DNA from: a virus
IMG/VR virus record: IMGVR_UViG_3300030693_000013
Length of the DNA: 64,000 nucleotides
Reading direction: 5' to 3' (one strand)
Part shown: one piece after another, positions 1 through 64,000 of the stretch
Numbering within the stretch: the first letter of the stretch is position 1
Layout: each line of letters opens with the position of its first letter
Notes under the pieces: generated by a model
What the model saw: only the letters and a program-made list of their open reading frames with translations
Database searches by the model: none
Told to the model about the DNA's origin: nothing
Made by a program: the position numbers and the translations under genes

Positions 1-2
1 CG

Positions 3-181
3 GGCCAGATCACGATCGCTGACCCCGTCAACAACATCATCAACATGAACGTGCCGGACACCACGATCCAGTCTGAACTGCCGTGTGGCACCTATGACTA
101 CGACCTGATCATGACCCAGGGGAGCGTCCGCACCCAGATGATGCAGGGCAAACTTATTGTCAAACACGGAGTGAGCGAGAC

Positions 182-185
<4 letters not shown>
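3..185 (+). CDS. 3' end of a virion structural protein (truncated at window start)
   Basis: Open frame [11 protein letters not shown]...[11 protein letters not shown]...[13 protein letters not shown]; its stop overlaps the next ATG (ATGA). Confidence 0.6.
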
Positions 186-960
<775 letters not shown>

Positions 961-961
<1 letters not shown>

Positions 962-1728
962 TGACGGCTCCGGTATACCAAGGCGATTTCGGCAACAACA
1001 GCGGTGGCTCTGGCGCTTTCAACGGCGCTGGCGGCACTATTGGTACTTGCTCGTTCGGATTGACGGTCGCGGCTACCGAGTATTGCCTGCTGGCGATTGC
1101 CTGGGAGAGCGCGTCTGTAGTCGCCCTTTCGAGCGTCGTCGCCGGCGGCACCAGCGGGTTGACTTGGACGAAGGTCGGCTCGACGCTGCATCAGACTGCA
1201 TCGAATGGTTTCTATATGGCGATTGAGCTGTGGGAAGCCACAGGCACTGTCCACACTGGCTCAGGGGATACTGTGGTCTGCACCTTCGCGAGCGCTGTCG
1301 ATCACGCTGCATGCGCTGGACAATTTTTCACGGGTGTGAACGCGACACCATTTGACGCGAACCCGTCGCTCGGCGTGCCGGAATATACGCTCGGCAGCTC
1401 CAGCGTTGCATCGATCAGCGTTACCACCAGCAATCCGGATGACTACATCCTCGGCATCTGCAGCACCAGCGACAACGCCAGTGTCGGCAACTTCACGCTC
1501 GGCGGCAGCGCGGCGGCGTTCAACAACGGGGTGGATAACTCGAGCGGTGGTAGCCAGTGGTGTCGGCTCGCGGTGGGCGGCCTGCCCTATACAGCCACGC
1601 AGTCGGGCCTCGCAGTCGCGAATGGCGCGTCCGCGACGAACACGATCATGGTCGCTGTCGCGCTCACCGCCGACGGGCCTTCTGCCCCCTTCAAGCCAAT
1701 TCGAACTCACGGGATCATTATCAACTGA
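961..1728 (+). CDS. Putative virion fibre/accessory structural protein
   Basis: G/S/T/A-rich beta-type protein inside the fibre operon, TAATG coupling. Confidence 0.6.
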
Positions 1729-1735
1729 GGGTGCT

Positions 1736-1852
1736 ATGAACGACGTGTATTTCTTCGTGCCGCCAGCCAATGTCGTGTTCACTGCCACTGCAGTTGACAC
1801 CAGCTTCAGCGTGCCCGCAGCGAACACGACGTTCACTGTGCCGGGTAGGTAA
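1736..1852 (+). CDS. Small hypothetical protein (38 aa)
   Basis: [38 protein letters not shown] fills the gap exactly; GAGG upstream. Confidence 0.5.
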
Positions 1853-1854
1853 TC

Positions 1855-3975
1855 GTGTCTCAGATCATCCAACTCACAACCGGCCAGCTGATGTTGAGCA
1901 TCATCGGGCCAACCGGACCTGCTGGCTCAGGAGGGGGCGGCGGTGGCACCGGCATAACGGGTCCGACGGGATCGACAGGAGCGACAGGTGTCCAAGGCAT
2001 TATGGGTGCGACCGGGGCCAGTGGAGTTACTGGAAGCACTGGGAATACAGGGTTCACCGGATCAACTGGCCCTACAGGTGTCGGCTCGACTGGGCCTGCT
2101 TCGACTGGCCCCACCGGCGCAACAGGAGCTGGAACGGTGGGTGCTAGTGGAGCTACTGGCCCAACTGGCGCTGGTGGAGCTGCCGGAACAGTGGGCGCAA
2201 CCGGACCGACAGGCAGCACTGGCGCTCAAGGAAATGTTGGGGCGACTGGACCTAATTTCACAGGAAACACTGGTCCGACAGGAAACACCGGCAGTACGGG
2301 AGCTGTGGGAGCGAGTGGCTCGACGGGATCGACTGGCAGCACTGGAGCGAGCATTACCGGGCCCACTGGCGCTGGGGCCGCTGGCGCCACGGGCCCCACG
2401 GGCTACACCGGACTGGCAGGCGCGACAGGTTCAACGGGACCTACAGGTTTTACTGGACCAGCTGCGCTCTCCGTAAATTCGATGTATGTGCTGGTTGGTC
2501 AGACCGGTACGAACGCAATTGGCACGTCTCTCACCAAAGTTCAGTTCAATAACGAGATCAGCGACGCTTTCAACGTCTTCGATAGCGTGACCAACAATCG
2601 CTATCAACCGACGGTCGCTGGCGATTATCAGATCAACGCGACCGTGGTCATGACGAGTGGCGCGACCGCAGGGTACGGGCTTCTTCACATCTATAAAAAT
2701 GGATCATCGTTTGCGCGGCTCAGCCAGATGCCCGTCGCTGCTTCCGCGGCCGTGGGGCCCGCGGGCGGCATGGTCGTCGCCCTAAACGGGACGACAGATT
2801 ACATTGAAATCTTTGCAGCGGTGACTGGCGCGGCGGGCGCCACAGTGACTGGCGACAGCTTCTTCTCTGCGATCCTGATCCCAGGCTCCGCGATTGGACC
2901 GACTGGCCCCACAGGCAACACGGGCCCTACTGGATACACAGGATACACAGGATACACAGGATATACGGGCGTCACGGGGCCGACAGGCTTCACGGGCAAC
3001 ACGGGTCCGACTGGTATCGCCGGCGCTGCGACGAGCACAGGCGCGACTGGCCCGACCGGCGTAGGGCAAACGGGTACCGTCTTCTTCGCTGCCTTCACAG
3101 GCACGACGGGCATCGTCGCAGCCACCCCCGCTGTCGTGCCGTTGTCGACGATTGTGGTCGATACGCAAGGCGCCTTCGTCGCGGCTGGCTCGAAATTCCA
3201 GCCCTCAATTGCAGGATGGTACGACGTCTCGGGGACGGTTGTCTGCACGGGGACATCGACAGCTTCCTCCTACATCGTGGCGCGCATCAATAAAAACGGC
3301 GCCATCTATGCGGAAGGCGACTATGATATCCAGACATCCACGAACGCAGGCTCGACGGTCAATTGCCTTGTCTTTTTGAACGGGTCCACGGACTATATTC
3401 AGTGGATGGCCTACACCGGGATGACGGCCCCTTCGATTGTCGGTGCCACAACGACGTACACCGTTTACGGCAAAGCGGTTCTCGTGCCGGGTTCGCCGCT
3501 TGGACCGACTGGTGCAACAGGCCCAACCGGCGGCCCGGCCCCTGGGCAAATCCCAGGCACTCCGACCGGCGACAACGCGGCCACAGGTAACGTCGGTGAG
3601 TATATCACATCTAACGTACCCAGCGGTGTCACTCTCACGACCGTTACAGCGGCCAATATCGCGAGCATTTCCCTCTCCCCCGGTGACTGGGATGTAGACG
3701 GCAACGTAGAATTTATCCCGACAACGACGACGTCCATTACCGAGACGTCTGCCAGTATTTCTACAACGTCCGGGACGTTGACTGCCTTCCAGCAACAGCG
3801 GTTGTTTTACGGAGCAACTGTTCCGGGGGCAACTACGAGCACCCCGTGTGTCGCCACACCGACGGTTCGACTGAGCCTTAATTCGACCACGACGGTCTAC
3901 CTCGTGGCCCGTGCGACGTTTTCGATCTCGACCCTGTCGGCGGGTGGCACCATTCGCGCGCGGAGGGTCCGATAA
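1855..3975 (+). CDS. Collagen-like fibre with two C1q-like globular domains
   Basis: Long G-X-T tracts interrupted by two paralogous domains ([23 protein letters not shown] / [22 protein letters not shown], each with NGxTDYI) typical of gC1q; C-terminal domain contains [12 protein letters not shown]. Confidence 0.8.
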
Positions 3976-5327
3976 TGCTGCTCAGGACCGTCCAGCAAAC
4001 AGTGATCGACGTCACCCGGTACCACGTCAGCGTGGATGACTGGATGCCGGAAGACACTACGCTTGCCGGCGTTACTGCCACAGTAGATTACGGCACGGCG
4101 ATCGTGACCGGTATCCTGATCGACCGCGACAATCGTGGCTTTCACTTCTTCGTGAGCGAAGGCACTATTTTCGATCAGTTCAACATCATCTTCAGCCAGA
4201 CCGACAGCCGCGGCGGCGTGCGCTTCGATCACATGGCGTTCTCCATCGTGACGAACGGCGGCATCGTTCTTGCAGGTCCGGCGACGTCGACCCAGACACC
4301 GCTCGAATACATGCAGTCCATCCTCGGACCGACCGGATCAACCGGACCTACTGGCGTCGGCGGACCTGGGCCCACGGGCCCTCTCGGCGCGCCCACCGGC
4401 CCGACTGGCAGCACAGGACCACAGGGGTTGACGGGTTGGACGGGTTTGACGGGCTCTACCGGCCCGCAGGGATTGCAAGGGTTCACCGGCCCATCTGGCG
4501 GGACCGGATACACTGGCCCGCTAGGGACTGGACCAACCGGGGCGACCGGTGCTACAGGTCCGCTGGGAACAGGTCCAACCGGGCCGCTTGGTGGTCCCAC
4601 CGGGGGTGCTGGCGCTTCAGGTCCTACTGGCTCGACGGGTTATACCGGAGTGTCGGGGGCTACCGGAAGTTCAGGAGCAACCGGACCCACCGGGTCGCAG
4701 GGGCCATCGGGCTTCACCGGTTCGACCGGCCCAACAGGAGCATCAGGTGCAACAGGTCCCTCGGGTTTATCCCTCACAGGTCCGACCGGCCCCCTCGGGG
4801 GACCTACGGGCAGCAGTGGCCCTACGGGCAGTACAGGCTGTACGGGCGCATTCGGCACAGGGTCAACAGGCCAGCAAGGTCTGGCTGGCCCTCAAGGTAT
4901 TGCTGGACCCACCGGTGCAACCGGGCATCAAGGGGTCACTGGACCTGCTGGTTCGGCGTCGGGCGGTCGCGCGTATACTGCGATCTCTGGGGCCGTGGGC
5001 CTCTCGTCCGGTGTCTCTGCCGCCTCTACGGGGTTCTCCCTAGGCGCCGGCGCCTGGGATGTGCAGGCCGTTACGCAGTTCTCCACCGCGGCTGGTCAGT
5101 CCAAGGCCATCACGATCATGGGTGTCAGCAACACCCCTAGCGGCTTCGGGCTGGGGCTCGGCAGCTATGTGCAGCAGGAGATCGACGGCCTCGGCAACTC
5201 GGACGTCTATTCGTCACCGATGGTCCGTGTTAACGGTCCGATCACCGTCTGGTGCGTAAATTACGCGAACTTCGTCAATGCCGGCGTCACCGCAACCACT
5301 GTGTTGACCGCGCGGCCCACCTCGTGA
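3975..5327 (+). CDS. Collagen-like fibre with N-terminal adaptor-like domain
   Basis: Central G-X-T tract; N-terminus resembles 5335-5634, C-terminus ([11 protein letters not shown]) resembles that of 1855-3975. Confidence 0.8.
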
Positions 5328-5334
5328 GGACGTC

Positions 5335-5634
5335 ATGTTGCTTGGAACAAGGCTGCATACTGCCGGCAATCTGACCCGGTACATTGTCGACTACACCGAC
5401 TGGCTGCAGGAGGGCGCTACGCTTGCGCCTCTCTCGGGTACCGTGACGCTCGCGCCCCAGGCCGGCGTCACCGACGTGGTCATCACGGCGGTCACGATCA
5501 CGCCATCGAACCAGCTGCACTTCTTCATGACCGCGACCGTCGTTAACGAAACTTTTACGCTCGACGTGCAAGTTACCGACAGCCGCGGGGAAATCAAAAA
5601 TGACACCCTCGCCTTCAGAGTTATCCCTGCCTAA
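5335..5634 (+). CDS. Putative fibre adaptor protein
   Basis: RYIVDYTDWL motif, paralogous to the N-terminus of the upstream gene ([10 protein letters not shown]). Confidence 0.55.
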   Translation: MLLGTRLHTAGNLTRYIVDYTDWLQEGATLAPLSGTVTLAPQAGVTDVVITAVTITPSNQLHFFMTATVVNETFTLDVQVTDSRGEIKNDTLAFRVIPA

Positions 5635-5648
5635 CAGGAGTTACCCCA

Positions 5649-5873
5649 ATGCTTGATCTCCTCGCGTCATTCGCGTTCCCGCTTTCGATCGCCGCGACCT
5701 TCGTGGTCACTCTCGTCTTCTCGACGAAAATCAAGGACTTCTTCAGCGGCATTCCGGCCGACCTGCGCAAGGACCTGAACTCGATCGAGAGTGCCACGCT
5801 GTCGAAAGTCGCAGCCGCGCAGAAAGCCGTCGTGGCTTCTGTCGTGCCGCCCCCAGCCCCGGTTGCCAAATAA
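5649..5873 (+). CDS. Small membrane protein of the lysis region
   Basis: N-terminal hydrophobic helix, AGGAG RBS, directly upstream of the endolysin. Confidence 0.55.
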   Translation: MLDLLASFAFPLSIAATFVVTLVFSTKIKDFFSGIPADLRKDLNSIESATLSKVAAAQKAVVASVVPPPAPVAK

Positions 5874-5882
5874 GGTGCTGTC

Positions 5883-6677
5883 ATGCAGGGCAATTATCAG
5901 GCTTTTATCGACCGTGTGATCAAGAAGTACGAAGGCGGCTACGGCTGGGACAAAGGCGATCCCGGCGGCCCCACGAACTTCGGCATCACCTGTTATGACC
6001 TCGCTGAGCACCGTCATCAGAAGATGACGTCGATGGCAGCGTGGGCCGTACCGGTCAAGTCAATGACCCTCGCGGAAGCGGAGGCCATCTATCAGGACAA
6101 GTATGCTGCGGGCCTCGGCTTCAGCATCCTCCCCTCTGGTGCCGATTGCTGCATCCTCGACTACGGGATCAATAGTGGGTTGCCCCGCCCTATCGCTGCC
6201 GCGCACGCGATCGTGCGACTGCCGAATAGTGGGAAAGTCGACAGCGCGCTCGTCGACGCCATCGAGAAATATGGCGTCTCCAAGTTCACCAAGATGCTCG
6301 ACAACGAACGGCTGTCGTTCATGCACGCCATTCAGGGCGGCCGCATGTGGCAGCGCTTCGGCCATGGCTGGCAGTCCCGCGTCAACGATCTCGACAATTA
6401 CTGTGCCGCCCTCGCGCGCAACGACACGCCGGTTGAGGCGGTCGACCTCTCGCACGTCGTCACACCGAAGGCCATTCACGTTGCCAAAACCGCCGGTGGT
6501 ATCACCGCGGGCGGCGCCGTCGCGGTCCCTGCCGGGCTCCATGTTGGGGGCTTCTCGCACTGGGCCGTCGGCGCGGTAGCGGCGGGCGTCGTCATCGCTG
6601 GTGTCGCCTACGAAGCGTATCAGTCCAAAGCCACGGCAGCGGCCAACCTCAAAGTCGTTCTGCCGGCAGGAGCCTAA
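5883..6677 (+). CDS. Endolysin, glycoside hydrolase family 108 with peptidoglycan-binding domain
   Basis: EGGY...DPGGPTNFGIT catalytic motif, DYGINSG, FGHGWQSRV; hydrophobic C-terminal tail. Confidence 0.9.
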   Translation: MQGNYQAFIDRVIKKYEGGYGWDKGDPGGPTNFGITCYDLAEHRHQKMTSMAAWAVPVKSMTLAEAEAIYQDKYAAGLGFSILPSGADCCILDYGINSGLPRPIAAAHAIVRLPNSGKVDSALVDAIEKYGVSKFTKMLDNERLSFMHAIQGGRMWQRFGHGWQSRVNDLDNYCAALARNDTPVEAVDLSHVVTPKAIHVAKTAGGITAGGAVAVPAGLHVGGFSHWAVGAVAAGVVIAGVAYEAYQSKATAAANLKVVLPAGA

Positions 6678-6678
6678 A

Positions 6679-6939
6679 ATGTATCAGTTCCTCGTCGACA
6701 AAATCAGCTGGGTCCTGGGGTCCTTCCACCGCAACGAGACGATCATCTGGGCGCGCATCCAGATGGGTATCGGTGCCGCGTGGGTCGCCCTCGTCTCCAA
6801 TACCGACAGCCTTGCGAAGATCATCGAGAACCCGAAGTACCTCGGGTACGCTCTGATGGTCATCGCCGGGATTAGTGAATATCTGCGTCGGCGCGGCGCG
6901 ACGTTCACCCACGCAGATGACCAACCGGATACGAAATAA
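6679..6939 (+). CDS. Putative holin (86 aa, two hydrophobic segments)
   Basis: Starts at the internal ATG (MYQFLVDK...); two TM-like helices and a charged C-terminus; follows the endolysin. Confidence 0.55.
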   Translation: MYQFLVDKISWVLGSFHRNETIIWARIQMGIGAAWVALVSNTDSLAKIIENPKYLGYALMVIAGISEYLRRRGATFTHADDQPDTK

Positions 6940-7364
6940 TGCTCGGCCTCTTGATGACGGTCCTTCACCTGATCCCAGGACTATCTGGGCTCGCCACCGC
7001 ATGGCTCACGGCGGCCTACAACGCGAAGGTCGCGATCACGACCGCGCAAATTGGCGGCGACGTATCGGTCGCAACGACGATGGTCAACGCGGCGGCAATA
7101 TCGGACCAGACACGAGTTGGCTTCTGGAAGGTGGCAGCGTCGTCGAATATGATGATGTTTTTGATCTATGGCTTCTCCTTTCCTTGGATTTTTTATGAAG
7201 CCAAAGTCGTGGTCTGGGACACTTGCCTGGGCCTTGGGTCTACCCCAGCTATTCACGGAGACGTGATCGGATGGGCAGGAACGATCATTGCGTGTCTCTT
7301 CGGCTCCGGTACCATCGTCCATGCAGGTGAACTGTATTTCAATCGCCCCCAACAGAGAGCATAG
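6939..7364 (+). CDS. Membrane protein of the lysis cassette
   Basis: Several hydrophobic segments; coupled to the upstream gene. Confidence 0.55.
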   Translation: MLGLLMTVLHLIPGLSGLATAWLTAAYNAKVAITTAQIGGDVSVATTMVNAAAISDQTRVGFWKVAASSNMMMFLIYGFSFPWIFYEAKVVVWDTCLGLGSTPAIHGDVIGWAGTIIACLFGSGTIVHAGELYFNRPQQRA

Positions 7365-7366
7365 CC

Positions 7367-7825
7367 ATGAAGATCATCCTTGCACTGCTACTTGCGCTCC
7401 TCACAATCTCCCCAGCCCACGCCACGAATTATACCATCAGTGACGACCCAGGGGGCGACATCCTCGACTTTATCGGTAAATATGAGTTCTGGTTACATCG
7501 CCACGCGGAAGTACGGATCGAAGGTCGGTGCGTCAGCGCCTGCACTATCGTCCTCAGCATCATCCCCAACGAACACATCTGCGCCACCCCAAATGCTGAG
7601 TTCGGTTTCCATTCTGCGGTTAGGAATACCGAGAACGGCCCGGTCTACGCGAAGATCATGACCGCATTGATGTGGGAGATGTACCCAGATCGCGTGATAC
7701 GGGTCCTCACCCCGCTGGGGCTAGGCAAGCCAATCGAGCACCCAGAAATGGTGTATGTAGACGCCCAGAAAATCGTCAAGCCATGCGGGCCAGCGCCAAT
7801 CGCAGATGCTGAGCCCGCACAATGA
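7367..7825 (+). CDS. Secreted ClpP/crotonase-like domain protein
   Basis: Signal peptide (MKIILALLL...AHA), then DPGG...GRCVSACT...FGFH pattern. Confidence 0.55.
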   Translation: MKIILALLLALLTISPAHATNYTISDDPGGDILDFIGKYEFWLHRHAEVRIEGRCVSACTIVLSIIPNEHICATPNAEFGFHSAVRNTENGPVYAKIMTALMWEMYPDRVIRVLTPLGLGKPIEHPEMVYVDAQKIVKPCGPAPIADAEPAQ

Positions 7826-8064
7826 TGTTTACCCTCGTTGCTGTCATTGGGGTCGTGCTCTCGACTGGCGTGACAGATATCGTCGATTATAAGCCCTATC
7901 AGCACAATCGTTTCGCGACGGAAGCGGACTGCAAGGGGTTTTTCTTGACAGATGCGGGTGCTCTTGCGAAACGAGAGCTAGACAGCGTCATCCATGCCGA
8001 GTATCCCGACCTGACCACAGAGGTGCATGTCAAATGCCTGCCCTACGTCAACGTGCCCGACTAA
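7822..8064 (+). CDS. Hypothetical secreted/membrane protein
   Basis: Hydrophobic N-terminus; ATGA overlap. Confidence 0.5.
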   Translation: MMFTLVAVIGVVLSTGVTDIVDYKPYQHNRFATEADCKGFFLTDAGALAKRELDSVIHAEYPDLTTEVHVKCLPYVNVPD

Positions 8065-8073
8065 GGAAGCCCC

Positions 8074-8673
8074 ATGTCGAAACGCAACAAACAGCACCGT
8101 TCTCTTTCGGACGGTCTGAACGAAAAGATCACGGTGCCCTCCGTGCCGCCACCGGCGGTGACGAGCGCGCCTATTCAGGAGAAGCAAATGGAAGCGGAAC
8201 AGCCGACGCAGTCGGAAGCACCGGAGGTTCAGAACGGGCCGACGGCCAAGCAAATGGCGGCAGTTGAAGAAGCCAACGCCAAACGCCGGATCGATATCGT
8301 CCGGCGCAACGAGCAGATCGCTGAAGAACAAGCGGCCGAGCCGGTGTCTTTGATCGGTACCGCCGCAAAGGGCCGCGAAGCCCTCCTCGACCAGCTCCGT
8401 ACGCACGCACAGAAGCCGGCGAAGCCGCCCTATGTGCCGCCCCCGATGACCGATCGTCAGAAGGAACGGCTGCAGGAGGAAATGAACGCCGGCGCCGCGG
8501 CAGTCGCCAAGGCCAAAGCCAGCCAAATCCGGCAGGGGCACCCGCTGCTCCCGCAGGCCGGCGCTAACGAAGGCGTAACCAATCCAGTTCATCGTCCCAA
8601 TGAAATCGTACCGGACCCCCTCCTGACAGGGACCGGCAAGGCAGGTGCGGGGGTTTTCAGCCCCGACGTGTGA
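8074..8673 (+). CDS. Hypothetical protein
   Basis: 199-aa ORF with RBS and phage-like codon usage. Confidence 0.55.
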   Translation: MSKRNKQHRSLSDGLNEKITVPSVPPPAVTSAPIQEKQMEAEQPTQSEAPEVQNGPTAKQMAAVEEANAKRRIDIVRRNEQIAEEQAAEPVSLIGTAAKGREALLDQLRTHAQKPAKPPYVPPPMTDRQKERLQEEMNAGAAAVAKAKASQIRQGHPLLPQAGANEGVTNPVHRPNEIVPDPLLTGTGKAGAGVFSPDV

Positions 8674-8680
8674 GGGTCTG

Positions 8681-11422
8681 ATGCCAGCTGCTCCAAGCCA
8701 TGAACCGCAGACTATGCCGGATGCTTTCAAGTTGGAAGCCTTCGGGGGTTCGCTGCCGGCGTGGGATGAGCATCTCCTGCCAGCTGGACAGGCTGCCAAG
8801 TCGGTAGATGCATACCTGTTCAGCGGTACGCTGACTGGCTGGCGCACGCCGACGCTGCTATACACGTTCAAGAATAGCGCGGCGCAATACGCCTATCGCA
8901 TCCCGAACCAGAGCCAGAGCATCGCTCAGGCATTCCTTGTCTTTGTCGCCAATCCGCTCGCCGCGGACACCGTGTTCCTGGGCGAAGAGACTTACACGTT
9001 CGTCAGCGCGATCACCTCGGCGTCGCCGGCGTACAGCATCCTGATCGGAGCCAACGCCTATGCCACAGCCACCAACTTCTTCGCCGCCCTCACCTTCGAC
9101 AACGGAGCAGGCACCAATGCAGGAACACTTTACTCATTGGGGACTGTGGCTAACCCTGCTGCTGATCAATCTGGGCCACCTACCGCAAACGTGCTTGGCA
9201 ATGGTCCGGCTCGCGTTCAGGTATTTGCTCCGTCCGTTGGAGCTGCCTTTAATGGCACGGTTGTCGCTGAGAGCACGGGTAACGCCCGAACCAGCTGGCA
9301 GTATCCCTTCGGCACTCCCACCGCTACCCTCAATGGCGGAACAAATGTCTCGTACGACACAGGAATTACTGCACCTTCAACTTGGATGGAATTCCTTGAT
9401 CCAGACACAGATGTTGTCCGCTCTCCAGTTGTGGATGACCAGTTCAACCGCTATTATTTCGCCTCCCCCTCCGAGCAGCCCCAGTACAACACCCTCGCCC
9501 GCATCCAAGCCGGCCTGCCTCCATGGCTCCTCGGCGTGCCCGCGCCCGGCTGCACTCCCGGGGTTGGCGTCACGGGTGGCGGCGACACTGCGACGCTCGG
9601 CTTCAACACCACCACTTCAGTAAACCAAGGCAATCCCGGCGCGAACATCGTCTACATGATCCCGGTCACGCCGACCGGCGACATGATCCTGAACGACGTC
9701 GGCTTGATGCCGCAGGCAACGAGCGCGACCGCGCAGTTCGCTGCCGTGCTCTATGCCGACAACAACGGGACCCCGGGCGACCTGATCAACGTGGGCGTCT
9801 CCGTCACCGGCTGCGCCGCCGGCGTGCAGGTGGAGAGCGCGTTCACGAACCCGACCGGGCTCTTGATGAACGTGCAGTACTGGATCGGCTTCATGACCGA
9901 TACGTCGATCCCGATCCAGCTGGCGAACGACACCGGCGCCACCGGCGTGGTCTGCTTGAACACCTACTCGAACGGGCCCCCGCCCGTGATCAACAACCTG
10001 ACGATCGGATACCCGACCCTTGAAGTGTGGGGGGATTGCACCGCATCGTCCGTACAGGAGGCTCGAGCCTATGTTTATACCTATGTTAGTGCATATGACG
10101 AAGAAGGTCCTCCGTCTCCTGCGACGATCGTAACTGGCTGGAGCAACGGAACGTGGACGGTTGATCTCTTCCAGCCACCACCGGATCAGCTCGGCGTGAA
10201 GCGCGATCTCGTCTCGATCAACATCTATCGTACCGTCACCGCGACCGGTGGATCGACAACGTATTTCTTCGTGGCGAACGTGCCGATCACGCAGGCGTCG
10301 TACACCGATATCATTCCGGACAGCACGGTCGTCGACAATCTTCAGCTGGTGTCGCAGCTCTACACCCCACCTCCGGAGGACTTGCAGGGCCTGATCACGA
10401 TGCCGAACGGCATGATCGTGGGCTGGCGCGCGAATGAACTCTGGTTCTGCCAGCCGTATCTGCCGCATGCGTGGCCATCGAGTTATGTGCTGACCTGCGA
10501 GTATCCGATCGTCGGGCTCGGCGTCAGCGGCAACACCGTCGTCGCCGCCACCGCGGGTGCGCCCTATATGGCGCAGGGTATCTCGCCGGCGACCATGACC
10601 GCCAACGCTGTCAACCATCCGGCGCCGTGCGTCTCGCGCGGTAGCGTCTTGGGTAATTCACAGGGCGTCTACTATGCGTCGCCGAACGGCTTGATGCTGG
10701 TTGACCAGACCGGCAACGTCACGAACACGACTGAAATCTGGATCACCCGGGAGAAGTGGCAGCAGCTCACCCCGCAGAAGAACCTTAGAAGTGTGTTCTT
10801 CGTATCTACTTATTTCGCCCTCGGCTGCACCCGCAACGGCGACAACAGTGTGGCCCAGGAGGGCTTCACCGTCGAGTTGAACACTGCCGATGCCAACAGC
10901 TTCACCATCTGGCCTCAGGCCGGCGGCCACAGGCTGGGCTTCAGCCAACTGACGTCGCCGAACGCGCTGGACGTGCTGAACGTGCGTATCGATCCGTGGA
11001 GCGGCGTCTGCCTCGTCACCTATGCCGGCAACATCTACCAGTACGACTTCACCCAGGCGAACCCGGTGATGCAGGCCTACGACTGGACGTCGAAGCTATA
11101 TCAGATGAAGTCGAAGAAGAACCTCGCCGCCTTCCGCGCGTGGTTTACTGTGCCAGTAAACACCCCGGCCCAGAATGCCCTTCCGAACACCGCGCCGCCG
11201 AGCGACCCCAGCTGGAACACCCTACAAGAGGGCCAGTACGCTATCATCAAGGTCTACGCCGGCGGGGTGCTTGTGACTTGCCGGGAGCTGCGATATCCTC
11301 AGCAGCTGTTCCGGATCGAGAGCGGCTTCAAAGCCGAGACGTGGCAGTTTGAAATCCTGGGGCGTGTACCGATCAGCAACATTCAGGTCGGAACGTCGGT
11401 CAAAGCAATGGCGAAAATCTAA
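8681..11422 (+). CDS. Podovirus tail/stabilisation (nozzle-like) protein
   Basis: AYVYTYVSAYDEEGPPSP and PPEDLQGLITMPNGMIVGWRANELWFCQPYLPHAWP motifs recalled from podovirus tail proteins. Confidence 0.7.
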   Translation: MPAAPSHEPQTMPDAFKLEAFGGSLPAWDEHLLPAGQAAKSVDAYLFSGTLTGWRTPTLLYTFKNSAAQYAYRIPNQSQSIAQAFLVFVANPLAADTVFLGEETYTFVSAITSASPAYSILIGANAYATATNFFAALTFDNGAGTNAGTLYSLGTVANPAADQSGPPTANVLGNGPARVQVFAPSVGAAFNGTVVAESTGNARTSWQYPFGTPTATLNGGTNVSYDTGITAPSTWMEFLDPDTDVVRSPVVDDQFNRYYFASPSEQPQYNTLARIQAGLPPWLLGVPAPGCTPGVGVTGGGDTATLGFNTTTSVNQGNPGANIVYMIPVTPTGDMILNDVGLMPQATSATAQFAAVLYADNNGTPGDLINVGVSVTGCAAGVQVESAFTNPTGLLMNVQYWIGFMTDTSIPIQLANDTGATGVVCLNTYSNGPPPVINNLTIGYPTLEVWGDCTASSVQEARAYVYTYVSAYDEEGPPSPATIVTGWSNGTWTVDLFQPPPDQLGVKRDLVSINIYRTVTATGGSTTYFFVANVPITQASYTDIIPDSTVVDNLQLVSQLYTPPPEDLQGLITMPNGMIVGWRANELWFCQPYLPHAWPSSYVLTCEYPIVGLGVSGNTVVAATAGAPYMAQGISPATMTANAVNHPAPCVSRGSVLGNSQGVYYASPNGLMLVDQTGNVTNTTEIWITREKWQQLTPQKNLRSVFFVSTYFALGCTRNGDNSVAQEGFTVELNTADANSFTIWPQAGGHRLGFSQLTSPNALDVLNVRIDPWSGVCLVTYAGNIYQYDFTQANPVMQAYDWTSKLYQMKSKKNLAAFRAWFTVPVNTPAQNALPNTAPPSDPSWNTLQEGQYAIIKVYAGGVLVTCRELRYPQQLFRIESGFKAETWQFEILGRVPISNIQVGTSVKAMAKI

Positions 11423-11832
11423 TGGCAGCCGTAGGTCCAGTTTGTCACATCCCGCCGAAGACAACGTCGTTTGTCTTGACGCCGAAGGCTATCCAGGGCC
11501 TGCCGCCGCCGGCGCAGCCGACGATCGCGTCGCTGCAGTCGACGGTCAACCAGCTGCGCCAGTACATCAATCAGATGAACCAGAATTTCACTGAGATTAT
11601 CAACAACATCAACAACCAAGCGCCGGGCCAAATCTCTTCGAACGCGAAGGGTGGCGGAACTTTCACGCAGGCTAGTCAGCAGCTCCAGACAGTCCGCGTT
11701 TTCCAGGGAAACGATCCGACTTCGCCAAATTATGTGGATGTGCAATACGTCACGAAACTCGTGATGGATAGCGACGAGCCGCAGGGCTCGTGGACTTATA
11801 ACGCACCGCCCCCAACCCCGCCGAGTTCGTAA
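11422..11832 (+). CDS. Hypothetical structural protein
   Basis: TAATG-coupled; short coiled-coil. Confidence 0.55.
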   Translation: MAAVGPVCHIPPKTTSFVLTPKAIQGLPPPAQPTIASLQSTVNQLRQYINQMNQNFTEIINNINNQAPGQISSNAKGGGTFTQASQQLQTVRVFQGNDPTSPNYVDVQYVTKLVMDSDEPQGSWTYNAPPPTPPSS

Positions 11833-12413
11833 TGGTCGATGGTCCGTACGGTACTGGCTTTTTAGGCCAGATTGTCAACGTGCATTTTGCGCCGGCGCTG
11901 TGGCTCGCGATCCAGTGCGGCGTCGCCGGCAACGGCACGGAGAACATTACGATCGCGCTTGGAAGTGGCCCGTCGTTCAACACTATCACGAACAGCGTCG
12001 GTTGGTCGAAGCCGGGCACTCTGCCGATCATCAAGCCCGACCCCATTATCTCTGGCTCCGGGAACACCCAGCTGTCCGGATACCTTATCGGCCGCGGGCT
12101 GCTGGTGGCGATCGGACCCAAGTTCCTGCCGTCTGGCACCCCGTTCACCATCCTCGCCAACTGCTCCAGCGGGCTTGACATGTTTGGCGACAGCGGCGCG
12201 GAAACCGTCGGTGTCAACCTCTTGGATGGCACCAAGGCGGTCCTTGCCGGGCAGGATGCGTTCAATAACCTCGTCACCGTGGACCCCGCGCAAGGCTTTC
12301 TATCAGGCGCCACGCGCACCACGAACGTGATCTCGGGCGGCTCGGTGCTTAGTTTCAATATCGACCCGGTTCACAAGACAGTTACAGGATCGGGTGGCGT
12401 CCCCGGGGCTTAA
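11832..12413 (+). CDS. Hypothetical structural protein
   Basis: TAATG-coupled in the tail operon. Confidence 0.55.
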   Translation: MVDGPYGTGFLGQIVNVHFAPALWLAIQCGVAGNGTENITIALGSGPSFNTITNSVGWSKPGTLPIIKPDPIISGSGNTQLSGYLIGRGLLVAIGPKFLPSGTPFTILANCSSGLDMFGDSGAETVGVNLLDGTKAVLAGQDAFNNLVTVDPAQGFLSGATRTTNVISGGSVLSFNIDPVHKTVTGSGGVPGA

Positions 12414-12425
12414 CCGCTTTTTAAC
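12410..12425. promoter_or_regulatory. CtrA-type box TTAA-N7-TTAAC
   Basis: TTAACCGCTTTTTAAC, 42 nt upstream of the ATG at 12468. Confidence 0.6.
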
Positions 12426-12467
12426 GGCGTCAAGGTACCCCGGGAGGACCATTTCAGGGGAAGAAAT

Positions 12468-14357
12468 ATGTCTGACGTCAGCACTTCCACCAATTCGTCG
12501 CAGGGTTCGAGTAGCTCCTCGCCGGTTCAAACACCCGAAAACGATATTAGCAATGCCGTCTCCGCGACCGCATCGAGCATGGCCTCCCAGCTCTATAGCT
12601 GGGCGCAGGGTGTTTACGCGCAGACCAGCGCTGTCACCAACGAAGCGGTAGGGAATTTCTTCACGGCCTCTAAGCAAATGATGGGCCTCTCGAACTCCAT
12701 GATCGACCAGTACAACAACCTCTTCGCGCCAGAGAACGCGGAGCTGGTTGCCGATGCCAACAGCTATGCCTCGCCGGCGCGCATTGACGCCGACATGGGG
12801 ATGGCCGGCGCCACCCAGGCTCAGGCTGGCGCGTCCGCGGAGCAGAACTCGATCTCTCAGCTCCAGCAGTTCGGTATCGACCCGTCCTCGGGCCGCTATG
12901 CTTCTTTGCTTAACGCCGACAACGTCCAGAACGCCGCGAATGTCGCGGGAGCCGAGAACACGCAGCAGCGCGCTGACGTCGCCACTGGCCAACAGCTGCG
13001 CGCCGATGCCGTTCAAGTCGGCGCTCAACTGCCGTCGTCGATCGCGAACGTCACGAACACCAGCCTGCAAGCCTTGAACGGCGCGGAGAACGCTGAGCTG
13101 GGCAATGCCAACACCGGCAACTCGCTGATGAACACGCCGAACAACTACCTCAAGACGGCGGGCAACATCCTGCAGCCTATGCAGGCTTCGAAGTCGCAGA
13201 ACACCAGCCAGGGCAACTCGAACAGCACCAAGACCGATGCGGGCAAGTCGCAGCCAAACCCCAGTGGGCAGGGCAATGGTGGTGGGCAGGGCAACGCCGG
13301 TGGGCAGGCCTGGGGCATGAACATGCCTGCCGGCGGCCCAACACTCACCCCCGTCAATCAGAACCAGAACCAGAACCAAGACAACGGTGATTACAATCTC
13401 GGCGACATGTATGGCCCCGACAGCATCGGCGGTGTGCTGCCTGAAGACTTCACCGGCGGTGACGGCTCGATGACCATCGGTCAGCCGGGCTCTGCCGACA
13501 CGCCGATCCAGAACACCGACAGCAACCAGAATGGTGGCATCTCCGACCCGTTCCAAAACGGCGGCTTCGGCGACACCCTGCCGCAGGACAACAGCGGCTT
13601 CGGTGGGCAGAACCAGACCTTCACGGGCTCGAACGGCGCGCAGGACACGCCGTATGGCAACATCAACTACAACTCCAGCGCCAACGGTGCCAATGGCAAC
13701 GCGGAGGGCGGCGGTGGCGGCTCCTGGGGTGATGGCAGTGCATTCGGTACCCCGGGCTCGTTCGGTGACACCACCGGCTCGCTCGGCGGCAGCGATAGCG
13801 GGACCTTCGGCAATGCGCCGACCCCGCCGCCGTCCCAGGACAGCGGACAGTCCCCGTATGCCGGGGGTGATATGGGCGACACCGGCGATAGCACCTATAC
13901 CCCGCCCTCGTCGACTGGCGACAGCAGCGAGAGCTGGACGCCGAACGACGATACCGACACCTCGACCACGAGCCCTGAGGATCAGGCACAAGATGATGCG
14001 CAGGACAGTGGCGACGATAGCGGCGGCGATTACGCGCGCGGCGGCCCGGTCATGGGCATCCCGCGGCATGTCATCCCGCACCTGAACAACCACATGCGCA
14101 AACACGGTCAGCGCCGTCTGCAAATGGCTTCTGGCGGGCAGGTCCCGGCAGCTGCCTCACCCTCGCGCGGGGCTGTGACGGATGATATCCCGGCGCACGT
14201 CAATGCCAACGAGTTCGTGATCCCGCAGGACGTCGCGCTGTGGAAGGGCCAGGAGTTCTTCCAGAACCTGATCACCCAGTCCCGACAGAAGCGGATGATG
14301 GCGCCGGCGGCTGCTCAAAAGGCCCCGAAAGCCCAACCGACGGCAGGAGCACGATAA
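12468..14357 (+). CDS. Internal virion/ejection (pilot-like) protein
   Basis: A/Q/N-rich helical N-half, G/D/S/N low-complexity region, C-terminal GG..TDDIPAHVNANEFVIP motif. Confidence 0.65.
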   Translation: MSDVSTSTNSSQGSSSSSPVQTPENDISNAVSATASSMASQLYSWAQGVYAQTSAVTNEAVGNFFTASKQMMGLSNSMIDQYNNLFAPENAELVADANSYASPARIDADMGMAGATQAQAGASAEQNSISQLQQFGIDPSSGRYASLLNADNVQNAANVAGAENTQQRADVATGQQLRADAVQVGAQLPSSIANVTNTSLQALNGAENAELGNANTGNSLMNTPNNYLKTAGNILQPMQASKSQNTSQGNSNSTKTDAGKSQPNPSGQGNGGGQGNAGGQAWGMNMPAGGPTLTPVNQNQNQNQDNGDYNLGDMYGPDSIGGVLPEDFTGGDGSMTIGQPGSADTPIQNTDSNQNGGISDPFQNGGFGDTLPQDNSGFGGQNQTFTGSNGAQDTPYGNINYNSSANGANGNAEGGGGGSWGDGSAFGTPGSFGDTTGSLGGSDSGTFGNAPTPPPSQDSGQSPYAGGDMGDTGDSTYTPPSSTGDSSESWTPNDDTDTSTTSPEDQAQDDAQDSGDDSGGDYARGGPVMGIPRHVIPHLNNHMRKHGQRRLQMASGGQVPAAASPSRGAVTDDIPAHVNANEFVIPQDVALWKGQEFFQNLITQSRQKRMMAPAAAQKAPKAQPTAGAR

Positions 14358-15181
14358 TGGCTGGCCAATCATTCGCTAATGACGGCGCCTGGGGTGCCGG
14401 TACCGATGAAGTGGGCAACGCGACGACCGGTGCGGTAAGCACTGGCGGGACCGATAGCGTGCCCGGGGGTTCGGCCGGTACGACCGATGCCAACCAGAGC
14501 GATTTGACAGGGGCAGCTGCTCTTGCCGAAAACACCGACGCAACCAGCGGCATCACCAATGCCGACGACGCCTATGGCGGCACGTTCTCGAACGGCCCCG
14601 GTGGCGCGACCTGGGACCCGACTTCGCAGGCGGCCGGCGTTGCCCAGCGCAGCGCTGATGCAGCCAACCCGAGTTTCATGTCAGCCGATGGCGGCGGCGC
14701 GTATTTCGACGAGGGTGGCCCCGTCGATGGCGATCCCGACGATCCCAATTCACAAGCCGCGCAGGACCCGATGACTGCCGTGATCCAGAAGTCGCTGGGC
14801 TCGGTCGATCAGGTGCTGCAGGGCATGTATAGCCAGTATGGGCTAGGAGGCGGTAAATCTTCTAGCAACGGCGTTCCCGACGACCAGCAGGATGCGGCGA
14901 ATATGCCGACCGTCCCGGCATCACAGAGCAACAGCGGCGTCGCACCACAGCAGCCGGCGCCGGGCGCGCTCCCGCCGACTTCCAATCCCTTCGGGACCCG
15001 GAAGATGGCGGCCAACCCGAGCGACATGCCGGGCCCGAATGGCGGCAGCTGGAGCGGGCCGACGTCCAACCGGCCCGCTCAAGGCACGATCAAGCCGATC
15101 ACGCCGGCGCCGGGCACATGGAAGTTGCCCGCGCGCGCAGACGCCGGCGGTATCCCAGATGACGATGAAGGAGCAGCCTAA
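14357..15181 (+). CDS. Low-complexity internal virion protein
   Basis: Start taken at the TAATG-coupled ATG (MAGQSF); G/D/A/P-rich. Confidence 0.55.
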   Translation: MAGQSFANDGAWGAGTDEVGNATTGAVSTGGTDSVPGGSAGTTDANQSDLTGAAALAENTDATSGITNADDAYGGTFSNGPGGATWDPTSQAAGVAQRSADAANPSFMSADGGGAYFDEGGPVDGDPDDPNSQAAQDPMTAVIQKSLGSVDQVLQGMYSQYGLGGGKSSSNGVPDDQQDAANMPTVPASQSNSGVAPQQPAPGALPPTSNPFGTRKMAANPSDMPGPNGGSWSGPTSNRPAQGTIKPITPAPGTWKLPARADAGGIPDDDEGAA

Positions 15182-17364
15182 TGTCCATGGGCATTGACGA
15201 CGACAGCTACGATCCGTCCCAGGACCCCAACGGCGCCGGGCAGTCTCAGCCTGCGCCGCAAGGCTCAACTGCGCCTCAGCCGGACCCCAGCTCCATGCCG
15301 GGCTTCCAAGCCCAGGGCAACACCACCCCGAACGACAACTCGGGTGCAGCTCCTGTCATGGGCATCCCCGATGACAACTCTGGCGGTGCGCCGGTTACGC
15401 CGACCCCGCCGCAAGACAACACCAATCAGGCTGTCACCGGCCTGAACCAGATGGGTGCCAATCAGGAAGCCAACGCCGGCGGCCAGCCCCAGGCTGCCCC
15501 CGTCGATCCCGTGCAGAACCGCGCACCAGATCAAAGCACTGGCCCGCGCGGGCCGGCCAAACTCATTGCTTCCATGCTGATGGGTGATGGCGCTGCACCT
15601 TTGCAGACCCTCCTCGCCACGCAGAAGTCGGTCGACCCCAGCAACAGCCAGCCCCAGGGCAATCAAAATTTGATGGCGATCGATGCTGCCTTTTCCAAGG
15701 GTGGACTGAAGGAGGCGATGCCGCTCCTGCAGGCCAACCGTGTCGCGTTCAACGCCAAGCAGGCGTTCGCTTACACCGCGCTGCAAGGCATCCCGGGCAA
15801 AGGCCCCGATCTCAATGCTGCGATCAACGCGGCGAACGACGCTGAGCAGCATGTGCTAGATGGCTCGGTCGTGAAGTTCTCGCACGCCGGCAACGGCAAA
15901 ATTACTGCTACAGTAAGTTCGTCACTGCCGGGTATGGACACCACCGTCCCACTTACGGTAGACCAGTTCCGTCAGTATCTCGACGTCGGCAAGGATGGCC
16001 AATGGGACAAACTGCAGAGCGAAACAGTGCCGGGCGTGCTCCAACGGCTCGCGAAATCGCAGAGTTCGAGCGGCGATGCATTCGGGCCATCACCGACGCT
16101 TGGGCAGGACAGTATGTCCAATTCGAAATCGAGCGACCGGATGACCGCGCCCTCGAGCGACGATGGCGCCAGCGCTGGCGGCCGCCCCGCAGCTAAACGG
16201 ACAGGACAGGACAGCGAGTATTCGCAGCCTCATGCCCAGAGCCTTGATGCGTTCCCCGGCCCGAATGCTACGCGCTTCGCCGGCAACTCGAAAGCTGACG
16301 ATGCTATCGATGCCGATCGCCGCAAGCGCGGGCTCTATCCGGGAGATCAAGAAGACAAGAGCGGGATGCACGATAGCCACGGCCATTGGGTTGGTCCGAA
16401 GGCGTCCGCGGACCCGAACGGCTACGGCGAGCAGCTAGAAGCACGCTCCCGTGCGATCTTCCCTGACGTCGGCCATGAAGCCGAGCGGCAGCAGTGGATG
16501 GCTGCACAGAGCGGCGAAGGGGAAAAACTCAAGAACAACATCGACGTTGCCACTGAAAAAGGCCGCGTGCTGAACGAACGCGCCCAGACGACTGGTTCCT
16601 ACAAAGTCGAGCAGGAAGGCGTGAAGCAGGCTGGTGGCAATACCATCCAGCAAACCAAGAACCAAGGCGCCCAGGGTGTCGCGGACACGCGCGCCGGCGC
16701 CTATGAACATGCCTCTGACAACAAACTCGAGGGTACGAAGGACACCAATCAGAGCCGCAGCGGCGACGTGAAATACAAGACCGACGCTCGCAGCAACGAC
16801 GTGAACAACACCAACAACGCCCGCAGCGGTGACGTGCGCTACAAGTCCGACAACCAGCTGGAAGGCACCAAGTATGGTGCTGATACCCGCGAGAAGGGCG
16901 TCGAGTACAAAGCTGACACTGGGCTCGAGGGCACCGAATACAATGCCGACAGCCGCAACGACAGCTCCAAGTATGGGAGCGATCAGCGCCGCGCGACCGC
17001 GGGCGATGCCGCTACTGCGAAGGCCGCTCAGGCCGGACAGAAGGCTCAAGCGGAGATCGACCGACAGGCGCGGATCACCGGCGACAACTCCGATCGCAAC
17101 CAAGCCACCTACTGGCGCAACCGTGCGGCTGACGTCAACAACCCGATGACCCAGCAGGAGCTATCTCAGCAAAACGAATTTTTAGCACATTTGCGACAGA
17201 AGTCGGGTATCGGCAGCGGTCAAGGAGCCGCGCGTACGCAGGCGCCCAGTGTTCAATCTAGTGCTCCTGCTCCGCAGCCAAATCACGATGCCGCTGTGAA
17301 GTGGGCACGAGCTAATCCTCAGGACCCGCGATCGGCGCGGATTTTGCAGGCGAACGGGCAGTAA
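15181..17364 (+). CDS. Internal virion/ejection protein
   Basis: 727 aa with degenerate 11-aa repeats (KYKTDARSNDV, RYKSDNQLEGT, KYGADTREKGV, EYKADTGLEGT, EYNADSRNDSS). Confidence 0.6.
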   Translation: MSMGIDDDSYDPSQDPNGAGQSQPAPQGSTAPQPDPSSMPGFQAQGNTTPNDNSGAAPVMGIPDDNSGGAPVTPTPPQDNTNQAVTGLNQMGANQEANAGGQPQAAPVDPVQNRAPDQSTGPRGPAKLIASMLMGDGAAPLQTLLATQKSVDPSNSQPQGNQNLMAIDAAFSKGGLKEAMPLLQANRVAFNAKQAFAYTALQGIPGKGPDLNAAINAANDAEQHVLDGSVVKFSHAGNGKITATVSSSLPGMDTTVPLTVDQFRQYLDVGKDGQWDKLQSETVPGVLQRLAKSQSSSGDAFGPSPTLGQDSMSNSKSSDRMTAPSSDDGASAGGRPAAKRTGQDSEYSQPHAQSLDAFPGPNATRFAGNSKADDAIDADRRKRGLYPGDQEDKSGMHDSHGHWVGPKASADPNGYGEQLEARSRAIFPDVGHEAERQQWMAAQSGEGEKLKNNIDVATEKGRVLNERAQTTGSYKVEQEGVKQAGGNTIQQTKNQGAQGVADTRAGAYEHASDNKLEGTKDTNQSRSGDVKYKTDARSNDVNNTNNARSGDVRYKSDNQLEGTKYGADTREKGVEYKADTGLEGTEYNADSRNDSSKYGSDQRRATAGDAATAKAAQAGQKAQAEIDRQARITGDNSDRNQATYWRNRAADVNNPMTQQELSQQNEFLAHLRQKSGIGSGQGAARTQAPSVQSSAPAPQPNHDAAVKWARANPQDPRSARILQANGQ

Positions 17365-17365
17365 A

Positions 17366-20300
17366 ATGGCGGACTTCGATCCGGACGAGTATCTCAGTCA
17401 GGTCGAACCAGCAGAACCATCGGACGACAGCGCCCCGCCGCAACAGGCTCAGGGCGACTTCGATCCCGATGCGTATCTTGCGGGACTGCCCGCTGACGAC
17501 AATCCGCAAGCGCCCCCGCCAGCCCCGGAAGGCATGGTCAAGACTGCAGCTCGTCGTGCCGTAGGGCGCGCCGGCGGTGTCATGGGCGGCCTCGTCGGCA
17601 TGGGTATGGGTGCAGCTGAAGGTGCGGGTGCTGGCTTGCCCGGTATCGTCGTCGGCGGTTTGATCGGCATGGGCATCGGCGCCTATGGCGGCCAGGGCAT
17701 TGAAGACGAGGCCAAAGAAGGCCTCGGTCTTGACGACAGCACCCAACAAGCTATCAATGCTGAGGCCAACCCGTGGACGTCTAACCTTACCGACGCTGCT
17801 CTGAACATCGCCGGTATGGGACCTGCTGCGGGCGCTGGCGTGGCCGTGCGCGCCGGTAGTGCGGCTCTCGGCGGTGTGTTGGAAGCCGGTGAAGAGGCAG
17901 CGTCTGGTGAAGACTTCAGCCCGACCAAGATCGCGCTTCAAGCGGCGACCAACGCCGTCTTCCCAGGCGTTAACAAGCTGGGTCAGAAGTTTGTTGGTGC
18001 CGGCGAACGTGCAAGTGCGCGCCTGGGCACTGTGCCGGGACGCCCGAACCAAGCACCCAATCCGGCCGCGGCCCAAGCGCACGCCGATGTGGGCGACACT
18101 TCAACCCAGACCGCGGTGGGCGACAGTTCTACTGCTGAGGAGCCTCCTGTCCGTACCGCTGAGACGATCGGCACCCCGCTCAGCCGGCCTACGAACTCGC
18201 AAGGTGAAGAGGCCACAGGCAAGGGCGGTGACAGCTCGTATATAAAAACGTCTCCATCTCAGGTCGATGGGGATACTGATATGTTGACAACTGGCGATAT
18301 GCCGCCAGACTGGGCGGCGGCGCTCGCGCCTGATCAAGTCGAAGTCCCCGGAATGCCGCGGCCCGAACCGCAGCAAACTAGTGCGCCTGAACAGCCACAA
18401 ACTAGTGCACCTGAACCCACGCCACAGGCAGAACCCAATGCGCAGAGTGCTCCACAACCAGCGCCAGAGCCCAAGCCAGCCGAAGCTGCGGCTCCAGCGC
18501 AGCCTGCGTTCGATCCGGACCAGTATCTGGCACAGCTCAAGCAACCCGTGGATGCCGGGTTCCCCAGGGTGGGCGAGCCTCTCGACCCGGGCGCAGGGGG
18601 TGATGGTAGCCCACGAGTTAGCCCGAATGGACGCAGACCTACTCTTACGCTTAAGTCAAATGCCCAAGAAGGTGCAGCGCCTGTCCGGAACGCTGCTCCG
18701 CGTGTCGATGAACCTGTAAGCACCAAGACCGGCAAAGCTGAACCGAACCCGAGCGATGCCCAGGTCGAGGCTGGCAACTATCAGAAGGCGCATGAGCGCG
18801 TGCTTGGGCGCGACGTCTCCTATGAAACCGAGAAGGGCGGCACCCGGCGCAGCAAGCCGGGCGAGCCACCGTGGGAAACCAACGACTTCCCGGCGGACTA
18901 CGGCCATGTGCTCGGGGTGAAGGGCGCGGACGGCGACAACCTTGACCTGTTCAACCTTCGTAACGGCGACAAGCATTACGTTATCGACCAGCGCAACCCG
19001 GAGACGGGCAAGTTCGATGAGCACAAGATCATGGCGAACGCGCGTGATCTCAACGATGCGCGTGACGCCTACACCAAGAGTTTCTCCGACGGCAGCGGCG
19101 TGTCGCGTATTCATGATATTACGCCGGCGACCGAGGGTGATCTGAAGGCGTGGATGGCGCTCGGCAACAAGAAGAAGCCCTACAGCAAGGTCCCATTCCC
19201 CCAGGCGGTGAAGCAGCCGAAGGTCGTTACTGCGGCAGTAGAAAAGCTGAAGGCGGCTGGTCAGCATGAGATCGCCGCCAAGATCATGGAGCTGCCGGAA
19301 GCCGCGCGGGTGATTGCCGCGAACAAGGCTGCGCGCGCTCTCATCAACAAGACTGGTGAGTTGAAGACCGGCGAGATCAAGAACATCCGCGTCCGCCAGC
19401 CAGCTGAGAGTGTGCCGGGTACCGACGTGCAGTCCAAGGGCCCGCGGGATGCCGCGCGCAAGTCCGGCGAGCTGAACGCACTTCGCGAAGTGTTCGACAG
19501 GCATACCCCTGTCAAGGACGAGGCCGACGCCGACACGATCGCGCGCGCCAAGGCCCTCGCCGAGGAGGCCAAGACCACCGGGCGTTATCCATTCGACATG
19601 CGCAAGAAGCAGGAGCCGGCGATGCTGGTTCGTGCCGCGCGAACACTGGCCAAGGACAAGGACGTCTCCGCGTTCCGCGCCACTGAACAACTCCTCCGAT
19701 CGGATGACCCGGCAGCGCACGAGACTGTGCGGCAGCAGCAGGCTGAGGCCAGTATCGGCCGCTCCCACCGCGCCGGCGACGAGGCTACCGATCGCGGCGA
19801 AGCGGCGATCGCTGAGCGCAACGCGGGCGTAAACACCGAAGAAGACGAGATGCATGATCGCATCGAGAGTAAACGCAATATTGAGAAGGCGTCTGATATC
19901 GACGATGACCTGAAGAAGACCCTCGACATGGACAAGCCGGCGGACCGCAAGGAGCTGGCCGCGCTGTTCAACAAGAAGGCCGAGCAGCAAGTCCCTGAGT
20001 GGAAGAAGGTGCGCGATGCCAAGCAGAAAGAGATCGCGGATCGGACGGCTGAGCTACTGGCTGCTCGCAAAGCTAAGGCTGGCGAGAGCGTTGATACACC
20101 TGTTCGTAAAATCAAGCTGAAGGACGGCACCGAAGTCACCCCCGAGGAGTTCGCCAAGATCGGCGAGGACAAGCCCCCTGTCACTCCCAAGGAGCGCTAT
20201 CAGGACGCCGCTGCCAAGTTCCTGGGCGACGAGAGCGCCTCCATGAACCCGAAGCAGATTTATGCCGACGCCAAGAAATTCCTGAAGAACACTGACAAGT

Positions 20301-22597
20301 GGCTCGAGGACCACCTCCGCACACCACACCAGCGCACGGGCCCCGAGACGTGGATGCCGCGCCGGCTGGTTGATCCGAAGGACAAATATTACAACGAGCT
20401 GAGCGACACGCTCTATGGTCGACACACCGAGCAGAAGGATCACGAAATCCAGCTGCTGAAGCACCTTGAGCAAATCTACAAGGATCAGGGCGGCCAGAAG
20501 ACGATCCTCCAGAAACTTCGTGCCGCGTTCGACGGTCGCAATCCCAAAGTGAAGGCGATGAACGACCAGCAGGAGCGTATCTATCTGGCGCGTGAAGCGA
20601 ACAAAATTCACACCTTGTCCCCCGAAGACCTCAAGGCCTATCAAGACCAGCTGGAGGGTGGCTTCCAGCAGAACGATGCCGTCAAGGCGTGGATCGATGC
20701 GCTCGACCCAAATAAGCTGGGGCCGAGCGTGCGCAACCACGTCTATCGGCTGGCCCGCGGTCCCTATGACCCGCTCAATCCGAGCGGCAAGCGCAGCATC
20801 TTCTCCGACCCGATCGGCGGCGTGAACAAGCGCCGGCTCGCCGGCAAGGCGCCGGGCACCGGCATGGATCGTACCTTCGTGGCGTTCGAGCACCCCAACG
20901 GTGCGCGCCTCGTGATCGCTCCTGAAGAGGGCAAGGGCTACACGCTCTGGGACAAGGGCACTCCGATCAAGGTCGCGGACCCGACATTCAAGTTCGAGGA
21001 TGGCAAGCAGGTCGACCTGGGTGGCCACAAATGGACCATGACCGATGCGCTGACCCCGGAGATCGAGACTAACGCCAAGGGCAGCGACGGCAAATTCATG
21101 AAGTATTATAAGAACGCCGCCGTCTCGATGGCGATGGCGAACGCGCAGCTGACCGAGACGATGCGCGGCATGCAGATGCTGCGCGATATCACTGAGGACC
21201 CGCGCTTCAAGGCCGAGAGCACCACCAACCCGAAGGACCAGCGCGTGCTGGATGGCGAGTTCGTGCGCAACCTGCTGCCCGAGACTGAGCACATCTTCAC
21301 CTCCAAGCGGATCGCGCATATTCTTGACGACTATGCCGCCCCCGGCTTCTCGGAAGAGACGTTCGAGAAGGGCCGCAACATCGGCCGGGCGCTGCTGCAG
21401 ACGCTGTTCTGGAACCCGATGATCCATCCTCAGAACATCGGCGCCCACTTCTATGCCGGCCGCGGCTGGGACAACTTCACTCCCAAGGGACTTCACATGC
21501 TGGTGAAGCACACCGGCATGGCCATTGCCGACACGATCCATCCCGGTCCCCTAACCCGTGAACTTCTGAACCACAATGCCGCGCTGATGTACACCAACGT
21601 GGCCACTGAAGACATGACAGAGAAGGTGCTCGGCAAGTTTGGCGAGTACATGGACCAGAACAAGCCGGCCTGGGACCAGATCGCCAAACGCATGGGCGTG
21701 GAGGCGAAGGATATCGGCAAAGCAGTGGTGAAGGCATCGCGTCACATCACCTGGGCCTCCAACGACGTGTTCTATAAATCTCTCTACCTTGACAACCGGG
21801 CGAAGGGTATGGACCCGCAGCACGCTGTCAACGCCACCGAGAAGGATATCCCGAATTACCGCGTGCAGCATGAGCTGTTCGGCAGTCGCGCGCTGTCGAA
21901 ATTCCAGCAGGACACCCTTGCATCCGGGTTCGGCCGTTATCACACCGGCATGATGAACGCCTTCGGCAACATTGCCGATGGGCTAGTTCACGGTGACAAG
22001 ACCGAGAAGCTGGAAGCGATGGGCAAGATCGTCGCGCTCGGCGTGCTCGGCATGATCATCAAGCCTTATCTGGACGAGAAGGCGAAATACATCACGGGCA
22101 ATCGCCATGCCGAGATGATGCCCCGCGGGCCGCTGACCCCGATCAACGAGCTGGGCAAGGCGCTCACCGGCAAGGCTGACATCATGGCGCCGGTTCGCTC
22201 CGTAGTCTCGCTGTCGCCGTTCCTCGCAGCGATGGATGAGTTTTACAAAAATAAGGACTTCGGTGGTCGTAACATCGTCGAGCCGGGCGACGTCGCCTTG
22301 GCCGCCAAGGGCTCGATGCCCGCTGCCGCGCGCGCCGCTACGCAAGCCGGGATGAATGCCGCCCGATCGGCCTTCCAGCCACTCAACCAGAGCGTTAATG
22401 CGATCCGGAACCCCCACGGCGGGCTAGGGGTGGGCCTGCGCGATCAACTTCTCGGCATCAGGAACCCGACCCCCAAGGCCGGCAAATGGGAGGACGGCGC
22501 CGAGAAAAAGGCAATCCAAACAGCAGCTTCCAGGGCCCGCGGCGGCGGTCACGATTTCGTCGAAAACTGGTTGACTAAAACCTTCGGATTTAGGTAA
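17366..22597 (+). CDS. Large ejection/polyvalent protein with inorganic pyrophosphatase-like (InPase) domain
   Basis: 1743 aa; three FDPDxYL repeats; segment EAGNYQKAH...DYGHVLGVKGADGDNLDLF...DQRNPETGKFDEHKIM. Confidence 0.7.
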   Translation: MADFDPDEYLSQVEPAEPSDDSAPPQQAQGDFDPDAYLAGLPADDNPQAPPPAPEGMVKTAARRAVGRAGGVMGGLVGMGMGAAEGAGAGLPGIVVGGLIGMGIGAYGGQGIEDEAKEGLGLDDSTQQAINAEANPWTSNLTDAALNIAGMGPAAGAGVAVRAGSAALGGVLEAGEEAASGEDFSPTKIALQAATNAVFPGVNKLGQKFVGAGERASARLGTVPGRPNQAPNPAAAQAHADVGDTSTQTAVGDSSTAEEPPVRTAETIGTPLSRPTNSQGEEATGKGGDSSYIKTSPSQVDGDTDMLTTGDMPPDWAAALAPDQVEVPGMPRPEPQQTSAPEQPQTSAPEPTPQAEPNAQSAPQPAPEPKPAEAAAPAQPAFDPDQYLAQLKQPVDAGFPRVGEPLDPGAGGDGSPRVSPNGRRPTLTLKSNAQEGAAPVRNAAPRVDEPVSTKTGKAEPNPSDAQVEAGNYQKAHERVLGRDVSYETEKGGTRRSKPGEPPWETNDFPADYGHVLGVKGADGDNLDLFNLRNGDKHYVIDQRNPETGKFDEHKIMANARDLNDARDAYTKSFSDGSGVSRIHDITPATEGDLKAWMALGNKKKPYSKVPFPQAVKQPKVVTAAVEKLKAAGQHEIAAKIMELPEAARVIAANKAARALINKTGELKTGEIKNIRVRQPAESVPGTDVQSKGPRDAARKSGELNALREVFDRHTPVKDEADADTIARAKALAEEAKTTGRYPFDMRKKQEPAMLVRAARTLAKDKDVSAFRATEQLLRSDDPAAHETVRQQQAEASIGRSHRAGDEATDRGEAAIAERNAGVNTEEDEMHDRIESKRNIEKASDIDDDLKKTLDMDKPADRKELAALFNKKAEQQVPEWKKVRDAKQKEIADRTAELLAARKAKAGESVDTPVRKIKLKDGTEVTPEEFAKIGEDKPPVTPKERYQDAAAKFLGDESASMNPKQIYADAKKFLKNTDKWLEDHLRTPHQRTGPETWMPRRLVDPKDKYYNELSDTLYGRHTEQKDHEIQLLKHLEQIYKDQGGQKTILQKLRAAFDGRNPKVKAMNDQQERIYLAREANKIHTLSPEDLKAYQDQLEGGFQQNDAVKAWIDALDPNKLGPSVRNHVYRLARGPYDPLNPSGKRSIFSDPIGGVNKRRLAGKAPGTGMDRTFVAFEHPNGARLVIAPEEGKGYTLWDKGTPIKVADPTFKFEDGKQVDLGGHKWTMTDALTPEIETNAKGSDGKFMKYYKNAAVSMAMANAQLTETMRGMQMLRDITEDPRFKAESTTNPKDQRVLDGEFVRNLLPETEHIFTSKRIAHILDDYAAPGFSEETFEKGRNIGRALLQTLFWNPMIHPQNIGAHFYAGRGWDNFTPKGLHMLVKHTGMAIADTIHPGPLTRELLNHNAALMYTNVATEDMTEKVLGKFGEYMDQNKPAWDQIAKRMGVEAKDIGKAVVKASRHITWASNDVFYKSLYLDNRAKGMDPQHAVNATEKDIPNYRVQHELFGSRALSKFQQDTLASGFGRYHTGMMNAFGNIADGLVHGDKTEKLEAMGKIVALGVLGMIIKPYLDEKAKYITGNRHAEMMPRGPLTPINELGKALTGKADIMAPVRSVVSLSPFLAAMDEFYKNKDFGGRNIVEPGDVALAAKGSMPAAARAATQAGMNAARSAFQPLNQSVNAIRNPHGGLGVGLRDQLLGIRNPTPKAGKWEDGAEKKAIQTAASRARGGGHDFVENWLTKTFGFR

Positions 22598-22647
22598 TTC
22601 TTAAGCCGCAAGGGCTTTTACTGCCACAGTATCAAAAGGAGCGTTCC

Positions 22648-22890
22648 ATGGCTGACTACATCAAAGGCGAAAAACCGAAAGACCTCGACGCGGCCAAGGG
22701 CGGCCTCGTGCTCGAGCGCCTGCGCAGCTTCGCGAAGGACCCCGACGAATATCATCCGATGGGCACTGGCCTCTCTGGTCCGGAGAACGCGCAGGAGTAC
22801 GACAAGGGTGGCAAGAAGGGCAAACGCGAGGGTGACACCAAGTCTCTGCCAATGTCCAAGGTGAAGAAAAAAGATGCTTCAGCTCTGTGA
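22648..22890 (+). CDS. Small hypothetical protein
   Basis: AAGGAG RBS; preceded by a CtrA-like box and a TACTG-N3-CAGTA site. Confidence 0.6.
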   Translation: MADYIKGEKPKDLDAAKGGLVLERLRSFAKDPDEYHPMGTGLSGPENAQEYDKGGKKGKREGDTKSLPMSKVKKKDASAL

Positions 22891-23121
22891 TCATTCGTCC
22901 CCAGGCTGCTTGCCTGAGTTCTTGTGTCGTCTTTGCCATCCGGAGTTGACCCGTGTCCCAGGCTGCACCTGCCACTACCTACCGACGAAATTCGATGGGC
23001 GACCGGTCCCGGTCCTCGTCCAGTGTCAAGCGTGCAATCCAACGCCGGCTCTGCGAGCGTGACTGGCACCTTGACGAAGAAGAACATGAGAACCCCGACT
23101 GGCTGGTAGGGGCCAACTGAG

Positions 23122-23283
23122 ATGAAAAAGCGGCCAGACATACAGATCGATGACAACGAGTGGTGCACGATCGAGTGGAAAGGACAACGGGAGAAATGCT
23201 GCGGCTGCGGTCTTAAGCACAGGGTGGACTATCGTGTGCACGACGGCAAGTTGCAGTTCAAAGCCGTTCAGGTGCTTCGATGA
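23122..23283 (+). CDS. Small Cys-containing protein (53 aa)
   Basis: MKKRPDIQIDDNEWCTIEWKGQREKCCGCGLKHRVDYRVHDGKLQFKAVQVLR, read manually; coupled to 23280. Confidence 0.5.
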   Translation: MKKRPDIQIDDNEWCTIEWKGQREKCCGCGLKHRVDYRVHDGKLQFKAVQVLR

Positions 23284-23504
23284 TGAAATGGATCGCCCCC
23301 GGGCTCCTAGTATTCGCCTGCTTCACCTCGCCCAGTGCCAACAACTGGGCCATCTGGATCGACAAGCAGCAGATCGTCTCAGTGCAGCACGCTGTAGGCT
23401 GCACCGAAGCGGCCGGCTCCCAGCTGATCACCACCAACGGCACGGTGTGCGTCGTCGAGACGCCGAAGCAAGTGCTCAAAATCCTGAATGACCTGAAAGA
23501 TTAA
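23280..23504 (+). CDS. Small hypothetical protein
   Basis: Last + strand gene; its TAA overlaps the TAA of the convergent gene. Confidence 0.5.
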   Translation: MMKWIAPGLLVFACFTSPSANNWAIWIDKQQIVSVQHAVGCTEAAGSQLITTNGTVCVVETPKQVLKILNDLKD

Positions 23505-23647
23505 CGCGCCGTCATCCACAGCCCGACGTTCGCGAGGGCGTAGGCGGCGAAGGTGACGGACATACCCCACTTCTCTTCACACGCGAAGAGGACGGCAGCG
23601 GCAGCATACTGCACCCCAACCCCAATGATCAGCCACTGGACGATCAC
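23501..23647 (-). CDS. Small membrane protein (48 aa)
   Basis: GTG start, two hydrophobic segments (WLIIGVGVQYAAAAVLF; FAAYALANVGLW), GTGA overlap with the upstream gene. Confidence 0.45.
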   Translation of the reverse strand: MIVQWLIIGVGVQYAAAAVLFACEEKWGMSVTFAAYALANVGLWMTAR

Positions 23648-23898
23648 CGCTGGTTCCTCCGCAGGGAGTTGCGCACAGCGTCTTGGAAGTCAGCATAGCC
23701 CTCGGCCGAGAAGCCGCGGTTAATCGTGATGCTGATGCCGCCCACCGCATCGGCGATCTGGATCAGCACTTCATCCCATGTCAGATTTTCACCTTTGATG
23801 ATCTCGTTGGCCTTGCGGATAGCCGCGAGCGCCTCGCCGTCCGAGCTGGACTGCGTGAGCGATAAGACTTTGGCCAGTCGTTCACGATCAAGCGGCAT
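23644..23898 (-). CDS. Hypothetical protein (DUF2786-like N-terminus)
   Basis: RLAKVLSLTQSSSDGEALAAIRKA pattern. Confidence 0.45.
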   Translation of the reverse strand: MPLDRERLAKVLSLTQSSSDGEALAAIRKANEIIKGENLTWDEVLIQIADAVGGISITINRGFSAEGYADFQDAVRNSLRRNQR

Positions 23899-26800
23899 TT
23901 TTCAGTTCCTCTTCGAAGCCCATGTCCTCGGGTAGCTGTTCGGTAGGCCTGCCGGCCATTGCTGCGGCAGTAAGCCGCTCGCGGTCTGGCAATGGCGTGA
24001 ATGCCAGCATCATCTCCCAGAGCGGGGTGTCGTAGCCGATGGTCAGAACATGGCAGTTCTCACGGCCGCTGTCGACGATCGTCCCAGAACCGATCTTAAT
24101 CATCCGCGTCTGGATGTGATACATATCGTCGATTTTCTTCATCACCGCGGTCGAGTTGAGTTTGTGCGCTTTCAGGAATTTCTTGAATGATTGCTCAGCG
24201 ATGATCAGGGCGTTGTTGTCCTCGGCGAACCTGAACTCGAACCCGCCCTGGGTGTTGCGTTGCCCGTCGATGCCGTGGCGCACGAGCACTGGCTTGGCTG
24301 GTCGACCTTTGGTGTAGTTCATGTAGTTCGTCCACAGCCCATGACCGCCAGCTTGCATCTCCTTCAGCCAGCGGGTGAGCGCATCCTCGGAGTTGTCCAC
24401 CGATCCGCCCTTGGCGTAGGCATCGCGTTTGGCCTTGTTGTCGTGGTAGACGCCGATCAGGAACCGCTCGATATCGACTGGATCGACGTCCACTCCCAAG
24501 GTCTTGGCTTCCTGTGCAGCGATCGTGAGGGTGGCGATCGTGGCCAACCAGTAGCGTTCGGTCTGGCCCTTGCCGGGGCCACCGCAAAGGAACGTCTCCA
24601 GCTCGTTGGACTTGTCCAGCAGCTGCTGCTCGATACGCTTATGGTTCATCGCCAAGTGCTTGGCGTAGACCAGCCCCATGTGGCCGTAGTTATTGGAGAG
24701 TTTGTTGACCCGCGCCTCGGCATCGGCATTGAAAATATTCCCCACGCCGTCGGTGAGCGTCTTCAGATCACCGTACTCGAGCACGCGCATCACCATCGCC
24801 ACCGTGTTCTCGTCCTCGTCGCGCAGGAACTCCACAAGACTGCGGTTGGCGGTATACATCATCATGAGCTGGTACTCGCCGCTCTCCTGCATGCGCTGGC
24901 CGTCGAGCATGCGGGACTTCTCGGTGCCGCTGTCGATCTCCTGCATCATGGTGTTGAATTTCTGCAGGGTCTTTTCGCCCTTCTGTTCGTCCCAGTAGGC
25001 TGGGAGATGGCGGGTGGTCTTGAGCCGGCTACCGATGCTGTTCTCGGTGCCGCGCTGCCCGATCTTGGTGTTCTTTGGGTGGCCCCACACGGCGGCACCG
25101 ACGCTCGATGTGGTGGTCTTGCCGGCTCCGCTGTCGGTGCCATGGGCCGCGAGCACCGCGGTGTTCTTCCCGTTGACGCTTATGAGCGGAGAGGCGAAGG
25201 CCATGAGCAAGATGCAGTTCAGCTCTTGGCGCTTGCGATCGGTGACGGTCTTGCACGCGATCCACCATGGCTCTGGCTTGCCGGTGGCGCCGTACATTTT
25301 CTTGATCGTGATATCCGGGACGCTGGAGCGCTGCTCGGTGCCGTCATCCTTGAAGAGGGTGCCGCCGAACGCGAACCCGCGCCGATCTCCATCTTCGAAG
25401 AACCATCCGAATGGGACACTCTGTTGTGCCGATGCGAGTTCACGTAGTTTGCCGATGACGCTCAAGAAGAAGTCCTTTACAAACATAGGAGGGCAACCTG
25501 GGGCAATCAACACGCGCTTGCGCAGCAAGATACTCGATAGGTTCAACGAACCAATATCCCCCATGTCGAGCGATACGTCGTCGGCGAAGCCCTTGTCAAG
25601 CGTGACGTTGAAAACGATTTGCTCTCCCGGGTTTTTTTGGAGGCTGAAGTTGGAGAGCACAGCGTCGAAAATGATGATGTTCTTGATCGTTGGCGCGTCA
25701 CCTTCTTTTTTACCCTCTTTGGTGGTGACGCGGACGATGCGGTTCTTCTCGTCATATTCGAATGGGAATGGCAGCGGGATCAGCGTCTGCCCGGTCGGCA
25801 TTACTGTGGCAGCAATCTTCGGCCTTATATTGAGCGGTGACTTCCCGTCCTTGAACAGCGGGCACGACGTGCACACCGGGCTGCCAAGGCTGTTAAACGT
25901 GGCACACTTGGGATATCCAAACTTGCTGTTACGTCTTTCATCCATTTTGCGATCGAAGAACGCCTGTGCGTCATCCGGGGTGTAGTCCGCGTGTTTGTCC
26001 GATATTTGGTGCGCGATTTCATTGCCGCCCTCCATGAACGTGGTGCCCGCGATTAGCGCGTTCCACATTGGTTGCGATTGCCCGGCACCGCCTGATGCCA
26101 GCGTGTCACGGTATAGCTTGCAGCCTCCCTTGGTTTGATCTCGGAAGATGGGACGGGGGTCAACCAGATGGCCCCCGATCTGGAGCCCGTCCGCCAGTGT
26201 TTCCTTGAGCCCTTTCAAGCTGTCGAACTCGGCGGCCGGGCCCGCACGAAAAAGTGATGGGTCAACGCCGTCCGCGAACAACGTCTTGGGCGCCGCAGTG
26301 GCGCGCGCCGGCGTGGCGCTGTCGGTGTACTGCTTCAAAACCCCGAGCTGCGCCTCAAAATCGTATAGCTTCAGCGGGAGCGCGCCGAGCGTGGTCGGGC
26401 GCGGGGGGTTGGTCTTGTAATTGAGCGTGCCCGGCATGCGGAGGATGCGGACGATATCGGCGGTGCAGGAGACGTCGAACTTGATGCCCCGGGCAATCAA
26501 TCTGTTCTTGAGCCCGGTGGCGAATGGGCGCCACTCGTCTGGGGTCAGGGCTTTATCGCTGATCCAGTAGACGTGAGCGCCGCCGCCCGAGCCCACGATC
26601 GCGCTGGGGGATGGGATACCCTCGTCCTTGGCGAACTGGAAGATTGCCTTGATGCCGTCCTGTGGGGTGGCGTATTTATTGGGGTCGTTGGGGTCGACGT
26701 CAAGATCGACGAAGATCGACTTGCTGGACACTGTCGTCGCGGTGTCGCGCTTCAGGTAGGTCTTATTGTGCTTGGCGTCGGTGATCAACTGGCCCTGCTG

Positions 26801-27037
26801 CGACGTGCAGAACCACATGTCGCGGTTCCACTGCGTGTTGTTCAGCTGCTGGTGCACCTGCACCACCATGTCCGCGGCAGAGGCGAACGGCTTGGCCCGG
26901 CCGACGCTCAGCTTCTGACCCAGCGTCCAGCCCTTGCCTGGGAAGCTGGATATTAAGCCGCAACGGCCGGGGTCATTTGGCCCCGGCCATGGTAGCACTG
27001 CGGCCAAGAAGGCCTCGATATCGATCCAGTTAGCCAC
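23888..27037 (-). CDS. Primase-helicase (RepB-like primase + DUF927 + helicase)
   Basis: FVDLD, GSGGGAHVYW and RILRMPGTLNYK primase motifs; Cys cluster; DUF927-like centre; Walker A GTDSGAGKTT. Confidence 0.8.
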   Translation of the reverse strand: MANWIDIEAFLAAVLPWPGPNDPGRCGLISSFPGKGWTLGQKLSVGRAKPFASAADMVVQVHQQLNNTQWNRDMWFCTSQQGQLITDAKHNKTYLKRDTATTVSSKSIFVDLDVDPNDPNKYATPQDGIKAIFQFAKDEGIPSPSAIVGSGGGAHVYWISDKALTPDEWRPFATGLKNRLIARGIKFDVSCTADIVRILRMPGTLNYKTNPPRPTTLGALPLKLYDFEAQLGVLKQYTDSATPARATAAPKTLFADGVDPSLFRAGPAAEFDSLKGLKETLADGLQIGGHLVDPRPIFRDQTKGGCKLYRDTLASGGAGQSQPMWNALIAGTTFMEGGNEIAHQISDKHADYTPDDAQAFFDRKMDERRNSKFGYPKCATFNSLGSPVCTSCPLFKDGKSPLNIRPKIAATVMPTGQTLIPLPFPFEYDEKNRIVRVTTKEGKKEGDAPTIKNIIIFDAVLSNFSLQKNPGEQIVFNVTLDKGFADDVSLDMGDIGSLNLSSILLRKRVLIAPGCPPMFVKDFFLSVIGKLRELASAQQSVPFGWFFEDGDRRGFAFGGTLFKDDGTEQRSSVPDITIKKMYGATGKPEPWWIACKTVTDRKRQELNCILLMAFASPLISVNGKNTAVLAAHGTDSGAGKTTTSSVGAAVWGHPKNTKIGQRGTENSIGSRLKTTRHLPAYWDEQKGEKTLQKFNTMMQEIDSGTEKSRMLDGQRMQESGEYQLMMMYTANRSLVEFLRDEDENTVAMVMRVLEYGDLKTLTDGVGNIFNADAEARVNKLSNNYGHMGLVYAKHLAMNHKRIEQQLLDKSNELETFLCGGPGKGQTERYWLATIATLTIAAQEAKTLGVDVDPVDIERFLIGVYHDNKAKRDAYAKGGSVDNSEDALTRWLKEMQAGGHGLWTNYMNYTKGRPAKPVLVRHGIDGQRNTQGGFEFRFAEDNNALIIAEQSFKKFLKAHKLNSTAVMKKIDDMYHIQTRMIKIGSGTIVDSGRENCHVLTIGYDTPLWEMMLAFTPLPDRERLTAAAMAGRPTEQLPEDMGFEEELKNAA

Positions 27038-27048
27038 TTCGCCATCCC

Positions 27049-28221
27049 TTACTTAGGGAGGATACCTGCAATTCGGGCGTCGAGTTCGTCGTCGCCTTCT
27101 TCAGTGTCCCCGACGTCGGCGGTCGTGTTTGCCGACAAAACTGTCGATGCGGGGGCAGTTGCGTCCCCGAACCCAGTGTCAATGGCACCAGCCGGTGCAG
27201 CGGCGGTCGTGGATGCGGCCATGCTTACTGCCGCAGTATCGCCACCCACGTCCCCGAAGCCCATGTCTTGAGGCCCGGCAGGGGCCGCAGCCTTGGCAAC
27301 GAGCGCGGCCTGAGCGGCGGCGGCGGCGACGGCGACGGCCTTCTGCGCGTCAACAAGGTCCTGAGCAGCCTTGGCGGCCGCGGCAGCGAGTGCCGGGTCG
27401 GGGGCAGCGCCTTGGTTGACGAACGTGGTGTGCTGGACCTGCGCAGCCGGCTTCGGCCGTGCGCGCCCAGTGTCGTTCTCACCGGTAATCCGGTAGGACG
27501 TCGGGTCGTCCCGCAGCGGCATCACCAGGGCAGCTTCCCGGCCCGCGAGGGGCTGGAGGGCGCTGAACTTCATCTGCGGGTGGGGCTTGGTGGGGTCGAA
27601 CCCGATCCGCGTGATGTAGGTCGAGAAGTGGAAGCCCTGCGCCGTCATGCCCTCGCCCAGCAGGGCAAGATCATTAAGGGACGCTGCGGGAACGCGCAGG
27701 AACACCGGCTCCATCAGAGCGGCGCCCAGCAGGTCCTTGGTCAGCTTCGGCACGATCAGCACGGCGAGGCGCTTGTAGTCGGCGCACTCCCGGGTCTTGC
27801 GTCCCTCGGCGTTCACCTTGAACACGTTCCTCGGGCAGATCGCGCACGAGGCCGCCTGCGGGGCAGCAATGTCGGCATCGGGGGTGATGCCATCGAGAGC
27901 CGCGCAGATCGGCCGGGTGCCGATGTTGCCGTCCGAGTAGGTGCCGGGCGGATAGTAGGACTTCGACTTGGCGGGCATCTGGCGCAGCACGATGACGTCG
28001 AGGAACGCCGCCGGCGAGCCATCGTCCTGTCGGACGAAGTTGTAGGTCTGTCCGCGGAGACGCAGCGACCAGACTTTACCTTTGTACCCGACGATGCCGT
28101 AGCTAGAGCCGATACCATCGGAGAGGCTCTCCTGATGGGGATCGAGACCGGCGAACTCAGTGGCTGGGGCCAGCCCTTTGAACGCGGCAATGTTCATCAT
28201 ATCAGTTCCGGGAGAAGACAT
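27049..28221 (-). CDS. Putative ssDNA-binding/recombination protein
   Basis: Cys-containing core (CAALDGITPD..CAICPRN..ECADYKRLAV), Ala-rich linker, acidic C-terminus; lies in the replication module. Confidence 0.5.
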   Translation of the reverse strand: MSSPGTDMMNIAAFKGLAPATEFAGLDPHQESLSDGIGSSYGIVGYKGKVWSLRLRGQTYNFVRQDDGSPAAFLDVIVLRQMPAKSKSYYPPGTYSDGNIGTRPICAALDGITPDADIAAPQAASCAICPRNVFKVNAEGRKTRECADYKRLAVLIVPKLTKDLLGAALMEPVFLRVPAASLNDLALLGEGMTAQGFHFSTYITRIGFDPTKPHPQMKFSALQPLAGREAALVMPLRDDPTSYRITGENDTGRARPKPAAQVQHTTFVNQGAAPDPALAAAAAKAAQDLVDAQKAVAVAAAAAQAALVAKAAAPAGPQDMGFGDVGGDTAAVSMAASTTAAAPAGAIDTGFGDATAPASTVLSANTTADVGDTEEGDDELDARIAGILPK

Positions 28222-28233
28222 GGTTGGTGGTCC

Positions 28234-28650
28234 TTATTTGCCGGGTGCTCGTCGCACGCCAACGGTTGCAATGGAAGAGAGCGAAACACCGGGGGGTAGG
28301 GTGTTGTGCTCGGTGACGTAATCCTTCACCGCAGTGACGTTCGCCTTGCGGTCAAGCAGATCGAAAAGGTTGTTTGCGATGATAAAGTCCATGAACGCCT
28401 TGGGGTCTGCGAGCGATGCCGTGTAGCGGGTCGACGTGTAGCACGTCCCTTCCGCTGTCTTGATACTCTCTGCGCCAGTGGCAGTCAACGCAGTCTGTAG
28501 CTTTCCAGTTAAGATTTCGATTATGTTCTTAGCATCCGCCAGCTCTGCCTTGTGACGGTCCTCAACCACCTTAATTTGGTCGCGGACAGCCACGTACTGG
28601 TTGATCCATTTCTCCACCTTGCTTGGGCTGGTGGGTGCGGTTTCCGACAT
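28234..28650 (-). CDS. Conserved phage replication-module protein
   Basis: Coiled-coil N-half, SIKTAEGTCY motif, AGGAG RBS. Confidence 0.55.
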   Translation of the reverse strand: MSETAPTSPSKVEKWINQYVAVRDQIKVVEDRHKAELADAKNIIEILTGKLQTALTATGAESIKTAEGTCYTSTRYTASLADPKAFMDFIIANNLFDLLDRKANVTAVKDYVTEHNTLPPGVSLSSIATVGVRRAPGK

Positions 28651-28684
28651 TTTAGTCCTCCTGTTGGGTGTGCCGCGTCGGGCA

Positions 28685-30244
28685 CTATGCTGCTATTTGC
28701 TGTTCAGTAGCCTCGCTCAGCAGCCCTAGCAAGGTGTCCTGTACCTTCTGCTTCCTCATGAGCATCGAGTAAATCTTCCGCTCCACCTGGGTGGACTGCA
28801 GATGCGTCACTCGCTGCTTAAACTTCTGGCCTACCCGCGTGATGCGCGCGTTCGCCTGCTCGTAGATGTCAAGGCTCGTGATAGGTTGATACCAAATGAT
28901 ATGGTCGGACGCCGTGAGCGTGAGCCCGTGAGCCACACATTCAGGATGCGCCAGCAGAACTTTGTACTTGGTCGTGTTCTGGAAGAGATTGAATATCTCA
29001 GATCGCCCAGAGACACTGCCGTGGACAACCGCATGCTCAATTCCAGCGGCATCCAGCACTTCGCTAAGCCCCTCGATGGTATGCCGGTACGGGACATAGA
29101 CGATCACCTTTCTTTCGTTCTCGTTAATTAGGTCGATCAACACATCGTGACGGGGCATCGGATCAGCCGGCTTGAACACCTTGATCGAGCCCATTGGCTT
29201 GGCATAGACCCAGCCGCCCGACACCTGCAGCAGCTTGCCCATGGCGACCGCGGCGTTCTGTGCCGTAATCTGGTTGATGCCGATCTCGGCGACAAACTCT
29301 TTCGCCAGCTTCTGGTAAGTGGCGGCCTGCAGCGGCGTCAGGGGAACGTCCACGGCGCGCATGATCGTCTCGGGCAGCTCCACCACGTCGGCCAGATCGA
29401 ACCGGACATTGGGCTGCAGCATCGCCATCGCGCGCTCAATCGCCTCAGGCCGCGGGCGCCAGAGGAAATTGTTCACCTTAGTCATCAAGAGTTCTTGGGC
29501 TTGTCGGAAGTATTTCGGAGATGTGCTCGGTGTGACCACCTTACTGATACCCCAAACGTCTGTAGGCTCATTCGGCATCGGACGACCGGTGAGCCCCCAG
29601 ACAATCTTAAAACGGATACAGAATTTTCGCATATCTTTTGAACGCTCCGAATTGTTTCGGTAGACAGCGACCTCGTCAAGACAGAGAACGTCAATGTCTG
29701 TTCGCTGAGAAAGTTCGGATTGCACGGTACGTAGGCCATCGTGATTAATGACGTATATGTCCGCATCTTCCGCGAGCAGTTCGAGCCGCCTTTTCTTCGA
29801 GCCATGCAACACTACTACCTTTCTATGCGGCAGCGTCGCAAATGCTTCGCTCTGCCAGACGAACTTGAGGGTCGAGAGCGTGGCCACCACCAGCATCTTG
29901 CCACAGTGACCTTCCTTGTTGAGATAGTCCCATGCCCAGAGCGTGGCCTTGGTCTTGCCGGTGCCCATTGAATTTAGCACATAGCTCCGCTCGTGCGTGG
30001 TCATCATGTCGACGGTGTGCTGCTGCACGCTGAACGGCTTGACCTCGCCGAAGTCGTAGTAGGAGAGCATCGGGTTGCGCACCTTGTAGCCCAGATGGCG
30101 CAGCATGATCGTCTCGCGAAGACCGTGCGGGATCAGCAGCTCAGTCTGGCTGAGCAGCGTGGCGTTCGGGAACATGTTCTGCGTCTCGCCGGTGACTGGG
30201 GCGATCAGCATCTGGTGCTTGGTACTAACTCGGACTTTCATCAT
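28685..30244 (-). CDS. SNF2-family helicase
   Basis: MGTGKT, CLDEVAVY, GLTGRPMPNEPTD, AHGLTLT and EQANARITRVGQ motifs. Confidence 0.9.
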   Translation of the reverse strand: MMKVRVSTKHQMLIAPVTGETQNMFPNATLLSQTELLIPHGLRETIMLRHLGYKVRNPMLSYYDFGEVKPFSVQQHTVDMMTTHERSYVLNSMGTGKTKATLWAWDYLNKEGHCGKMLVVATLSTLKFVWQSEAFATLPHRKVVVLHGSKKRRLELLAEDADIYVINHDGLRTVQSELSQRTDIDVLCLDEVAVYRNNSERSKDMRKFCIRFKIVWGLTGRPMPNEPTDVWGISKVVTPSTSPKYFRQAQELLMTKVNNFLWRPRPEAIERAMAMLQPNVRFDLADVVELPETIMRAVDVPLTPLQAATYQKLAKEFVAEIGINQITAQNAAVAMGKLLQVSGGWVYAKPMGSIKVFKPADPMPRHDVLIDLINENERKVIVYVPYRHTIEGLSEVLDAAGIEHAVVHGSVSGRSEIFNLFQNTTKYKVLLAHPECVAHGLTLTASDHIIWYQPITSLDIYEQANARITRVGQKFKQRVTHLQSTQVERKIYSMLMRKQKVQDTLLGLLSEATEQQIAA

Positions 30245-31100
30245 CGTGATCCTATCTTGTATTTAGCCTTGATCATATGGCAGTCGGGGCCGGCGAGTGT
30301 CGCTCCCACGCGACAAAACGGGCACTCCATCGTATCACCGTGCTCAACAGCCCAGTAGCGCTCGCAGTTTATGCAGCGCGTCATCGTGTCATCGAACCGC
30401 GCCTGCAGGTACCGCTTGGCGTCCTCTTCGTCATCGAACCCCATGGGTTCGCAGACGAGAGTGGCTTTCGGCTTCGGTAAGTGGTCGTCGTAGACGTCCT
30501 CCCAGAAGTCATCAGCGGTATAGACGTCCTCGGGTCGTTTGATAGCCATAGATCAAGTCCTGTGAAATGCGTTGGATGGCATAGGCTTCCTGCTCGCACG
30601 CTGGCTTGTCCTCACCCACGCACTTCTTCATGTAGCGCCAGACGTGGACGGCTTCGTGGATCAGCAGCCCCACGACGATCGAGGCGCCTTTCTTGTGAAT
30701 GTCGGGGGAGATTGCCACCAACGAGCAGTCATCGTGCCCGGGCCAGTTCTTCAGTCCCAGGTGCCGCGCGCTGGCGCACTTGAACTCGGGGTAGGCGATC
30801 GTGCCCTTCCCCTGCGTGATCGTCTTGACGGCGGCGCGCCACGCGGCTTCGTCGGGGACAAAGGCGTAGCTGTACGGGAACGCATGCCGATCGATGAACC
30901 AGATTGGCTTCATTTTACTGCCGCAGCAATTGGTTGATGGTGGACACGCGGTTCTGGGACAGCGTGTCCTTGGGGTGGCGCTCGAGGTGCGCCATGATGC
31001 CAGCCAGTTGCCGGTTGAGGCGCTTGGCCAGCGAGCTGTTGGCGCAGGTGTTGTTCACCTTGCCCTTGGTCTTGCGTGGTGGGTTCACTTTGTCGGTCAT
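30241..31100 (-). CDS. Three small hypothetical genes (30241-30549, 30512-30913, 30915-31100)
   Basis: Co-oriented, abutting ORFs; 30512-30913 carries an LLIHEAVH (HExxH) motif. Confidence 0.5.
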
Positions 31101-31406
31101 TTAGTGTCGTCCTTTGATCAGTAAGGCTACGGTGGCAATCATCATATCGCAACTCTCCTGACTGTCGACCACGAAGGTGATGCCGCCAGCCGTCTGTATC
31201 ATTTTCATGTTCCCCGCTTGCATCGGGGTCGGTTTTTTTCCGGGGGCTTTCGTCTCGATGCAGATGAACCAGCCGTCGATGCAGCACAGGAAGTCGAGCG
31301 ACGTCGCGCCGAACCCTGTCTGCACCGGCATGAACTTGTAGTGCTTGGGGAAGTGCGTGTTGAGCGCGATCTTCACCATCGCTTTGATCTTACCCTCGGG
31401 TGTCAC
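31101..31406 (-). CDS. VRR-NUC-like/Holliday junction resolvase nuclease
   Basis: MTPEGKIK...GATSLDFLCCIDGWFICIETKAPGKKPTPMQ (PD-(D/E)xK pattern). Confidence 0.8.
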   Translation of the reverse strand: MTPEGKIKAMVKIALNTHFPKHYKFMPVQTGFGATSLDFLCCIDGWFICIETKAPGKKPTPMQAGNMKMIQTAGGITFVVDSQESCDMMIATVALLIKGRH

Positions 31407-32626
31407 GGCAGGGCTTTCAGGAATGCCGCGTGGTCGGGGCGGTTGTATTGCCAGAAATTTTTATATTGCGGGTGCATCACAGAGAACACCCGGGCCAGAT
31501 CAGGCGCTCTCGCGTTGCTGATCTTGAACGTTGGCTCTGTCTGCCGGACGTCTGAATGATGCACCAACAACTCCACGATCGTTCGGGCGCTATAATGCGT
31601 CCACCCGGCATCGATAAGCTGTTGCGCATGGGCTTCGAAGGCAACGTAAACATGCCAGTTGTCTTTGCCATCCAGCCATTCGAGGAAGTCGTGTTTGAAG
31701 AACGGCTCGTATTTGAGCAGTTGCTGCGCCGCCGCTGGCGGGATCGGGATTTGTTGGTTACTCACATCCACCTCCGTCTCACATCCATTTCCCAAATCCT
31801 TCACTGCTCTTTTCTGAAACTGGGGCCGTTTTTTCCGCCGGCTCGAGCACTTCGGCCGACGCCGGCTCGTTCTTGTTCTTTACTGCCGCAGTACGCTTCG
31901 GCGCCTTCGGCAGGATCGCGAGGCACGAGATCACCGCCTCACCAGGGGTTAAGCCCCGGCCCTCCACATAGGTGTGCCCAGTCGATGGCGTAGCTCGGCA
32001 GGTCCAGTAGGTGGTCTTATGGTCGGCCGACGGGACGGGCCACAACGATAGGTGACATAGGCCCTTGCTCGCTGCGTCCGCCAGCATCTCCTCGATCATC
32101 GAACTTCTCCCTTAGCACATCTCGTGCGCGTTGCTGTGTGGTCTGGTAGTTGTAATAGACGATGCCGTCATACATGCTCGCGGGGTACAGCACTTGCCGC
32201 CATGTGTAGCCCACCCAGCGTCTCGGGTGATACCACGGCACCTTGAACCAGAGGCCGCGCGGATTGAACTGCCAGCTCATATCCTTGCTTTCCTGCCCTT
32301 GGCGACGTGACTGCGCGCTGCGTGCTTCTGGACGGTGGTACCCGGTAGCAGGTTGAGCGCAGCCGCTTGGCTTTGCCGCGTCGGGCAAGCCTGCTCAGTG
32401 AGGATATCGAGCGCCGCGCGCTCGGGCGTCGCATACTGCCAGCTCCCGTCGTAGTCGCCAGCGAACGCCATCCAGTCCCACACCCAGCGCCGGTTGTGGT
32501 AGCCCAGCCAGTGCCGCCAGTGCCAGCGCGGCGTGAACCGCCAGTCGCCATAGGCGATCATTTCGTTGGGAGTGTCACCGGGACCGACCGTAATTTTTTC
32601 GTACTCGTACATCGCACCTCCGTACA
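31403..32626 (-). CDS. Cluster of small hypothetical genes (31403-31804, 31779-32099, 32017-32280, 32277-32626)
   Basis: Co-oriented ORFs; two are very Trp-rich. Starts are uncertain. Confidence 0.4.
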
Positions 32627-32628
32627 TA

Positions 32629-33339
32629 CTAAGGTCCTTTTTTCCAGAACGGGCATTGTTCAACTCGGCAGTAACTTTTGCATAGGCGACCGGGTTTCGG
32701 AGGAAAATTGAGACTTCGCGTCGCAGCCTCAAGCGCATGAACCTTAGGGAGTAGCGTAAGCCACTTGTTGGCCACCTCCTGCCGGGTAAATAGCTCGGGC
32801 GTTTCGCAGCCGTCTTTGAGCCAGACAAACGAAGACCTAACATGGGTCAGCTCCGGGAAGTGAGAGAAGAGACATTGCGCCATCAGCATCAGCTGCACGC
32901 TGTCCTCTAATACCTTGCCAGTTTTCCAGTCGACGACTAGTCCGACATTCTTATCAATCCGAACCACATCGCCAATGCCGCGATACCACACATCGTTAGC
33001 AAAATAAGTAGTTGGGCGGAAGTCGCGTGTGATCGCGTACTTCTGCTCCACGAATAGACGGCCAGTGCCACGGTCGATGCGATCCGCCCAGTATTCATAG
33101 TTCTGCATGGTCGGCGGCAACGGCACCTTCTGCGATAGCCGTTTCGCCAGCGTCTCGTGAACGAGATTGCCCCACTCCAGCGCTTCACCGCCCGCGTCCT
33201 TGACGGACTTCGCAATGTCCGTCTCGTACATGCGTTTCGGGCACTCGGCGTAATTCTTCAGCTTGGAATAGCTCCAGCTCCACTCCTTGCCGGGCTTGAC
33301 GCCGGCTATCGCGGGGGCGTGATGCGTATCAAGTTTCAT
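32629..33339 (-). CDS. PD-(D/E)xK exonuclease, Cas4/RecB-like
   Basis: WSYSKLKNYAECPKR, VDWKTGK, C-terminal LCKSYCRVEQCPF four-Cys motif. Confidence 0.85.
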   Translation of the reverse strand: MKLDTHHAPAIAGVKPGKEWSWSYSKLKNYAECPKRMYETDIAKSVKDAGGEALEWGNLVHETLAKRLSQKVPLPPTMQNYEYWADRIDRGTGRLFVEQKYAITRDFRPTTYFANDVWYRGIGDVVRIDKNVGLVVDWKTGKVLEDSVQLMLMAQCLFSHFPELTHVRSSFVWLKDGCETPELFTRQEVANKWLTLLPKVHALEAATRSLNFPPKPGRLCKSYCRVEQCPFWKKGP

Positions 33340-33665
33340 GTCGGGTCGCCTTTTGACCAGTCGTATACATACGCGTTAATTACGTGGGTTTTTTTCGGCA
33401 GTGCCGTCACCCCGTGGACGGCAGCCACTGCCAGTATCACTTTAAGTCGCTCGGCGTCAGTCGGCGCCGCGCCACCGATCATCGTGAACAACATCTCGCC
33501 GCCACACCACACCTGTTGGTTGCAGCCACTGATCCGGTTGAGCACAGGCCTGATATTGATCAACCCGGCCTCGTGGTAGAGTTTAAGGAAGTCTTTGGCG
33601 AAATGGCGCGCGGCGATCTCTTGGCCGCGCGCCATCTCAGCTTGTCGTTTCTCTTCGTGCGTCAC
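33336..33665 (-). CDS. Hypothetical protein
   Basis: GTG start, ATGA overlap. Confidence 0.45.
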   Translation of the reverse strand: MTHEEKRQAEMARGQEIAARHFAKDFLKLYHEAGLINIRPVLNRISGCNQQVWCGGEMLFTMIGGAAPTDAERLKVILAVAAVHGVTALPKKTHVINAYVYDWSKGDPT

Positions 33666-33708
33666 GTCGGCACCTCAAACCAGGGAAGGCTACTGCCGCA
33701 GTAAAAAC

Positions 33709-34224
33709 CTAGCGCGAACCGCGGCCCATCTTGAGCGCCAGCTCGTCCTCCAGCTCCTGCTGAAGCAACGCCCCGGCTCGCCAGAACAGCGCGGCACTGT
33801 GCCGAACTTTCTCGGGCTTGCCGTTGACGACGATCGTGTCGAACCCGCCGCGCTGCATCAAGTGGCGTGCGATGCAGTCAGCGTGATCATTGGACTTGCC
33901 CCGGCTCCAGTGTAGCGGCTCACCCGGGTTGTGCTTCTCGTTTCCGAGAAACGAGACGCGAGCAGCCTCAACCATGGCGTCAGGGAAATAGTCCATGAAC
34001 CCGGTCGTGACCGGATACTGCTTGCGCTGGTCGCTGGTCGCCATATCGAGCAGCGATTGCGGCCGCGGCGGCTCCGGGAACGGCTCCGGTATCGTCCGGT
34101 CGGAACCTATGTCGGTCCGCAGGGCGGCCCAAGCGTCGGCGCCGGCTTTTTTATCTGCGCGCGCTTGCGCACGCGCGTTTCTGGGAGTTTTCTTAAGCAA
34201 GTGCGTTCTCCCCAGCCTTGGCAC
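33709..34224 (-). CDS. dATP/dGTP diphosphohydrolase domain protein (DUF5664-like)
   Basis: YFPDAMVEAARVSFLGNEKHNPGEPLHWSRGKSNDHADCIARHL motif. Confidence 0.75.
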   Translation of the reverse strand: MPRLGRTHLLKKTPRNARAQARADKKAGADAWAALRTDIGSDRTIPEPFPEPPRPQSLLDMATSDQRKQYPVTTGFMDYFPDAMVEAARVSFLGNEKHNPGEPLHWSRGKSNDHADCIARHLMQRGGFDTIVVNGKPEKVRHSAALFWRAGALLQQELEDELALKMGRGSR

Positions 34225-34675
34225 GTTCAGCGAACTCCACCTGCTGTTGGGCGAAGTGCTTCGCAGCCTGCTCCATGATCACGCACAGCGGCTCGGAGAG
34301 ATACACGATCTCCACGCCCTCGCTCTGCAGGGCCACGGCGAGGCGCTGCTCGGCCTGTGCACCGTTCGATTTCTCCCAGCCCGGGAGCATCATCACAGTG
34401 TCGGCCTGTTTGCAGATGAACTCGCAGTCCTCGGCGAGTGCTTGGCGAAGCGAGAAGCCTTCGTTGGCGGCTTGTTTCTCATCGCCGGTGGGGTTGCCGG
34501 CGGATAGATCGTTGCCCAGCCGTTCAATGTCTTTTTCGGCGGGGTTGAAAACAGTGTGGCCGTCTTTGCGCAAGAGGGAAGTGACGGCATGGAATCGGGG
34601 GAAGTTGAAATGTGGGATGCCCCGCATGGGTCCCGCAAGATAGATGCTTTTTGGCTTATCGTCTAAACCGCTCAT
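34193..34675 (-). CDS. DUF4406 family (nucleoside deoxyribosyltransferase-like fold)
   Basis: IYLAGPMRGIPHFNFPRF...VFNPAE...MLPGWEKSNGAQAE. Confidence 0.85.
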   Translation of the reverse strand: MSGLDDKPKSIYLAGPMRGIPHFNFPRFHAVTSLLRKDGHTVFNPAEKDIERLGNDLSAGNPTGDEKQAANEGFSLRQALAEDCEFICKQADTVMMLPGWEKSNGAQAEQRLAVALQSEGVEIVYLSEPLCVIMEQAAKHFAQQQVEFAERAKAGENALA

Positions 34676-36639
34676 TTGGCAGCTCCATATGATGAACCTT
34701 CACCCAACTCAGCATCAAGCGGAATATCGGGTCCCCACGTAGGTGGGCGTTTCATCTCTTCTAAGATAATCTTCTTAGCTAAGTCAACACCCGTTTTCTT
34801 CACGATGAACACAAGTTCGTCATGCGCCTGCAATCGGAAGCGGTAGTCCTCGGGGTTCGCCGTGCTAAGTCCGCGCGCGCGGATGCGGAGCGCCGCGTTC
34901 ATGACCACGATGCGGGCCAGCGCCTGCACGATGTTCTCCAGCAGCTTGGCCCCGTACAGCCGATGCCACGTCTTGCCGTAGCGGTAGCGATACTCGGTGC
35001 GGTTGGTTTCGGGATCGAAGCGCTGGCCCGGGTCGGCATATAATAAAGAGAGGCCGCTCGGCAGGACCACCTCGCCGTACTTTATAATGCACGGCCCGAA
35101 CTTCACCTGCCCGCCGCTCGGCGTCAGCCAGAACGCGCCGATGTGCCCATTGAGGATATTCCACGCGCGCGGCATCTGGTGGTAACGGCGGCGATACGTG
35201 GTCACGGCCTTGTCGCCCAGTGCGCGGTTGTAAATCTTGGAAATGTCCAGCCCGTCTTTGCGCGCGGACATGATCACCATGCCGTCGAACTTGTCCTTGC
35301 CGGCGCCATAGCCCAGCCCAAGGATGCCTGTCTTGCCTATGAACCCCTCAATCGGGAAGATCAGCTCGCCGTTGGGGTGTTTCAGCTTCCTGTTCACGGG
35401 ATAGCCGAAGATGTCGGTAGCCAGTTGCGAGTATGGGTCCTTCTTGTCGCGGAACTCTTGCACAAGGGTCGTACAGCCACTGATCCATGCCGCGATGCGG
35501 GCTTCGATCTGCGACAAGTCGCATGTCACCACAGTCTCGTCATCACAGACGACGAGGCTCTGTCGTAATTTGCTTTTACCTTTTGATCCGCGGACGGTCG
35601 GCATGTTCTGGGGGTTCATTTTCCACTCCCCAGAGAGCCTATGAGTGTGCGCCCCGCCATATCGCAGAGGGATCGGCATGAAGCTGGCGCCTGTCCAGTC
35701 GAGGCGCGAGGCTCCCCAGTTGCACCCTGCAACGCTTATGAACTTCATGGTGCGGGTTTCTTCCAGCGTGGACTTCAGGCCCAGCCTAGCTGTCGCCAGT
35801 GCCGAGACATACGGGTCCACGTCTGCTTGCAGTTTCTCCATGAACTCGTCGGTCTTGGCGAATGCCGGGACCAGGGCGCCTGTCGGGGATATCTTCTCTT
35901 CGACGTCAACGCCACATCGCTCTAGCTCGTCACGAAAGCGATCGGTGCTCATGAGCAGCTTGGGATCGATATTGTTGGCATCGCGGAGCAGTTGCGCCTT
36001 GGCGTCCTGCACGTCGACCAGATGCGCGTTCAGCATCTTGGTGTCGCACAGGAAGCGGGGCTCTACTGCGCACCTCAGCGTCATGTCCATCAGCCGGCGC
36101 TCGGCGGGCGGGAAGCCGGGATAGAGGATTTTCAGCGCGGCTTCGCAAATCTCGTTGTCGCGGATCGCGTAATCTTCGAAGTCTTTCATCAGGCCGCGGC
36201 CTATGATCTCGTCCCGCCGCATGCCCATCACATTGGCGAGGGCAGTGCCCTTGGCCGGCAGATTGAAATGGTCGGCGATGGCTTTGAGCGACACACCGTG
36301 TTTCAGCTCGTGGCCTATGAGCGCGCGGGCCATGCCCATCACGTCCAGCATCAAATCTGGCACCCAGCCGTAGCGATAGCTCAGGATCGAGTTATCGAAC
36401 AAGCTGTTGAAACTTACTGTCGTAGTAATTTTGGGATCAAGCGAGGCGAGGAATGCCGGGAAGTCCGGCCCCTGCACAATCCGGTGCAGGGGCTCGTTGT
36501 TCAGTCTGACCGCGGCAATCTGTAACTCAAACCTCTGGTCTAAGATGTAGTTGGGGGTGGGCATCTTACGCAACGAGTAATCTTTGTCGTAATAGGTCTC
36601 AAGATCAAAGATCAGGAAGTTGCGCTTCGTTGGGGACAT
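34672..36639 (-). CDS. Family A DNA polymerase with 3'-5' exonuclease
   Basis: Exo DLET; motif A CDLSQIEAR, motif B KTGILGLGYG, motif C QAHDELVF. Confidence 0.92.
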   Translation of the reverse strand: MSPTKRNFLIFDLETYYDKDYSLRKMPTPNYILDQRFELQIAAVRLNNEPLHRIVQGPDFPAFLASLDPKITTTVSFNSLFDNSILSYRYGWVPDLMLDVMGMARALIGHELKHGVSLKAIADHFNLPAKGTALANVMGMRRDEIIGRGLMKDFEDYAIRDNEICEAALKILYPGFPPAERRLMDMTLRCAVEPRFLCDTKMLNAHLVDVQDAKAQLLRDANNIDPKLLMSTDRFRDELERCGVDVEEKISPTGALVPAFAKTDEFMEKLQADVDPYVSALATARLGLKSTLEETRTMKFISVAGCNWGASRLDWTGASFMPIPLRYGGAHTHRLSGEWKMNPQNMPTVRGSKGKSKLRQSLVVCDDETVVTCDLSQIEARIAAWISGCTTLVQEFRDKKDPYSQLATDIFGYPVNRKLKHPNGELIFPIEGFIGKTGILGLGYGAGKDKFDGMVIMSARKDGLDISKIYNRALGDKAVTTYRRRYHQMPRAWNILNGHIGAFWLTPSGGQVKFGPCIIKYGEVVLPSGLSLLYADPGQRFDPETNRTEYRYRYGKTWHRLYGAKLLENIVQALARIVVMNAALRIRARGLSTANPEDYRFRLQAHDELVFIVKKTGVDLAKKIILEEMKRPPTWGPDIPLDAELGEGSSYGAAK

Positions 36640-36647
36640 GCGGGTGC

Positions 36648-37361
36648 CTACAGGTAATAAGTTCGCTGTTCAGTCTGCCATCTCTGACCATCGACATTAG
36701 CGCTCACTGCTTGAAACGTCAACCACAAATGGTCGCGTGAGGGGGATCGATGGTCTGTCGGCAAGAACCGTGCAGCAGCGATCGTTGCCAGTGTCCGGCG
36801 GATCATGGGCGTCACCTCGGCAATGCCGGGCGGGGTATGGAAACGCGAGGGGGTGTCCTGCAGATCGGCCAGTGCCGGCGCGTTGCTACATAGCTCCAGT
36901 ATCGGCGGCCAGTAGTAACGGATCGCGCCGGGCGTGGCGTTCTTGTTCAGCCACCTAAGCAGATATTTGCACTCTTCGAACTGCTGGTGGATGCCGCTCA
37001 TCACTTCTATGTGAAGTAGCAGTGCTTCACTGCCCTCTTGCAGGAACAAAGCAGTGGGCTGGATCGCTGGCCAGTTGCAGGGATCGCGGTAGTTAACGAC
37101 GAAGTTCGAGCCCGCAGCGATCGGATACGCGATCACATCCGATGCCGCACTAACTAAATGGAATGCCGCCGCTGCACGCTCCAGCACATTGGGGGGGAAC
37201 AGCAGCTTCACAGTGTCCTCGCGGGATTTCTCCCATGGCGCCATGGCGCTCATGTAGCGGGCGCACAGGATGTTAAGATTGTTGAGGCCCGCTTGCATGT
37301 GGACGTCGCCCAATGACGAGCGTTCTTCGCGGCCACCTAGCCGTTTGCGAGTGTATGACAT
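36648..37361 (-). CDS. Hypothetical protein
   Basis: GGAGG RBS before MSYTRKR. Confidence 0.55.
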   Translation of the reverse strand: MSYTRKRLGGREERSSLGDVHMQAGLNNLNILCARYMSAMAPWEKSREDTVKLLFPPNVLERAAAAFHLVSAASDVIAYPIAAGSNFVVNYRDPCNWPAIQPTALFLQEGSEALLLHIEVMSGIHQQFEECKYLLRWLNKNATPGAIRYYWPPILELCSNAPALADLQDTPSRFHTPPGIAEVTPMIRRTLATIAAARFLPTDHRSPSRDHLWLTFQAVSANVDGQRWQTEQRTYYL

Positions 37362-37399
37362 ATCTCGTTCCTCCATTCGTGAGATTTGACTTTTGCTCC

Positions 37400-37455
37400 G
37401 TGAGTTGTTATCCCGCAAGCGCGTGCACGGGCAGCGATGCGGGATAACAACTCAC
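37400..37455. repeat. Perfect 18-bp inverted repeat
   Basis: GTGAGTTGTTATCCCGCA-N20-TGCGGGATAACAACTCAC, intergenic. Confidence 0.9.
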
Positions 37456-37474
37456 ATTTTTACTGCGGCGGTAA

Positions 37475-38782
37475 TCATCGCTTCGGGTGGATACGAACGA
37501 CGTCGCCGTAGGGGTACTTGACGTCCGTGGTGCTGGCCCAGATTGTCAGATAATCGGGCTCGTTTTTCGGGAAGCTGACGTAGCCGTCCGTGAACCCAAT
37601 GAACACCTCAGGCCGTTCTTGGTGGGTATCGATCCAGTCCATCACCGGCGTGACGCTGGTACCGCCGCCACCGCCTGCACCGTCTTTGTCCAGCGATGCC
37701 TTCATAGCGGCCATGTCGGAGGCTTCAGCCAGCTCGTCGACACGGTGGATCGCCGCGTCACACCAGCAGATGCTCAACCGTTTCGGGCAGCAGTCATCCA
37801 CGATCGCGCCCAGCTCGGCGAGATACTTGGACAACTCCAGCTGGCTGATTGAGCCAGAGGTATCGCACCAGACGACCACCCAGCCGGCGCCATTGCCGGA
37901 CTTGGACGGCAGCGCGATATCCTGCCAGATGTAACGGCGATCGGGCTTGCGCCAGTTGTAGCTGCCGCTACCGACCTTGCGGTTGAAGATGCCGCGGATG
38001 TGATCGGTCCAAGGCACTTCAGGTTCAAGGATATCCTTGAACATGCGCTTCAGCGCCCCGGCCATGTTACCTTGCGCCTTCATGTTCTCCAGCGTCTGTG
38101 CGGCCGCCATTTCGACGCCCCACTGCTGGGAATTGCGCTGGTGCTGCTTACCGTTGGACTTCCCAGGCTTCAGCAGCTTATCGAACGGCTGGTGCTTACC
38201 CGTCTTGCTGCCGCCGCTCTCTTCGTCCTCATAGACACGCTTGTAGACTTCGCAGATGCCGTCGCTGGCTTTGGCGATGGTGTCATCGCACAGCACATTC
38301 GGCGGCATGCTGCCGATCTTGCTGTCGCGCAGCAGCGGGTTGATCCGGAAGTCCATCGCCTTCTGCATTGTTTCCTCGCGGAACGGCAGTGATCCACCGC
38401 CGTCCATCGGGACTACGCCACGCTGGGCGCATACCCGTAGGAACTCCACGTCGCCATACACATTGTGCATCACTTCGTGACCGATAATGAACACGCGCTC
38501 TTTCAGATTGTACTTGCTGAAGAACGGATCGGGATTGATCAGGATGTTCTGCGCGTCGGTCGCTGCTGTCGGCACGTCTCGCGTCGGCACGATGCCGTAC
38601 TTGCCGTCATTGTTGATCAGCAGCTTGTAGAACAGATGGCGGAAGCCGGGCGCTGTCCAGCTCATGAGGCTCATAGTCTCGCCCCATGCAGCTTCCTGCG
38701 CGGGAGTGAGCACACAAGGCTCGGGCATCTTGTCTTCCACTTCCTGATCAGGCGGTGGCGGGGCGATTTTGGTCTTGGCCAT
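37475..38782 (-). CDS. Metallopeptidase-like (HExxH) + vWA domain protein (DUF2201-like)
   Basis: TAATD...IIGHEVMH...DFRIN; vWA MIDAS-like CDTSGS, GGGGGTS, FTDGY. Confidence 0.85.
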   Translation of the reverse strand: MAKTKIAPPPPDQEVEDKMPEPCVLTPAQEAAWGETMSLMSWTAPGFRHLFYKLLINNDGKYGIVPTRDVPTAATDAQNILINPDPFFSKYNLKERVFIIGHEVMHNVYGDVEFLRVCAQRGVVPMDGGGSLPFREETMQKAMDFRINPLLRDSKIGSMPPNVLCDDTIAKASDGICEVYKRVYEDEESGGSKTGKHQPFDKLLKPGKSNGKQHQRNSQQWGVEMAAAQTLENMKAQGNMAGALKRMFKDILEPEVPWTDHIRGIFNRKVGSGSYNWRKPDRRYIWQDIALPSKSGNGAGWVVVWCDTSGSISQLELSKYLAELGAIVDDCCPKRLSICWCDAAIHRVDELAEASDMAAMKASLDKDGAGGGGGTSVTPVMDWIDTHQERPEVFIGFTDGYVSFPKNEPDYLTIWASTTDVKYPYGDVVRIHPKR

Positions 38783-39484
38783 TATCTGTCCTCATCGTTC
38801 AGGGTTTCACTAATGAGACGAATTTTGCTGTACGCATTCTTCGCCTCCATGATGCACTTCCAGATATCCTCCTCAAGTGCTTCTTGGTCGAACCGCGACA
38901 ACCGTTCGATCAGGAAGCGCTCGGCGAACGAACGGAACCGGGTGTCAGGGCTGCGTCGGGCAGTGGCTTGTCCCGCGGCCGGCATTACCGCCTGAGCCAT
39001 GCCAGACGCATTGTTCTGCTGCGAACCCTGAACCATGGTCGCAAGCTGTCCCACCCGCTGCTGGCTCGAGACTGTATCGTAGCCTTTGCGATACGCGCGG
39101 TTCAGCGCCGGATCACAGTTCTGCAGATAGCTTGGCGGGATGCCTTGTCGGGCATGCTGCGCCCCCTCGGCGTAGGCGCGCCGCTCGTCGGGGTTGCTAT
39201 AGGCCATTTTTCAGCGCCTCCATCATCTCGCTGCTGATCGGCTGAATTTCGTCGTCCTCAACCAGCCCGTTGATATCCTTCAGGTCCATCAGCATGATGT
39301 TCCTGTGGGCATAATGATTAGTCTCGCTGTTCATGTCCACCTTGGTTGAGCCCTTGATATCAGTGAGCAGCTCGGCAGTTGCGACCAGCTGCTGGCACGC
39401 TTTTAAGAATGTCTTTTCGAACTCTGGCGCCTTGCCGCTGTCAGTGAAGTTGACCCGCAAGCGCAAATTGAACTCTGTCTGCAT
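38782..39484 (-). CDS. Two hypothetical genes (38782-39207, 39197-39484)
   Basis: Lie between the AAA+ and vWA genes; both have RBSs. Confidence 0.5.
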
Positions 39485-39524
39485 TTTCTCCTCCGTTGGT
39501 TACTGTGGCAGTAAGAATTGACCA

Positions 39525-39544
39525 CGGCGGCCCGAAGGCCGCCG
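39525..39544 (-). terminator. GC-rich C(UUCG)G hairpin after the AAA+ gene
   Basis: Minus strand CGGCGGCC-TTCG-GGCCGCCG just after the stop; weak U tail. Confidence 0.5.
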
Positions 39545-39555
39545 GACGTCAATGC

Positions 39556-40722
39556 TTATTGCGACAACGCGCTCAATACCGTGACGAGCGTTGCGTTCTT
39601 CGCGATCCAAGCCTGCATCGCCGGGTGGTTGACGATGCCCTTGTAGTCGCGTCGGAGCAGGGCCGAAATGAACGTGATGCTCATATCCTTGGGCATTTTC
39701 GTTCCCTGCGCGTCTGGCGTCGTCATGTACTCGATGACTTGCGCCAGATGCTCGGACTTTGCATACGATGCCAGTTGGTAGGCCATCAGCATTTGCATGT
39801 CCGCCTTGGTCGGACGAGGCGTGCCCTTGGGATCAGCGACAACATCCTCATACGCTGGCAGCTGAAGCATGAACTCCAGATGCGCTAACAGGCTCTGTGC
39901 GGCCGGCTGACCGATCGTGCCTGCGATTGCCGTGATGGTGTTCGCGTCCACCTCGGTATTGCCCTGATCCTCCCACTTCACTTGCAGGTATCGATCTACG
40001 GCACACAGCTGCCGCGGGTTGCACCACGGTCCCTGCTCCTTGGGCTCGCCCTCGAACAGGATATCCGGGTGGTTCTTGGCCCAGGCTTTGATCACCGGGG
40101 TAGTCTGCCATTTGCGCCCTTGGTGAACGTATGGCTTGTCGGCGAATGCCAGCCACAACTCGGCGTCTGGGTCGATGTGGATCGCAGTACGGCGTGCGAT
40201 ACAGAAGTCAAAGTCTTTGGTCACGCCATATCGTGGCCCAACATTCGTAGCGCCAACACGAACTGAGCCGGGTGGAAGATACCACGGCGCAGTGCCGCCA
40301 TTGAGCAGGATTTCAGCGGCTGACCGCTTGGTGTCCGGCTCGCCCTGACCGTACTCGTCAAGGATCAGGAAGCAGCGATCGAACATGAACGCGGGCTGCG
40401 GCGGTCCGCCCAGTCCGTCCGTCATCATGTACCAGAGCGGGCAGCTCGGGTCGGTGACAGTGATGGTGCGCTCAACACCGTCGATCATGTATTTGCGCTC
40501 GCCCTTGAACAGAACGCCCACCATGTCCATCGGCGTTTGGGTCGCCAAGAACACTGTGCTGACGCCCCAACGAACTCCGGTCTTGAGGCCCTCGTCGCGG
40601 AGCTGCTCGAATACTGAATAGAGCATCTGGCTCTTGCCAAAGCCCGACTGGCTGTCCACTAGAACAGCGTTGCCGGCTTTCGCCATTGCCATGATCTCTG
40701 CTCGTGCCTGCATAAGGTTCAT
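39556..40722 (-). CDS. MoxR/CobS-like AAA+ ATPase
   Basis: Walker A SQSGFGKS, Walker B LILDE, GATN, CIARR, WCNPRQ; GAGGAG RBS. Confidence 0.8.
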   Translation of the reverse strand: MNLMQARAEIMAMAKAGNAVLVDSQSGFGKSQMLYSVFEQLRDEGLKTGVRWGVSTVFLATQTPMDMVGVLFKGERKYMIDGVERTITVTDPSCPLWYMMTDGLGGPPQPAFMFDRCFLILDEYGQGEPDTKRSAAEILLNGGTAPWYLPPGSVRVGATNVGPRYGVTKDFDFCIARRTAIHIDPDAELWLAFADKPYVHQGRKWQTTPVIKAWAKNHPDILFEGEPKEQGPWCNPRQLCAVDRYLQVKWEDQGNTEVDANTITAIAGTIGQPAAQSLLAHLEFMLQLPAYEDVVADPKGTPRPTKADMQMLMAYQLASYAKSEHLAQVIEYMTTPDAQGTKMPKDMSITFISALLRRDYKGIVNHPAMQAWIAKNATLVTVLSALSQ

Positions 40723-40812
40723 GATCTCTCCTCTTTGTTGGGGCTGACGGCCTTCGTCAGGTGGCGTCTCACGCCACGATGGCGCCGCGTCGGGCACGGC
40801 ACCATTTCGGCC

Positions 40813-41016
40813 TTATCGGAACAGCCAAGAAATGACGCGACAGAATGCCCAGTATCCTGTCGCCGCACCCAGCAGGATCACAGGGGCGGCCATGTCGTCT
40901 GCGGTGCGAATGCGGCCAGCATGGATCGCCGCAGCAAAAATGATCCATCCAAAGAACGCAGTCCAGCCACTGAGCATAGCCATCTTGCGGTAGGCGCCAG
41001 ATAAATTCATGTTCAA
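40813..41016 (-). CDS. Small membrane protein
   Basis: Two TM-like helices. Confidence 0.5.
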   Translation of the reverse strand: MNMNLSGAYRKMAMLSGWTAFFGWIIFAAAIHAGRIRTADDMAAPVILLGAATGYWAFCRVISWLFR

Positions 41017-41040
41017 AACCTCCGTCGGTTGGGGGTGAAG

Positions 41041-41646
41041 TTACGTCAGTCCAAGCATCTCATTAAGTGCCTGCATTTGTACAGCAGGAACTCCGATCGG
41101 CGGCGCAACAAGCGGCGGCGAGGCGAAGAACTTTTTGCCCTCGGGCCAGATGGTGACTAGCTTCTCGGTGGTGCGCACGCTCTTCAGCAGCAGCTTCAGC
41201 GTGGCTTCGGCACTGGTCTTGTCTTTCTTCAGCGTCTCGCTGTCGCCCTGCCACTGCCTGATCTCGTTGACCAGCTTCTCGTGCTTGTCGAGCGACAGTA
41301 TGCCGTAATTGTCGTAGTTGTAGTAGTTGTATGGCACAGCCACCTCGATCCGCTTGGAAAACTTGCCTTCTGCATCCTTCGCGAAATACTTTGCTTGCAG
41401 CAGCACAGTCTGCCCGGCGACGTTGATCTTCAGCTGGTTCGTCATCTTGAACCACTCGATATTGGGCCGCCCTTCAACGGCCCTGAACTTCTCGATCATG
41501 TGGCGCATTGAGAGCGGCGTCACCGCGTTGTAAGCGCGAACGAACAAGTCTTGCTCGTGCTTTTCGAGTTTGATCTGCTCGTCAATGAATTTCTTCATTG
41601 TGGCGTTGCGAATGATCTCTTGTCGGATGGCTTGATTTAACTGCAT
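41041..41646 (-). CDS. Nmad5-like (nucleotide modification associated domain 5) protein
   Basis: MQLNQAIRQEIIRNA...LLKSVRTTEKLVTIWPEG pattern. Confidence 0.6.
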   Translation of the reverse strand: MQLNQAIRQEIIRNATMKKFIDEQIKLEKHEQDLFVRAYNAVTPLSMRHMIEKFRAVEGRPNIEWFKMTNQLKINVAGQTVLLQAKYFAKDAEGKFSKRIEVAVPYNYYNYDNYGILSLDKHEKLVNEIRQWQGDSETLKKDKTSAEATLKLLLKSVRTTEKLVTIWPEGKKFFASPPLVAPPIGVPAVQMQALNEMLGLT

Positions 41647-41649
41647 GGC

Positions 41650-43695
41650 CTACCTTTCCCACACGTAGTGCGGATTGCTGAGAATGTAGCGGCCCACCAG
41701 CCGATCATGAGCAACAGCGGCGCTGGCTTTCATGATATCGAACAGTGTCCGCTCCATCGCGATGGCTTCCGCTTGTCGCGCATCGGCAGTGCCTGCCAAC
41801 GCCTTGCGGAAGTAGTTGTCGAAGATTTCCCGGTGCTCCGGGGTCAGATGCTTGCGTGTGCTCACTACGACCTCCCTGTTGGAATGGACAGCAGGATCAT
41901 CATCACGCCAAGCGTGACAATAAAGCCCTGCTGGTTGTTGAAGCCGATGTAGATCGCGAGAATGCTCGCGATCCTCACGGCGTTGTCTTGTAGGTGCCGA
42001 GACGCTTGCGCAGGCTGTCGCGGGCATTGATGATCTCAGGGCTCTTGTCCTGCGCAGTGCCGTGCGACGCACTGCCATCGATCAGCTTGTCAAGCCGCTT
42101 TACTGTGGCAGCAATGATATCGGCGGCGCTCATGTCGTCGGGCTGCGGGCGGAACAGGAACTGGTCCAGCTGGTCCTCAGGGATCAGGTGGTCGATCTTC
42201 ATTTGCGCCCTCGCATAGTTGAGGATGCAGTTCTGCGCGTCATAGAGCGTCTTGGCGACCGCAGGGTTGGCTTTGTGCTTGGCGCGGCGTGCCAGCAATT
42301 CGTTGGTGGTGTTGATCGGCTCGCCAACGCCACCCTTGGGCCATGCACCGAACCGCACCATGGCGCGGACACAGCTTGCTACCTTGCTGTGCTTCGGCGA
42401 TTTGGTATCGAGTGGCGCATTGCCGGTCGATGCCGTGACATACTCCATGGCGATCTTGCCGGCATCGTCAATGTCGGCGCCATGCTTGTTGTGCTTCAGG
42501 TCGAGCACACCCAGGTAGCTGCCCTCCAGTGTCTGGAGCATCAGCTTGGCTTGGGTATCCTTGCCCTTGCCGCTCGCTGTGCCCAGCTCACGGGCGATAG
42601 CGAGCACGTCGTCGAAACTTGGTTTGTTCGTCATATGCTTTCCTTTCAGTACGCTCTGGTGAAACGCCGCTCGGCTTTGGCGGCCGCTTGTTCGGCGCGT
42701 CGGGCACGCCGCCCGTCGCGCTGAATTTCCAGCCACACTGTATCGATCAGTGAGGCTAGCTTGTAGTTCGCATAGATCATGCCGCTCGGCGTGTGGCAAT
42801 TCCAGACGTAAGAAGCACTCGGAGGCAGATGGTTCAAGCGACTAAATTGATATCCGGGTGTCAACGCGATCTGCGCCATCATTACGCGCTGTGCGTCGCT
42901 CAACTCCGCAATGTCGATCTCTTCATCTGTCTGCATCAATCGTCTCATTATAGTAGCGCGCGATCATCATCAGCAGGACGCTCAGGCCGATCGCGAGCTG
43001 CGATACGTCGATCATATCATTGCGCGCTGTCCAATGTCTAATGGCGCCCCAGCCGACGAGCCGAAACTGCCAGCCGGCCATCACATACTGCGCCATCTGC
43101 ACGCGCTGCGCCTCGGTCAGCGCCTCAATGGTCGTTTCCTCAAGTGTGCGCAGCATCTGTCACCTTTTTTGCCCAGCTCATTGCCGTGGTCTTGCTGAAG
43201 AACCATGGGAAGCGCGATGGTCTGACCTGTTCATTCTCAGCGATATCCTTGGGCGGTAGCGCGATCCACAAGCCACGTTTGAGGTAGTGATCGTCGACGA
43301 TGGCACCGTGTATGCCCATCATCGGCAGTGACTGGCCCTCGAACACCCAGCCGCGGAGCAGCAGTGCCGCCTCCATTGTTCGCAGGTGGTTGTGCCTGCG
43401 ACACTTAACTCTTTTCGTTGGATAGCCCATCGTTGCCACCTTTTTCCTTGGCGATCGTGGTGGCGCGACGTTGCGCCACCTCCTGGAGGATCATCATTAC
43501 ACCATCGGCCATCAAGCCGCACGCCGCCATGGTGGTAATCAGCTCGCGACGCTCCGCTATCGCGTGGAGCGCCTTGCTGATCGCGCGGATTTGCGTGTTG
43601 TAGAACTCGCCATCCTCGAACGTCATTGGGGTAACACTTCGACTGCCCAGAGGATCAGCTGCAACAGCAGCCAATAGGTGATGGCAGCGCTGCAC
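41650..43695 (-). CDS. Early-region small hypothetical genes (41650-41865, 41975-42634, 42646-42948, 42923-43156, 43140-43439, 43405-43695)
   Basis: Densely packed co-oriented ORFs; several starts are uncertain. Confidence 0.45.
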
Positions 43696-43752
43696 AGCGC
43701 AAGGAACATCCCGAAGGCGCGCCAGTGATGCAGGTGCCGGCCGTAGCGTTGC

Positions 43753-44166
43753 TTAATCCGCATTGATCAACCTTTCTATGGTTTTGGGGGTGATATCCTC
43801 GCGCAGGTACAGCCCACGGCGCTGCAATTCTTCGCGCAAGTCCGCGAGTGAGTGCAGACCGAAGTTAGGCAAGCGCCTCAACTCTGCTGCCGACATTGAG
43901 ATTACATCGCGCAACGTGCGGCAGTTCGCGTACTTCAGGCAATTCGCAACGCGAACGCTGACTTCCATCTCATCGGCCAGCTCGTCCAGCGGGTCAACGA
44001 TTTCAGGCGGCTGCGCAGCAGCGAGCATGGCCTTGCGGAGTTTATCGTTGCGCTCAATGAGCGCGACGTTCTTCTGTGCATAGTCGATGAACAGTCGCTT
44101 GACGTTCAAATCGAGACGCTCGAACGCTAACAAGGCGTTGTCTAGCGTCGGTATATAATTGCCCAT
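43753..44166 (-). CDS. RNA polymerase alpha subunit C-terminal domain-like protein
   Basis: LDELADEMEVSVRVANCLKYANCRTLRDVISMSAAELRRLPNFGLHSLADLREEL matches the alpha-CTD helix-hairpin-helix consensus. Confidence 0.85.
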   Translation of the reverse strand: MGNYIPTLDNALLAFERLDLNVKRLFIDYAQKNVALIERNDKLRKAMLAAAQPPEIVDPLDELADEMEVSVRVANCLKYANCRTLRDVISMSAAELRRLPNFGLHSLADLREELQRRGLYLREDITPKTIERLINAD

Positions 44167-44754
44167 TACCTTGCTCCCTTGTCACCCGCACGACGGCACC
44201 AAATTGTGTGCACCTTGTCAAGTTCTTCCTGCTGGATGCGCGCCCAAACGCTCTCGTTCACTTGGTGAACGGGCATGCACAGCTCCACTTGGGGCATTTG
44301 CTCGTCCTCATCGCTAATTACTGCGGCAGTAAACGCGATCTCGCGATCGACCACCGCAATGTTCAGCGGGTTGATCTCGCCGTGGTGCGCATGGTGCCAC
44401 ACCTCGAACAAGCGTCTTGCCACATGGGCAGAAGACGCCTCAATTGTCCTTGAAACTTCGCAGTGGCTCACTCGATACATGTTCATAGCGCACTTCTCCA
44501 TCTTCCAGGGTTGCAATTAGCGTGCCATTGTCGATAGCTTCCAGCACGCACTCAAGTTCGGGCCGATAGCCGCCATCGTTGGCAGCTTTCTGCTTGCGGT
44601 GACACACCCAGCACAGCTTCAGCCCGATCTCTTTCTTGTCGGCACACAATAGACAGAAGTTCAGCTCGCGATGTTTCGTGTGCCACGCCGTGATACGATT
44701 GGTGTCGCCGGCAAATGCCGTCGGGTAATTTTGCTTGTCCTGCTTCGTCGGCAT
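44166..44754 (-). CDS. Two early hypothetical genes (44166-44516, 44440-44754)
   Basis: 44440-44754 has CxxC..CxxC (CLLC, CWVC). Confidence 0.45.
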
Positions 44755-44935
44755 ATTCAGAATGCTCCTGTCATGAGGACCAGCGTGGTCCAGAGATAGC
44801 CAGCAAGAAACGCGCCAAGCGTCGCCTGTGTCATCGTTCTACCTTGCCAGTCATGGGGCTCTCCGATTACTGTGGCAGTAAAATAACGGAATTTAACGGG
44901 TTTGGCCCAAGTTGCTGCCGATGAAAATTAACTAA

Positions 44936-45000
44936 TCAAAAAGCGGGGGAGCCAGGGTCCTAGGCGCAAGGCCATTGTGGGTCCAGCTACGGCTCCCCCT
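44936..45000 (-). terminator. Putative intrinsic terminator
   Basis: Minus strand GGGGGAGCC...GGCTCCCCC stem followed by GCTTTTT, just after the 45030-45287 stop; unusually large loop. Confidence 0.5.
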
Positions 45001-45029
45001 AGTTTGCTGAAGCGAGCAGGGAGACAAGC

Positions 45030-45287
45030 CTACTCGTTCAGGAACGCCATCCTGCGGCCGAAGATGGTGCGGCGCGCTTCGGAAGCACTATCAGCCCACG
45101 CCCACGCCATCGGCTTGACCGGCCGGTTGGTGACGCTGTCAGCGACATATGCCGCGTATGCCCGTTCAGCATCGGCATCGCCAATGCTGAGATGGAACCC
45201 GGCACGAGTGCGCCGGCGGATGACCATGCGGTCGATGCGGCTGGTGGTCCGTGGGTCATGATCTGGGAACTTGACTGTGCGGCTCAT
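45030..45287 (-). CDS. First gene of the leftward early operon (hypothetical)
   Basis: GGAGAG RBS before MSRTVKF. Confidence 0.5.
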   Translation of the reverse strand: MSRTVKFPDHDPRTTSRIDRMVIRRRTRAGFHLSIGDADAERAYAAYVADSVTNRPVKPMAWAWADSASEARRTIFGRRMAFLNE

Positions 45288-45459
45288 TGTGCTCTCCGTG
45301 GTTGAGTGACGCCGTTTGGCCGTCGCGATTGCCGCGTCGGGCGGCGGCCCCAATCCACGCGCGCGAGGGGCTAATAGGGCGTTTATCGGCATGATGAATG
45401 GCCGCTGGCAGCGCGGGAGGCGCTGCCTTGCGCGGGTAATTGGGGGAGAGTTCATATGG

Positions 45460-45930
45460 TAATTAGGTAGTGGTTTGGGGCTTCAGAAAAACAGGTTGCT
45501 TTTTGGTAATGTTAGGGGATGGAACCCGAGTACAACCTGAATGGGTCTAAATGTCTAAATGTAATGTCATTTTTTGGGTGGGTCGTATAGAGGGTCGCCC
45601 TATGGCCCGTGTACATTACAAAATTGTAACCTTTTTTTCTTGATGTTCCCGGCTCCGGCTAAGTCATTGTTTTCTTTATATATTTTAGTCCATAGTACCT
45701 TAAATCAAGAAGCTGCGCTGACATTTAGCTGCCGGGCGAAAATGACCTCAGGGGCCTTAGGGCGATTCTCTATATGCCCGACCCGAAAAAACACCTGACA
45801 TTTAGACATTTAAAAATTTTTCGGGCGAAAAGGTAACAAGATCAAACACTTGTAAATGTCAGCACACTTTCCCCGGAGGCTGACATTAACACACAACCGC
45901 CTATGAGCGTAGAAAATAAACGCATTAATT
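45460..45930. repeat. AT-rich divergent control region with iterated TAAATGTC/GACATTTA motifs
   Basis: Copies at 45548, 45556, 45562, 45720, 45797, 45805, 45853 and 45882; lies between divergent operons. Confidence 0.75.
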
Positions 45931-46012
45931 CGCGATGCAACCTGCCGTTGCCCGACGGGGCGAGATTGCCGGGCCGAATAGCTCGGTCCGGTTTCACACA
46001 AAGGAACCTGAC

Positions 46013-46372
46013 ATGACCGCATCATCCACAACGGAAGAACCAAAGGTTAACTGGGTTGTCATCGATGTGAACGCTCTACCCGCAGAAGCTGCAAAGCTGT
46101 TTGTGGAACAAAAAGCGCTCTATCATGCCTACGTCGAAGGCAAGCTGCGCTGGCAGAACCAGATGATTAAAGACGCGGACCTTGGTGAAGGCGAAACACT
46201 CGCTTTCAACTTCAAATTTGGCAACACCAGTTACGGAGTTGTCCCGGTCAAAACGGCAACAAAGACTTCTCGCAAGGCGGTTTCGTTCGCGGAAAGCATT
46301 GCGGCCCACAAGGCCAAGGTTGCGGCCGCCGCTGCTACCGAAGCACCGCGATTGATCAAAAAGGTAGCGTAA
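46013..46372 (+). CDS. Hypothetical protein, first rightward gene
   Basis: AAGGA RBS; basic Ala/Lys-rich C-terminus. Confidence 0.6.
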   Translation: MTASSTTEEPKVNWVVIDVNALPAEAAKLFVEQKALYHAYVEGKLRWQNQMIKDADLGEGETLAFNFKFGNTSYGVVPVKTATKTSRKAVSFAESIAAHKAKVAAAAATEAPRLIKKVA

Positions 46373-46658
46373 TAAGACAAGGCAAAGGTGGCGCGACGTT
46401 GCGCCACCGCTGCCCGACAAGGCAAAGGTGGCACCCTGACATGGTGCCACCTTCAAACCACCCGGAAAGGGCGAGACAATGAGCAAAGCGATTGTTATTT
46501 ATCTGCGCAAGCTGGAACTGCAGAAGTTCCGTAACGGCTAGAGCGAGAGCTACCCCAAGCGGGCACGAGGGTTTATCCCCCCGCCCGCTTGGACAGCCCC
46601 GCGCTCTTGGCTTCGCCAAGAGGGGGCCTGAAAATATGTAGGGGGTAAAATCCGAGCC

Positions 46659-46673
46659 TTAAGACTTTATTAA
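46659..46673. promoter_or_regulatory. CtrA-type box TTAA-N7-TTAA
   Basis: TTAAGACTTTATTAA, intergenic, upstream of 46680. Confidence 0.6.
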
Positions 46674-46679
46674 GGTGGC

Positions 46680-47477
46680 ATGGGTAAAAAGGTGTCACCC
46701 TTACCCCAACCCAGGATTTTCCCCATGGCATCCATCCCAGCCCAGCCACTCGAGAGCCTCGACTACGAGCCCTACATGGACATCCCGCGCGAGGACTTCC
46801 ACGAGTTCGTTTCCGATATCGTGAAGGCGCTCACCAAGAAAAAGTTCAGCCGCAAGGATCGCATCGAAGCTGCCGAGCTGATCGGCGCCATCGCCGTCAC
46901 CCTCGAGACGGCATATCATGATGCCACCCAGGCGCTCGATGGCGCAGTCACCGACTACTTCATCGATCGCTTCAAGGGCGACGACGACAATGGTGACAAG
47001 AGGAACGCATACAGGTTCCAAATCGGCATCATGCCGATCGCCTCCGACACCCACCGTCCGATGACGGAGGACGAGATGTTCGAGCGCCGCGCCACCCCGA
47101 ACGCCAAGCTGTACAAGAAGCTGGAGAAGCAGGGGCTCAGCCACGACGAGATCGTGAAGCTGCTGTTTGAAGGCGACGAGAAGACACGAATGCGTGATGG
47201 TGACACCCCTTCACCCTGGGCCGTGCCCCCGGGCACCTTCGACCCTGCTGAGGAGGTCGGTATCGAGGTTAGTAGCGACCCCCAACGCGATACGCCCTTC
47301 GGCGACGATGTTAACCCCGAGGCGCCCCGTGCCGGCTGGCTCGATGCCGACTGGAGCGATATACACAATATGCCGGATGATCCCAAGCCGACGCTTGACA
47401 CCGCGCAGGAGCTGGGGCAAGAACACGCGCCGAAAATAATTAACGGTAATGTGGAGCAGATCACAGACGCCGCCTGA
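46680..47477 (+). CDS. Acidic hypothetical protein
   Basis: Long ORF with GC3-rich codons; the start may be a later ATG. Confidence 0.55.
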   Translation: MGKKVSPLPQPRIFPMASIPAQPLESLDYEPYMDIPREDFHEFVSDIVKALTKKKFSRKDRIEAAELIGAIAVTLETAYHDATQALDGAVTDYFIDRFKGDDDNGDKRNAYRFQIGIMPIASDTHRPMTEDEMFERRATPNAKLYKKLEKQGLSHDEIVKLLFEGDEKTRMRDGDTPSPWAVPPGTFDPAEEVGIEVSSDPQRDTPFGDDVNPEAPRAGWLDADWSDIHNMPDDPKPTLDTAQELGQEHAPKIINGNVEQITDAA

Positions 47478-47708
47478 ACTACGTACTAAAAAGCCCCCGA
47501 CGATCCGTACTTCCGGGACTGTCGAGGGCTCTTAAACGGCCGGCTTACCACCTAGGTGGTGGGTCTGTTCCTGAATGGGGCATCATGAGTGCTCCGGTTG
47601 GGGTTGGTGTCGGCGCGGTGGATGTATCCGCCCGACACCAACACCTTACTACCTTGACACGTTCCCGGCTGAGCAAAACAGCTCACTACACAATGAAGTG
47701 ATCGCGAC

Positions 47709-48165
47709 ATGATCTTGAACTCCGACAGCGTTCGACTAGCAGGCGAGCTGATCTTTGCCGCCATGCTGTTCGTCGGACTTGTGCTCTGGGCCGACAAGAT
47801 CGAGAGTAAGAAGGCTGCACGCGCGCGCGACCGCGCCAAGCGGCTCACGCATAAGAGAGACGACGATGACAAACATGTTTAAGGAGTGTCGACTTGCCGC
47901 ACAGTCCTGCAAAGACGAGGTCAAGCGCGCCGCGCTACGTCATCGGACCGACGAGTGTAAAGAGGTCTTTGACCGGTTCAACCTGTCGGCATCTCGTGAG
48001 GACATGGAGGCTCTCGTTGCAGCTTGGACCCGCATGGTGCGTGCTCTTGATCGGGTGGCTCCTCTACCTGACGGTGATCCTGCTGGCGCCGGCCGGCTCC
48101 GCGCCCCTGGCACCACTTTTGTTCACGATCCTGACATATACGACGCCTTAAGGAAGGTAGCCTAA
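47709..48165 (+). CDS. Two small genes (47709-47882 membrane protein; 47866-48165)
   Basis: Read manually: MILNSDSVRLAGELIFAAMLFVGLVLW..., then MTNMFKECR... Confidence 0.45.
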
Positions 48166-48262
48166 ATAGAGAGTGGGCCCGCCCGCCCGTGGAGAAGCCG
48201 GCATAGCACCGGGTACTCTTGTCTGTTGGGGACGAGGCAGCGGCGGGTCCACTTAATTTTTC

Positions 48263-48297
48263 TTGACACTCGCCCGGCGGCAGTTACTGTGGCAGTA
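48263..48297 (+). promoter_or_regulatory. Sigma70-like promoter overlapped by the palindromic site
   Basis: TTGACA (48263-48268), 16-bp spacer, TACTGT -10-like element that is the left half of TACTGTGGCAGTA (48285-48297). Confidence 0.6.
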
Positions 48298-48319
48298 ACC
48301 AACCAGAGGGAACACCCCC

Positions 48320-48946
48320 ATGCCGCTGCAGCTCGTCATCACCGAAGACCCATCCAAAGAAGTCAACATCTTCGACATCGACCCACTCGACCGGGCGCGC
48401 GCCGTCCGCCTCGCCGACGAGGGCATCCCCGTCCGCGCCATCGCGAGAGGACTTAAAGTGCCGAGCGACACTCTCTATGATGCGCTGCGCGAGGCGCTCG
48501 AGGAGGGCCGCATCTGCGAGCTGCCACGAGACGACTGGCCACCCGGGAGCGCGCGCAGCCAGCGCGCCATATATGCCGGCACCATCCTCGAGAACGAAGA
48601 CCAGCTGCAGATGATCTGCGCCCGGGTCTTCAAGACCACCAAACAACAGTCGGCAGTCGTCGCCGTCCTGATCAAGCGCCGGGAGATCACCAAGGCGCAG
48701 GTCCACATCATCCTGCAAGAGAACCGCCCCGCCTCCAACCACGCGCCCACCGACGAGAAGATGGTCGACGTGGTCATGTTTCACATCCGCAAGAAGCTGA
48801 AGGTCCACGAGGTCCCGATCGACACCATCTGGGGCACCGGCTACGCCATGCCGGCCGTGCACCGCGACCGCGCCATCAAGCTGCTAGAGGAGAACGCCAC
48901 CGCCTACGCCGCGTACCCGGGCGTCGAAACGAAGGAGGCCGCGTGA
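48320..48946 (+). CDS. Transcription regulator: N-terminal HTH + OmpR/PhoB (CtrA-like) winged-helix domain
   Basis: GIPVRAIARGLKVPSDTLY (HTH); EKMVDVVMFHIRKKL...IDTIWGTGY parallels the CtrA segment LKIIDVFICKLRKKL...IETVWGRGY. Confidence 0.8.
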   Translation: MPLQLVITEDPSKEVNIFDIDPLDRARAVRLADEGIPVRAIARGLKVPSDTLYDALREALEEGRICELPRDDWPPGSARSQRAIYAGTILENEDQLQMICARVFKTTKQQSAVVAVLIKRREITKAQVHIILQENRPASNHAPTDEKMVDVVMFHIRKKLKVHEVPIDTIWGTGYAMPAVHRDRAIKLLEENATAYAAYPGVETKEAA

Positions 48947-49004
48947 TGTTGGAAGGTCAAGACGACGGCATCCTGCTCATCATATTGGTCATTGCCATTA
49001 TCAT

Positions 49005-49379
49005 GTGTGTCATATGACAACCTCGATCATCGACGAGGACGTGCTGCTCACCATGCTCCACGCGCCTGTGACCAAGGAACACATCCAGCAGCTCCAGACC
49101 GGCGCCGCCTACACGCTGCTCGACATGTACGATCGCAAGGTGACACGCGAGGAGTATATCATCGGGATGCAGATGGCGCTCGATGCCTACAACTCGCTGG
49201 GGAAGCTGTGGGTGCTCGCGGTGATCGAGAACAAGGTCGCCGCCGGCGCGCCGCTTGAACCTCTGCTGGCGGCCAGCTACAAGGCGGTGGAGGAGCTGGG
49301 CGCAGAGCAGGCCACCGCGCTGATCGCGTACGTCAAGCGGCTGAAGGAATGCCCAGAAACAGGGGACACGATAAATTGA
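49005..49379 (+). CDS. Hypothetical protein
   Basis: Helical ORF with GC3-rich codons. Confidence 0.5.
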   Translation: MCHMTTSIIDEDVLLTMLHAPVTKEHIQQLQTGAAYTLLDMYDRKVTREEYIIGMQMALDAYNSLGKLWVLAVIENKVAAGAPLEPLLAASYKAVEELGAEQATALIAYVKRLKECPETGDTIN

Positions 49380-50176
49380 GCGATCTCGAGGACACAGGGT
49401 TTGACGACGTGCTTGCCGGCGGTGCAGTTTGGACCGAGCCCGATACGTCAAACGTGACTGGACCAAATGCCATCACCATCGAACCAGCCCCGGCCGTTCC
49501 CCTATCACCACACGTATGCAAATCTTCCAGCGGAGATCGGTGCGATACATGTTTTGGGCCTGTCCCAGCTTCGGACGCCCCCGAAAAAATCCAGGCGCCG
49601 CTCACCGCGGAAGCCATTGAGGCTACTAAAATCCTCGTTACGCTCCCGCCGCTCAGCTACGCTGATCTCGCTATTCTGGCACGCGAGGTGGCAATGGATA
49701 TTAGGGTCCGAAATGAAGTTCTCTCGGGGTTCAATTTAAACGAGACACAGTATGAGTACCTCGAAACGCACAACGAGTTCTACAAGCACGCCCTCAAAAC
49801 GGCGTGCGTCGAGTGGCATAGTCCGCTCTCCTCACAAGAACGGGTGCGTCTTGTGGCTTCGACCATCCTCGAGGAAACCCTACCCAGGTTGGGAGCTAGG
49901 ATGCACAATGACCGCGAGCAGCTGCCCGGCGTCGTCGAAGCTGCTAAACTCTTTGCAAAAATGGCCGGTGTGGGTGAGCGAGACACTGGGGCTGCGCCTG
50001 CTGGCGAACGTTTCGTTATTAACATTGACCTCGGCGGAAACAAAAAAATTGTCGTTGGAGCAGAAGCGCCAAAGGCGATCGCTGCTGGGATCGATACATC
50101 AGGCGCGCAGGGTGGCGTCTGGCCAACACAATTTGAGCTGCCGGAAGTACAACCAGACCCCGAAGGGAAAAGCTAA
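49349..50176 (+). CDS. Putative terminase small subunit
   Basis: Upstream of TerL; helical core and a C-terminal ERFVINIDLG strand; start uncertain. Confidence 0.55.
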   Translation: MPRNRGHDKLSDLEDTGFDDVLAGGAVWTEPDTSNVTGPNAITIEPAPAVPLSPHVCKSSSGDRCDTCFGPVPASDAPEKIQAPLTAEAIEATKILVTLPPLSYADLAILAREVAMDIRVRNEVLSGFNLNETQYEYLETHNEFYKHALKTACVEWHSPLSSQERVRLVASTILEETLPRLGARMHNDREQLPGVVEAAKLFAKMAGVGERDTGAAPAGERFVINIDLGGNKKIVVGAEAPKAIAAGIDTSGAQGGVWPTQFELPEVQPDPEGKS

Positions 50177-50310
50177 CCAGCACCGGGTTAATCACAGCCT
50201 GCAGACTGCCGCGAGGAAGCACAACTATGAGCTCAGCCCCAAGGGCCGGGCTCGCAAGCATCGATATGCAACGTCGCCATTGGGGCGATCGAATAAGAGG
50301 AAGTACCAAC

Positions 50311-51459
50311 ATGCCATCCGCGCCAACCAAAACCGATCTCGACAAGCTGCATGACGCCGAGAAGATCATCCGCATCCGTCAGCAGGAACTTGCCGATGCC
50401 CGCGCCACCATCAAGCGCCTCACCACCAACGAGGACGATGCGCGCACGATCCGGGAGAACATCTACAAGATTGCCGGCTATGACCCGTCGCCTCCCGAGT
50501 GGACTTTACGTGAGGGTCGAGCAGGTGCGCGGGGTGTACCAGCTACCATCTGGTCCGATTGGCACTACGGCGAAGTCGTCCGGATGCCGGCCATCAACAT
50601 CTACGACAAGCGGGTCGCCAAGCGGCGCATTGAACGACTGGTCCAGACCACCGCTGATCTTGCTCTCAACCATATGGGTCGCGCAAAGATCACTTACCCG
50701 GGCTGCATCGTCGCTCTGGGCGGCGATATGCTCGGTGGCGACATTCATGAGGAGCTGATGAAGACCAACGACCGCACCACGCAGCAGGCGATCGAGGACT
50801 TGATCGACCTGATCAGCGGCGGGCTCGAGACGATGGCTTCAGCTTTCGGTAAGTTGTTCGTGCCATGTGTAGTCGGCAATCACGGCCGCTCCACCAAGAA
50901 GATGCAGATGAAGGAGCGCGTGTTCACTTCCCACGAGTGGAACGTCTATTGCGGCGTCGCTCGGCACTTCCGGAGGAGCAAACATGTCCAATTCTGCATT
51001 CCGGAAACGGCCGATTGCGCCTTCAATATCTTTGATCATCGATACCTGCTTACTCACGGCGACAGCCTGGGTACGAAGGGTGGCGACGGCATCATTGGCG
51101 CGCTCGGACCAATCCTGCGTGGAACACTTAAAACGCATCGAAGCGAAGCGCAAATTGGTCGCGACTTCGATACTCTGCTCATTGGCCATTGGCACCAATA
51201 CATCACGCTGCCGGGCCTCATTTGCAACAACAGCCTTAAAGGCTACGACGAGTATGCTCACCTCACACTACGCGCGCCTTATTCAAGACCTAGTCAAGCG
51301 CTCTGGTTCACCCATCCGGAACACGGAATTACTGCGCATTGGCAAGTCTATCTCGAGGGAAAACTCCAGCCAATGACGACCGCCAAACCATGGTGCTCGT
51401 GGCAAGAGTTTACGGATACGCGGAGGGCCGATGCCGACGCATACCTAGGGCGGATGTAA
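50311..51459 (+). CDS. Calcineurin-like metallophosphoesterase
   Basis: SDWHYGE, GGD, GNHGR, HGD and GHWH motifs. Confidence 0.85.
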   Translation: MPSAPTKTDLDKLHDAEKIIRIRQQELADARATIKRLTTNEDDARTIRENIYKIAGYDPSPPEWTLREGRAGARGVPATIWSDWHYGEVVRMPAINIYDKRVAKRRIERLVQTTADLALNHMGRAKITYPGCIVALGGDMLGGDIHEELMKTNDRTTQQAIEDLIDLISGGLETMASAFGKLFVPCVVGNHGRSTKKMQMKERVFTSHEWNVYCGVARHFRRSKHVQFCIPETADCAFNIFDHRYLLTHGDSLGTKGGDGIIGALGPILRGTLKTHRSEAQIGRDFDTLLIGHWHQYITLPGLICNNSLKGYDEYAHLTLRAPYSRPSQALWFTHPEHGITAHWQVYLEGKLQPMTTAKPWCSWQEFTDTRRADADAYLGRM

Positions 51460-52910
51460 TGGGGATCAACTACAAAGCCCCGCACACCTGCGCGCAGTTC
51501 ATGGCGAGCCAAGCGTTCGGCCGCGTGATCGCTGGGCCCGTTGGGTCCGGCAAGACCACGTCTGCCGTGATCGAAATGCTGCGCCGCTCGATGGAGCAGA
51601 AGCCGGGCGCCGATGGGTATAGATACACACGCCACGCTATCGTCCGGCAAACCCTGAAGCAGCTGAAGGACACCGTGCTCAAGGACTGTCAAGCATGGCT
51701 TGGCGGCCTCGGGCTGTGGAAGGTGTCGGAGGGAGTGTTCCATGTTCAATTCGGTGACGTTCGCTCTGAGTGGGTCTTTATTCCCCTCGAGAATGCAGAG
51801 GATCAGGCTCGCTTACTTTCTATGCAGCTCACAGGCGCGTGGCTCTCGGAGGCAATCGAAATGGACCTTGATGTGCTTGGTCCTTTGTCCGGCCGTCTGG
51901 GCCGCTATCCCTCGGGTGCGCAGGGCACTCCGACATGGCACGGCTGGATTGCGGATACTAACTTCCCGACGGAAATGACGCCGTGGCACCAGTATATGGA
52001 GAACCCGCCGCCGGACATTCAGATTTTCAAGCAGCCGTCTGGCCTGTCGCCCGATGCCGAGAATTTGAATTGGCTGGTGCAAAACGAAGAGAGTATAAAA
52101 TTGCCGATCGACCATCCGGTAAGGGTCGCGCAGGGGAGGAAGTACTATGAGCGCTTTGTCGAGCAGTTCGGCGACAACAGCGACTGGGTGCGCCGCTACG
52201 TCAAGGCCGAGTACGGAGACGATCCTTCAGGAGCCGCGGTCTTCAAAAACACTTTTCGATCCGACTTTCACATCGTCGATGACACGCTCATCATCCCAAG
52301 CTATCCTCTCCTCATTGGCCAAGATTTTGGCCGAAACCCTTGGTCGCTGATATGTCAGATGGATCATTTAGGACGCCTTCTAGTGCACGAAGAGGTGCCC
52401 GGGACCAACGTCGGGCTCGAGAAGCACGTCAATCAAAATCTGCGTCCGCGCCTCTACGGAGCAAAATATCTTGGAATGAAGGTAGCGGTCGTTGGCGATC
52501 CGAGCGGGATTGCCAAAGGGAGTATTGGGGAGGAGAGCTGTTTCGATGCCCTACTTCGTTTGGGGTTCCCCTGTTTCCCGGCGCCGACGAATGATATCGA
52601 GCCGCGGCTGCGCGCGGTGGAAGCGCTCCTGTCCCGCCAGACCAACGGCGGCCCCACTCTCTTGATCTCGCGGGCCGGGTGCCCGTTCCTGTGCCGCGCC
52701 ATGAGCGGCGGCTATCGCTTCACCAAAATGAAAACCGGCGCGCTCCGGACGGTTCCGGACAAGACCGACAAGGAAGGGTTCTCGCATGTGGCTGATGATC
52801 TGCAGTACGTTGCTTCTGTTGTTCACGGTGGCGTCGTCCCAGAGATCACCCGACGACTTCGACCGCGAACCAAGAAAAGACAAGCCATCAGCTCTGCCGG
52901 ATGGACCTAG
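51459..52910 (+). CDS. terL: Terminase large subunit
   Basis: GPVGSGKTT, GAWLSEAIE, IGQDFGRNP and HVADDLQY motifs; TAATG-coupled start. Confidence 0.92.
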   Translation: MGINYKAPHTCAQFMASQAFGRVIAGPVGSGKTTSAVIEMLRRSMEQKPGADGYRYTRHAIVRQTLKQLKDTVLKDCQAWLGGLGLWKVSEGVFHVQFGDVRSEWVFIPLENAEDQARLLSMQLTGAWLSEAIEMDLDVLGPLSGRLGRYPSGAQGTPTWHGWIADTNFPTEMTPWHQYMENPPPDIQIFKQPSGLSPDAENLNWLVQNEESIKLPIDHPVRVAQGRKYYERFVEQFGDNSDWVRRYVKAEYGDDPSGAAVFKNTFRSDFHIVDDTLIIPSYPLLIGQDFGRNPWSLICQMDHLGRLLVHEEVPGTNVGLEKHVNQNLRPRLYGAKYLGMKVAVVGDPSGIAKGSIGEESCFDALLRLGFPCFPAPTNDIEPRLRAVEALLSRQTNGGPTLLISRAGCPFLCRAMSGGYRFTKMKTGALRTVPDKTDKEGFSHVADDLQYVASVVHGGVVPEITRRLRPRTKKRQAISSAGWT

Positions 52911-53194
52911 TGGAGCGCAGCTCCTCCAGTTTCCGGCCCGGGCAAGGGCGCGAGGCCTTTCGCTTCCAGCATTATCACTCGAGCCTTCAGCCGGGCGATC
53001 TTGCGGATACGCCGATTTTGGGCCCAACGTTGTACCGTTGCGCTCTCGGAAATCTGAATTAGGTACCAGATCAGGGCCACGACCGACGCGATCATAGTGG
53101 CGATGGTCGGCAACCACCCTACCCAGGTCGCCACCAGTGTCCCTGCCCCGATCGTGTTGCCCAACCACTGACTGAGGCTGTGATCCGCGTTCAT
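52907..53194 (-). CDS. Antisense holin-like membrane protein (95 aa)
   Basis: GGAG RBS, hydrophobic WLPTIATMIASVVALIWYLIQI followed by basic RRIRKIARLKAR; occupies the TerL-portal gap. Confidence 0.6.
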   Translation of the reverse strand: MNADHSLSQWLGNTIGAGTLVATWVGWLPTIATMIASVVALIWYLIQISESATVQRWAQNRRIRKIARLKARVIMLEAKGLAPLPGPETGGAALH

Positions 53195-53298
53195 TGCGCC
53201 GCTCCTTGTTGTTGACCACAACAGGTAGACGCAAGGCCGTTAACGGGTTCTTAGGGGAACCGGGTCAGTTATACTCGAACCGCAGCGCGAGTATAAAA

Positions 53299-55620
53299 AT
53301 GTCTGATCTCGGCCAAAATGGCGTCATCCAGTTCACGCCGCCCGCACAGTTGGAGCAGCAGCTTTCTGATCAGGCATCCGCCAAGGCAGCGGCTGCGCAG
53401 ACTGCCGCGACTGCCGCTCAGCCGCAGTACCCACAGCTCGCCGGCTACGTCAAGTCGCAGTTCGAGATTTTCCGGAACCACCGCAACACCGTAGCAGGCT
53501 GGAGCAACCGCATGCTCGCCGCGCTGCGCGCATTCAATGGTCAATACGACCCAACCAAGCTGCAGGAGATCACCAAATGGGGTGGCTCAACTGTCTACGC
53601 GCGAGTGATTGCGCAGAAGTGCCGAGCAGCTTCCTCATTGCTGCGCGACATTTACCTGGGCCAAGATATCCCGTGGTCACTGGCGCCGCCGAAGCAGCCC
53701 CAGGTGCCGCCGGGCATCGCTCAGGCGATCGACCAGCTGATCCAGCAGGAAGCGCAGCGCGTGCAGCAGACCACAGGCCAGCCGCCGCAGCAGAGCGATC
53801 TCGCGGAACGCAAGCGCAATCTGATCGAGCAGGCTGAAGACGCCGCCAAACGCAAGGCTGTCTCGCAAGCGCGCGACGCCGGCGACAAAATTCAAGACAT
53901 GCTGACGGAGGGGGGCTACTACCACGCGCTCGCGGAGTTCCTTGTCGACCTGCCGATCTTCCCGTTCGCGGTGATCAAAGGCCCGGTTGTCAAGGTAATT
54001 CCGACTGTCGTGTGGCCACCGAACGGCGGGCCGCCGCAAGTCAAGCAGCAGCCCAAGCTAACTTGGAACCGCGTGTCGCCATTTGACATCTGGTTCACCC
54101 CAGGCGTCGCGGATATCGAAAATGCGAACGTTATCGAAAAGCTGCGGGTTACGCGAAGCGAACTGAATGATCTCCTTGACCTTCCCGGTTACAATCAGAG
54201 CGAGATTTTGGCCGTGCTCGACGAGTTCGGCCGTGGGGGGCTCTACGACAACTGGGACACCACTGACGCGGAGCGCAGCGTACTGGAGAGCCGGGAAAAC
54301 CCAGCTTGGAATAGGTCGGGAATGATCTCGATGATGGAGTTCAACGGCAACATCCAGGGCCGCATGCTCCAAGACTACGGCATGGTCGTACCAGATCAGC
54401 TGCGCGATTATCACGTCCAAATCTGGATTATTGGTTCCCACGTCATCAAGTGCCATCTGAGCCCATCTCCGCGTCAGCGTCATCCGTATTTCATCACTTC
54501 GTTCGAGAAAGTTCCAGGGACGCCCGTCGGCAACGGGCTGACGGACCTTCTTGCCGACCTGCAAGAAGCTAGTAACGCTACTCTGCGATCGTTGATTAAC
54601 AACATCTCGATCGCGTCGGGACCTCAAGTTGTCGTGAACGACGACATGCTCGCGCCAGAAGAGAATGGGGAGGACCTTTACCCATGGAAGCGCTGGCACG
54701 TCCGCTCGGACCCGATGACGAGCAGCTCGAAACAGCCGATCAGCTTCTTCATGCCGAGCAGCAATGCCCAGCAGCTGATGCAGGTCTACGAACAGATTGT
54801 GAGCATTGCGGACGACGTATCGGCGATCCCGAAATATGTCGGTGGGCAGGGTGGTGGTGGTGCGGGCAGGACCGCCTCGGGCCTAGCGATGCTGATGGGC
54901 AACGCTTCGAAAATTCTTCAAACCGTCAGTGCAAACATCGATCGCGATGTGATCGAAGGCACGATGTTGCAGCTGTTCGATTTGCTTATGCTGACCGATA
55001 CGAGCGGCCTGCTGACTGGCGAAGAACGTGTAACGGTGCAGGGTGTGAACGTCGCGATCCAGCGCGAGACGCTGCGCCAGCGCCAGATCGAGTTCTTGAC
55101 GGCGACGAACAACCCGACCGACCAGAAGATCATGGGGATCAAGGGCCGTGCCGTTGTGCTCCGCTCCGTGTCCACAACGATTGGTATGCCGGGTGAAGAG
55201 ATCGTCCCGTCGCAAGACGAGATCGACAAAATGGCCCAGGACGAGAAGCAGCAGGCCCAGAACGGCGGCGGCGAGATCGACGCGGCAGTTCAGAAGGCGG
55301 TTGTCAAGGGCGTCGAAGCGGGCGTCCAGCGCATCACCACCGAGCTGACCGCCGGCCGGCTGGCGATGACCGAAGGCATGAGCGAAGGACCGCCGGCGCA
55401 CGTCGGCACCCCGGGCACCGGGCCGACCCAGAACGCCACGAACAACCCGGGCATGGACCTGGGCCAGCAGCCGCACCCCAACGACGGTACACAGCAGCGC
55501 GCGGCGCAGGCACAGGGCAATCAGCCCAGCCAGCTGTCGCAATCGATGGGTCCGCAGACGCATTTGACCGGAAGTCAACCCGGTAAAGGCGCGATGCCCG
55601 TGACCGGGGGCGTAGGCTAA
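53299..55620 (+). CDS. Portal protein
   Basis: 773 aa after TerL; HPYF...GTPVGNGL, SGPQV and RTASGLAMLM motifs. Confidence 0.85.
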   Translation: MSDLGQNGVIQFTPPAQLEQQLSDQASAKAAAAQTAATAAQPQYPQLAGYVKSQFEIFRNHRNTVAGWSNRMLAALRAFNGQYDPTKLQEITKWGGSTVYARVIAQKCRAASSLLRDIYLGQDIPWSLAPPKQPQVPPGIAQAIDQLIQQEAQRVQQTTGQPPQQSDLAERKRNLIEQAEDAAKRKAVSQARDAGDKIQDMLTEGGYYHALAEFLVDLPIFPFAVIKGPVVKVIPTVVWPPNGGPPQVKQQPKLTWNRVSPFDIWFTPGVADIENANVIEKLRVTRSELNDLLDLPGYNQSEILAVLDEFGRGGLYDNWDTTDAERSVLESRENPAWNRSGMISMMEFNGNIQGRMLQDYGMVVPDQLRDYHVQIWIIGSHVIKCHLSPSPRQRHPYFITSFEKVPGTPVGNGLTDLLADLQEASNATLRSLINNISIASGPQVVVNDDMLAPEENGEDLYPWKRWHVRSDPMTSSSKQPISFFMPSSNAQQLMQVYEQIVSIADDVSAIPKYVGGQGGGGAGRTASGLAMLMGNASKILQTVSANIDRDVIEGTMLQLFDLLMLTDTSGLLTGEERVTVQGVNVAIQRETLRQRQIEFLTATNNPTDQKIMGIKGRAVVLRSVSTTIGMPGEEIVPSQDEIDKMAQDEKQQAQNGGGEIDAAVQKAVVKGVEAGVQRITTELTAGRLAMTEGMSEGPPAHVGTPGTGPTQNATNNPGMDLGQQPHPNDGTQQRAAQAQGNQPSQLSQSMGPQTHLTGSQPGKGAMPVTGGVG

Positions 55621-55874
55621 TGGCCGGGACCCTCAAAACAGTGATCGTGCTCGCGGGTCCGACCGGACCTACAGGAACCATGAAGGGTGTTAACATCTGG
55701 ACTGGCATGAGCGGACTTTCTGGCGGACATGCGACGTGGCTTCAATACACCGGAGGCAAAGGGCCGAGCGGTATACTCGAGCGCGTCTATCCGCTGGCGG
55801 CAGACGGCGCCGGTTTTACCGGCGCCCACAAGACTGTGTTCATTTCGGGCTACGTCGGCCCGACCGGCTCTTAA
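55620..55874 (+). CDS. Small GPT-containing virion protein
   Basis: GPTGPTG and GPTG motifs; coupled to the portal gene. Confidence 0.6.
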   Translation: MAGTLKTVIVLAGPTGPTGTMKGVNIWTGMSGLSGGHATWLQYTGGKGPSGILERVYPLAADGAGFTGAHKTVFISGYVGPTGS

Positions 55875-55886
55875 GGACATTTTAAC
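55871..55886. promoter_or_regulatory. CtrA-type box TTAA-N7-TTAAC
   Basis: TTAAGGACATTTTAAC upstream of the collagen/glycosylation genes. Confidence 0.6.
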
Positions 55887-55946
55887 GGACCTAAGACACT
55901 CTCATGAGCATGTTCACCGATTTTGGTGAGGCCAGTATAAAACTGA

Positions 55947-56528
<582 letters not shown>

Positions 56529-56540
56529 TAGGAGGCTGAA

Positions 56541-57350
56541 ATGGCTGTAGTTATTCCCGCATCACCGCGAACCCCGATCATTCAAAATCGGGTGTTCGGC
56601 GTCGAGATCGCACCCGCTCCCCCGCAATTTGTGGGAACGGGCCCGACTGCCCCCATCGTGGCGGGCGACACCTACGACGACAGCACGATCCCGGCCATCC
56701 TGAAACAGGTGGTCGACCTGATCAACACCAAGAACATCCCCGGTGCTTTAGGACCGACGGGTGTGGCGGGTGCTCTTACCACCGCGACCGCAACAGGTCC
56801 GACCGGCGCGACCGGGCCCGCGGGCCCGCGACAGGCTCCGACTGGACCAACCGGCGTCACCGGCCCGGCCAACTCGAACATCTCTGGCCCCAAGTTGCCT
56901 ACTGGCAACACCGGCAACACCGGCAACACCGGCAACACCGGCCCGCTGGGTGCGACGGGACCGCAGAAGGGTCCCACCGGACAAACGGGTCACGCGCAGA
57001 CCACCGCGCCGACTGGCCCGACTGGTGCCTCGACCGGCCCGACTGGACCGAACGGTGTGAACCCGACCGGCGCAACCGGACCGACTGGCCTTACCGGCGG
57101 CACCGGCAAGAAAGGCGAATGGCAGGGCCCGTTGGGTCCGGCTTCCGGCCTCTGGATACCCCCGAGCGTCGACCCCGGGATCGCTGGCGCCGTTTGGAAT
57201 GCCAACAATGGCACTGGGATCGCGAGCATGACGGGCCAAGGATATACCGGCGTGACGGGCTTGACTGGCACGAACCAAACGGGCATCTTCTACGGCATCA
57301 CCGGAGCGTGGCTCAAAATCTCGTCCGGTGGACCTAGCATCAACCGTTAA
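56541..57350 (+). CDS. Collagen-like putative head fibre (paralog)
   Basis: Interrupted G-X-T tract; shares QVVxxIN and PPxxDPxxxxAVWN motifs with 55959-56528. Confidence 0.8.
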
Positions 57351-57382
57351 TCTTCCCCTGAACCCCAACTCAGGACTGCTCT

Positions 57383-57724
57383 ATGTCTTTATCCCAAGTC
57401 GAGCGAACGCAGCGCTTTCGCGTGCGTAACCCGGTATGGCATCGGGTCTATGACCGCAATTATAATCTCAAAAAGAAATACGGGATCACGACCGAAGAGT
57501 GGAACGATCTTTTCACGGCGCAGGGCCATGCCTGTGCTGTGTGTGGGTCAACGACACCGGGCGGCAGATATTGGCACACTGATCATGCTGGTCCCCTCCC
57601 GTGCAGGCGATCTGATATTCGGGGTATTCTCTGTCTTGGATGCAACCATGCGGCGGGGAAAGGCGGGATAGCGGATGTTCTTCGGCTACGCGCGCTCGTC
57701 AAATATCTGGAGGAGCACCTGTGA
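57383..57724 (+). CDS. Endonuclease VII-like HNH nuclease
   Basis: YNLKKKYGIT...QGHACAVC...TDH...IRGILCLGCN. Confidence 0.85.
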   Translation: MSLSQVERTQRFRVRNPVWHRVYDRNYNLKKKYGITTEEWNDLFTAQGHACAVCGSTTPGGRYWHTDHAGPLPCRRSDIRGILCLGCNHAAGKGGIADVLRLRALVKYLEEHL

Positions 57725-59733
57725 AACCATCTCTTTGCCTAAACATGATCGTCCGGAATGAGGGCGCGCGGATCGAACGCGCTCTCGTCTCCGCTCTCCC
57801 CTATGTCAAGGCCGTCGCCATTCTCGACACCGGGTCCACCGACGATACTGTCGCAGTAATCACCCGGGTCTGTGCCGAGTTCGATGTGCCGGTGATGATC
57901 GGTCACGGGACATTCAAAGACTTCTCCACGGCGCGCAACGACGCTTATGCACTCGCCCAGATGCACCGGAAGCACCAATCACTGCCTTGGTGCCAGTTCG
58001 CGCTCATGATGGACGCGGACATGCAGCTGGAAGTCACGGACCCCAAGGCCTTCGATTTGCTGCTCAACGCCAGCGTCACCGCGCTCAATCTGTGGCAGAC
58101 CGGCGGCTCCGTCACCTACGCGAACACCCGCATCATCAATCTCGACTGGCCAAAGAACCCCTACCGCGGGGTCACGCACGAATATATCGACGTGCCGACC
58201 AACGGTGTCGTCGAAGGCGCCCGGTTCATTGACCATGCCGATGGCGCCAATCGCACCGACAAACTCCCGCGCGACATTGCGTTGCTCGAGCAGGGCCTGA
58301 TTGACGAGCCGAACAACAGCCGCTACATGTTTTATCTCGGGAACACGTACAAGGATAGCAACCGTCCGGATGACGCGATCCGGATGTATCGGCAGCACAT
58401 CGCGCTGGGTGCCTGGGACGAAGAGGCCTACTTCGCGCAGTTCATGATTGCCGAGTGCGAGCGCGACATGGGGGACACCGATGCCTACGTCGCCTCAATG
58501 CTCGAGGCCTACAACATGCGCCCACGCCGCGCCGAGCCACTCCACTCGCTCGCTATGCACTTCCGAGAAAAAGATAAGCCACATGTCGCCCTCACCTTCG
58601 CAAAACGCGCTCTCGCAATCCCACGGCCAAATGATTTCCTTTTCGTCAACGATTTTGTTTATTCTCATGGTGCTCGCTACGAGTATTCGATCGCGGGATT
58701 TTACGACGAGACAGAGCGCCCAGGCACGTTTCCGATTACGGACGCTCTCGCGCTTGATCCAGCGTGCCCAGAAAACCTCCGATGGAGCTGCAAATCGAAC
58801 CTCTTCTGGCATCTCGAGCCACTGAGCCGATACTGCACGTCGTTCGCGCCGAAGCGCCTCGAGCTGCCGCTGCCAGACGGCTACACCGCGATGAACCCAT
58901 CGGTGGAGGAGTGCAACGGCAAAATCCTCTGCAACATTCGCGCGGTCAACTACGTCATGGACGACATGGGCCGCTACATCATCAAAAACAGTGGCAAGAC
59001 CTGTCACGAAGACACCATCGACACACGGAACTTCCTCGTGAAGTTAGGCGAAGACCTGCGCATCAAGCACCGTGCCGAAATCCTGTGGGACCGTCCCGAA
59101 GCCAAGTACGACATGGTGCTCGGGCTCGAGGACATGCGGCTCTACCGACACAAGGGCGACCTGTGTTATATCGCCTGCGCGCGCGAGCAGTGTGTGACCG
59201 GGATGCCCCAGCAAATCCGCGGGCGCCTCGTCCGCGACAGCGCCAACGACACGTTCGTGCACACGCGAGACATGGAAATCCTGACCGACGAGCACTCGAT
59301 CGAGAAGAACTGGATGCCGATCGGCACCGGACACGACTTCGTGTATCGACTTGATCGCATCCGTCATCAGGATGGCACCGAGACGAAAAAAACGAGCAGC
59401 CGATATGTCGGAGAGATCAGCGGTGGATCGCAGGCTATTCCTTTCAAGGGAGGCTACATGGCCGTGGTCCATGAGGCTTCCGTCAACCCGAACAGCGGCA
59501 AGCGGACTTACTGGCATCGCTTTGCGTGGTTCACCAAGGAAATGGAGTTCAAGCGCCTCAGCATCCCCTTCGTCTTCTTCGATCGACAGATCGAGTTCTG
59601 CACCGGGCTCTGCTACCACCCCAATCACAAAGATTTGATCCTGTCCTTTGGTGTCCGCGACGCGGAAGCCTGGGTCGCAACTGTGGCCGTCGAAGAGGTG
59701 GCCCGAATGACGTACAAATTCCATGAGAACTAA
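57721..59733 (+). CDS. GT2 glycosyltransferase + TPR + C-terminal beta-propeller (GH130-like) domain
   Basis: GTG start with GGAGG; LNMIVRNE, LDTGSTD, DAD and GVTHEY motifs; TPR helices; MNPSV, GLEDMRLY, EKNWMP, SGGS and IEFCTGL motifs. Confidence 0.85.
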   Translation: MKPSLCLNMIVRNEGARIERALVSALPYVKAVAILDTGSTDDTVAVITRVCAEFDVPVMIGHGTFKDFSTARNDAYALAQMHRKHQSLPWCQFALMMDADMQLEVTDPKAFDLLLNASVTALNLWQTGGSVTYANTRIINLDWPKNPYRGVTHEYIDVPTNGVVEGARFIDHADGANRTDKLPRDIALLEQGLIDEPNNSRYMFYLGNTYKDSNRPDDAIRMYRQHIALGAWDEEAYFAQFMIAECERDMGDTDAYVASMLEAYNMRPRRAEPLHSLAMHFREKDKPHVALTFAKRALAIPRPNDFLFVNDFVYSHGARYEYSIAGFYDETERPGTFPITDALALDPACPENLRWSCKSNLFWHLEPLSRYCTSFAPKRLELPLPDGYTAMNPSVEECNGKILCNIRAVNYVMDDMGRYIIKNSGKTCHEDTIDTRNFLVKLGEDLRIKHRAEILWDRPEAKYDMVLGLEDMRLYRHKGDLCYIACAREQCVTGMPQQIRGRLVRDSANDTFVHTRDMEILTDEHSIEKNWMPIGTGHDFVYRLDRIRHQDGTETKKTSSRYVGEISGGSQAIPFKGGYMAVVHEASVNPNSGKRTYWHRFAWFTKEMEFKRLSIPFVFFDRQIEFCTGLCYHPNHKDLILSFGVRDAEAWVATVAVEEVARMTYKFHEN

Positions 59734-60379
59734 GATCGTCACGGCCTATGTACCGATCCCGAACCACCCGCGCACCGCCGCCGAATATGGCGAGCTGGGA
59801 GAAAAACTCAGCGGCGTCCCGGTGCGGAAGAAGGCTTTCTACCAGCACCCCGCGGACCTGTGGATGATGAAATACATCAACGGGCTTCCGTTCGTGCCGG
59901 CGTCGTCGAAGCACGACAACCCGAGCAAAAACACGCTCGCCTACCACGCTGTCAACCACCAGAAGACGTCATGGCTGGTCCAGGCCTCGAACGAGGACCC
60001 GGAGGCCGACGTGCTCGTGTGGGTCGACTACGGCATCTTCCGACTGCCGGGGGTCAACAATCAGGCCATCTATGAGTTCATGGAGAAGGTCGATGACAAA
60101 GCCATCTACGCGCCCGGCTGCTGGGACCGACCTCAGGTGGTTGAGAGCGCTTATCCTTGTTGGCGGTTCTGCGGATCGATGCTCGCCGTCCCGAAAAAAC
60201 AGGTCGATGCCTTCGACTACGCTTGCCGCGTTGCTGCGCGCAAACACATTTCTTCGACGAAGAACGTCGAGTGGGAAGTCAACACCTGGGCGCGCGTCGA
60301 AGCACAGGGCAAGCTGAAATTCAAGTGGTATAAGGCTGATCACGACGTCAGCATGTTCAACAATCTGGAGTTAGTGTAA
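59723..60379 (+). CDS. HtrL/WlaTC-like putative glycosyltransferase
   Basis: KIVTAY...KTSWL...WVDYGI...WRFCGSML pattern. Confidence 0.65.
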   Translation: MRTKIVTAYVPIPNHPRTAAEYGELGEKLSGVPVRKKAFYQHPADLWMMKYINGLPFVPASSKHDNPSKNTLAYHAVNHQKTSWLVQASNEDPEADVLVWVDYGIFRLPGVNNQAIYEFMEKVDDKAIYAPGCWDRPQVVESAYPCWRFCGSMLAVPKKQVDAFDYACRVAARKHISSTKNVEWEVNTWARVEAQGKLKFKWYKADHDVSMFNNLELV

Positions 60380-60403
60380 TGATCCTGTATCTGGAGAACC
60401 ATC

Positions 60404-60985
60404 ATGAGTGTTGAGTATTTAGAGAGCCTGTTTACACGCTTTGGCACTGATAAAGGGACGTGGGGCTACACGGCCTATTATGCCACGGCGATGGAAGCAC
60501 GTCGCTTTGACGTCAAGGCAGTCCTCGAGGTAGGCATCTGCGGCTATCGCGACATTCCGAACAACGTAGTCGGCGCCAGCCTCTTCGTGTGGCGGGAGTA
60601 TTTCCCCAACGCTGAGATTTACGGCATCGACAACGACAGCCGGTTCATCTTCAATGACCAGCCGCGCATCCACACCGCGCTGGCCGACGCCTACGACGTG
60701 GCGTCTTTGTCAATGGCCTTGATCGACTTCAATGTCGGCCGGCCGTTCGACATGATCGTCGACGATGCCGTCCACGACCCCGAGCCGCAGCTCCATCTGG
60801 CGAACATGCTGACCCCGGCGCTGGCCAAGGGTGGCCGCTATTTCATTGAGGAAGCCTGCCCCTACAAGCTGAACGAGCCCTACGAGAAATGGCTCAGCCA
60901 CCGGATCAACCTCGCTGGCGAGATCACGGGTATTCACGCTTGCGTGACCCCGAAGCCCGAGGAGCTGATGATCCTTATTAAGTAG
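60404..60985 (+). CDS. Class I SAM-dependent (sugar O-)methyltransferase
   Basis: GTDK...Y, VLEVGI, GASL..WREYFPNAEIYGID, IVDDAVH, GGRYFIEE. Confidence 0.85.
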   Translation: MSVEYLESLFTRFGTDKGTWGYTAYYATAMEARRFDVKAVLEVGICGYRDIPNNVVGASLFVWREYFPNAEIYGIDNDSRFIFNDQPRIHTALADAYDVASLSMALIDFNVGRPFDMIVDDAVHDPEPQLHLANMLTPALAKGGRYFIEEACPYKLNEPYEKWLSHRINLAGEITGIHACVTPKPEELMILIK

Positions 60986-60992
60986 TTTTTAA
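60978..60992. promoter_or_regulatory. CtrA-type box TTAA-N7-TTAA
   Basis: TTAAGTAGTTTTTAA upstream of the head-assembly operon. Confidence 0.6.
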
Positions 60993-61044
60993 GCAGAAAG
61001 CCTCAGGGTCCCTCCATCAGCTAATCCTAGCGATGGAGGGCCAC

Positions 61045-61998
61045 ATGGCCGCGTTTTTGAAGAAGAATGAGAAAGCCGCCGACTTCGCCAAGGGTGGCAC
61101 CACCCCGATGTTCGGCAAGGGCGATCGCACCACGACCGCTCCGAGCGATGCCGCTGGCACCGCGACCCCCGGCGAGACGTACAAGGACCCCGAAAATAGC
61201 GGGGACAAGTTCGCCAAGGGCGGCTCGACCAAGATGTTCGGCTACGAAGGCGCCGTTCCCGCGTCCGCTGGTCAAACCGGCGCGCGCTAATGGCCGCGAT
61301 CAGCCCCATGGGCCCCGCGATCCGGAAGATGGCGCCGAAGATCGGCAACGTCTCCAAGGTCGGTGAAACGGGCGCAGCTCCGAAGCCCCGCGGTATTCCC
61401 AAAAAGAATACCCGGGACTACGGCAAAGGCGTGCCGCAAGTGGCCTCCCCCGCATCACCCCCTGCCGATCCCTTCGGCATGACGACTGGCTCTGCGAACG
61501 AGCTGGGAGGCATCTGATGTTCAAGAAGCACATGACACCGCTCAAGGTCGGGGGCTCTAAGCCCAGCGCCCTCGACAACACGCCCGACAAGGGCTCCAGC
61601 CAGCGCGAGCTGCCGGGAGCAGCCACCGGTGGTGGACCCGCATCATTCCAGTCCTACGGCAAAGCAACCCCAATGGCTCAGCCGGCCCCAGCGAACACCG
61701 ACCTTGGGTCGGGAAGCTGGTCGGGCGACGGGATCGCATGACGCCGACAGCCGTACTCGCCCAATGTGCCCTTCGCCTTCGCGCTGCCAGCCCGAAGGAC
61801 TGGGACGCTTTTGTCGAAGTTTTCGACGCCTATTCAACCGAAATTACTGTGGCAGTAGTGAGCGCGCCACAGGATCAAGTCCTCGTCGCTCAAGGAAAAG
61901 CCCAGGCGTTTCTGCACCTGCTTGACACGTTCAGATACTGCCAGCTTCGCGCCCAACCGCCAGCTAAACCGCCCTCTGCGCCTGTAACAGGCCCATAG
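61045..61998 (+). CDS. Four small head-region genes (61045-61290, 61290-61517, 61517-61741, 61738-61998)
   Basis: Translationally coupled; the first has two FAKGG...MFG repeats. Confidence 0.6.
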
Positions 61999-62019
61999 CG
62001 CAAACACGGAGTTACGCAT

Positions 62020-63153
62020 ATGCCATCTGAGAACCAGCAACTCGCCGACGGTTCAATCGATCCGAACGTCCGCATCCCCGAACACGTCAAAGCCGCTGCC
62101 GCCAATGTGGATAAACTCCATGAACAGTTTTATCCGAAGGACCCCAACCAGTCGGCTGCTCCCCTCAAGGAAGCTATCCCACAACCAGATCAAGCTGCGC
62201 CGGACCCTGCTCTTGCGGCGGCTGCGGCAGCTCAAGCCGAAGCCGATCGCGTAGCCGCTGAGAAAGCTGCCGCGCAGGCACAAACTCAGAACACCGCGGC
62301 CGTGGCGCAACCGGCCGACAACGACGTCTCTGCCGACGCATGGAAGCATCGCTTCCTGTCGATGCAGGGTCGCTTCAACGCCCAGGTCAAGGCCAACGGC
62401 GCCATGGAGGAGCAGATGCGCCAGCTCGCGCGCGAGCTGATGACCACGCAGTCGCTCCTTGCTGCCGCCCAGCAAGCCCCGCCTCTGGAGCAAAATAGTC
62501 GTCGTGATCACGGAAAGTTGATCACGGAAGAGGACCGAAACACCTACGGCGACGACTTCTTGGACGTCGCGCAGCGGGCTGCACGGGCCGCAATTGCCCC
62601 CGAATTGGAAGATTTGAGGGCCCAAAACCAGTCCCTGCAAAAGACCGTAAACTCTTCTGTCAAAAGGGATTTGTTCGCTTCGGTTGCCCAGACGATCCCG
62701 AACTGGCGCCAGATCAACGCGACCACCCAGTGGAAAGCGTGGCTGGCTTTACGGAATATTTACACAGGCGAGGTACGACAACAGATATTGAACAAGGCAC
62801 TCAGCGGCGCAGATGCCCCGAAGATCGTCGCTTTGTTCAAAGACTTCCTCGCGGAAGCAAACGCCACGGGCTCGTACAATCCAGCGCCGCAAGAGCGACA
62901 GCAGCAAGACCCTAATCTTGTTCCTCCTCGCCAAGCAGCAGTCTCTCTGGACACGTTAGCAGCTCCTGGCAGGGCAAGGCCGGCACCCGGTGATACAGGG
63001 ATGCCCGCGAACAAGCCAACTTACACCCGCGCACAAATCAGCAAATTCTACGATGATAGTCGCAAGGGGCTCTATGCCGGTCGTGAAGACCTGTATCGCG
63101 CCACCGAAGCCGACCTCACCGCGGCACAAGCTGAAGGGCGCATCCGAGGTTAA
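62020..63153 (+). CDS. Putative capsid scaffolding protein
   Basis: Coiled-coil protein directly upstream of the capsid gene; C-terminal AQAEGRIRG. Confidence 0.7.
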   Translation: MPSENQQLADGSIDPNVRIPEHVKAAAANVDKLHEQFYPKDPNQSAAPLKEAIPQPDQAAPDPALAAAAAAQAEADRVAAEKAAAQAQTQNTAAVAQPADNDVSADAWKHRFLSMQGRFNAQVKANGAMEEQMRQLARELMTTQSLLAAAQQAPPLEQNSRRDHGKLITEEDRNTYGDDFLDVAQRAARAAIAPELEDLRAQNQSLQKTVNSSVKRDLFASVAQTIPNWRQINATTQWKAWLALRNIYTGEVRQQILNKALSGADAPKIVALFKDFLAEANATGSYNPAPQERQQQDPNLVPPRQAAVSLDTLAAPGRARPAPGDTGMPANKPTYTRAQISKFYDDSRKGLYAGREDLYRATEADLTAAQAEGRIRG

Positions 63154-63209
63154 TCCCGGGGCTTGTCGCATCAACGATCGAAAGCCCCCAACGTTCGAGG
63201 GCTTTCGCT

Positions 63210-64000
63210 ATGTCCATTCCTTCAGCAGGTTTTCCCGGCGCAACTGCCGGCTCCTCGCCCGCGATCTACCCAGTAGGTAGCTCGGGCAACAACCTCCAAG
63301 CCACCGGTTTCATTCCCGAAATCTGGTCTGGCAAGCTGGTTGAGAAATTCTATGCCTCGACCGTCCTGGCCGCGATCTCGAACACCGACTACGAAGGTGA
63401 GATCAAGAACAAGGGCGATCGCGTCAAAATTCGTACGAAGCCGACCATCTCCATCCACAACTACGACAGCGACGGTTTGCTCGGTCTTGACCGACCGACC
63501 GGCGGCACCGTCGAGCTGTACATCGGGAACGGCAAGTACTTCTCCCTGATCCTCGACGACGTCATGGAAATTCAGTCGGACCTGAATATCCTGTCGATGT
63601 GGTCGGACGACGCTGCGCAGCAGCTCAAGATCACCGTTGACAGCGACGTCCTCTCGGGCATCGTCGGCAACATGGTCGCTGCCAACCAGGGTCTGACCGC
63701 TGGTGCGATCACCGGCAACATCAACCTCGGCGTTCAAGGCACCCCGCTCTCGGTCGTGTCGAAGAACCCCGGCGTGGGTGACATCGAAATCTTGGACGTG
63801 CTGATGCGCATGGGCCAAGTGCTCGACGAGCAGAACATCCCCGAAGTCGGGCGATGGGTTGTCATGCCGTCCTGGGCGGGCCGCATGATCAAGCAGTCGG
63901 AACTTCGTCAGGCCTATCTGTCTGGCGACAGCGTCTCGATGCTGCGCAACGGCCGCCTCGGCATGGTCGATCGTTTCACGATCTACGTGTCGAACTTGCT
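63210..64000 (+). CDS. Major capsid protein (truncated at window end)
   Basis: Read manually: MSIPS...FIPEIWSGKLVEKFY...NTDYEGEIKNKGDRVKI...GRWVVMP...NGRLGMVDRFTIYVSN. Confidence 0.9.
   Translation, partial: MSIPSAGFPGATAGSSPAIYPVGSSGNNLQATGFIPEIWSGKLVEKFYASTVLAAISNTDYEGEIKNKGDRVKIRTKPTISIHNYDSDGLLGLDRPTGGTVELYIGNGKYFSLILDDVMEIQSDLNILSMWSDDAAQQLKITVDSDVLSGIVGNMVAANQGLTAGAITGNINLGVQGTPLSVVSKNPGVGDIEILDVLMRMGQVLDEQNIPEVGRWVVMPSWAGRMIKQSELRQAYLSGDSVSMLRNGRLGMVDRFTIYVSNL

Follow-up and report, generated by a model that had tools for sequence, protein, structure and literature searches.

The DNA of an uncultured soil phage analysed here (64,000 nucleotides, called the window) carries dispersed copies of the palindrome TACTG-N3-CAGTA, which we take, with middling confidence, to be bound by a dimeric DNA-binding protein of the phage, one that co-evolves with its docking sites and acts across the genome and not at promoters. 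The initial annotation had counted 14 perfect copies and six with one mismatch between positions 4073 and 61857, and the same 20 sites were found on recount (Table 1). Its estimate of well under one copy expected by chance agrees with dinucleotide shuffles of the window, which give 0.02 perfect copies and 0.56 within one mismatch. Coding DNA holds 9 perfect copies and 14 within one mismatch, compared to 0.018 and 1.23 when synonymous codons are permuted inside each of the 71 genes (500 runs). All copies assigned to a likely gene (a long open reading frame with high GC at third codon positions) lie in the phase xxT-ACT-GNN-NCA-GTA on either strand, as claimed before for almost all of them, and the codons concerned are indeed avoided in the window, where GTA makes up 8% of the Val, ACT 16% of the Thr and GCA 13% of the Ala codons. 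The commonest form is TACTGTGGC, the flanks lengthen the palindrome to tTACTG...CAGTAa, and the suggested bias of the centre to CC(A/G) is real once the sites are oriented (C in 17/20, C in 18/20, R in 19/20). Non-coding DNA, 9.6% of the window, holds 6 of the 20 copies (P = 0.009), the replication arm, 33% of the window, holds 11 (P = 0.035), and in four genomes the sites are spaced more evenly than expected at random (CV 0.65-0.73, P 0.016-0.09).

Table 1. Palindromic sites in the window and genes of the block beside the DNA polymerase gene
Position	Strand	Feature	Context and relatives
4073-4085		perfect site, centre CCA	in collagen-like fibre gene 3975-5327; G-type site at same codons in G001
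11146-11158		perfect site, centre TGC	in internal virion protein gene 8645-11422; window only, relatives have F-x-[ILV]-P-P
15903-15915		perfect site, centre CTA	in 15181-17364; C-type at same codons in G004 and G005
19228-19240		perfect site, centre CGG	in 1743-aa virion protein gene; same codons in G005
22619-22631		perfect site, intergenic	21 nt past stop of 17366-22597; same junction in G004
23960-23972		one mismatch (TGCTG)	close to 3' end of primase-helicase gene
25802-25814		one mismatch (CAGCA)	in primase-helicase gene 23888-27037; same codons in G004 and G005, two codons off in G001
27226-27238		perfect site	in 27049-28221; G001 and G004 sites within ~15 nt of mapped position
30916-30928		one mismatch	junction of 30915-31100 and 30512-30913; same place in G001 and G004
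31881-31893		perfect site	in 31779-32099; same place in G001
33691-33703		perfect site, intergenic	separates 33709-34224 from 33336-33665; site at this junction also in G001, G004 and G005
36415-36427		one mismatch (TAGTA)	in DNA polymerase A gene 34672-36639
37461-37473		TACTG CGG CGGTA (one T-type arm, one ancestral C-type arm), intergenic	adjoins stop of 37475-38782; site at this junction also in G001, G004 and G005
39501-39513		perfect site, intergenic	between ATPase gene and 39197-39484; same junction in G004 and G005
42101-42113		one mismatch	in unannotated gene 41975-42799
44319-44331		perfect site	in 44166-44516
44868-44880		perfect site	divergent region separating leftward and rightward arms
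48285-48297		perfect site	23 nt upstream of 48320-48946; overlaps weak -10-like TACTGT
57846-57858		perfect site, centre TCG	in glycosyltransferase gene 57640-59733
61845-61857		perfect site	in 61738-61998
36648-37418	-	unannotated gene, candidate reader	~237 aa from Met-20; fast-evolving; motif-bearing genomes only
37475-38782	-	DUF2201 metallopeptidase and VWA-like protein (Pfam)	co-occurs with motif
38782-39207	-	small unannotated gene	in 9/11 motif-bearing relatives of the window family
39556-40797	-	AAA-type ATPase (phrog_1297)	co-occurs with motif
41975-42799	-	unannotated gene, candidate reader	219 aa from ATG at codon 56; all-helical; co-occurs with motif

That selection acts on the DNA and not on the protein, as had been proposed, is strongly supported, and orthologous synonymous sites extend it to the whole phage family. 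The full unit across the family is G-TTACNG-YSR-CN'GTAA-C (7-N3-7, 17 bases), 154 distinct sites give the consensus G-TTACNG-NNN-CN'GTAA-C, 81 of them having the outer G/C, and the copy number is 20-25 per genome. A genome has one variant only, the same in both arms: G001 has 18 perfect copies of TTACGG..CCGTAA, G004 has 21 of TTACCG..CGGTAA and G003 has 6 of TTACAG..CTGTAA, and a control pattern read backwards gave zero copies. The variable base N is C in most relatives, G in one clade and A in another, and the T of the window is carried by no relative. In the portal tree C is paraphyletic, with T, G and A each nested inside C lineages, and on this tree C is the ancestral base from which there were at least three independent switches, to T, G and A; the portal is still 80-87% identical between close relatives that differ in motif type. 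As N and N' are third codon positions, each switch is synonymous. There are also mixed sites with one arm of each type, of which 37461 is the example in the window.

Orthologous codons carry sites in genomes of different type, across proteins that are only 30-60% identical. At 61845 the window reads ATT ACT GTG GCA GTA, G001 reads GTT ACG GTG GCC GTA and G004 reads GTT ACC GTG GCG GTA, and at the polymerase site 36415 the codons are ATT ACT ACG ACA GTA, GTT ACG ACC ACC GTA and CTT ACC ACC ACG GTA, respectively. Motif-less relatives have the same peptides at site positions but write them with other codons, as do G006 and G007, which keep T-T-T-V at the polymerase position. At 30916-30928, the TAA of the site is the stop codon of the upstream gene. 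This is a clear case of a DNA signal that overrides codon preference at the same codons of diverged proteins, which matters for phage annotation, codon-usage analyses and engineering.

About 20 synonymously written copies and a base switch made in step point to a sequence-specific reader that co-evolves with the sites, and a protein is the simplest explanation because of the uniformity within a genome, the symmetric switches between genomes and the strict spacing. The earlier proposal that a phage protein coats the genome thus stands with regard to a sequence-specific reader, but the candidate named for it, 48320-48946, is unsupported. This protein, with HTH_23 and an OmpR-type winged helix, was the only one with a known DNA-binding domain among about 70 proteins scanned; its orthologues occur also in motif-less relatives and its recognition helix is identical in C-, G- and A-type genomes, so it does not covary with the motif type, and the protein does not suit the role of reader. 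The sites would act in cis on double-stranded DNA and be bound by a symmetric, dimeric phage protein, the 7-N3-7 dyad placing the half-site centres one helical turn apart. Selection would keep about 20 copies per 65 kb, inside genes as T-[AV]-[AT]-V-like peptides by means of rare synonymous codons and otherwise in short intergenic gaps. The contact of the reader with one base pair per half-site would have changed with each of the switches and all sites of the genome would have followed, which is cheap because in each arm the variable base falls on the third position of a codon. Evidence that counts against this reading comes from Rhizobium phage RHph_TM27A, a cultured relative with 46 sites, in which the distance between the arms is 7 bases at 12 sites and 8 at 34, a variation that a rigid dimer should not tolerate; within the window family the arm spacing is strict.

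The function of the sites may be a genome-wide transaction that tells the phage's own DNA apart, such as replication-linked marking, organisation or roadblocking, and is probably not ordinary promoter control. Repression, segregation and protection, which the initial annotation had also named, are further possible functions. A scan of the window revealed no excess of overlap with promoter-like or terminator-like sites, the sole coincidence being a terminator-like hairpin beside 39501. The -10 element that had been assigned to 48285 holds only weakly, since TTGACA-N16-TACTGT is present but TACTGT shares only 3 of the 6 bases of TATAAT and was not called by the promoter scan.

The reader would be encoded in the block 36648-42799, there most likely by 36648-37418 or 41975-42799, and it may be partnered by the pair of AAA ATPase and VWA-metallopeptidase. 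Block and motif go strictly together. The DUF2201 gene was found in 12/12 genomes with the motif, while relatives devoid of it (5 complete, 3 partial) and KPP25 lack the gene. Together with 36648-37418 it is found in 11/11 motif-bearing relatives of the window family, and the ATPase and 41975-42799 are found in all 11 except G017, the contig of which starts inside the block. The PHROG label of 37475-38782, 'HNH endonuclease', rests on the DUF2201 family. The protein of 36648-37418 is 24-38% identical to its relatives and absent from motif-less genomes; its AF2 model (pLDDT 87) matched no solved fold and only weakly a 'nucleotide modification associated domain' cluster (E 0.04, TM 0.42-0.44). 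The protein of 41975-42799 is conserved out to RHph_TM27A and its model (pLDDT 83) had no fold match either. RHph_TM27A also has the DUF2201 gene and the ATPase, and no homologue of 36648-37418 was detectable in it. The block is absent from G006, G007, G009 and G016, which are motif-less and have the same replication module, G016 being sister to motif-bearing lineages. The order ATPase-x-VWA-x-polymerase recurs in an N4-like phage that is free of dispersed palindromes, and the association of block and motif could reflect linkage instead of function. That the palindromes and a reader gene in the ATPase/VWA block form an undescribed genome-marking system of lytic phages, with about 20 evenly spread 'self' marks, is rather unlikely; a replication-linked machine would then separate the phage's own DNA from that of the host or of co-infecting relatives, and selection for private specificity would drive the repeated one-base switches that are absorbed at wobble positions.

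It is unlikely that the phage instead encodes a site-specific nickase or staggered endonuclease which acts on the sites and produces localised single-strand interruptions in virion DNA as in tf, T5 and phiKMV. Phage tf has 14 nicks per 46 kb at TACT/GTGAC, and the LUZ24-like phages related to it have a variant with one base different (TACTATGAC) at similar genome positions, the two together reading TACT/RTGMC (PMC3517423). The tf site has TACTGTG in common with the commonest form in the window, and density, dispersal, positional conservation and the one-base difference between lineages are alike. However, the nick sites of tf, T5 and phiKMV, like all known ones, are asymmetric and lie on one strand only, whereas the window site is its own reverse complement except for the centre, and cleavage of both strands at a palindrome, with the two cuts five bases from each other, would break the genome. 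No candidate enzyme was found, 37475-38782 being labelled an endonuclease on the grounds of DUF2201.

The arms always change together and could form a stem of 6-7 bp with a 3-nt loop, and in RHph_TM27A the same arms occur with loops of 3 and 4 nt, which would fit structures formed when the DNA is single-stranded (hairpins) or supercoiled (cruciforms), for example to signal priming or loading to the primase-helicase or to serve as recombination hotspots; the even spacing and the higher density in the replication arm are also in line with this. It is quite unlikely nevertheless, as all sites of a genome have the identical base pair, beyond what pairing alone requires, and the same primase-helicase and polymerase are present in motif-less relatives. 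There is no meaningful excess of complementarity beyond the conserved G..C flank, and 20 of the 35 stem mismatches are non-pairing on both strands, as are those of most deviant sites, which together with the strict spacing argues for recognition of the sequence and not for pairing.

We consider it very unlikely that the sites are targets of a sequence-specific DNA modification by the polymerase-side block, with the variable position being modified or adjacent to a modified base. The window does encode an Nmad5 domain protein, a dATP/dGTP diphosphohydrolase-like domain and a DUF4406 protein, and the weak match of the 36648-37418 model points in the same direction, but Nmad5 is found in only two motif-bearing genomes (the window and G004), all four bases at the variable position are hard to fit to one chemistry, and there is no obvious rationale for selection to keep and position about 20 targets. 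It is highly improbable that a host protein (a nucleoid, cell-cycle or SOS factor) reads the sites and that the variants mirror different hosts. The gammaproteobacterial LexA box has the half-sites TACTG/CAGTA in a CTGT-N8-ACAG spacing, and the CtrA box is TTAA-N7-TTAA. The T-type half-sites equal those of LexA, TTAC-N7-GTAA resembles the CtrA box, and no phage reader has been found. Yet the arms are 3 bases apart and not 10, and relatives have TACCG, TACGG or TACAG, for which reasons an identity with the LexA box was rejected; furthermore, constraint is strongest here at the inner positions, to which CtrA is indifferent, the specificity differs even between close relatives, and the motif tracks a phage gene block. 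An action in RNA, as stem-loops controlling translation or processing, is extremely improbable, because, although ribosome-binding sites follow a few bases after the intergenic copies and the right-arm AGG of RHph_TM27A is often the Shine-Dalgarno sequence 1-4 nt before annotated starts, most copies are deep within genes, G-U is not favoured in the stems (9 G-U, 6 A-C and 20 non-pairing mismatches on the sense strand) and the loop has no fixed direction with respect to transcription (its sense strand is C-rich in 54 sites and G-rich in 27), the centre triplet occurring in both orientations even inside one arm of a genome.

The closest known case for such presumed docking sites is the 17-bp dyad repeat of Cluster O mycobacteriophages, TGTTCGG-N3-CCGAACA, which has no promoter link (Cresawn et al. 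2015, PMC4351075) and is not mentioned in the initial annotation. Dispersed palindromes are a recurrent feature of phage genomes, the Cluster O repeat being a published example, and the promoter-independent ones have no known reader or function. Like in the window family, 7-bp arms are 3 bp apart and there are 20-34 copies per lytic-looking genome of 65-70 kb. They occupy coding as well as intergenic DNA, with a higher density in the leftward arm of non-structural genes, their central triplet lacks symmetry but has no orientation of consequence, and related phages have them at conserved positions. Cluster O belongs to another phage lineage and its repeat has another sequence; specificity switches that are concerted and synonymous, relatives devoid of the motif and a gene block that goes with it are unreported there.

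The stoperators of Cluster A phages (L5, Bxb1) have no symmetry, follow the direction of transcription and are the targets of an immunity repressor, these phages being temperate. They are also discussed in PMC4351075 and are similar in having about 20-30 dispersed sites per genome with a consensus that co-evolves with the reader between lineages. The analogy drawn in the initial annotation nevertheless fails on symmetry, orientation and lifestyle, as the window site is palindromic and unoriented and a scan of about 70 proteins, comprising part of the small open reading frames, gave no integrase or repressor family. Its second analogy, matS, does not apply, as it belongs to the host and its site is another one. 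KorB operators of plasmid RK2 and ParB-type sites are palindromes of 13-16 bp, about 12 over a 60-kb replicon, with one global reader. They are dispersed as in the window but belong to another type of element than a lytic-looking phage, and the window proteins scanned, non-structural ones together with part of the small open reading frames, had no ParB-family Pfam match. Hairpin promoters of the N4 type need a phage virion RNA polymerase, whereas the 1743-aa virion protein matched DarB-like and InPase families and no RNA polymerase.

The family itself offers four natural specificity variants, motif-less close relatives and a short list of co-occurring genes, and as RHph_TM27A is cultured, it allows direct tests of the sites. 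The window DNA was found in assembled contigs of peat metagenomes.

In the window, TACTG-N3-CAGTA occurs in 14 perfect copies and in 20 within one mismatch, where dinucleotide shuffles give 0.02 and 0.56, and the enrichment also survives codon-preserving shuffles (500 rounds, with synonymous codons permuted gene by gene in 71 genes), which average 0.018 perfect copies and 1.23 within one mismatch in coding DNA, where 9 and 14 are observed. The initial annotation had described 14 perfect and 6 near copies, written into genes almost always in a single frame with rare codons and with a core biased to CC(A/G), and all of this holds. Every copy assigned to a likely gene lies in phase xxT ACT GNN NCA GTA, on either strand, the sites use GTA (8% of the Val codons), ACT (16% of the Thr codons) and NCA, and in oriented sites each position of a central CCR is matched by 17-19 of the 20 copies. 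With its flanks, the palindrome becomes tTACTG...CAGTAa. Non-coding DNA, which makes up 9.6% of the window, holds 6 of the 20 copies (P = 0.009), and the leftward replication arm (33% of the window) holds 11 (P = 0.035). A second 'motif' in the window, CCGGT-N3-ACCGG, was rejected, as its 38 matches (3 expected) come from collagen-like Gly-X-Thr coding repeats; in several relatives the same artefact ranks top of the palindrome counts.

The window covers the greater part of a tailed phage genome (~66 kb) from peat metagenomes. Its genes fall into three arms: a virion arm that runs rightward, a replication arm that runs leftward (primase-helicase, SNF2 helicase, PD-(D/E)XK and VRR-NUC-like nucleases, DNA polymerase A, AAA ATPase, and a DUF2201 VWA-metallopeptidase), and a third, again rightward, that carries terminase, portal, glycosylation genes, and capsid. 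Among isolates, Rhizobium phages of the RHph_TM27A group are closest, with 40% identity in the polymerase, and Pseudomonas phage KPP25 is more distant; when isolated phages were searched for near-identical sequence with the first 20 kb, no match was obtained.

A portal search found 158 related IMG/VR genomes, 80 of which were retained, and the motif of the window, with T at the variable position N (T type), is absent from all of these 80. Most relatives have TTACCG-N3-CGGTAA (C type), one clade has TTACGG-N3-CCGTAA (G type), and another TTACAG-N3-CTGTAA (A type). Whole genomes contain 18 (G type), 21 and 18 (C type), or 6 (A type) perfect sites, and a backwards-read control pattern has zero sites in the same genomes. 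The consensus from 154 distinct sites is G-TTACNG-YSR-CN'GTAA-C. With the relatives placed on window coordinates through protein alignments, genomes of different types have sites at matching codons or gene junctions; the initial annotation had proposed conservation in related phages as a check. At the site in the polymerase gene, the window, two motif-bearing relatives and two motif-less ones all encode T-T-T-V.

Codons at the polymerase site in the window and four relatives
Genome	Type	Codons
Window	T	ATT ACT ACG ACA GTA
G001	G	GTT ACG ACC ACC GTA
G004	C	CTT ACC ACC ACG GTA
G006	no motif	CAT ACA ACC ACA GTT
G007	no motif	CAC ACG ACA ACG GTC

Since each arm has its variable base (N or N') at a third codon position, a switch of type costs the proteins nothing. 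Sites kept at the same codons across types, with synonymous variable bases, are direct evidence of selection on the DNA, and of a single specificity that would read both arms and every site in a genome. Mixed sites, whose two arms differ in type, also occur, among them the one at 37461 in the window. In the portal tree, C type is paraphyletic, and T, G, and A are each nested among C lineages, which means three independent switches, to T, G, and A; the closest relative of the window, L001, is of C type (portal 87% identical).

RHph_TM27A carries 46 copies of GTTACCT-N3/4-AGGTAAC. KPP25 has zero copies of the motif, and neither KPP25 nor five complete relatives (G006-G010) contain GTTAC-N7-GTAAC or another dispersed palindrome. 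Two motif-less relatives have a TTGAC-N4-GTCAA palindrome, of the form GGTTGACA-N2-TGTCAACC in one (L079) and looser in the other (L080), which was set aside as a dispersed motif, as it is confined to the early region and resembles ordinary operators. Its copies lie only upstream of the orthologue of 48320-48946, and they may thus be the operators of that regulator. In G010, a motif-less relative with a different replication module, there are two arrays of ~20 units each on opposite strands, with an 18/36-bp period and the unit GAGAGCACCA-N8-GAGCGAGCCA-N8..., which are candidates for coding repeats or binding arrays.

The palindrome could act as a hairpin, and the main point for this reading is that the arms are 7 or 8 bases apart in RHph_TM27A. 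In the window's family, arm spacing is strict, and outside the conserved G..C flank complementarity is not meaningfully in excess. The 35 stem mismatches, read on the sense strand, comprise 20 that are unable to pair on either strand, 9 G-U, and 6 A-C. The loop on the sense strand is C-rich at 54 sites and G-rich at 27, an excess that within genes fits the codon preference, and the intergenic copies in the window are evenly split in loop orientation. Promoter-like and terminator-like sequences do not coincide with the sites, except for one terminator-like hairpin beside 39501, and in four genomes, which are not independent, the sites are spaced more evenly than at random (CV 0.65-0.73 vs 0.96, P 0.016-0.09). 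Taken together, this favours a symmetric protein that recognises the duplex sequence and acts over the whole genome. In RHph_TM27A (MN988461; L081, L082), ~9 of the 46 copies end 1-4 nt ahead of annotated start codons, so that the AGG of the arm doubles as ribosome-binding site; when its sites were compared with the start codons of predicted ORFs, 49% of random control positions also scored.

The best reading, to which we give roughly even chances, is a protein that reads the DNA throughout the genome; the initial annotation had inferred such a reader, but its named candidate falls. This candidate, 48320-48946, is the only recognisable sequence-specific DNA-binding protein, but it occurs in motif-less relatives, and its recognition helix is identical in C-, G-, and A-type genomes. 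The nuclease at 50227-51459, which is encoded directly upstream of the large terminase and has its nearest isolate homologues in Bacteroides phages, was rejected too, as it is missing from a motif-bearing relative (G011) and found in a motif-less one (G019). In a scan for residues that follow the motif type, no protein stands out.

When 11 motif-bearing relatives and RHph_TM27A were compared with motif-less genomes, one contiguous block of genes followed the presence of the motif. The whole block is missing from four motif-less genomes with the same replication module (G006, G007, G009, and G016), of which G016 is sister to motif-bearing lineages.

Features of the window and of other genomes, with the occurrence of the block genes
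Coordinates	Feature	Motif-bearing relatives	RHph_TM27A	Motif-less genomes
4079, 15909, 19234, 25808, 30922, 31887, 33697, 36421, 37467, 39507, 61851	sites at same codons or gene junctions in genomes of different type			
36648-37418	block, unannotated	11/11	not detected	absent
37475-38782	block, DUF2201	11/11	present	absent
38782-39207	block	9/11	not detected	absent
39556-40797	block, ATPase	10/11 (G017 contig truncated)	present	absent
41975-42799	block, unannotated	10/11 (G017 contig truncated)	present	absent
34672-40797; L121:13580-20804	ATPase-VWA-polymerase gene order			
48320-48946	HTH_23 and OmpR-type winged helix			
50227-51459	calcineurin-like / archaeal PolD-small-subunit-like nuclease			
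33709-34675, 41041-41646	nucleotide-pool or modification-type genes			
43753-44166	RNA polymerase alpha C-terminal domain homologue			
333-573, 4333-4924, 55654-57106	collagen-like Gly-X-Thr repeats			
L079:1208-4330, L080:1252-5895	TTGAC-N4-GTCAA, 3-4 copies			
L117:10762-14181, L118:476-1572	G010 arrays			

N4-like phages (ORF30-35 in Ab09) show the same gene order, AAA ATPase, small gene(s), DUF2201 VWA-metallopeptidase, one gene, DNA polymerase A, although they have little else in common with this group. The ATPase/VWA pair was rejected as sufficient for the motif, as Ab09 has the pair and no palindrome, and therefore the unannotated genes are the better reader candidates, if the link between block and motif is functional. 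The AlphaFold models of 41975-42799 and 36648-37418 are confident (pLDDT 83 and 87). The former has 12 homologues and no Pfam family, PDB sequence match, or fold match; the latter likewise has no Pfam family, PDB sequence match, or convincing fold match, apart from one weak AFDB match to a 'nucleotide modification associated domain' cluster, and no detectable homology to the gene that occupies its position in RHph_TM27A.

Among known systems, the 17-bp dyad repeat of Cluster O mycobacteriophages comes closest; itself unexplained, it shares the 7-N3-7 form and occurs in 34 copies in genes and gaps, unoriented and away from promoters. Stoperators are alike in their dispersal and their co-evolution with a reader, but they are asymmetric, oriented, and a feature of temperate phages. 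In phage tf, the nick sites are similar in density, in the TACTGTG core, and in a one-base difference between lineages, but lie on one strand only. The palindrome is of interest for its specificity switches, which are concerted and synonymous, for relatives that lack the motif, for the association with a gene block, and for a cultured relative (RHph_TM27A) that is available for experiments.

The literature searched on DUF2201 and Nmad domains gave nothing relating to DNA sites. The early leftward arm also encodes a stand-alone homologue of the RNA polymerase alpha C-terminal domain (Pfam E 7e-14). The nucleotide-pool or modification-type genes comprise a dATP/dGTP diphosphohydrolase N-terminal domain, DUF4406, and Nmad5, the last of which was found in only one relative and is an anti-Tmn factor according to the literature, and they hint at non-canonical DNA or anti-defence functions.

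Follow-up and report, generated by a model that had tools for sequence, protein, structure and literature searches.

A stand-alone alpha-CTD gene in a tailed phage

The gene at positions 43753 to 44166 (minus strand) of the 64,000-nucleotide viral DNA analyzed here (the window) is an intact open reading frame (ORF) of 137 amino acids with an ATG start. Profile matches and structure prediction indicate that residues ~58 to 123 of its product are a true C-terminal domain of the RNA polymerase alpha subunit (alpha-CTD). We tentatively propose that the protein acts in trans and competes with the host alpha-CTD for AT-rich DNA upstream of promoters. The domain is preceded by an orphan N-terminal helix and a short Pro/acidic linker and is followed by a short C-terminal helix.

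The Pfam family PF03118 matched residues 62 to 115 with 51.7 bits (curated cut-off of 23.8; E value of 7.4e-14), and all 54 sequence matches in the PDB were RpoA, the best being the Caulobacter alpha-CTD (9zum; E value of 2e-11). The AF2 model of the 137-aa protein had a mean pLDDT of 93, with values of 96 to 98 across the alpha-CTD, and its comparison with solved alpha-CTD chains by Foldseek gave TM scores of 0.90 to 0.92 (by target) and rmsd values of 0.5 to 1.1 Å. According to Pfam, PDB, and Foldseek, the double helix-hairpin-helix spans positions 43798 to 43983 (minus strand; residues 62 to 123), equivalent to residues ~255 to 316 of Escherichia coli RpoA. The profile match and the structure prediction agree on the alpha-CTD fold that a preliminary description of this DNA had claimed.

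That description had also reported the lack of an N-terminal domain (NTD), which was borne out. In tblastn searches of the whole window with two full RpoA sequences (Salmonella and Sinorhizobium), the CTD stretch alone was matched, and no alpha-NTD (~235 amino acids) was found, in frame or elsewhere. The NCBIfam profiles for complete RpoA were not reached either (52 to 54 bits versus cut-offs of 228 to 302). The protein, as modeled, has the same fold as the alpha-CTD of bacterial RpoA (residues ~250 to 329; PF03118; PDB 9zum from Caulobacter and 1lb2 and 3k4g from E. coli), but it has an orphan N-terminal helix instead of the NTD and is encoded outside the rpsK/rpsD-rpoA-rplQ operon. Its neighbors are small phage genes and genes for Nmad5, AAA/vWA, and PolA proteins, on 66-kb contigs with a phage portal. 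The identity of the domain was 44 to 45% with alphaproteobacterial RpoA and 35 to 42% with the CTDs of beta- and gammaproteobacterial RpoA, and the GRK/GKK motif reads GLH. Judged by these values, the alpha-CTD is divergent, and its initial designation as near-consensus was too strong.

The N-terminal 52 residues form an orphan helix pair (residues 8 to 16 and 20 to 50; positions 44017 to 44145, minus strand) that was predicted by AF2 without alignment support in this region and that may be a dimerizing coiled coil. At residues 33 to 43, Asn33 and Asn40 occupy heptad position a, and Leu36 and Leu43 occupy position d, in resemblance to leucine-zipper dimers. This NxxLxxxNxxL pattern, chosen post hoc, occurred in 0.8% of shuffles, and the heptad hydrophobic moment of the 31-residue helix was not above that of shuffles (p of 0.08 to 0.65). 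The short coiled coil of the preliminary description therefore holds insofar as a long helix is predicted, whereas its heptad moment stays within the range of the shuffles; we consider a coiled coil plausible on the basis of the model. The homodimer prediction of the 137-aa protein gave no answer either way (score of 0.24 versus a mark of 0.42). Homologues of the N-terminal region were found neither among shorter proteins nor in the ESM Atlas (searched by features) nor among viral alpha-CTD copies, and the helix contains no known polymerase-binding motif.

Gene callers predicted the identical 137-aa protein on 33 contigs, the longest of 66.4 kb, with the same neighbors in every case. Its variation consisted of one silent base among six compared loci and one Leu-to-Val replacement in a second cluster member. 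An assembly chimera or host contamination was ruled out because the identical gene and its neighbors are present on many independent contigs. The GC content at the three codon positions (0.59/0.35/0.70) was like that of other, core phage genes. A GGGAG ribosome-binding-like site and the overlap (TAATG) of the start codon with the stop codon of the 106-aa gene upstream (positions 44166 to 44182, minus strand) suggest that both genes are translationally coupled. A scan for sigma-70 promoters gave nothing above chance. The comparison of loci L001 to L006 with positions 40800 to 43200 and 46375 to 46404 of the window revealed strain-level indels in the small-gene cluster; a gene of ~225 bp between those for Nmad5 and the AAA ATPase was missing in L005, and the alpha-CTD gene was invariant across these loci.

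Conservation of functional residues

Residues were audited in E. coli numbering with Salmonella RpoA as a ruler. The DNA-contact residues R265 and N268 are retained as R72 and N75 (positions 43942 to 43953, minus strand). The segment N101-F-G103-L104-H105-S106 (positions 43849 to 43866, minus strand) corresponds to N294 to S299, in which N294, G296, and S299 are retained and positions 297 and 298 are changed. All five minor-groove residues (R265, N268, N294, G296, and S299) are thus present, as R72, N75, N101, G103, and S106, including the equivalents of R265, N268, and G296 that had been singled out at the outset. Further retained residues are D258, E259, E261, V264, C269, L270, K271, E288, and P293. 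A287 and F295 are present in the alphaproteobacterial state, and K291 is present as Arg (R98). Altered positions comprise L262V, D/E273A, E286A, L290R, K/R297L, K298H, and G315R; the basic phosphate-contact residues K/R297 and K298 are thus absent (L104 and H105). The 261 determinant is present, with D65, E66, and E68 at the acidic positions 258, 259, and 261 and K78 at K271, and position 273 is Ala. The 287 determinant (positions 285 to 289, 315, and 317) reads S92, A93, A94, E95, L96, R122, and D124, with E286 and G315 altered.

Read from these residues, the core that reads the groove is preserved, and half of the phosphate clamp is gone. In the rrnB complex of E. coli, the minor groove is entered by R265 and N294, and phosphates are bridged by K291 and K298 (PMC7822876). 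In the crystal structure of the Caulobacter alpha-CTD with DNA, four key residues make the contacts, namely the counterparts of R265, N268, N294, and K298; DriD, an activator, binds through those of N294, K297, and K298 (N295, R298, and K299 in Caulobacter numbering) (PMC13004042). The replacements of K298 by His and of K/R297 by Leu were overlooked in the first reading; because of them, this copy should bind UP elements or DriD-type partners more weakly than the host alpha-CTD does.

All 17 of the 17 core positions are hydrophobic, and the five changes at the most conserved columns all keep the residue class. Of the 27 to 28 residues shared with alphaproteobacterial rpoA, 13 to 19 use different codons, and the nucleotide identity to host rpoA is only 50 to 57%. 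The preservation of the hydrophobic core despite this heavy synonymous divergence indicates, at the level of sequence, that the fold is under selection. The enrichment of identities in conserved columns was borderline (p of 0.052). The net charge over positions 258 to 314 is +1, compared with -2 and -1 in host RpoA, so that the phage domain is slightly more basic.

Phage context and probable host

The window covers most of a tailed phage of ~66 kb with an SU10-type portal, a PolA polymerase, and an SNF2 helicase. Judged by PolA, the cultured phages most closely related to it are Rhizobium phages of the RHph_TM27A group (40.5%), and they have in common with it the order of small genes, AAA ATPase, metallopeptidase, PolA, and helicase. 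There are four perfect TTAA-N7-TTAA boxes, at positions 12410, 46659, 55871, and 60978, where 0.04 were expected, and the gene at positions 48320 to 48946 encodes an HTH and OmpR/CtrA-like winged-helix protein with a weak match to CtrA. This kinship, the boxes, and the CtrA-like regulator lead us to infer that the host is probably an alphaproteobacterium. A scan of ten phage proteins, mostly the largest, revealed no RNA polymerase domain, and the phage therefore probably depends on the host enzyme.

The alpha-CTD gene lies a few genes into a leftward cluster of small genes, after an AT-rich divergent control region (AT-rich tracts at positions 45550 to 45820 and 44921 to 44944) and before the replication module. 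Its assignment to an early region fits this layout of a small-gene cluster ahead of the replication module, which is an agreement by position only.

None of five related phages (PolA identity of 45 to 65%) had an intact alpha-CTD gene. In one of them, IMGVR_UViG_3300050121_000032, the syntenic position (L248:1945-2067) holds half an alpha-CTD, consisting of the second helix-hairpin-helix only; this half-domain is of the PNL type, is 64% identical to Sinorhizobium RpoA over 22 amino acids, has no in-frame R265 helix, and is either a remnant or an assembly error. The alpha-CTD gene is thus accessory, and this genomic slot seems to gain and lose the domain.

The family of phage-encoded alpha-CTDs

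IMG/VR was searched with a strict DNA pattern composed of the R265 helix and the PN[FLM]G turn. A total of 109 stretches fitted the pattern, corresponding to 56 viral representatives of 79 to 300 amino acids, none of which had an NTD. The flanks (63, including that of the query) fell into 40 families, and the flank of the query was a singleton. As the pattern forces R265, N268, C269, L270, P293, N294, and G296, the conservation of these residues across the family is by construction. At positions free of the pattern, K/R298 was present in 46 and S299 in 43 of the 56 viral copies, whereas position 287 had no dominant residue and the full acidic 261 patch was found in 14 copies. The better conservation of the DNA face than of the activator patches points to this face as the working surface of the family. 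The query is an outlier, since both basic residues at 297/298 were absent in only 2 of the 56 other viral copies, and it keeps the full acidic 261 patch, unlike most of them.

In a tree based on 62 columns, which is weak, the viral copies did not fall on one side of a branch (seven label changes, two of them forced by starred branches) but scattered among PNF-type and PNL-type RpoA. This scatter suggests repeated capture of alpha-CTDs by phages. The query paired with P0054 (support of 100/94) and P0137 (96/85). Its nearest CTD was that of P0054, with 55% identity over the 62 columns; P0054 has 278 amino acids, is encoded on a short phage-like contig, and differs from the query in its N terminus, which is HTH-like by eye. 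The tree cannot fix the donor, given that the pull of the query to the "other RpoA" set is unstarred and that the pattern used to choose this set contains the T-x-R-D motif of the query. The identity values, the PNF motif, and the kinship of the phage make the tail of a proteobacterial, namely alphaproteobacterial, rpoA the most likely source.

Such proteins, some of them from uncultured phages, are already labeled in UniProt/BFVD, examples being A0A6J5QDR9, A0A2P1JY10 (Rhodococcus phage Finch), and A0A5Q2WLP1 (Mycobacterium phage Mithril), and the ESM Atlas contains viral clusters of 110 to 127 amino acids, the same size class. Like the annotated proteins, the query is short and combines a variable N-terminal module with a single alpha-CTD and no NTD; it stands apart in its N-terminal module, which has no match in any of the 39 other flank families. 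The gene is therefore a somewhat atypical member of a widespread, annotated phage protein type and not a one-off. By itself it adds one more member, from an uncultured phage, to an already annotated family, and this type of protein is common in viral metagenomes.

A word-based homologue search returned the protein itself alone, and a direct scan of viral contigs with the 137-aa protein gave no match. The tblastn searches of cultured phages produced weak matches only, to annotated rpoA or unannotated genes. Profile searches were dominated by multi-repeat alpha-CTD proteins and RpoA fragments, and the pattern scan of metagenomes returned mostly non-proteobacterial RpoA. No functional study of a phage-encoded alpha-CTD was found in the literature searched, outside of which lay most subscription papers. 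Very many proteins in the range P0002 to P0150 contain tandem arrays of 2 to 11 alpha-CTD-like repeats; P0002, for example, has 1,031 amino acids and 11 such stretches. Short stand-alone alpha-CTD copies also occur on Planctomycete-like contigs. The Ralstonia mannitolilytica plasmid pRMAN01 carries, in a phage-like segment, a 234-aa alpha-CTD-containing gene (L013:2563-3267) that adjoins an H-NS-family gene and a DNA cytosine methyltransferase gene.

Possible functions of the phage alpha-CTD

Assembly of the alpha subunit into the polymerase requires the NTD (PMC4287176), so that a protein without it cannot be assembled and any action must be in trans. In the model that we tentatively favor, in which the protein competes with the host domain for AT-rich DNA upstream of promoters, the tail of a proteobacterial rpoA would have been captured long ago and kept as a small accessory protein, made from the leftward early/replication operon at a time that is suggested by gene position. 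Its R265/N268/N294/G296/S299 face would bind upstream of host promoters, in minor grooves that are narrow and AT-rich, and the N-terminal helix would probably help by mediating self-association. Promoters of the host that depend on contacts with the alpha-CTD would be damped, and polymerase would be freed for phage promoters. The loss of K297 and K298 may weaken or retune binding, which the new arginines at positions 290 and 291 could partly offset. The model is supported by the conserved fold and minor-groove residues, with R72, N101, and R98 at the positions of R265, N294, and K291. Also in its favor are the slightly more basic charge of the domain, the selection on the fold, the DNA face that is better kept than the activator patches across viral copies, and the probable dependence of the phage on the host enzyme. 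Counting against it are the changes of K298, one of the four key DNA contacts in Caulobacter, to His and of R297 to Leu, and the coiled-coil signal, which is not statistically significant. Oligomerization, DNA binding, an effect on transcription, and host takeover by this protein are what we infer from these features. Since the five related phages lack an intact copy, any benefit would be conditional.

Other phages are known to act on this part of the polymerase. T4 Alt and ModA modify the host alpha subunit at R265 (PMC2988021), gp67 of the Staphylococcus aureus phage G1 also targets alpha-CTD function (PMC3694059), and so, reportedly, does Rac of phage phiKMV (PMC7552054). The process presumably targeted is the same, namely the alpha-CTD-dependent use of host promoters. 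However, the three systems act on the host subunit itself, by modification, blockage, or cleavage, and have no sequence relationship with the protein described here, which copies the domain and would be a competitor; its functional likeness to them is inferred only. By analogy, these precedents make the alpha-CTD a plausible target, and they prove nothing on this gene. Competition by a free alpha-CTD copy, if true, would be a further strategy beside modifying, blocking, or cleaving the host subunit.

The main rival to the competitor model, possible though rather unlikely in our judgment, is that DNA binding has been tuned down and that the domain mainly soaks up partners of the alpha-CTD; equally uncertain candidates for these partners are sigma region 4, class I activators, NusA, and stress or defense regulators. 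Two basic DNA contacts are lost, yet the acidic 258/259/261 patch and K271 are fully kept, and a fully acidic patch is the exception among viral copies (14 of 56). In addition, the isolated alpha-CTD binds NusA-AR2 (PMC6614797) and Spx (PDB 1z3e and 3gfk) in trans. This rival is at odds with the alteration of two of the three residues contacted by DriD (N295, R298, and K299 in Caulobacter numbering; PMC13004042) and with the 287 patch, which is only partly kept (E286 to A and G315 to R). The natural replacement of GRK by GLH could serve to separate DNA binding from partner binding. We attach little likelihood to a broader synthesis in which stand-alone phage alpha-CTDs are repeatedly re-acquired trans mimics of the polymerase domain and this member is a dimeric sponge, having shed the basic residues of the phosphate clamp, for stress or anti-phage regulators that depend on the alpha-CTD in an alphaproteobacterial host, with the CtrA-like late program of the phage escaping.

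The remaining alternatives appear less probable than the binding of partners. A positive role as an adaptor, in which the N-terminal helix docks host RNA polymerase or the CtrA-like regulator (positions 48320 to 48946) and the extra alpha-CTD strengthens phage promoters, would fit the AT-rich tracts of the control region (positions 45550 to 45820 and 44921 to 44944), the winged-helix regulator, the four TTAA-N7-TTAA boxes, and the intact 261 determinant. The acidic 261 patch of the alpha-CTD faces sigma region 4. We nevertheless regard this role as improbable, as the helix has no homologue or known polymerase-binding motif and the gene is missing from related phages whose genes are laid out in the same way. 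It is still harder to credit that the protein is a substrate decoy that shields the polymerase by absorbing enzymes whose modification or cleavage of alpha occurs at R265 or close to it, and ADP-ribosyltransferases of competing phages or host defenses are just as doubtful as its targets: R265, the target of T4 Alt and ModA (PMC2988021), is kept, but DNA binding explains this retention equally well, and no ADP-ribosylation-related family was found among the neighboring genes. Least probable is that the gene has no function and is neutral cargo, either a host fragment of recent capture or one in decay. Its patchy occurrence in relatives, the half-domain at the syntenic place in one of them, and the loss of two DNA-contact residues are compatible with this; the frame, however, is intact and coupled, codon GC is phage-like, the core is kept at 17 of 17 positions at 50 to 57% nucleotide identity to host rpoA, and the sole variants seen are one silent change and one Leu-to-Val replacement.

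Other features of the window

The AT-rich divergent intergenic region at positions 45548 to 45870 contains a 64-nt inverted repeat and short iterated motifs, features of a candidate origin or control switch. An identical near-perfect hairpin of 22 nt is present at positions 43459 to 43480 and 46387 to 46408, flanking the control region, and the sequence next to both copies is similar; it could be a terminator, a processing site, or a cassette-exchange repeat.

The 15-bp palindrome TTACTG-N3-CAGTAA occurs at 20 sites between positions 4072 and 61858, within and between genes (0.05 expected), for example at positions 44318 to 44332, 44867 to 44881, and 48284 to 48298. Four of the five related phages have at least 14 to 23 copies of a sister motif, TTACCG-N3-CGGTAA, which reflects a coordinated change in both arms, and palindromes of either type were not found in more distant relatives. 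We ruled out the palindrome as the site of the alpha-CTD protein because relatives without the gene carry 14 to 21 copies of the sister motif. The palindrome resembles a binding site of some dimeric protein and has no connection with the alpha-CTD gene. The 1,743-aa protein encoded at positions 17366 to 22597 contains an inorganic pyrophosphatase domain (InPase, PF18823) at residues 464 to 597.

Follow-up and report, generated by a model that had tools for sequence, protein, structure and literature searches.

A phage protein joining an N-terminal helix-turn-helix to a CtrA-lineage winged helix, and the conserved CtrA-type boxes of its clade

CtrA, a regulator of the OmpR/PhoB family that is essential in Alphaproteobacteria, controls the cell cycle, motility and the release of gene transfer agents, and some phages use the CtrA of their host for sensing its state. 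Small activators are also known from other phages: Mor and C of Mu and Ogr of P2 bind a dyad on or close to the -35 region of late promoters that have no good -35, and they resemble the protein described here in working only, their folds and motifs being unrelated. In the 'lytic deferment' phages, host CtrA~P binds phage boxes (PMC9437464). Additionally, a copy of CtrA without the response-regulator N-terminus has been described in phage RDJL Phi1, between the homologs of gafA and rcc01866 (Fogg, 2019, PMC6363796). The gene transfer agent (GTA) of Rhodobacter capsulatus is activated directly by GafA, which, by a similar logic, is CtrA-linked, has two DNA-binding domains and turns on an alphaproteobacterial cluster of head, tail and packaging genes (PMC6363796, PMC9638019). 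These domains are DnaA-like and sigma-like rather than OmpR-like, and no sequence relationship of GafA to the protein studied here was detected. A search with the CtrA domain recovered receiver-less copies in the Roseobacter phages RDJL Phi1, Phi2, RDJL3 and RDJL6, as well as in Paracoccus phage R3 and about 20 phages of R. capsulatus. In the literature found, a phosphorylation-free CtrA head made by a phage has been noted in passing only, and functional studies of receiver-less phage CtrA homologs were not found.

The DNA analyzed here is a stretch of 64,000 nucleotides, referred to as the window, which represents the greater part of a phage genome some 66 kb long (IMG/VR record IMGVR_UViG_3300030693_000013). 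It encodes a large terminase, a portal of the SU10 type and an exonuclease-like gene. A leftward early arm (23.9-45.5 kb) contains genes for a primase-helicase, a SNF2 helicase, PolA, a PD-(D/E)XK nuclease and genes of the nucleotide-modification type, and a rightward late arm begins near 45.9 kb. The sequencing runs listed for this region were all of peat metagenome DNA, with no RNA run among them. The regulator studied, REG (P0001, 208 aa), is a genuine gene of the plus strand, located at 48320..48946 according to both the ORF call and its homologs; the start at 48253 given in the sequence-only reading had to be corrected, as it takes in the promoter. A scan of the ORFs around REG and of those of the early arm revealed no further transcription factor, and neither a sigma factor nor an RNA polymerase. 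Among the other products of the phage is a protein resembling the alpha-CTD of RNA polymerase.

A search of 5.8 billion proteins yielded 164 homologs of REG at E<=1e-3, with lengths of 114-220 aa and many of them on contigs of 62-69 kb, and an exhaustive profile search retrieved 671 clusters (50% identity) at E<=1e-10, the best 150 of which have an identical layout. The family is therefore large, and it belongs to a widespread clade of soil and peat phages with conserved CtrA-type boxes at their putative late promoters. There are 77 REG loci in IMG/VR and, in every one with enough flank, REG adjoins the same packaging module, composed of a small ORF, a terS-like gene (49349-50176 in the window, phrog_36773), an exonuclease-like gene, terL and the portal gene, either collinear or with the terS-terL block inverted. 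REG is a clade-wide gene of uncultured phages of 62-69 kb, fixed at the head of the late/packaging module. No relatives were found by a pattern-limited scan of 185,579 species genomes, which is weak evidence against prophage copies, and tblastn with REG as the query found no match at E<=1e-3 in 50,697 phage records. RcSalem gp58, RDJL gp37 and EVB29_062 of the Rhizobium phage RHph_TM27A were detected by profile searches only.

REG is preceded by a conserved promoter of predicted sigma70 type, with the -35 hexamer TTGACA at 48263..48268 and, after a 16-nt spacer, the -10-like hexamer TACTGT at 48285..48290, both read directly from the plus strand. Most relatives keep a TTGAC(A) element at this position, about 45-65 nt 5' of the REG ATG, and show TAGTGT or TAGGGT at the position of the -10. 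A sigma70 consensus scanner called no promoter in 45000-51000, including that of REG, because its -10 matches only three of the six positions. A Shine-Dalgarno sequence, GAGGGA (48306..48311, plus strand), lies 8 nt ahead of the ATG. As had been noticed at the outset, the promoter is overlapped by a palindrome: the 15-bp sequence TTACTGTGGCAGTAA (48284..48298) covers the -10 and is one copy of a TTAC-N7-GTAA family spread over the genome.

REG consists of two folded domains, an N-terminal three-helix helix-turn-helix (HTH) and a divergent winged helix of the OmpR/PhoB type, and has no receiver. In the AlphaFold2 model, obtained with a 30-sequence alignment (mean pLDDT 86), the two are joined by a low-confidence linker (residues 76-88). 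The N-terminal domain (residues 21-70; 48380..48529, plus strand) was recognized by Pfam, the family alignment, AlphaFold2 and structure comparison: HTH_23 matches residues 22-63 with an E-value of 2.3e-6, which passes the cut-off, the model displays three helices within residues 22-62, and the HTH of Tc3 transposase resembles residues 14-62 with a middling Z of 6.0 (VIA-align). HTH_23 was matched by 11 of 30 family members and the resolvase HTH_7 by 10. The strongest conservation of the family is also N-terminal, comprising LADEGIPVRAIAR followed by ELPKDDWPPG, with the invariant motifs LADEG.P..I.R and DDWP. Pfam did not find Response_reg in REG, whose N-terminal 80 residues are the HTH, and none of the 120 homologs listed has a receiver. 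Therefore, REG, with neither the receiver of CtrA nor its phosphorylation site Asp51, must act independently of phosphorylation. These results uphold the initial description of a phage-encoded, phosphorylation-independent regulator with two putative DNA-binding domains and an HTH rather than a receiver at the N-terminus.

The C-terminal domain (residues 90-197; 48587..48910, plus strand) was assigned to the CtrA clade of winged helices by profile, AlphaFold2, VIA-align and tree. In the model (residues 93-197) it comprises helices at residues 93-104, 108-119, 125-134, 148-161 and 179-197 and a hairpin at 168-176 (strands 168-170 and 174-176), so that the order of the OmpR/PhoB fold is present: helices, a recognition helix (148-161; 48761-48802, plus strand) and a beta-hairpin wing (168-176). 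The N-terminal four-stranded beta-sheet of OmpR/PhoB domains was not seen in the model. REG thus differs from the CtrA DNA-binding domain in having helix 93-104 in place of this sheet and an extra C-terminal helix (179-197), and the model presents its winged helix as a trimmed, remodelled OmpR/PhoB type. Comparisons with VIA-align gave middling Z values for PmrA (7.8, rmsd 2.6 over 82 residues), VanR (7.7), DrrB (7.3) and ArlR (within 7.4-7.8), and Foldseek of REG against the PDB returned no match at E<=0.001. A PDB search with the single REG sequence found nothing significant, and the family profile matched OmpR/PhoB DNA-binding domains at E 2e-5. The Pfam match to Trans_reg_C (PF00486) at residues 140-176 was partial, spanning only profile positions 39-76 of 77, and its 25.2 bits fell below the cut-off of 26.2; most homologs carry a precomputed PF00486 match.

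The claim that this domain is close to CtrA was supported by both profiles and phylogeny. The ctrA genes were retrieved through a genome scan for a CtrA recognition-helix peptide, whose matches were almost all alphaproteobacterial, and the encoded CtrA proteins contain EPELKIIDVFICKLRKKL and IETVWGRGYVLR. Five whole genomes (Rhizobium, Brevundimonas, Maritimibacter, Sphingomonas and Bosea) were ranked with the REG C-domain profile and the identity of the matches was checked. In all five, ctrA ranked first with 36-39 bits, 8-16 bits ahead of the next OmpR paralog (20-28 bits). In a local hmmsearch with the REG C-domain HMM, RcSalem gp58 was the top scorer (41.5 bits), CtrA of the five genomes reached 35-37 bits, RDJL Phi1 gp37 32 bits and the 23 other OmpR paralogs 13-26 bits, the phage CtrA-like proteins as a whole covering 32-41 bits. 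A maximum-likelihood tree, whose paralog set came from the five genomes only, separated REG, CtrA and the phage CtrA-like proteins from the 23 OmpR paralogs with a support of 100/100, and the grouping of REG with CtrA still obtained 98/94 after removal of the phage intermediates. Long-branch attraction of REG to CtrA is unlikely because, although the REG branch is long, the CtrA branches are very short. The phylogeny thus placed the winged helix with CtrA and not with unrelated OmpR proteins.

In the REG family, the recognition helix reads KMVDVVIC[HKN]LRKKL and the wing IETVWGxGY, compared to KIIDVFICKLRKKL and IETVWGRGY in CtrA, the nearest cellular relative by profile and tree; the elements in common are K-x-x-D-V-x-I-C-x-L-R-K-K-L and the wing IETVWGxGY, and the family consensus runs ...TDPKMVDVVIC[H/K/N]LRKKLKP...IETVWGTGY. 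The pair T170-K171 of CtrA is preserved as 'TK' in the family, and the stretch in which the pair lies was found to be critical to promoter choice by CtrA (Delaby et al., PMC6847485). The window protein, with VVMFHIRKKL as its recognition helix, is farther from CtrA than the family consensus. REG and CtrA share only about 26% identity across 105 aa, and NF045991, the CtrA model of NCBIfam, gave REG 16.6 bits and its relatives 25-29 bits against a cut-off of 350. Judged by sequence, the winged helix of REG belongs to the CtrA lineage as a derivative, being neither CtrA nor an ortholog of it.

Among phage proteins, two provide the closest comparisons. RDJL Phi1 gp37 (151 aa, 'transcriptional regulator CtrA') is a receiver-less CtrA domain that shares the tree clade with REG, but its identity to CtrA (55%) is far above that of REG, it has no N-terminal HTH and its gene lies between the gafA and rcc01866 homologs of a GTA-like siphophage, whereas REG heads a packaging module. 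The Rhodobacter phage protein RcSalem gp58 (201 aa) has a plan like that of REG, its HTH being N-terminal and its CtrA-like winged helix C-terminal; its alignment to the REG family with hhalign had a probability of 98% and an E-value of 2e-13 over 147 columns, and the tree placed it as the sister of REG (92/74, with a long-branch caveat). It is annotated as 'helix-turn-helix DNA binding domain protein', and there are about 20 related phages of the RcD type. Unlike REG, it is encoded in the early/DNA-metabolism region of a Casjensviridae genome, and its N-terminal HTH is a GafA-like DUF6456 (Pfam 1.2e-7; hhalign E 9e-10), a likeness not detectable in the N-terminal domain of REG. For the latter, hhalign against five DUF6456 domains gave a probability of 0.5% and Pfam produced no DUF6456 match. 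REG is a new, divergent, HTH-fused variant; since receiver-less phage CtrA homologs had been described before (Fogg, 2019, PMC6363796), gp37 and gp58 both being on record, the finding is less new than was first implied.

The window contains four perfect TTAA-N7-TTAA sites, compared to 0.04 expected, and five when TTAG is included, all five of them at gene boundaries preceding late genes of the plus strand. The box TTAAGACTTTATTAA (46659..46673) heads the rightward operon that contains REG, and lies within a conserved module found 2-3 kb 5' of REG (46633-46700 in the window), in which AATATGTAGG, an A-tract, the box and GGTGACAAGGTGA follow one another. A box of the TTAA-N7-TTAG kind, TTAACGGGTTCTTAG (53240..53254, plus strand), is located 45 nt before the portal ATG (53299) and is kept in nearly all relatives; a box about 45-60 nt before this ATG was present in nearly all lineages, with or without the palindrome. 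The box at 55871..55885, after the portal gene and ahead of fibre and glycosylation genes, has counterparts in three relatives (L010, L011 and L073). TTAAGTAGTTTTTAA (60978..60992) precedes the block of head genes and is identical in the relatives G002 and G025, and the remaining box (12410..12424) stands 43 nt ahead of the ATG of the ORF 12468-14357. In one sub-clade (L014, L022, L028, L029, L043 and L046), a box is found directly 5' of REG.

Spacers of 3 to 12 were then counted over 963 kb from 68 non-redundant relatives. TTAA...TTAA gave 54 sites with N7 and 3-14 with each other spacer, TTAA...TTAG gave 36 and 4-15, respectively, and other AT-rich dyads had no peak at N7. Both kinds of N7 box were 81% non-coding, as against a background of 12.8% (p<1e-20). 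In these sequences, the boxes behave as spacing-specific, putatively promoter-located elements across the clade. Three complete REG-bearing genomes lack a perfect TTAA-N7-TTAA, one of them having no box even when TTAG is allowed, and the relaxed motif was enriched only about 2.6-fold over a reversed-pattern control (122 vs 47). The cultured phage RHph_TM27A has the terminase-portal layout in common with the clade but no full-length REG and no perfect box; it carries only a stand-alone, divergent homolog of the REG C-domain (EVB29_062), and a TTAC-N7-GTAA palindrome occupies its portal/terS promoter slot, about 130 nt upstream of this homolog.

From these sequence comparisons, the reading that we favor, although tentatively and with somewhat less than even confidence, is that REG may be a phosphorylation-independent late activator that mimics CtrA and reads CtrA-type boxes. 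In this model, a CtrA-lineage winged helix with a small N-terminal HTH standing in place of the phospho-receiver would be expressed from its own promoter of the host sigma70 type and would be independent of the CckA-ChpT phosphorelay. REG would bind the TTAA-N7-TTAA/TTAG boxes, the target geometry of CtrA and probably that of REG too, at the late operons for packaging and portal, fibre and glycosylation, head, and tail and ejection, where the box-bound protein would activate the host RNA polymerase and act as the late-gene switch of the phage. The N-terminal domain might supply dimerisation, or a second contact with DNA or with RNA polymerase. The 46659 box, and the boxes directly 5' of REG in the sister sub-clade, might provide host CtrA input or positive feedback. 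A more specific version, held with less confidence, is that of a constitutively active surrogate of CtrA, with a copied head, no phosphorylation switch and late promoters bearing CtrA boxes, in which host CtrA~P would trigger the REG operon through the 46659 box. The position of the boxes before putative late operons throughout the clade agrees with the earlier suggestion that REG could replace CtrA, or compete with it, at late promoters. Both the occupation of the boxes by REG instead of host CtrA and the activating outcome are inferred. Some observations count against REG as a box-reading late activator, namely the REG-bearing genomes without a perfect box, the modest enrichment of the relaxed motif, the divergent recognition helix in the window and, in the model, the helix replacing the N-terminal beta-sheet. 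Moreover, domains of the OmpR family usually bind DNA as receiver-driven dimers, which also counts against a receiver-less protein in this role.

The serious alternative, which we consider rather unlikely, is that the boxes are read by host CtrA~P, with REG putting its CtrA-like head to another use, either competing with CtrA at sites of the host or the phage, as an anti-CtrA or host-takeover factor, or binding a related but different site. The boxes of the window fit the host consensus and host CtrA alone could account for them; for other phages of Alphaproteobacteria there is experimental evidence that it binds such boxes (PMC9437464), and for phage Jorvik this has been suggested (PMC10589892). 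A DNA-binding domain without a receiver could act dominantly in such a competition, and the alpha-CTD-like protein suggests that the phage interferes with host transcription that depends on activators. By contrast, a lytic phage needs a timing device for its late genes, for which no candidate but REG was found; REG is present throughout the clade, with its fixed place heading the late module, and RHph_TM27A lacks both the full-length protein and the perfect boxes. The reading of boxes by host CtrA is compatible with the model favored for REG and does not exclude it. The clade-wide promoter code therefore poses a testable question, whether these phages respond to CtrA, take its place or do both.

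The palindrome offered a further possibility, an improbable one in our estimation, in which REG would bind TTAC-N7-GTAA, regulating itself at 48284-48298 and serving globally, through some 20 sites in each genome, as a repressor or organiser. In the window, TACTG-N3-CAGTA occurs 20 times with at most one mismatch, compared to 0.56 expected, and its exact form is absent from all 77 relative loci. Nevertheless, the palindrome is not unique to this phage, an idea refuted by the conservation of its outer TTAC...GTAA around an inner pair that is symmetric and lineage-specific: CG in most lineages, GG in L002 and L064, TG in the window and AG in L069 and L070. TTAC-N7-GTAA ranked top in an unbiased dyad count over the 963 kb of non-redundant relatives (115 sites vs about 4 expected). 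Its 4-N7-4 geometry is that of the CtrA box, with half-sites differing by one base, and in favor of a link to REG are also its overlap with the -10 in the window, its presence upstream of REG in three other relatives (L033, L059 and L067) and its position close to the C-domain homolog in RHph_TM27A. However, the number of copies was bimodal among 24 complete genomes, all of which have REG: 14 had 5-25 copies (at least 10 in 13 of those) and the other 10 had 0-4, the level of the control. The copies are mostly intragenic (71% inside genes and 29% non-coding), and the inner dinucleotide (CG, GG, TG or AG) showed no covariation with residues of REG, either in the recognition helix (position 201), in the wing or in helix 3 of the HTH.

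Over 11 complete genomes, the presence or absence of the palindrome followed a minus-strand module at 37475-42799 rather than REG, and three genes of this module, 37475-38782 (phrog_1314 ATPase), 39556-40797 (phrog_1297) and 41975-42799, co-occurred perfectly with it, two more (36648-37418 and 38782-39207) doing so in part. Considering the loci that reach far enough upstream, the 41975 gene was found in 18/18 palindrome-bearing and 0/12 palindrome-free ones. These data, all of them comparative, make it unlikely that the palindrome is a conserved site of REG itself, and the autoregulation through it that had been proposed was not supported. Since it overlaps the REG -10 in the window, its binder, whatever that is, could repress REG.

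Lastly, small terminases often contain HTH and winged-helix domains and REG invariably adjoins the packaging genes b49349, b50227 and terL, but a role as a packaging accessory that recognizes DNA (at a pac site or as a partner of the small terminase subunit) instead of a transcription factor seems very improbable, given that the recognition helix of CtrA lineage and the promoter location of the boxes speak for transcription, a terS-like gene exists separately and REG lacks the kind of oligomerisation domain that small terminases typically have. As for cultured phages, RcSalem gp58, from a phage of R. capsulatus, and RDJL Phi1 gp37 offer handles on proteins related to REG. The phage of the window is itself an uncultured peat-soil phage, and DNA of the window recurs in many peat metagenome runs.

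The palindrome present at 28 sites of the window (4072-61858) was also examined in the relatives (L001-L074 and G001-G029), and was found to belong to a clade-wide family of the form TTAC-xy-N3-y'x'-GTAA. The inner pair of this family is symmetric and varies with the lineage (CG, GG, TG, or AG), and the copy number per genome is either about 10-25 or none. The intragenic share of the copies was 71%. Three genes, all on the minus strand (37475-38782, 39556-40797, and 41975-42799), co-occur with the palindrome, but the regulator does not.

These palindrome-linked genes have homologs in the cultured Rhizobium phage RHph_TM27A (MN988461.1), in which 14 TTAC-N7-GTAA palindromes were counted, compared with 0 in the control. 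One of the 14 lies in the divergent promoter between the portal and terS genes. This phage also encodes a 104-aa stand-alone homolog of the C-terminal domain of the regulator (EVB29_062). The regions of note in its genome are 10644-10701, 34663-34977, 18408-18971, and 28817-30094, and RHph_TM27A is a possible laboratory system for studying the palindrome.

In the window, a small leftward ORF (52907-53221, minus strand) starts back to back with the CtrA-type box of the portal promoter. Since this layout was found again in relatives, the box is placed within a divergent promoter region. Between the box and the portal ATG (53299) lies a hairpin with a 9-bp stem, TTATACTCG ... CGAGTATAA (53269-53296), and equivalent inverted repeats are carried by L002, L007, and L012. 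Where the rightward arm begins, another CtrA-type box is part of a non-coding module (46633-46700) that is conserved and composed, in this order, of AATATGTAGG, an A-tract, the box, and the short direct repeat GGTGACA-AGGTGA. The module recurs in L002, L005, L007, L009, L011, L012, L017, L031, and L060.

The window also encodes a stand-alone protein similar to the C-terminal domain of the RNA polymerase alpha subunit (43753-44166, minus strand; Pfam RNA_pol_A_CTD, 7e-14), for which tblastn detected no homolog in 10 complete relatives. Genes of nucleotide-modification type (33709-34675 and 41041-41646, both on the minus strand; dATP/dGTP diphosphohydrolase N-domain, DUF4406, and Nmad5) are present as well, and the phage DNA may contain modified bases.

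Single TTAAC half-sites, some of them reading TTAACCAT, were observed between or just past the -35 and -10 elements of the regulator promoter in many relatives (L003, L008, L009, L011, L015, L038, L041, L045, and L068). They are possible candidates for feedback or CtrA input sites.

Separately, in a Brevundimonas genome (G005, contig 7, 18891-20917), ctrA and a GafA-like DUF6456 gene were located approximately 1.5 kb apart.
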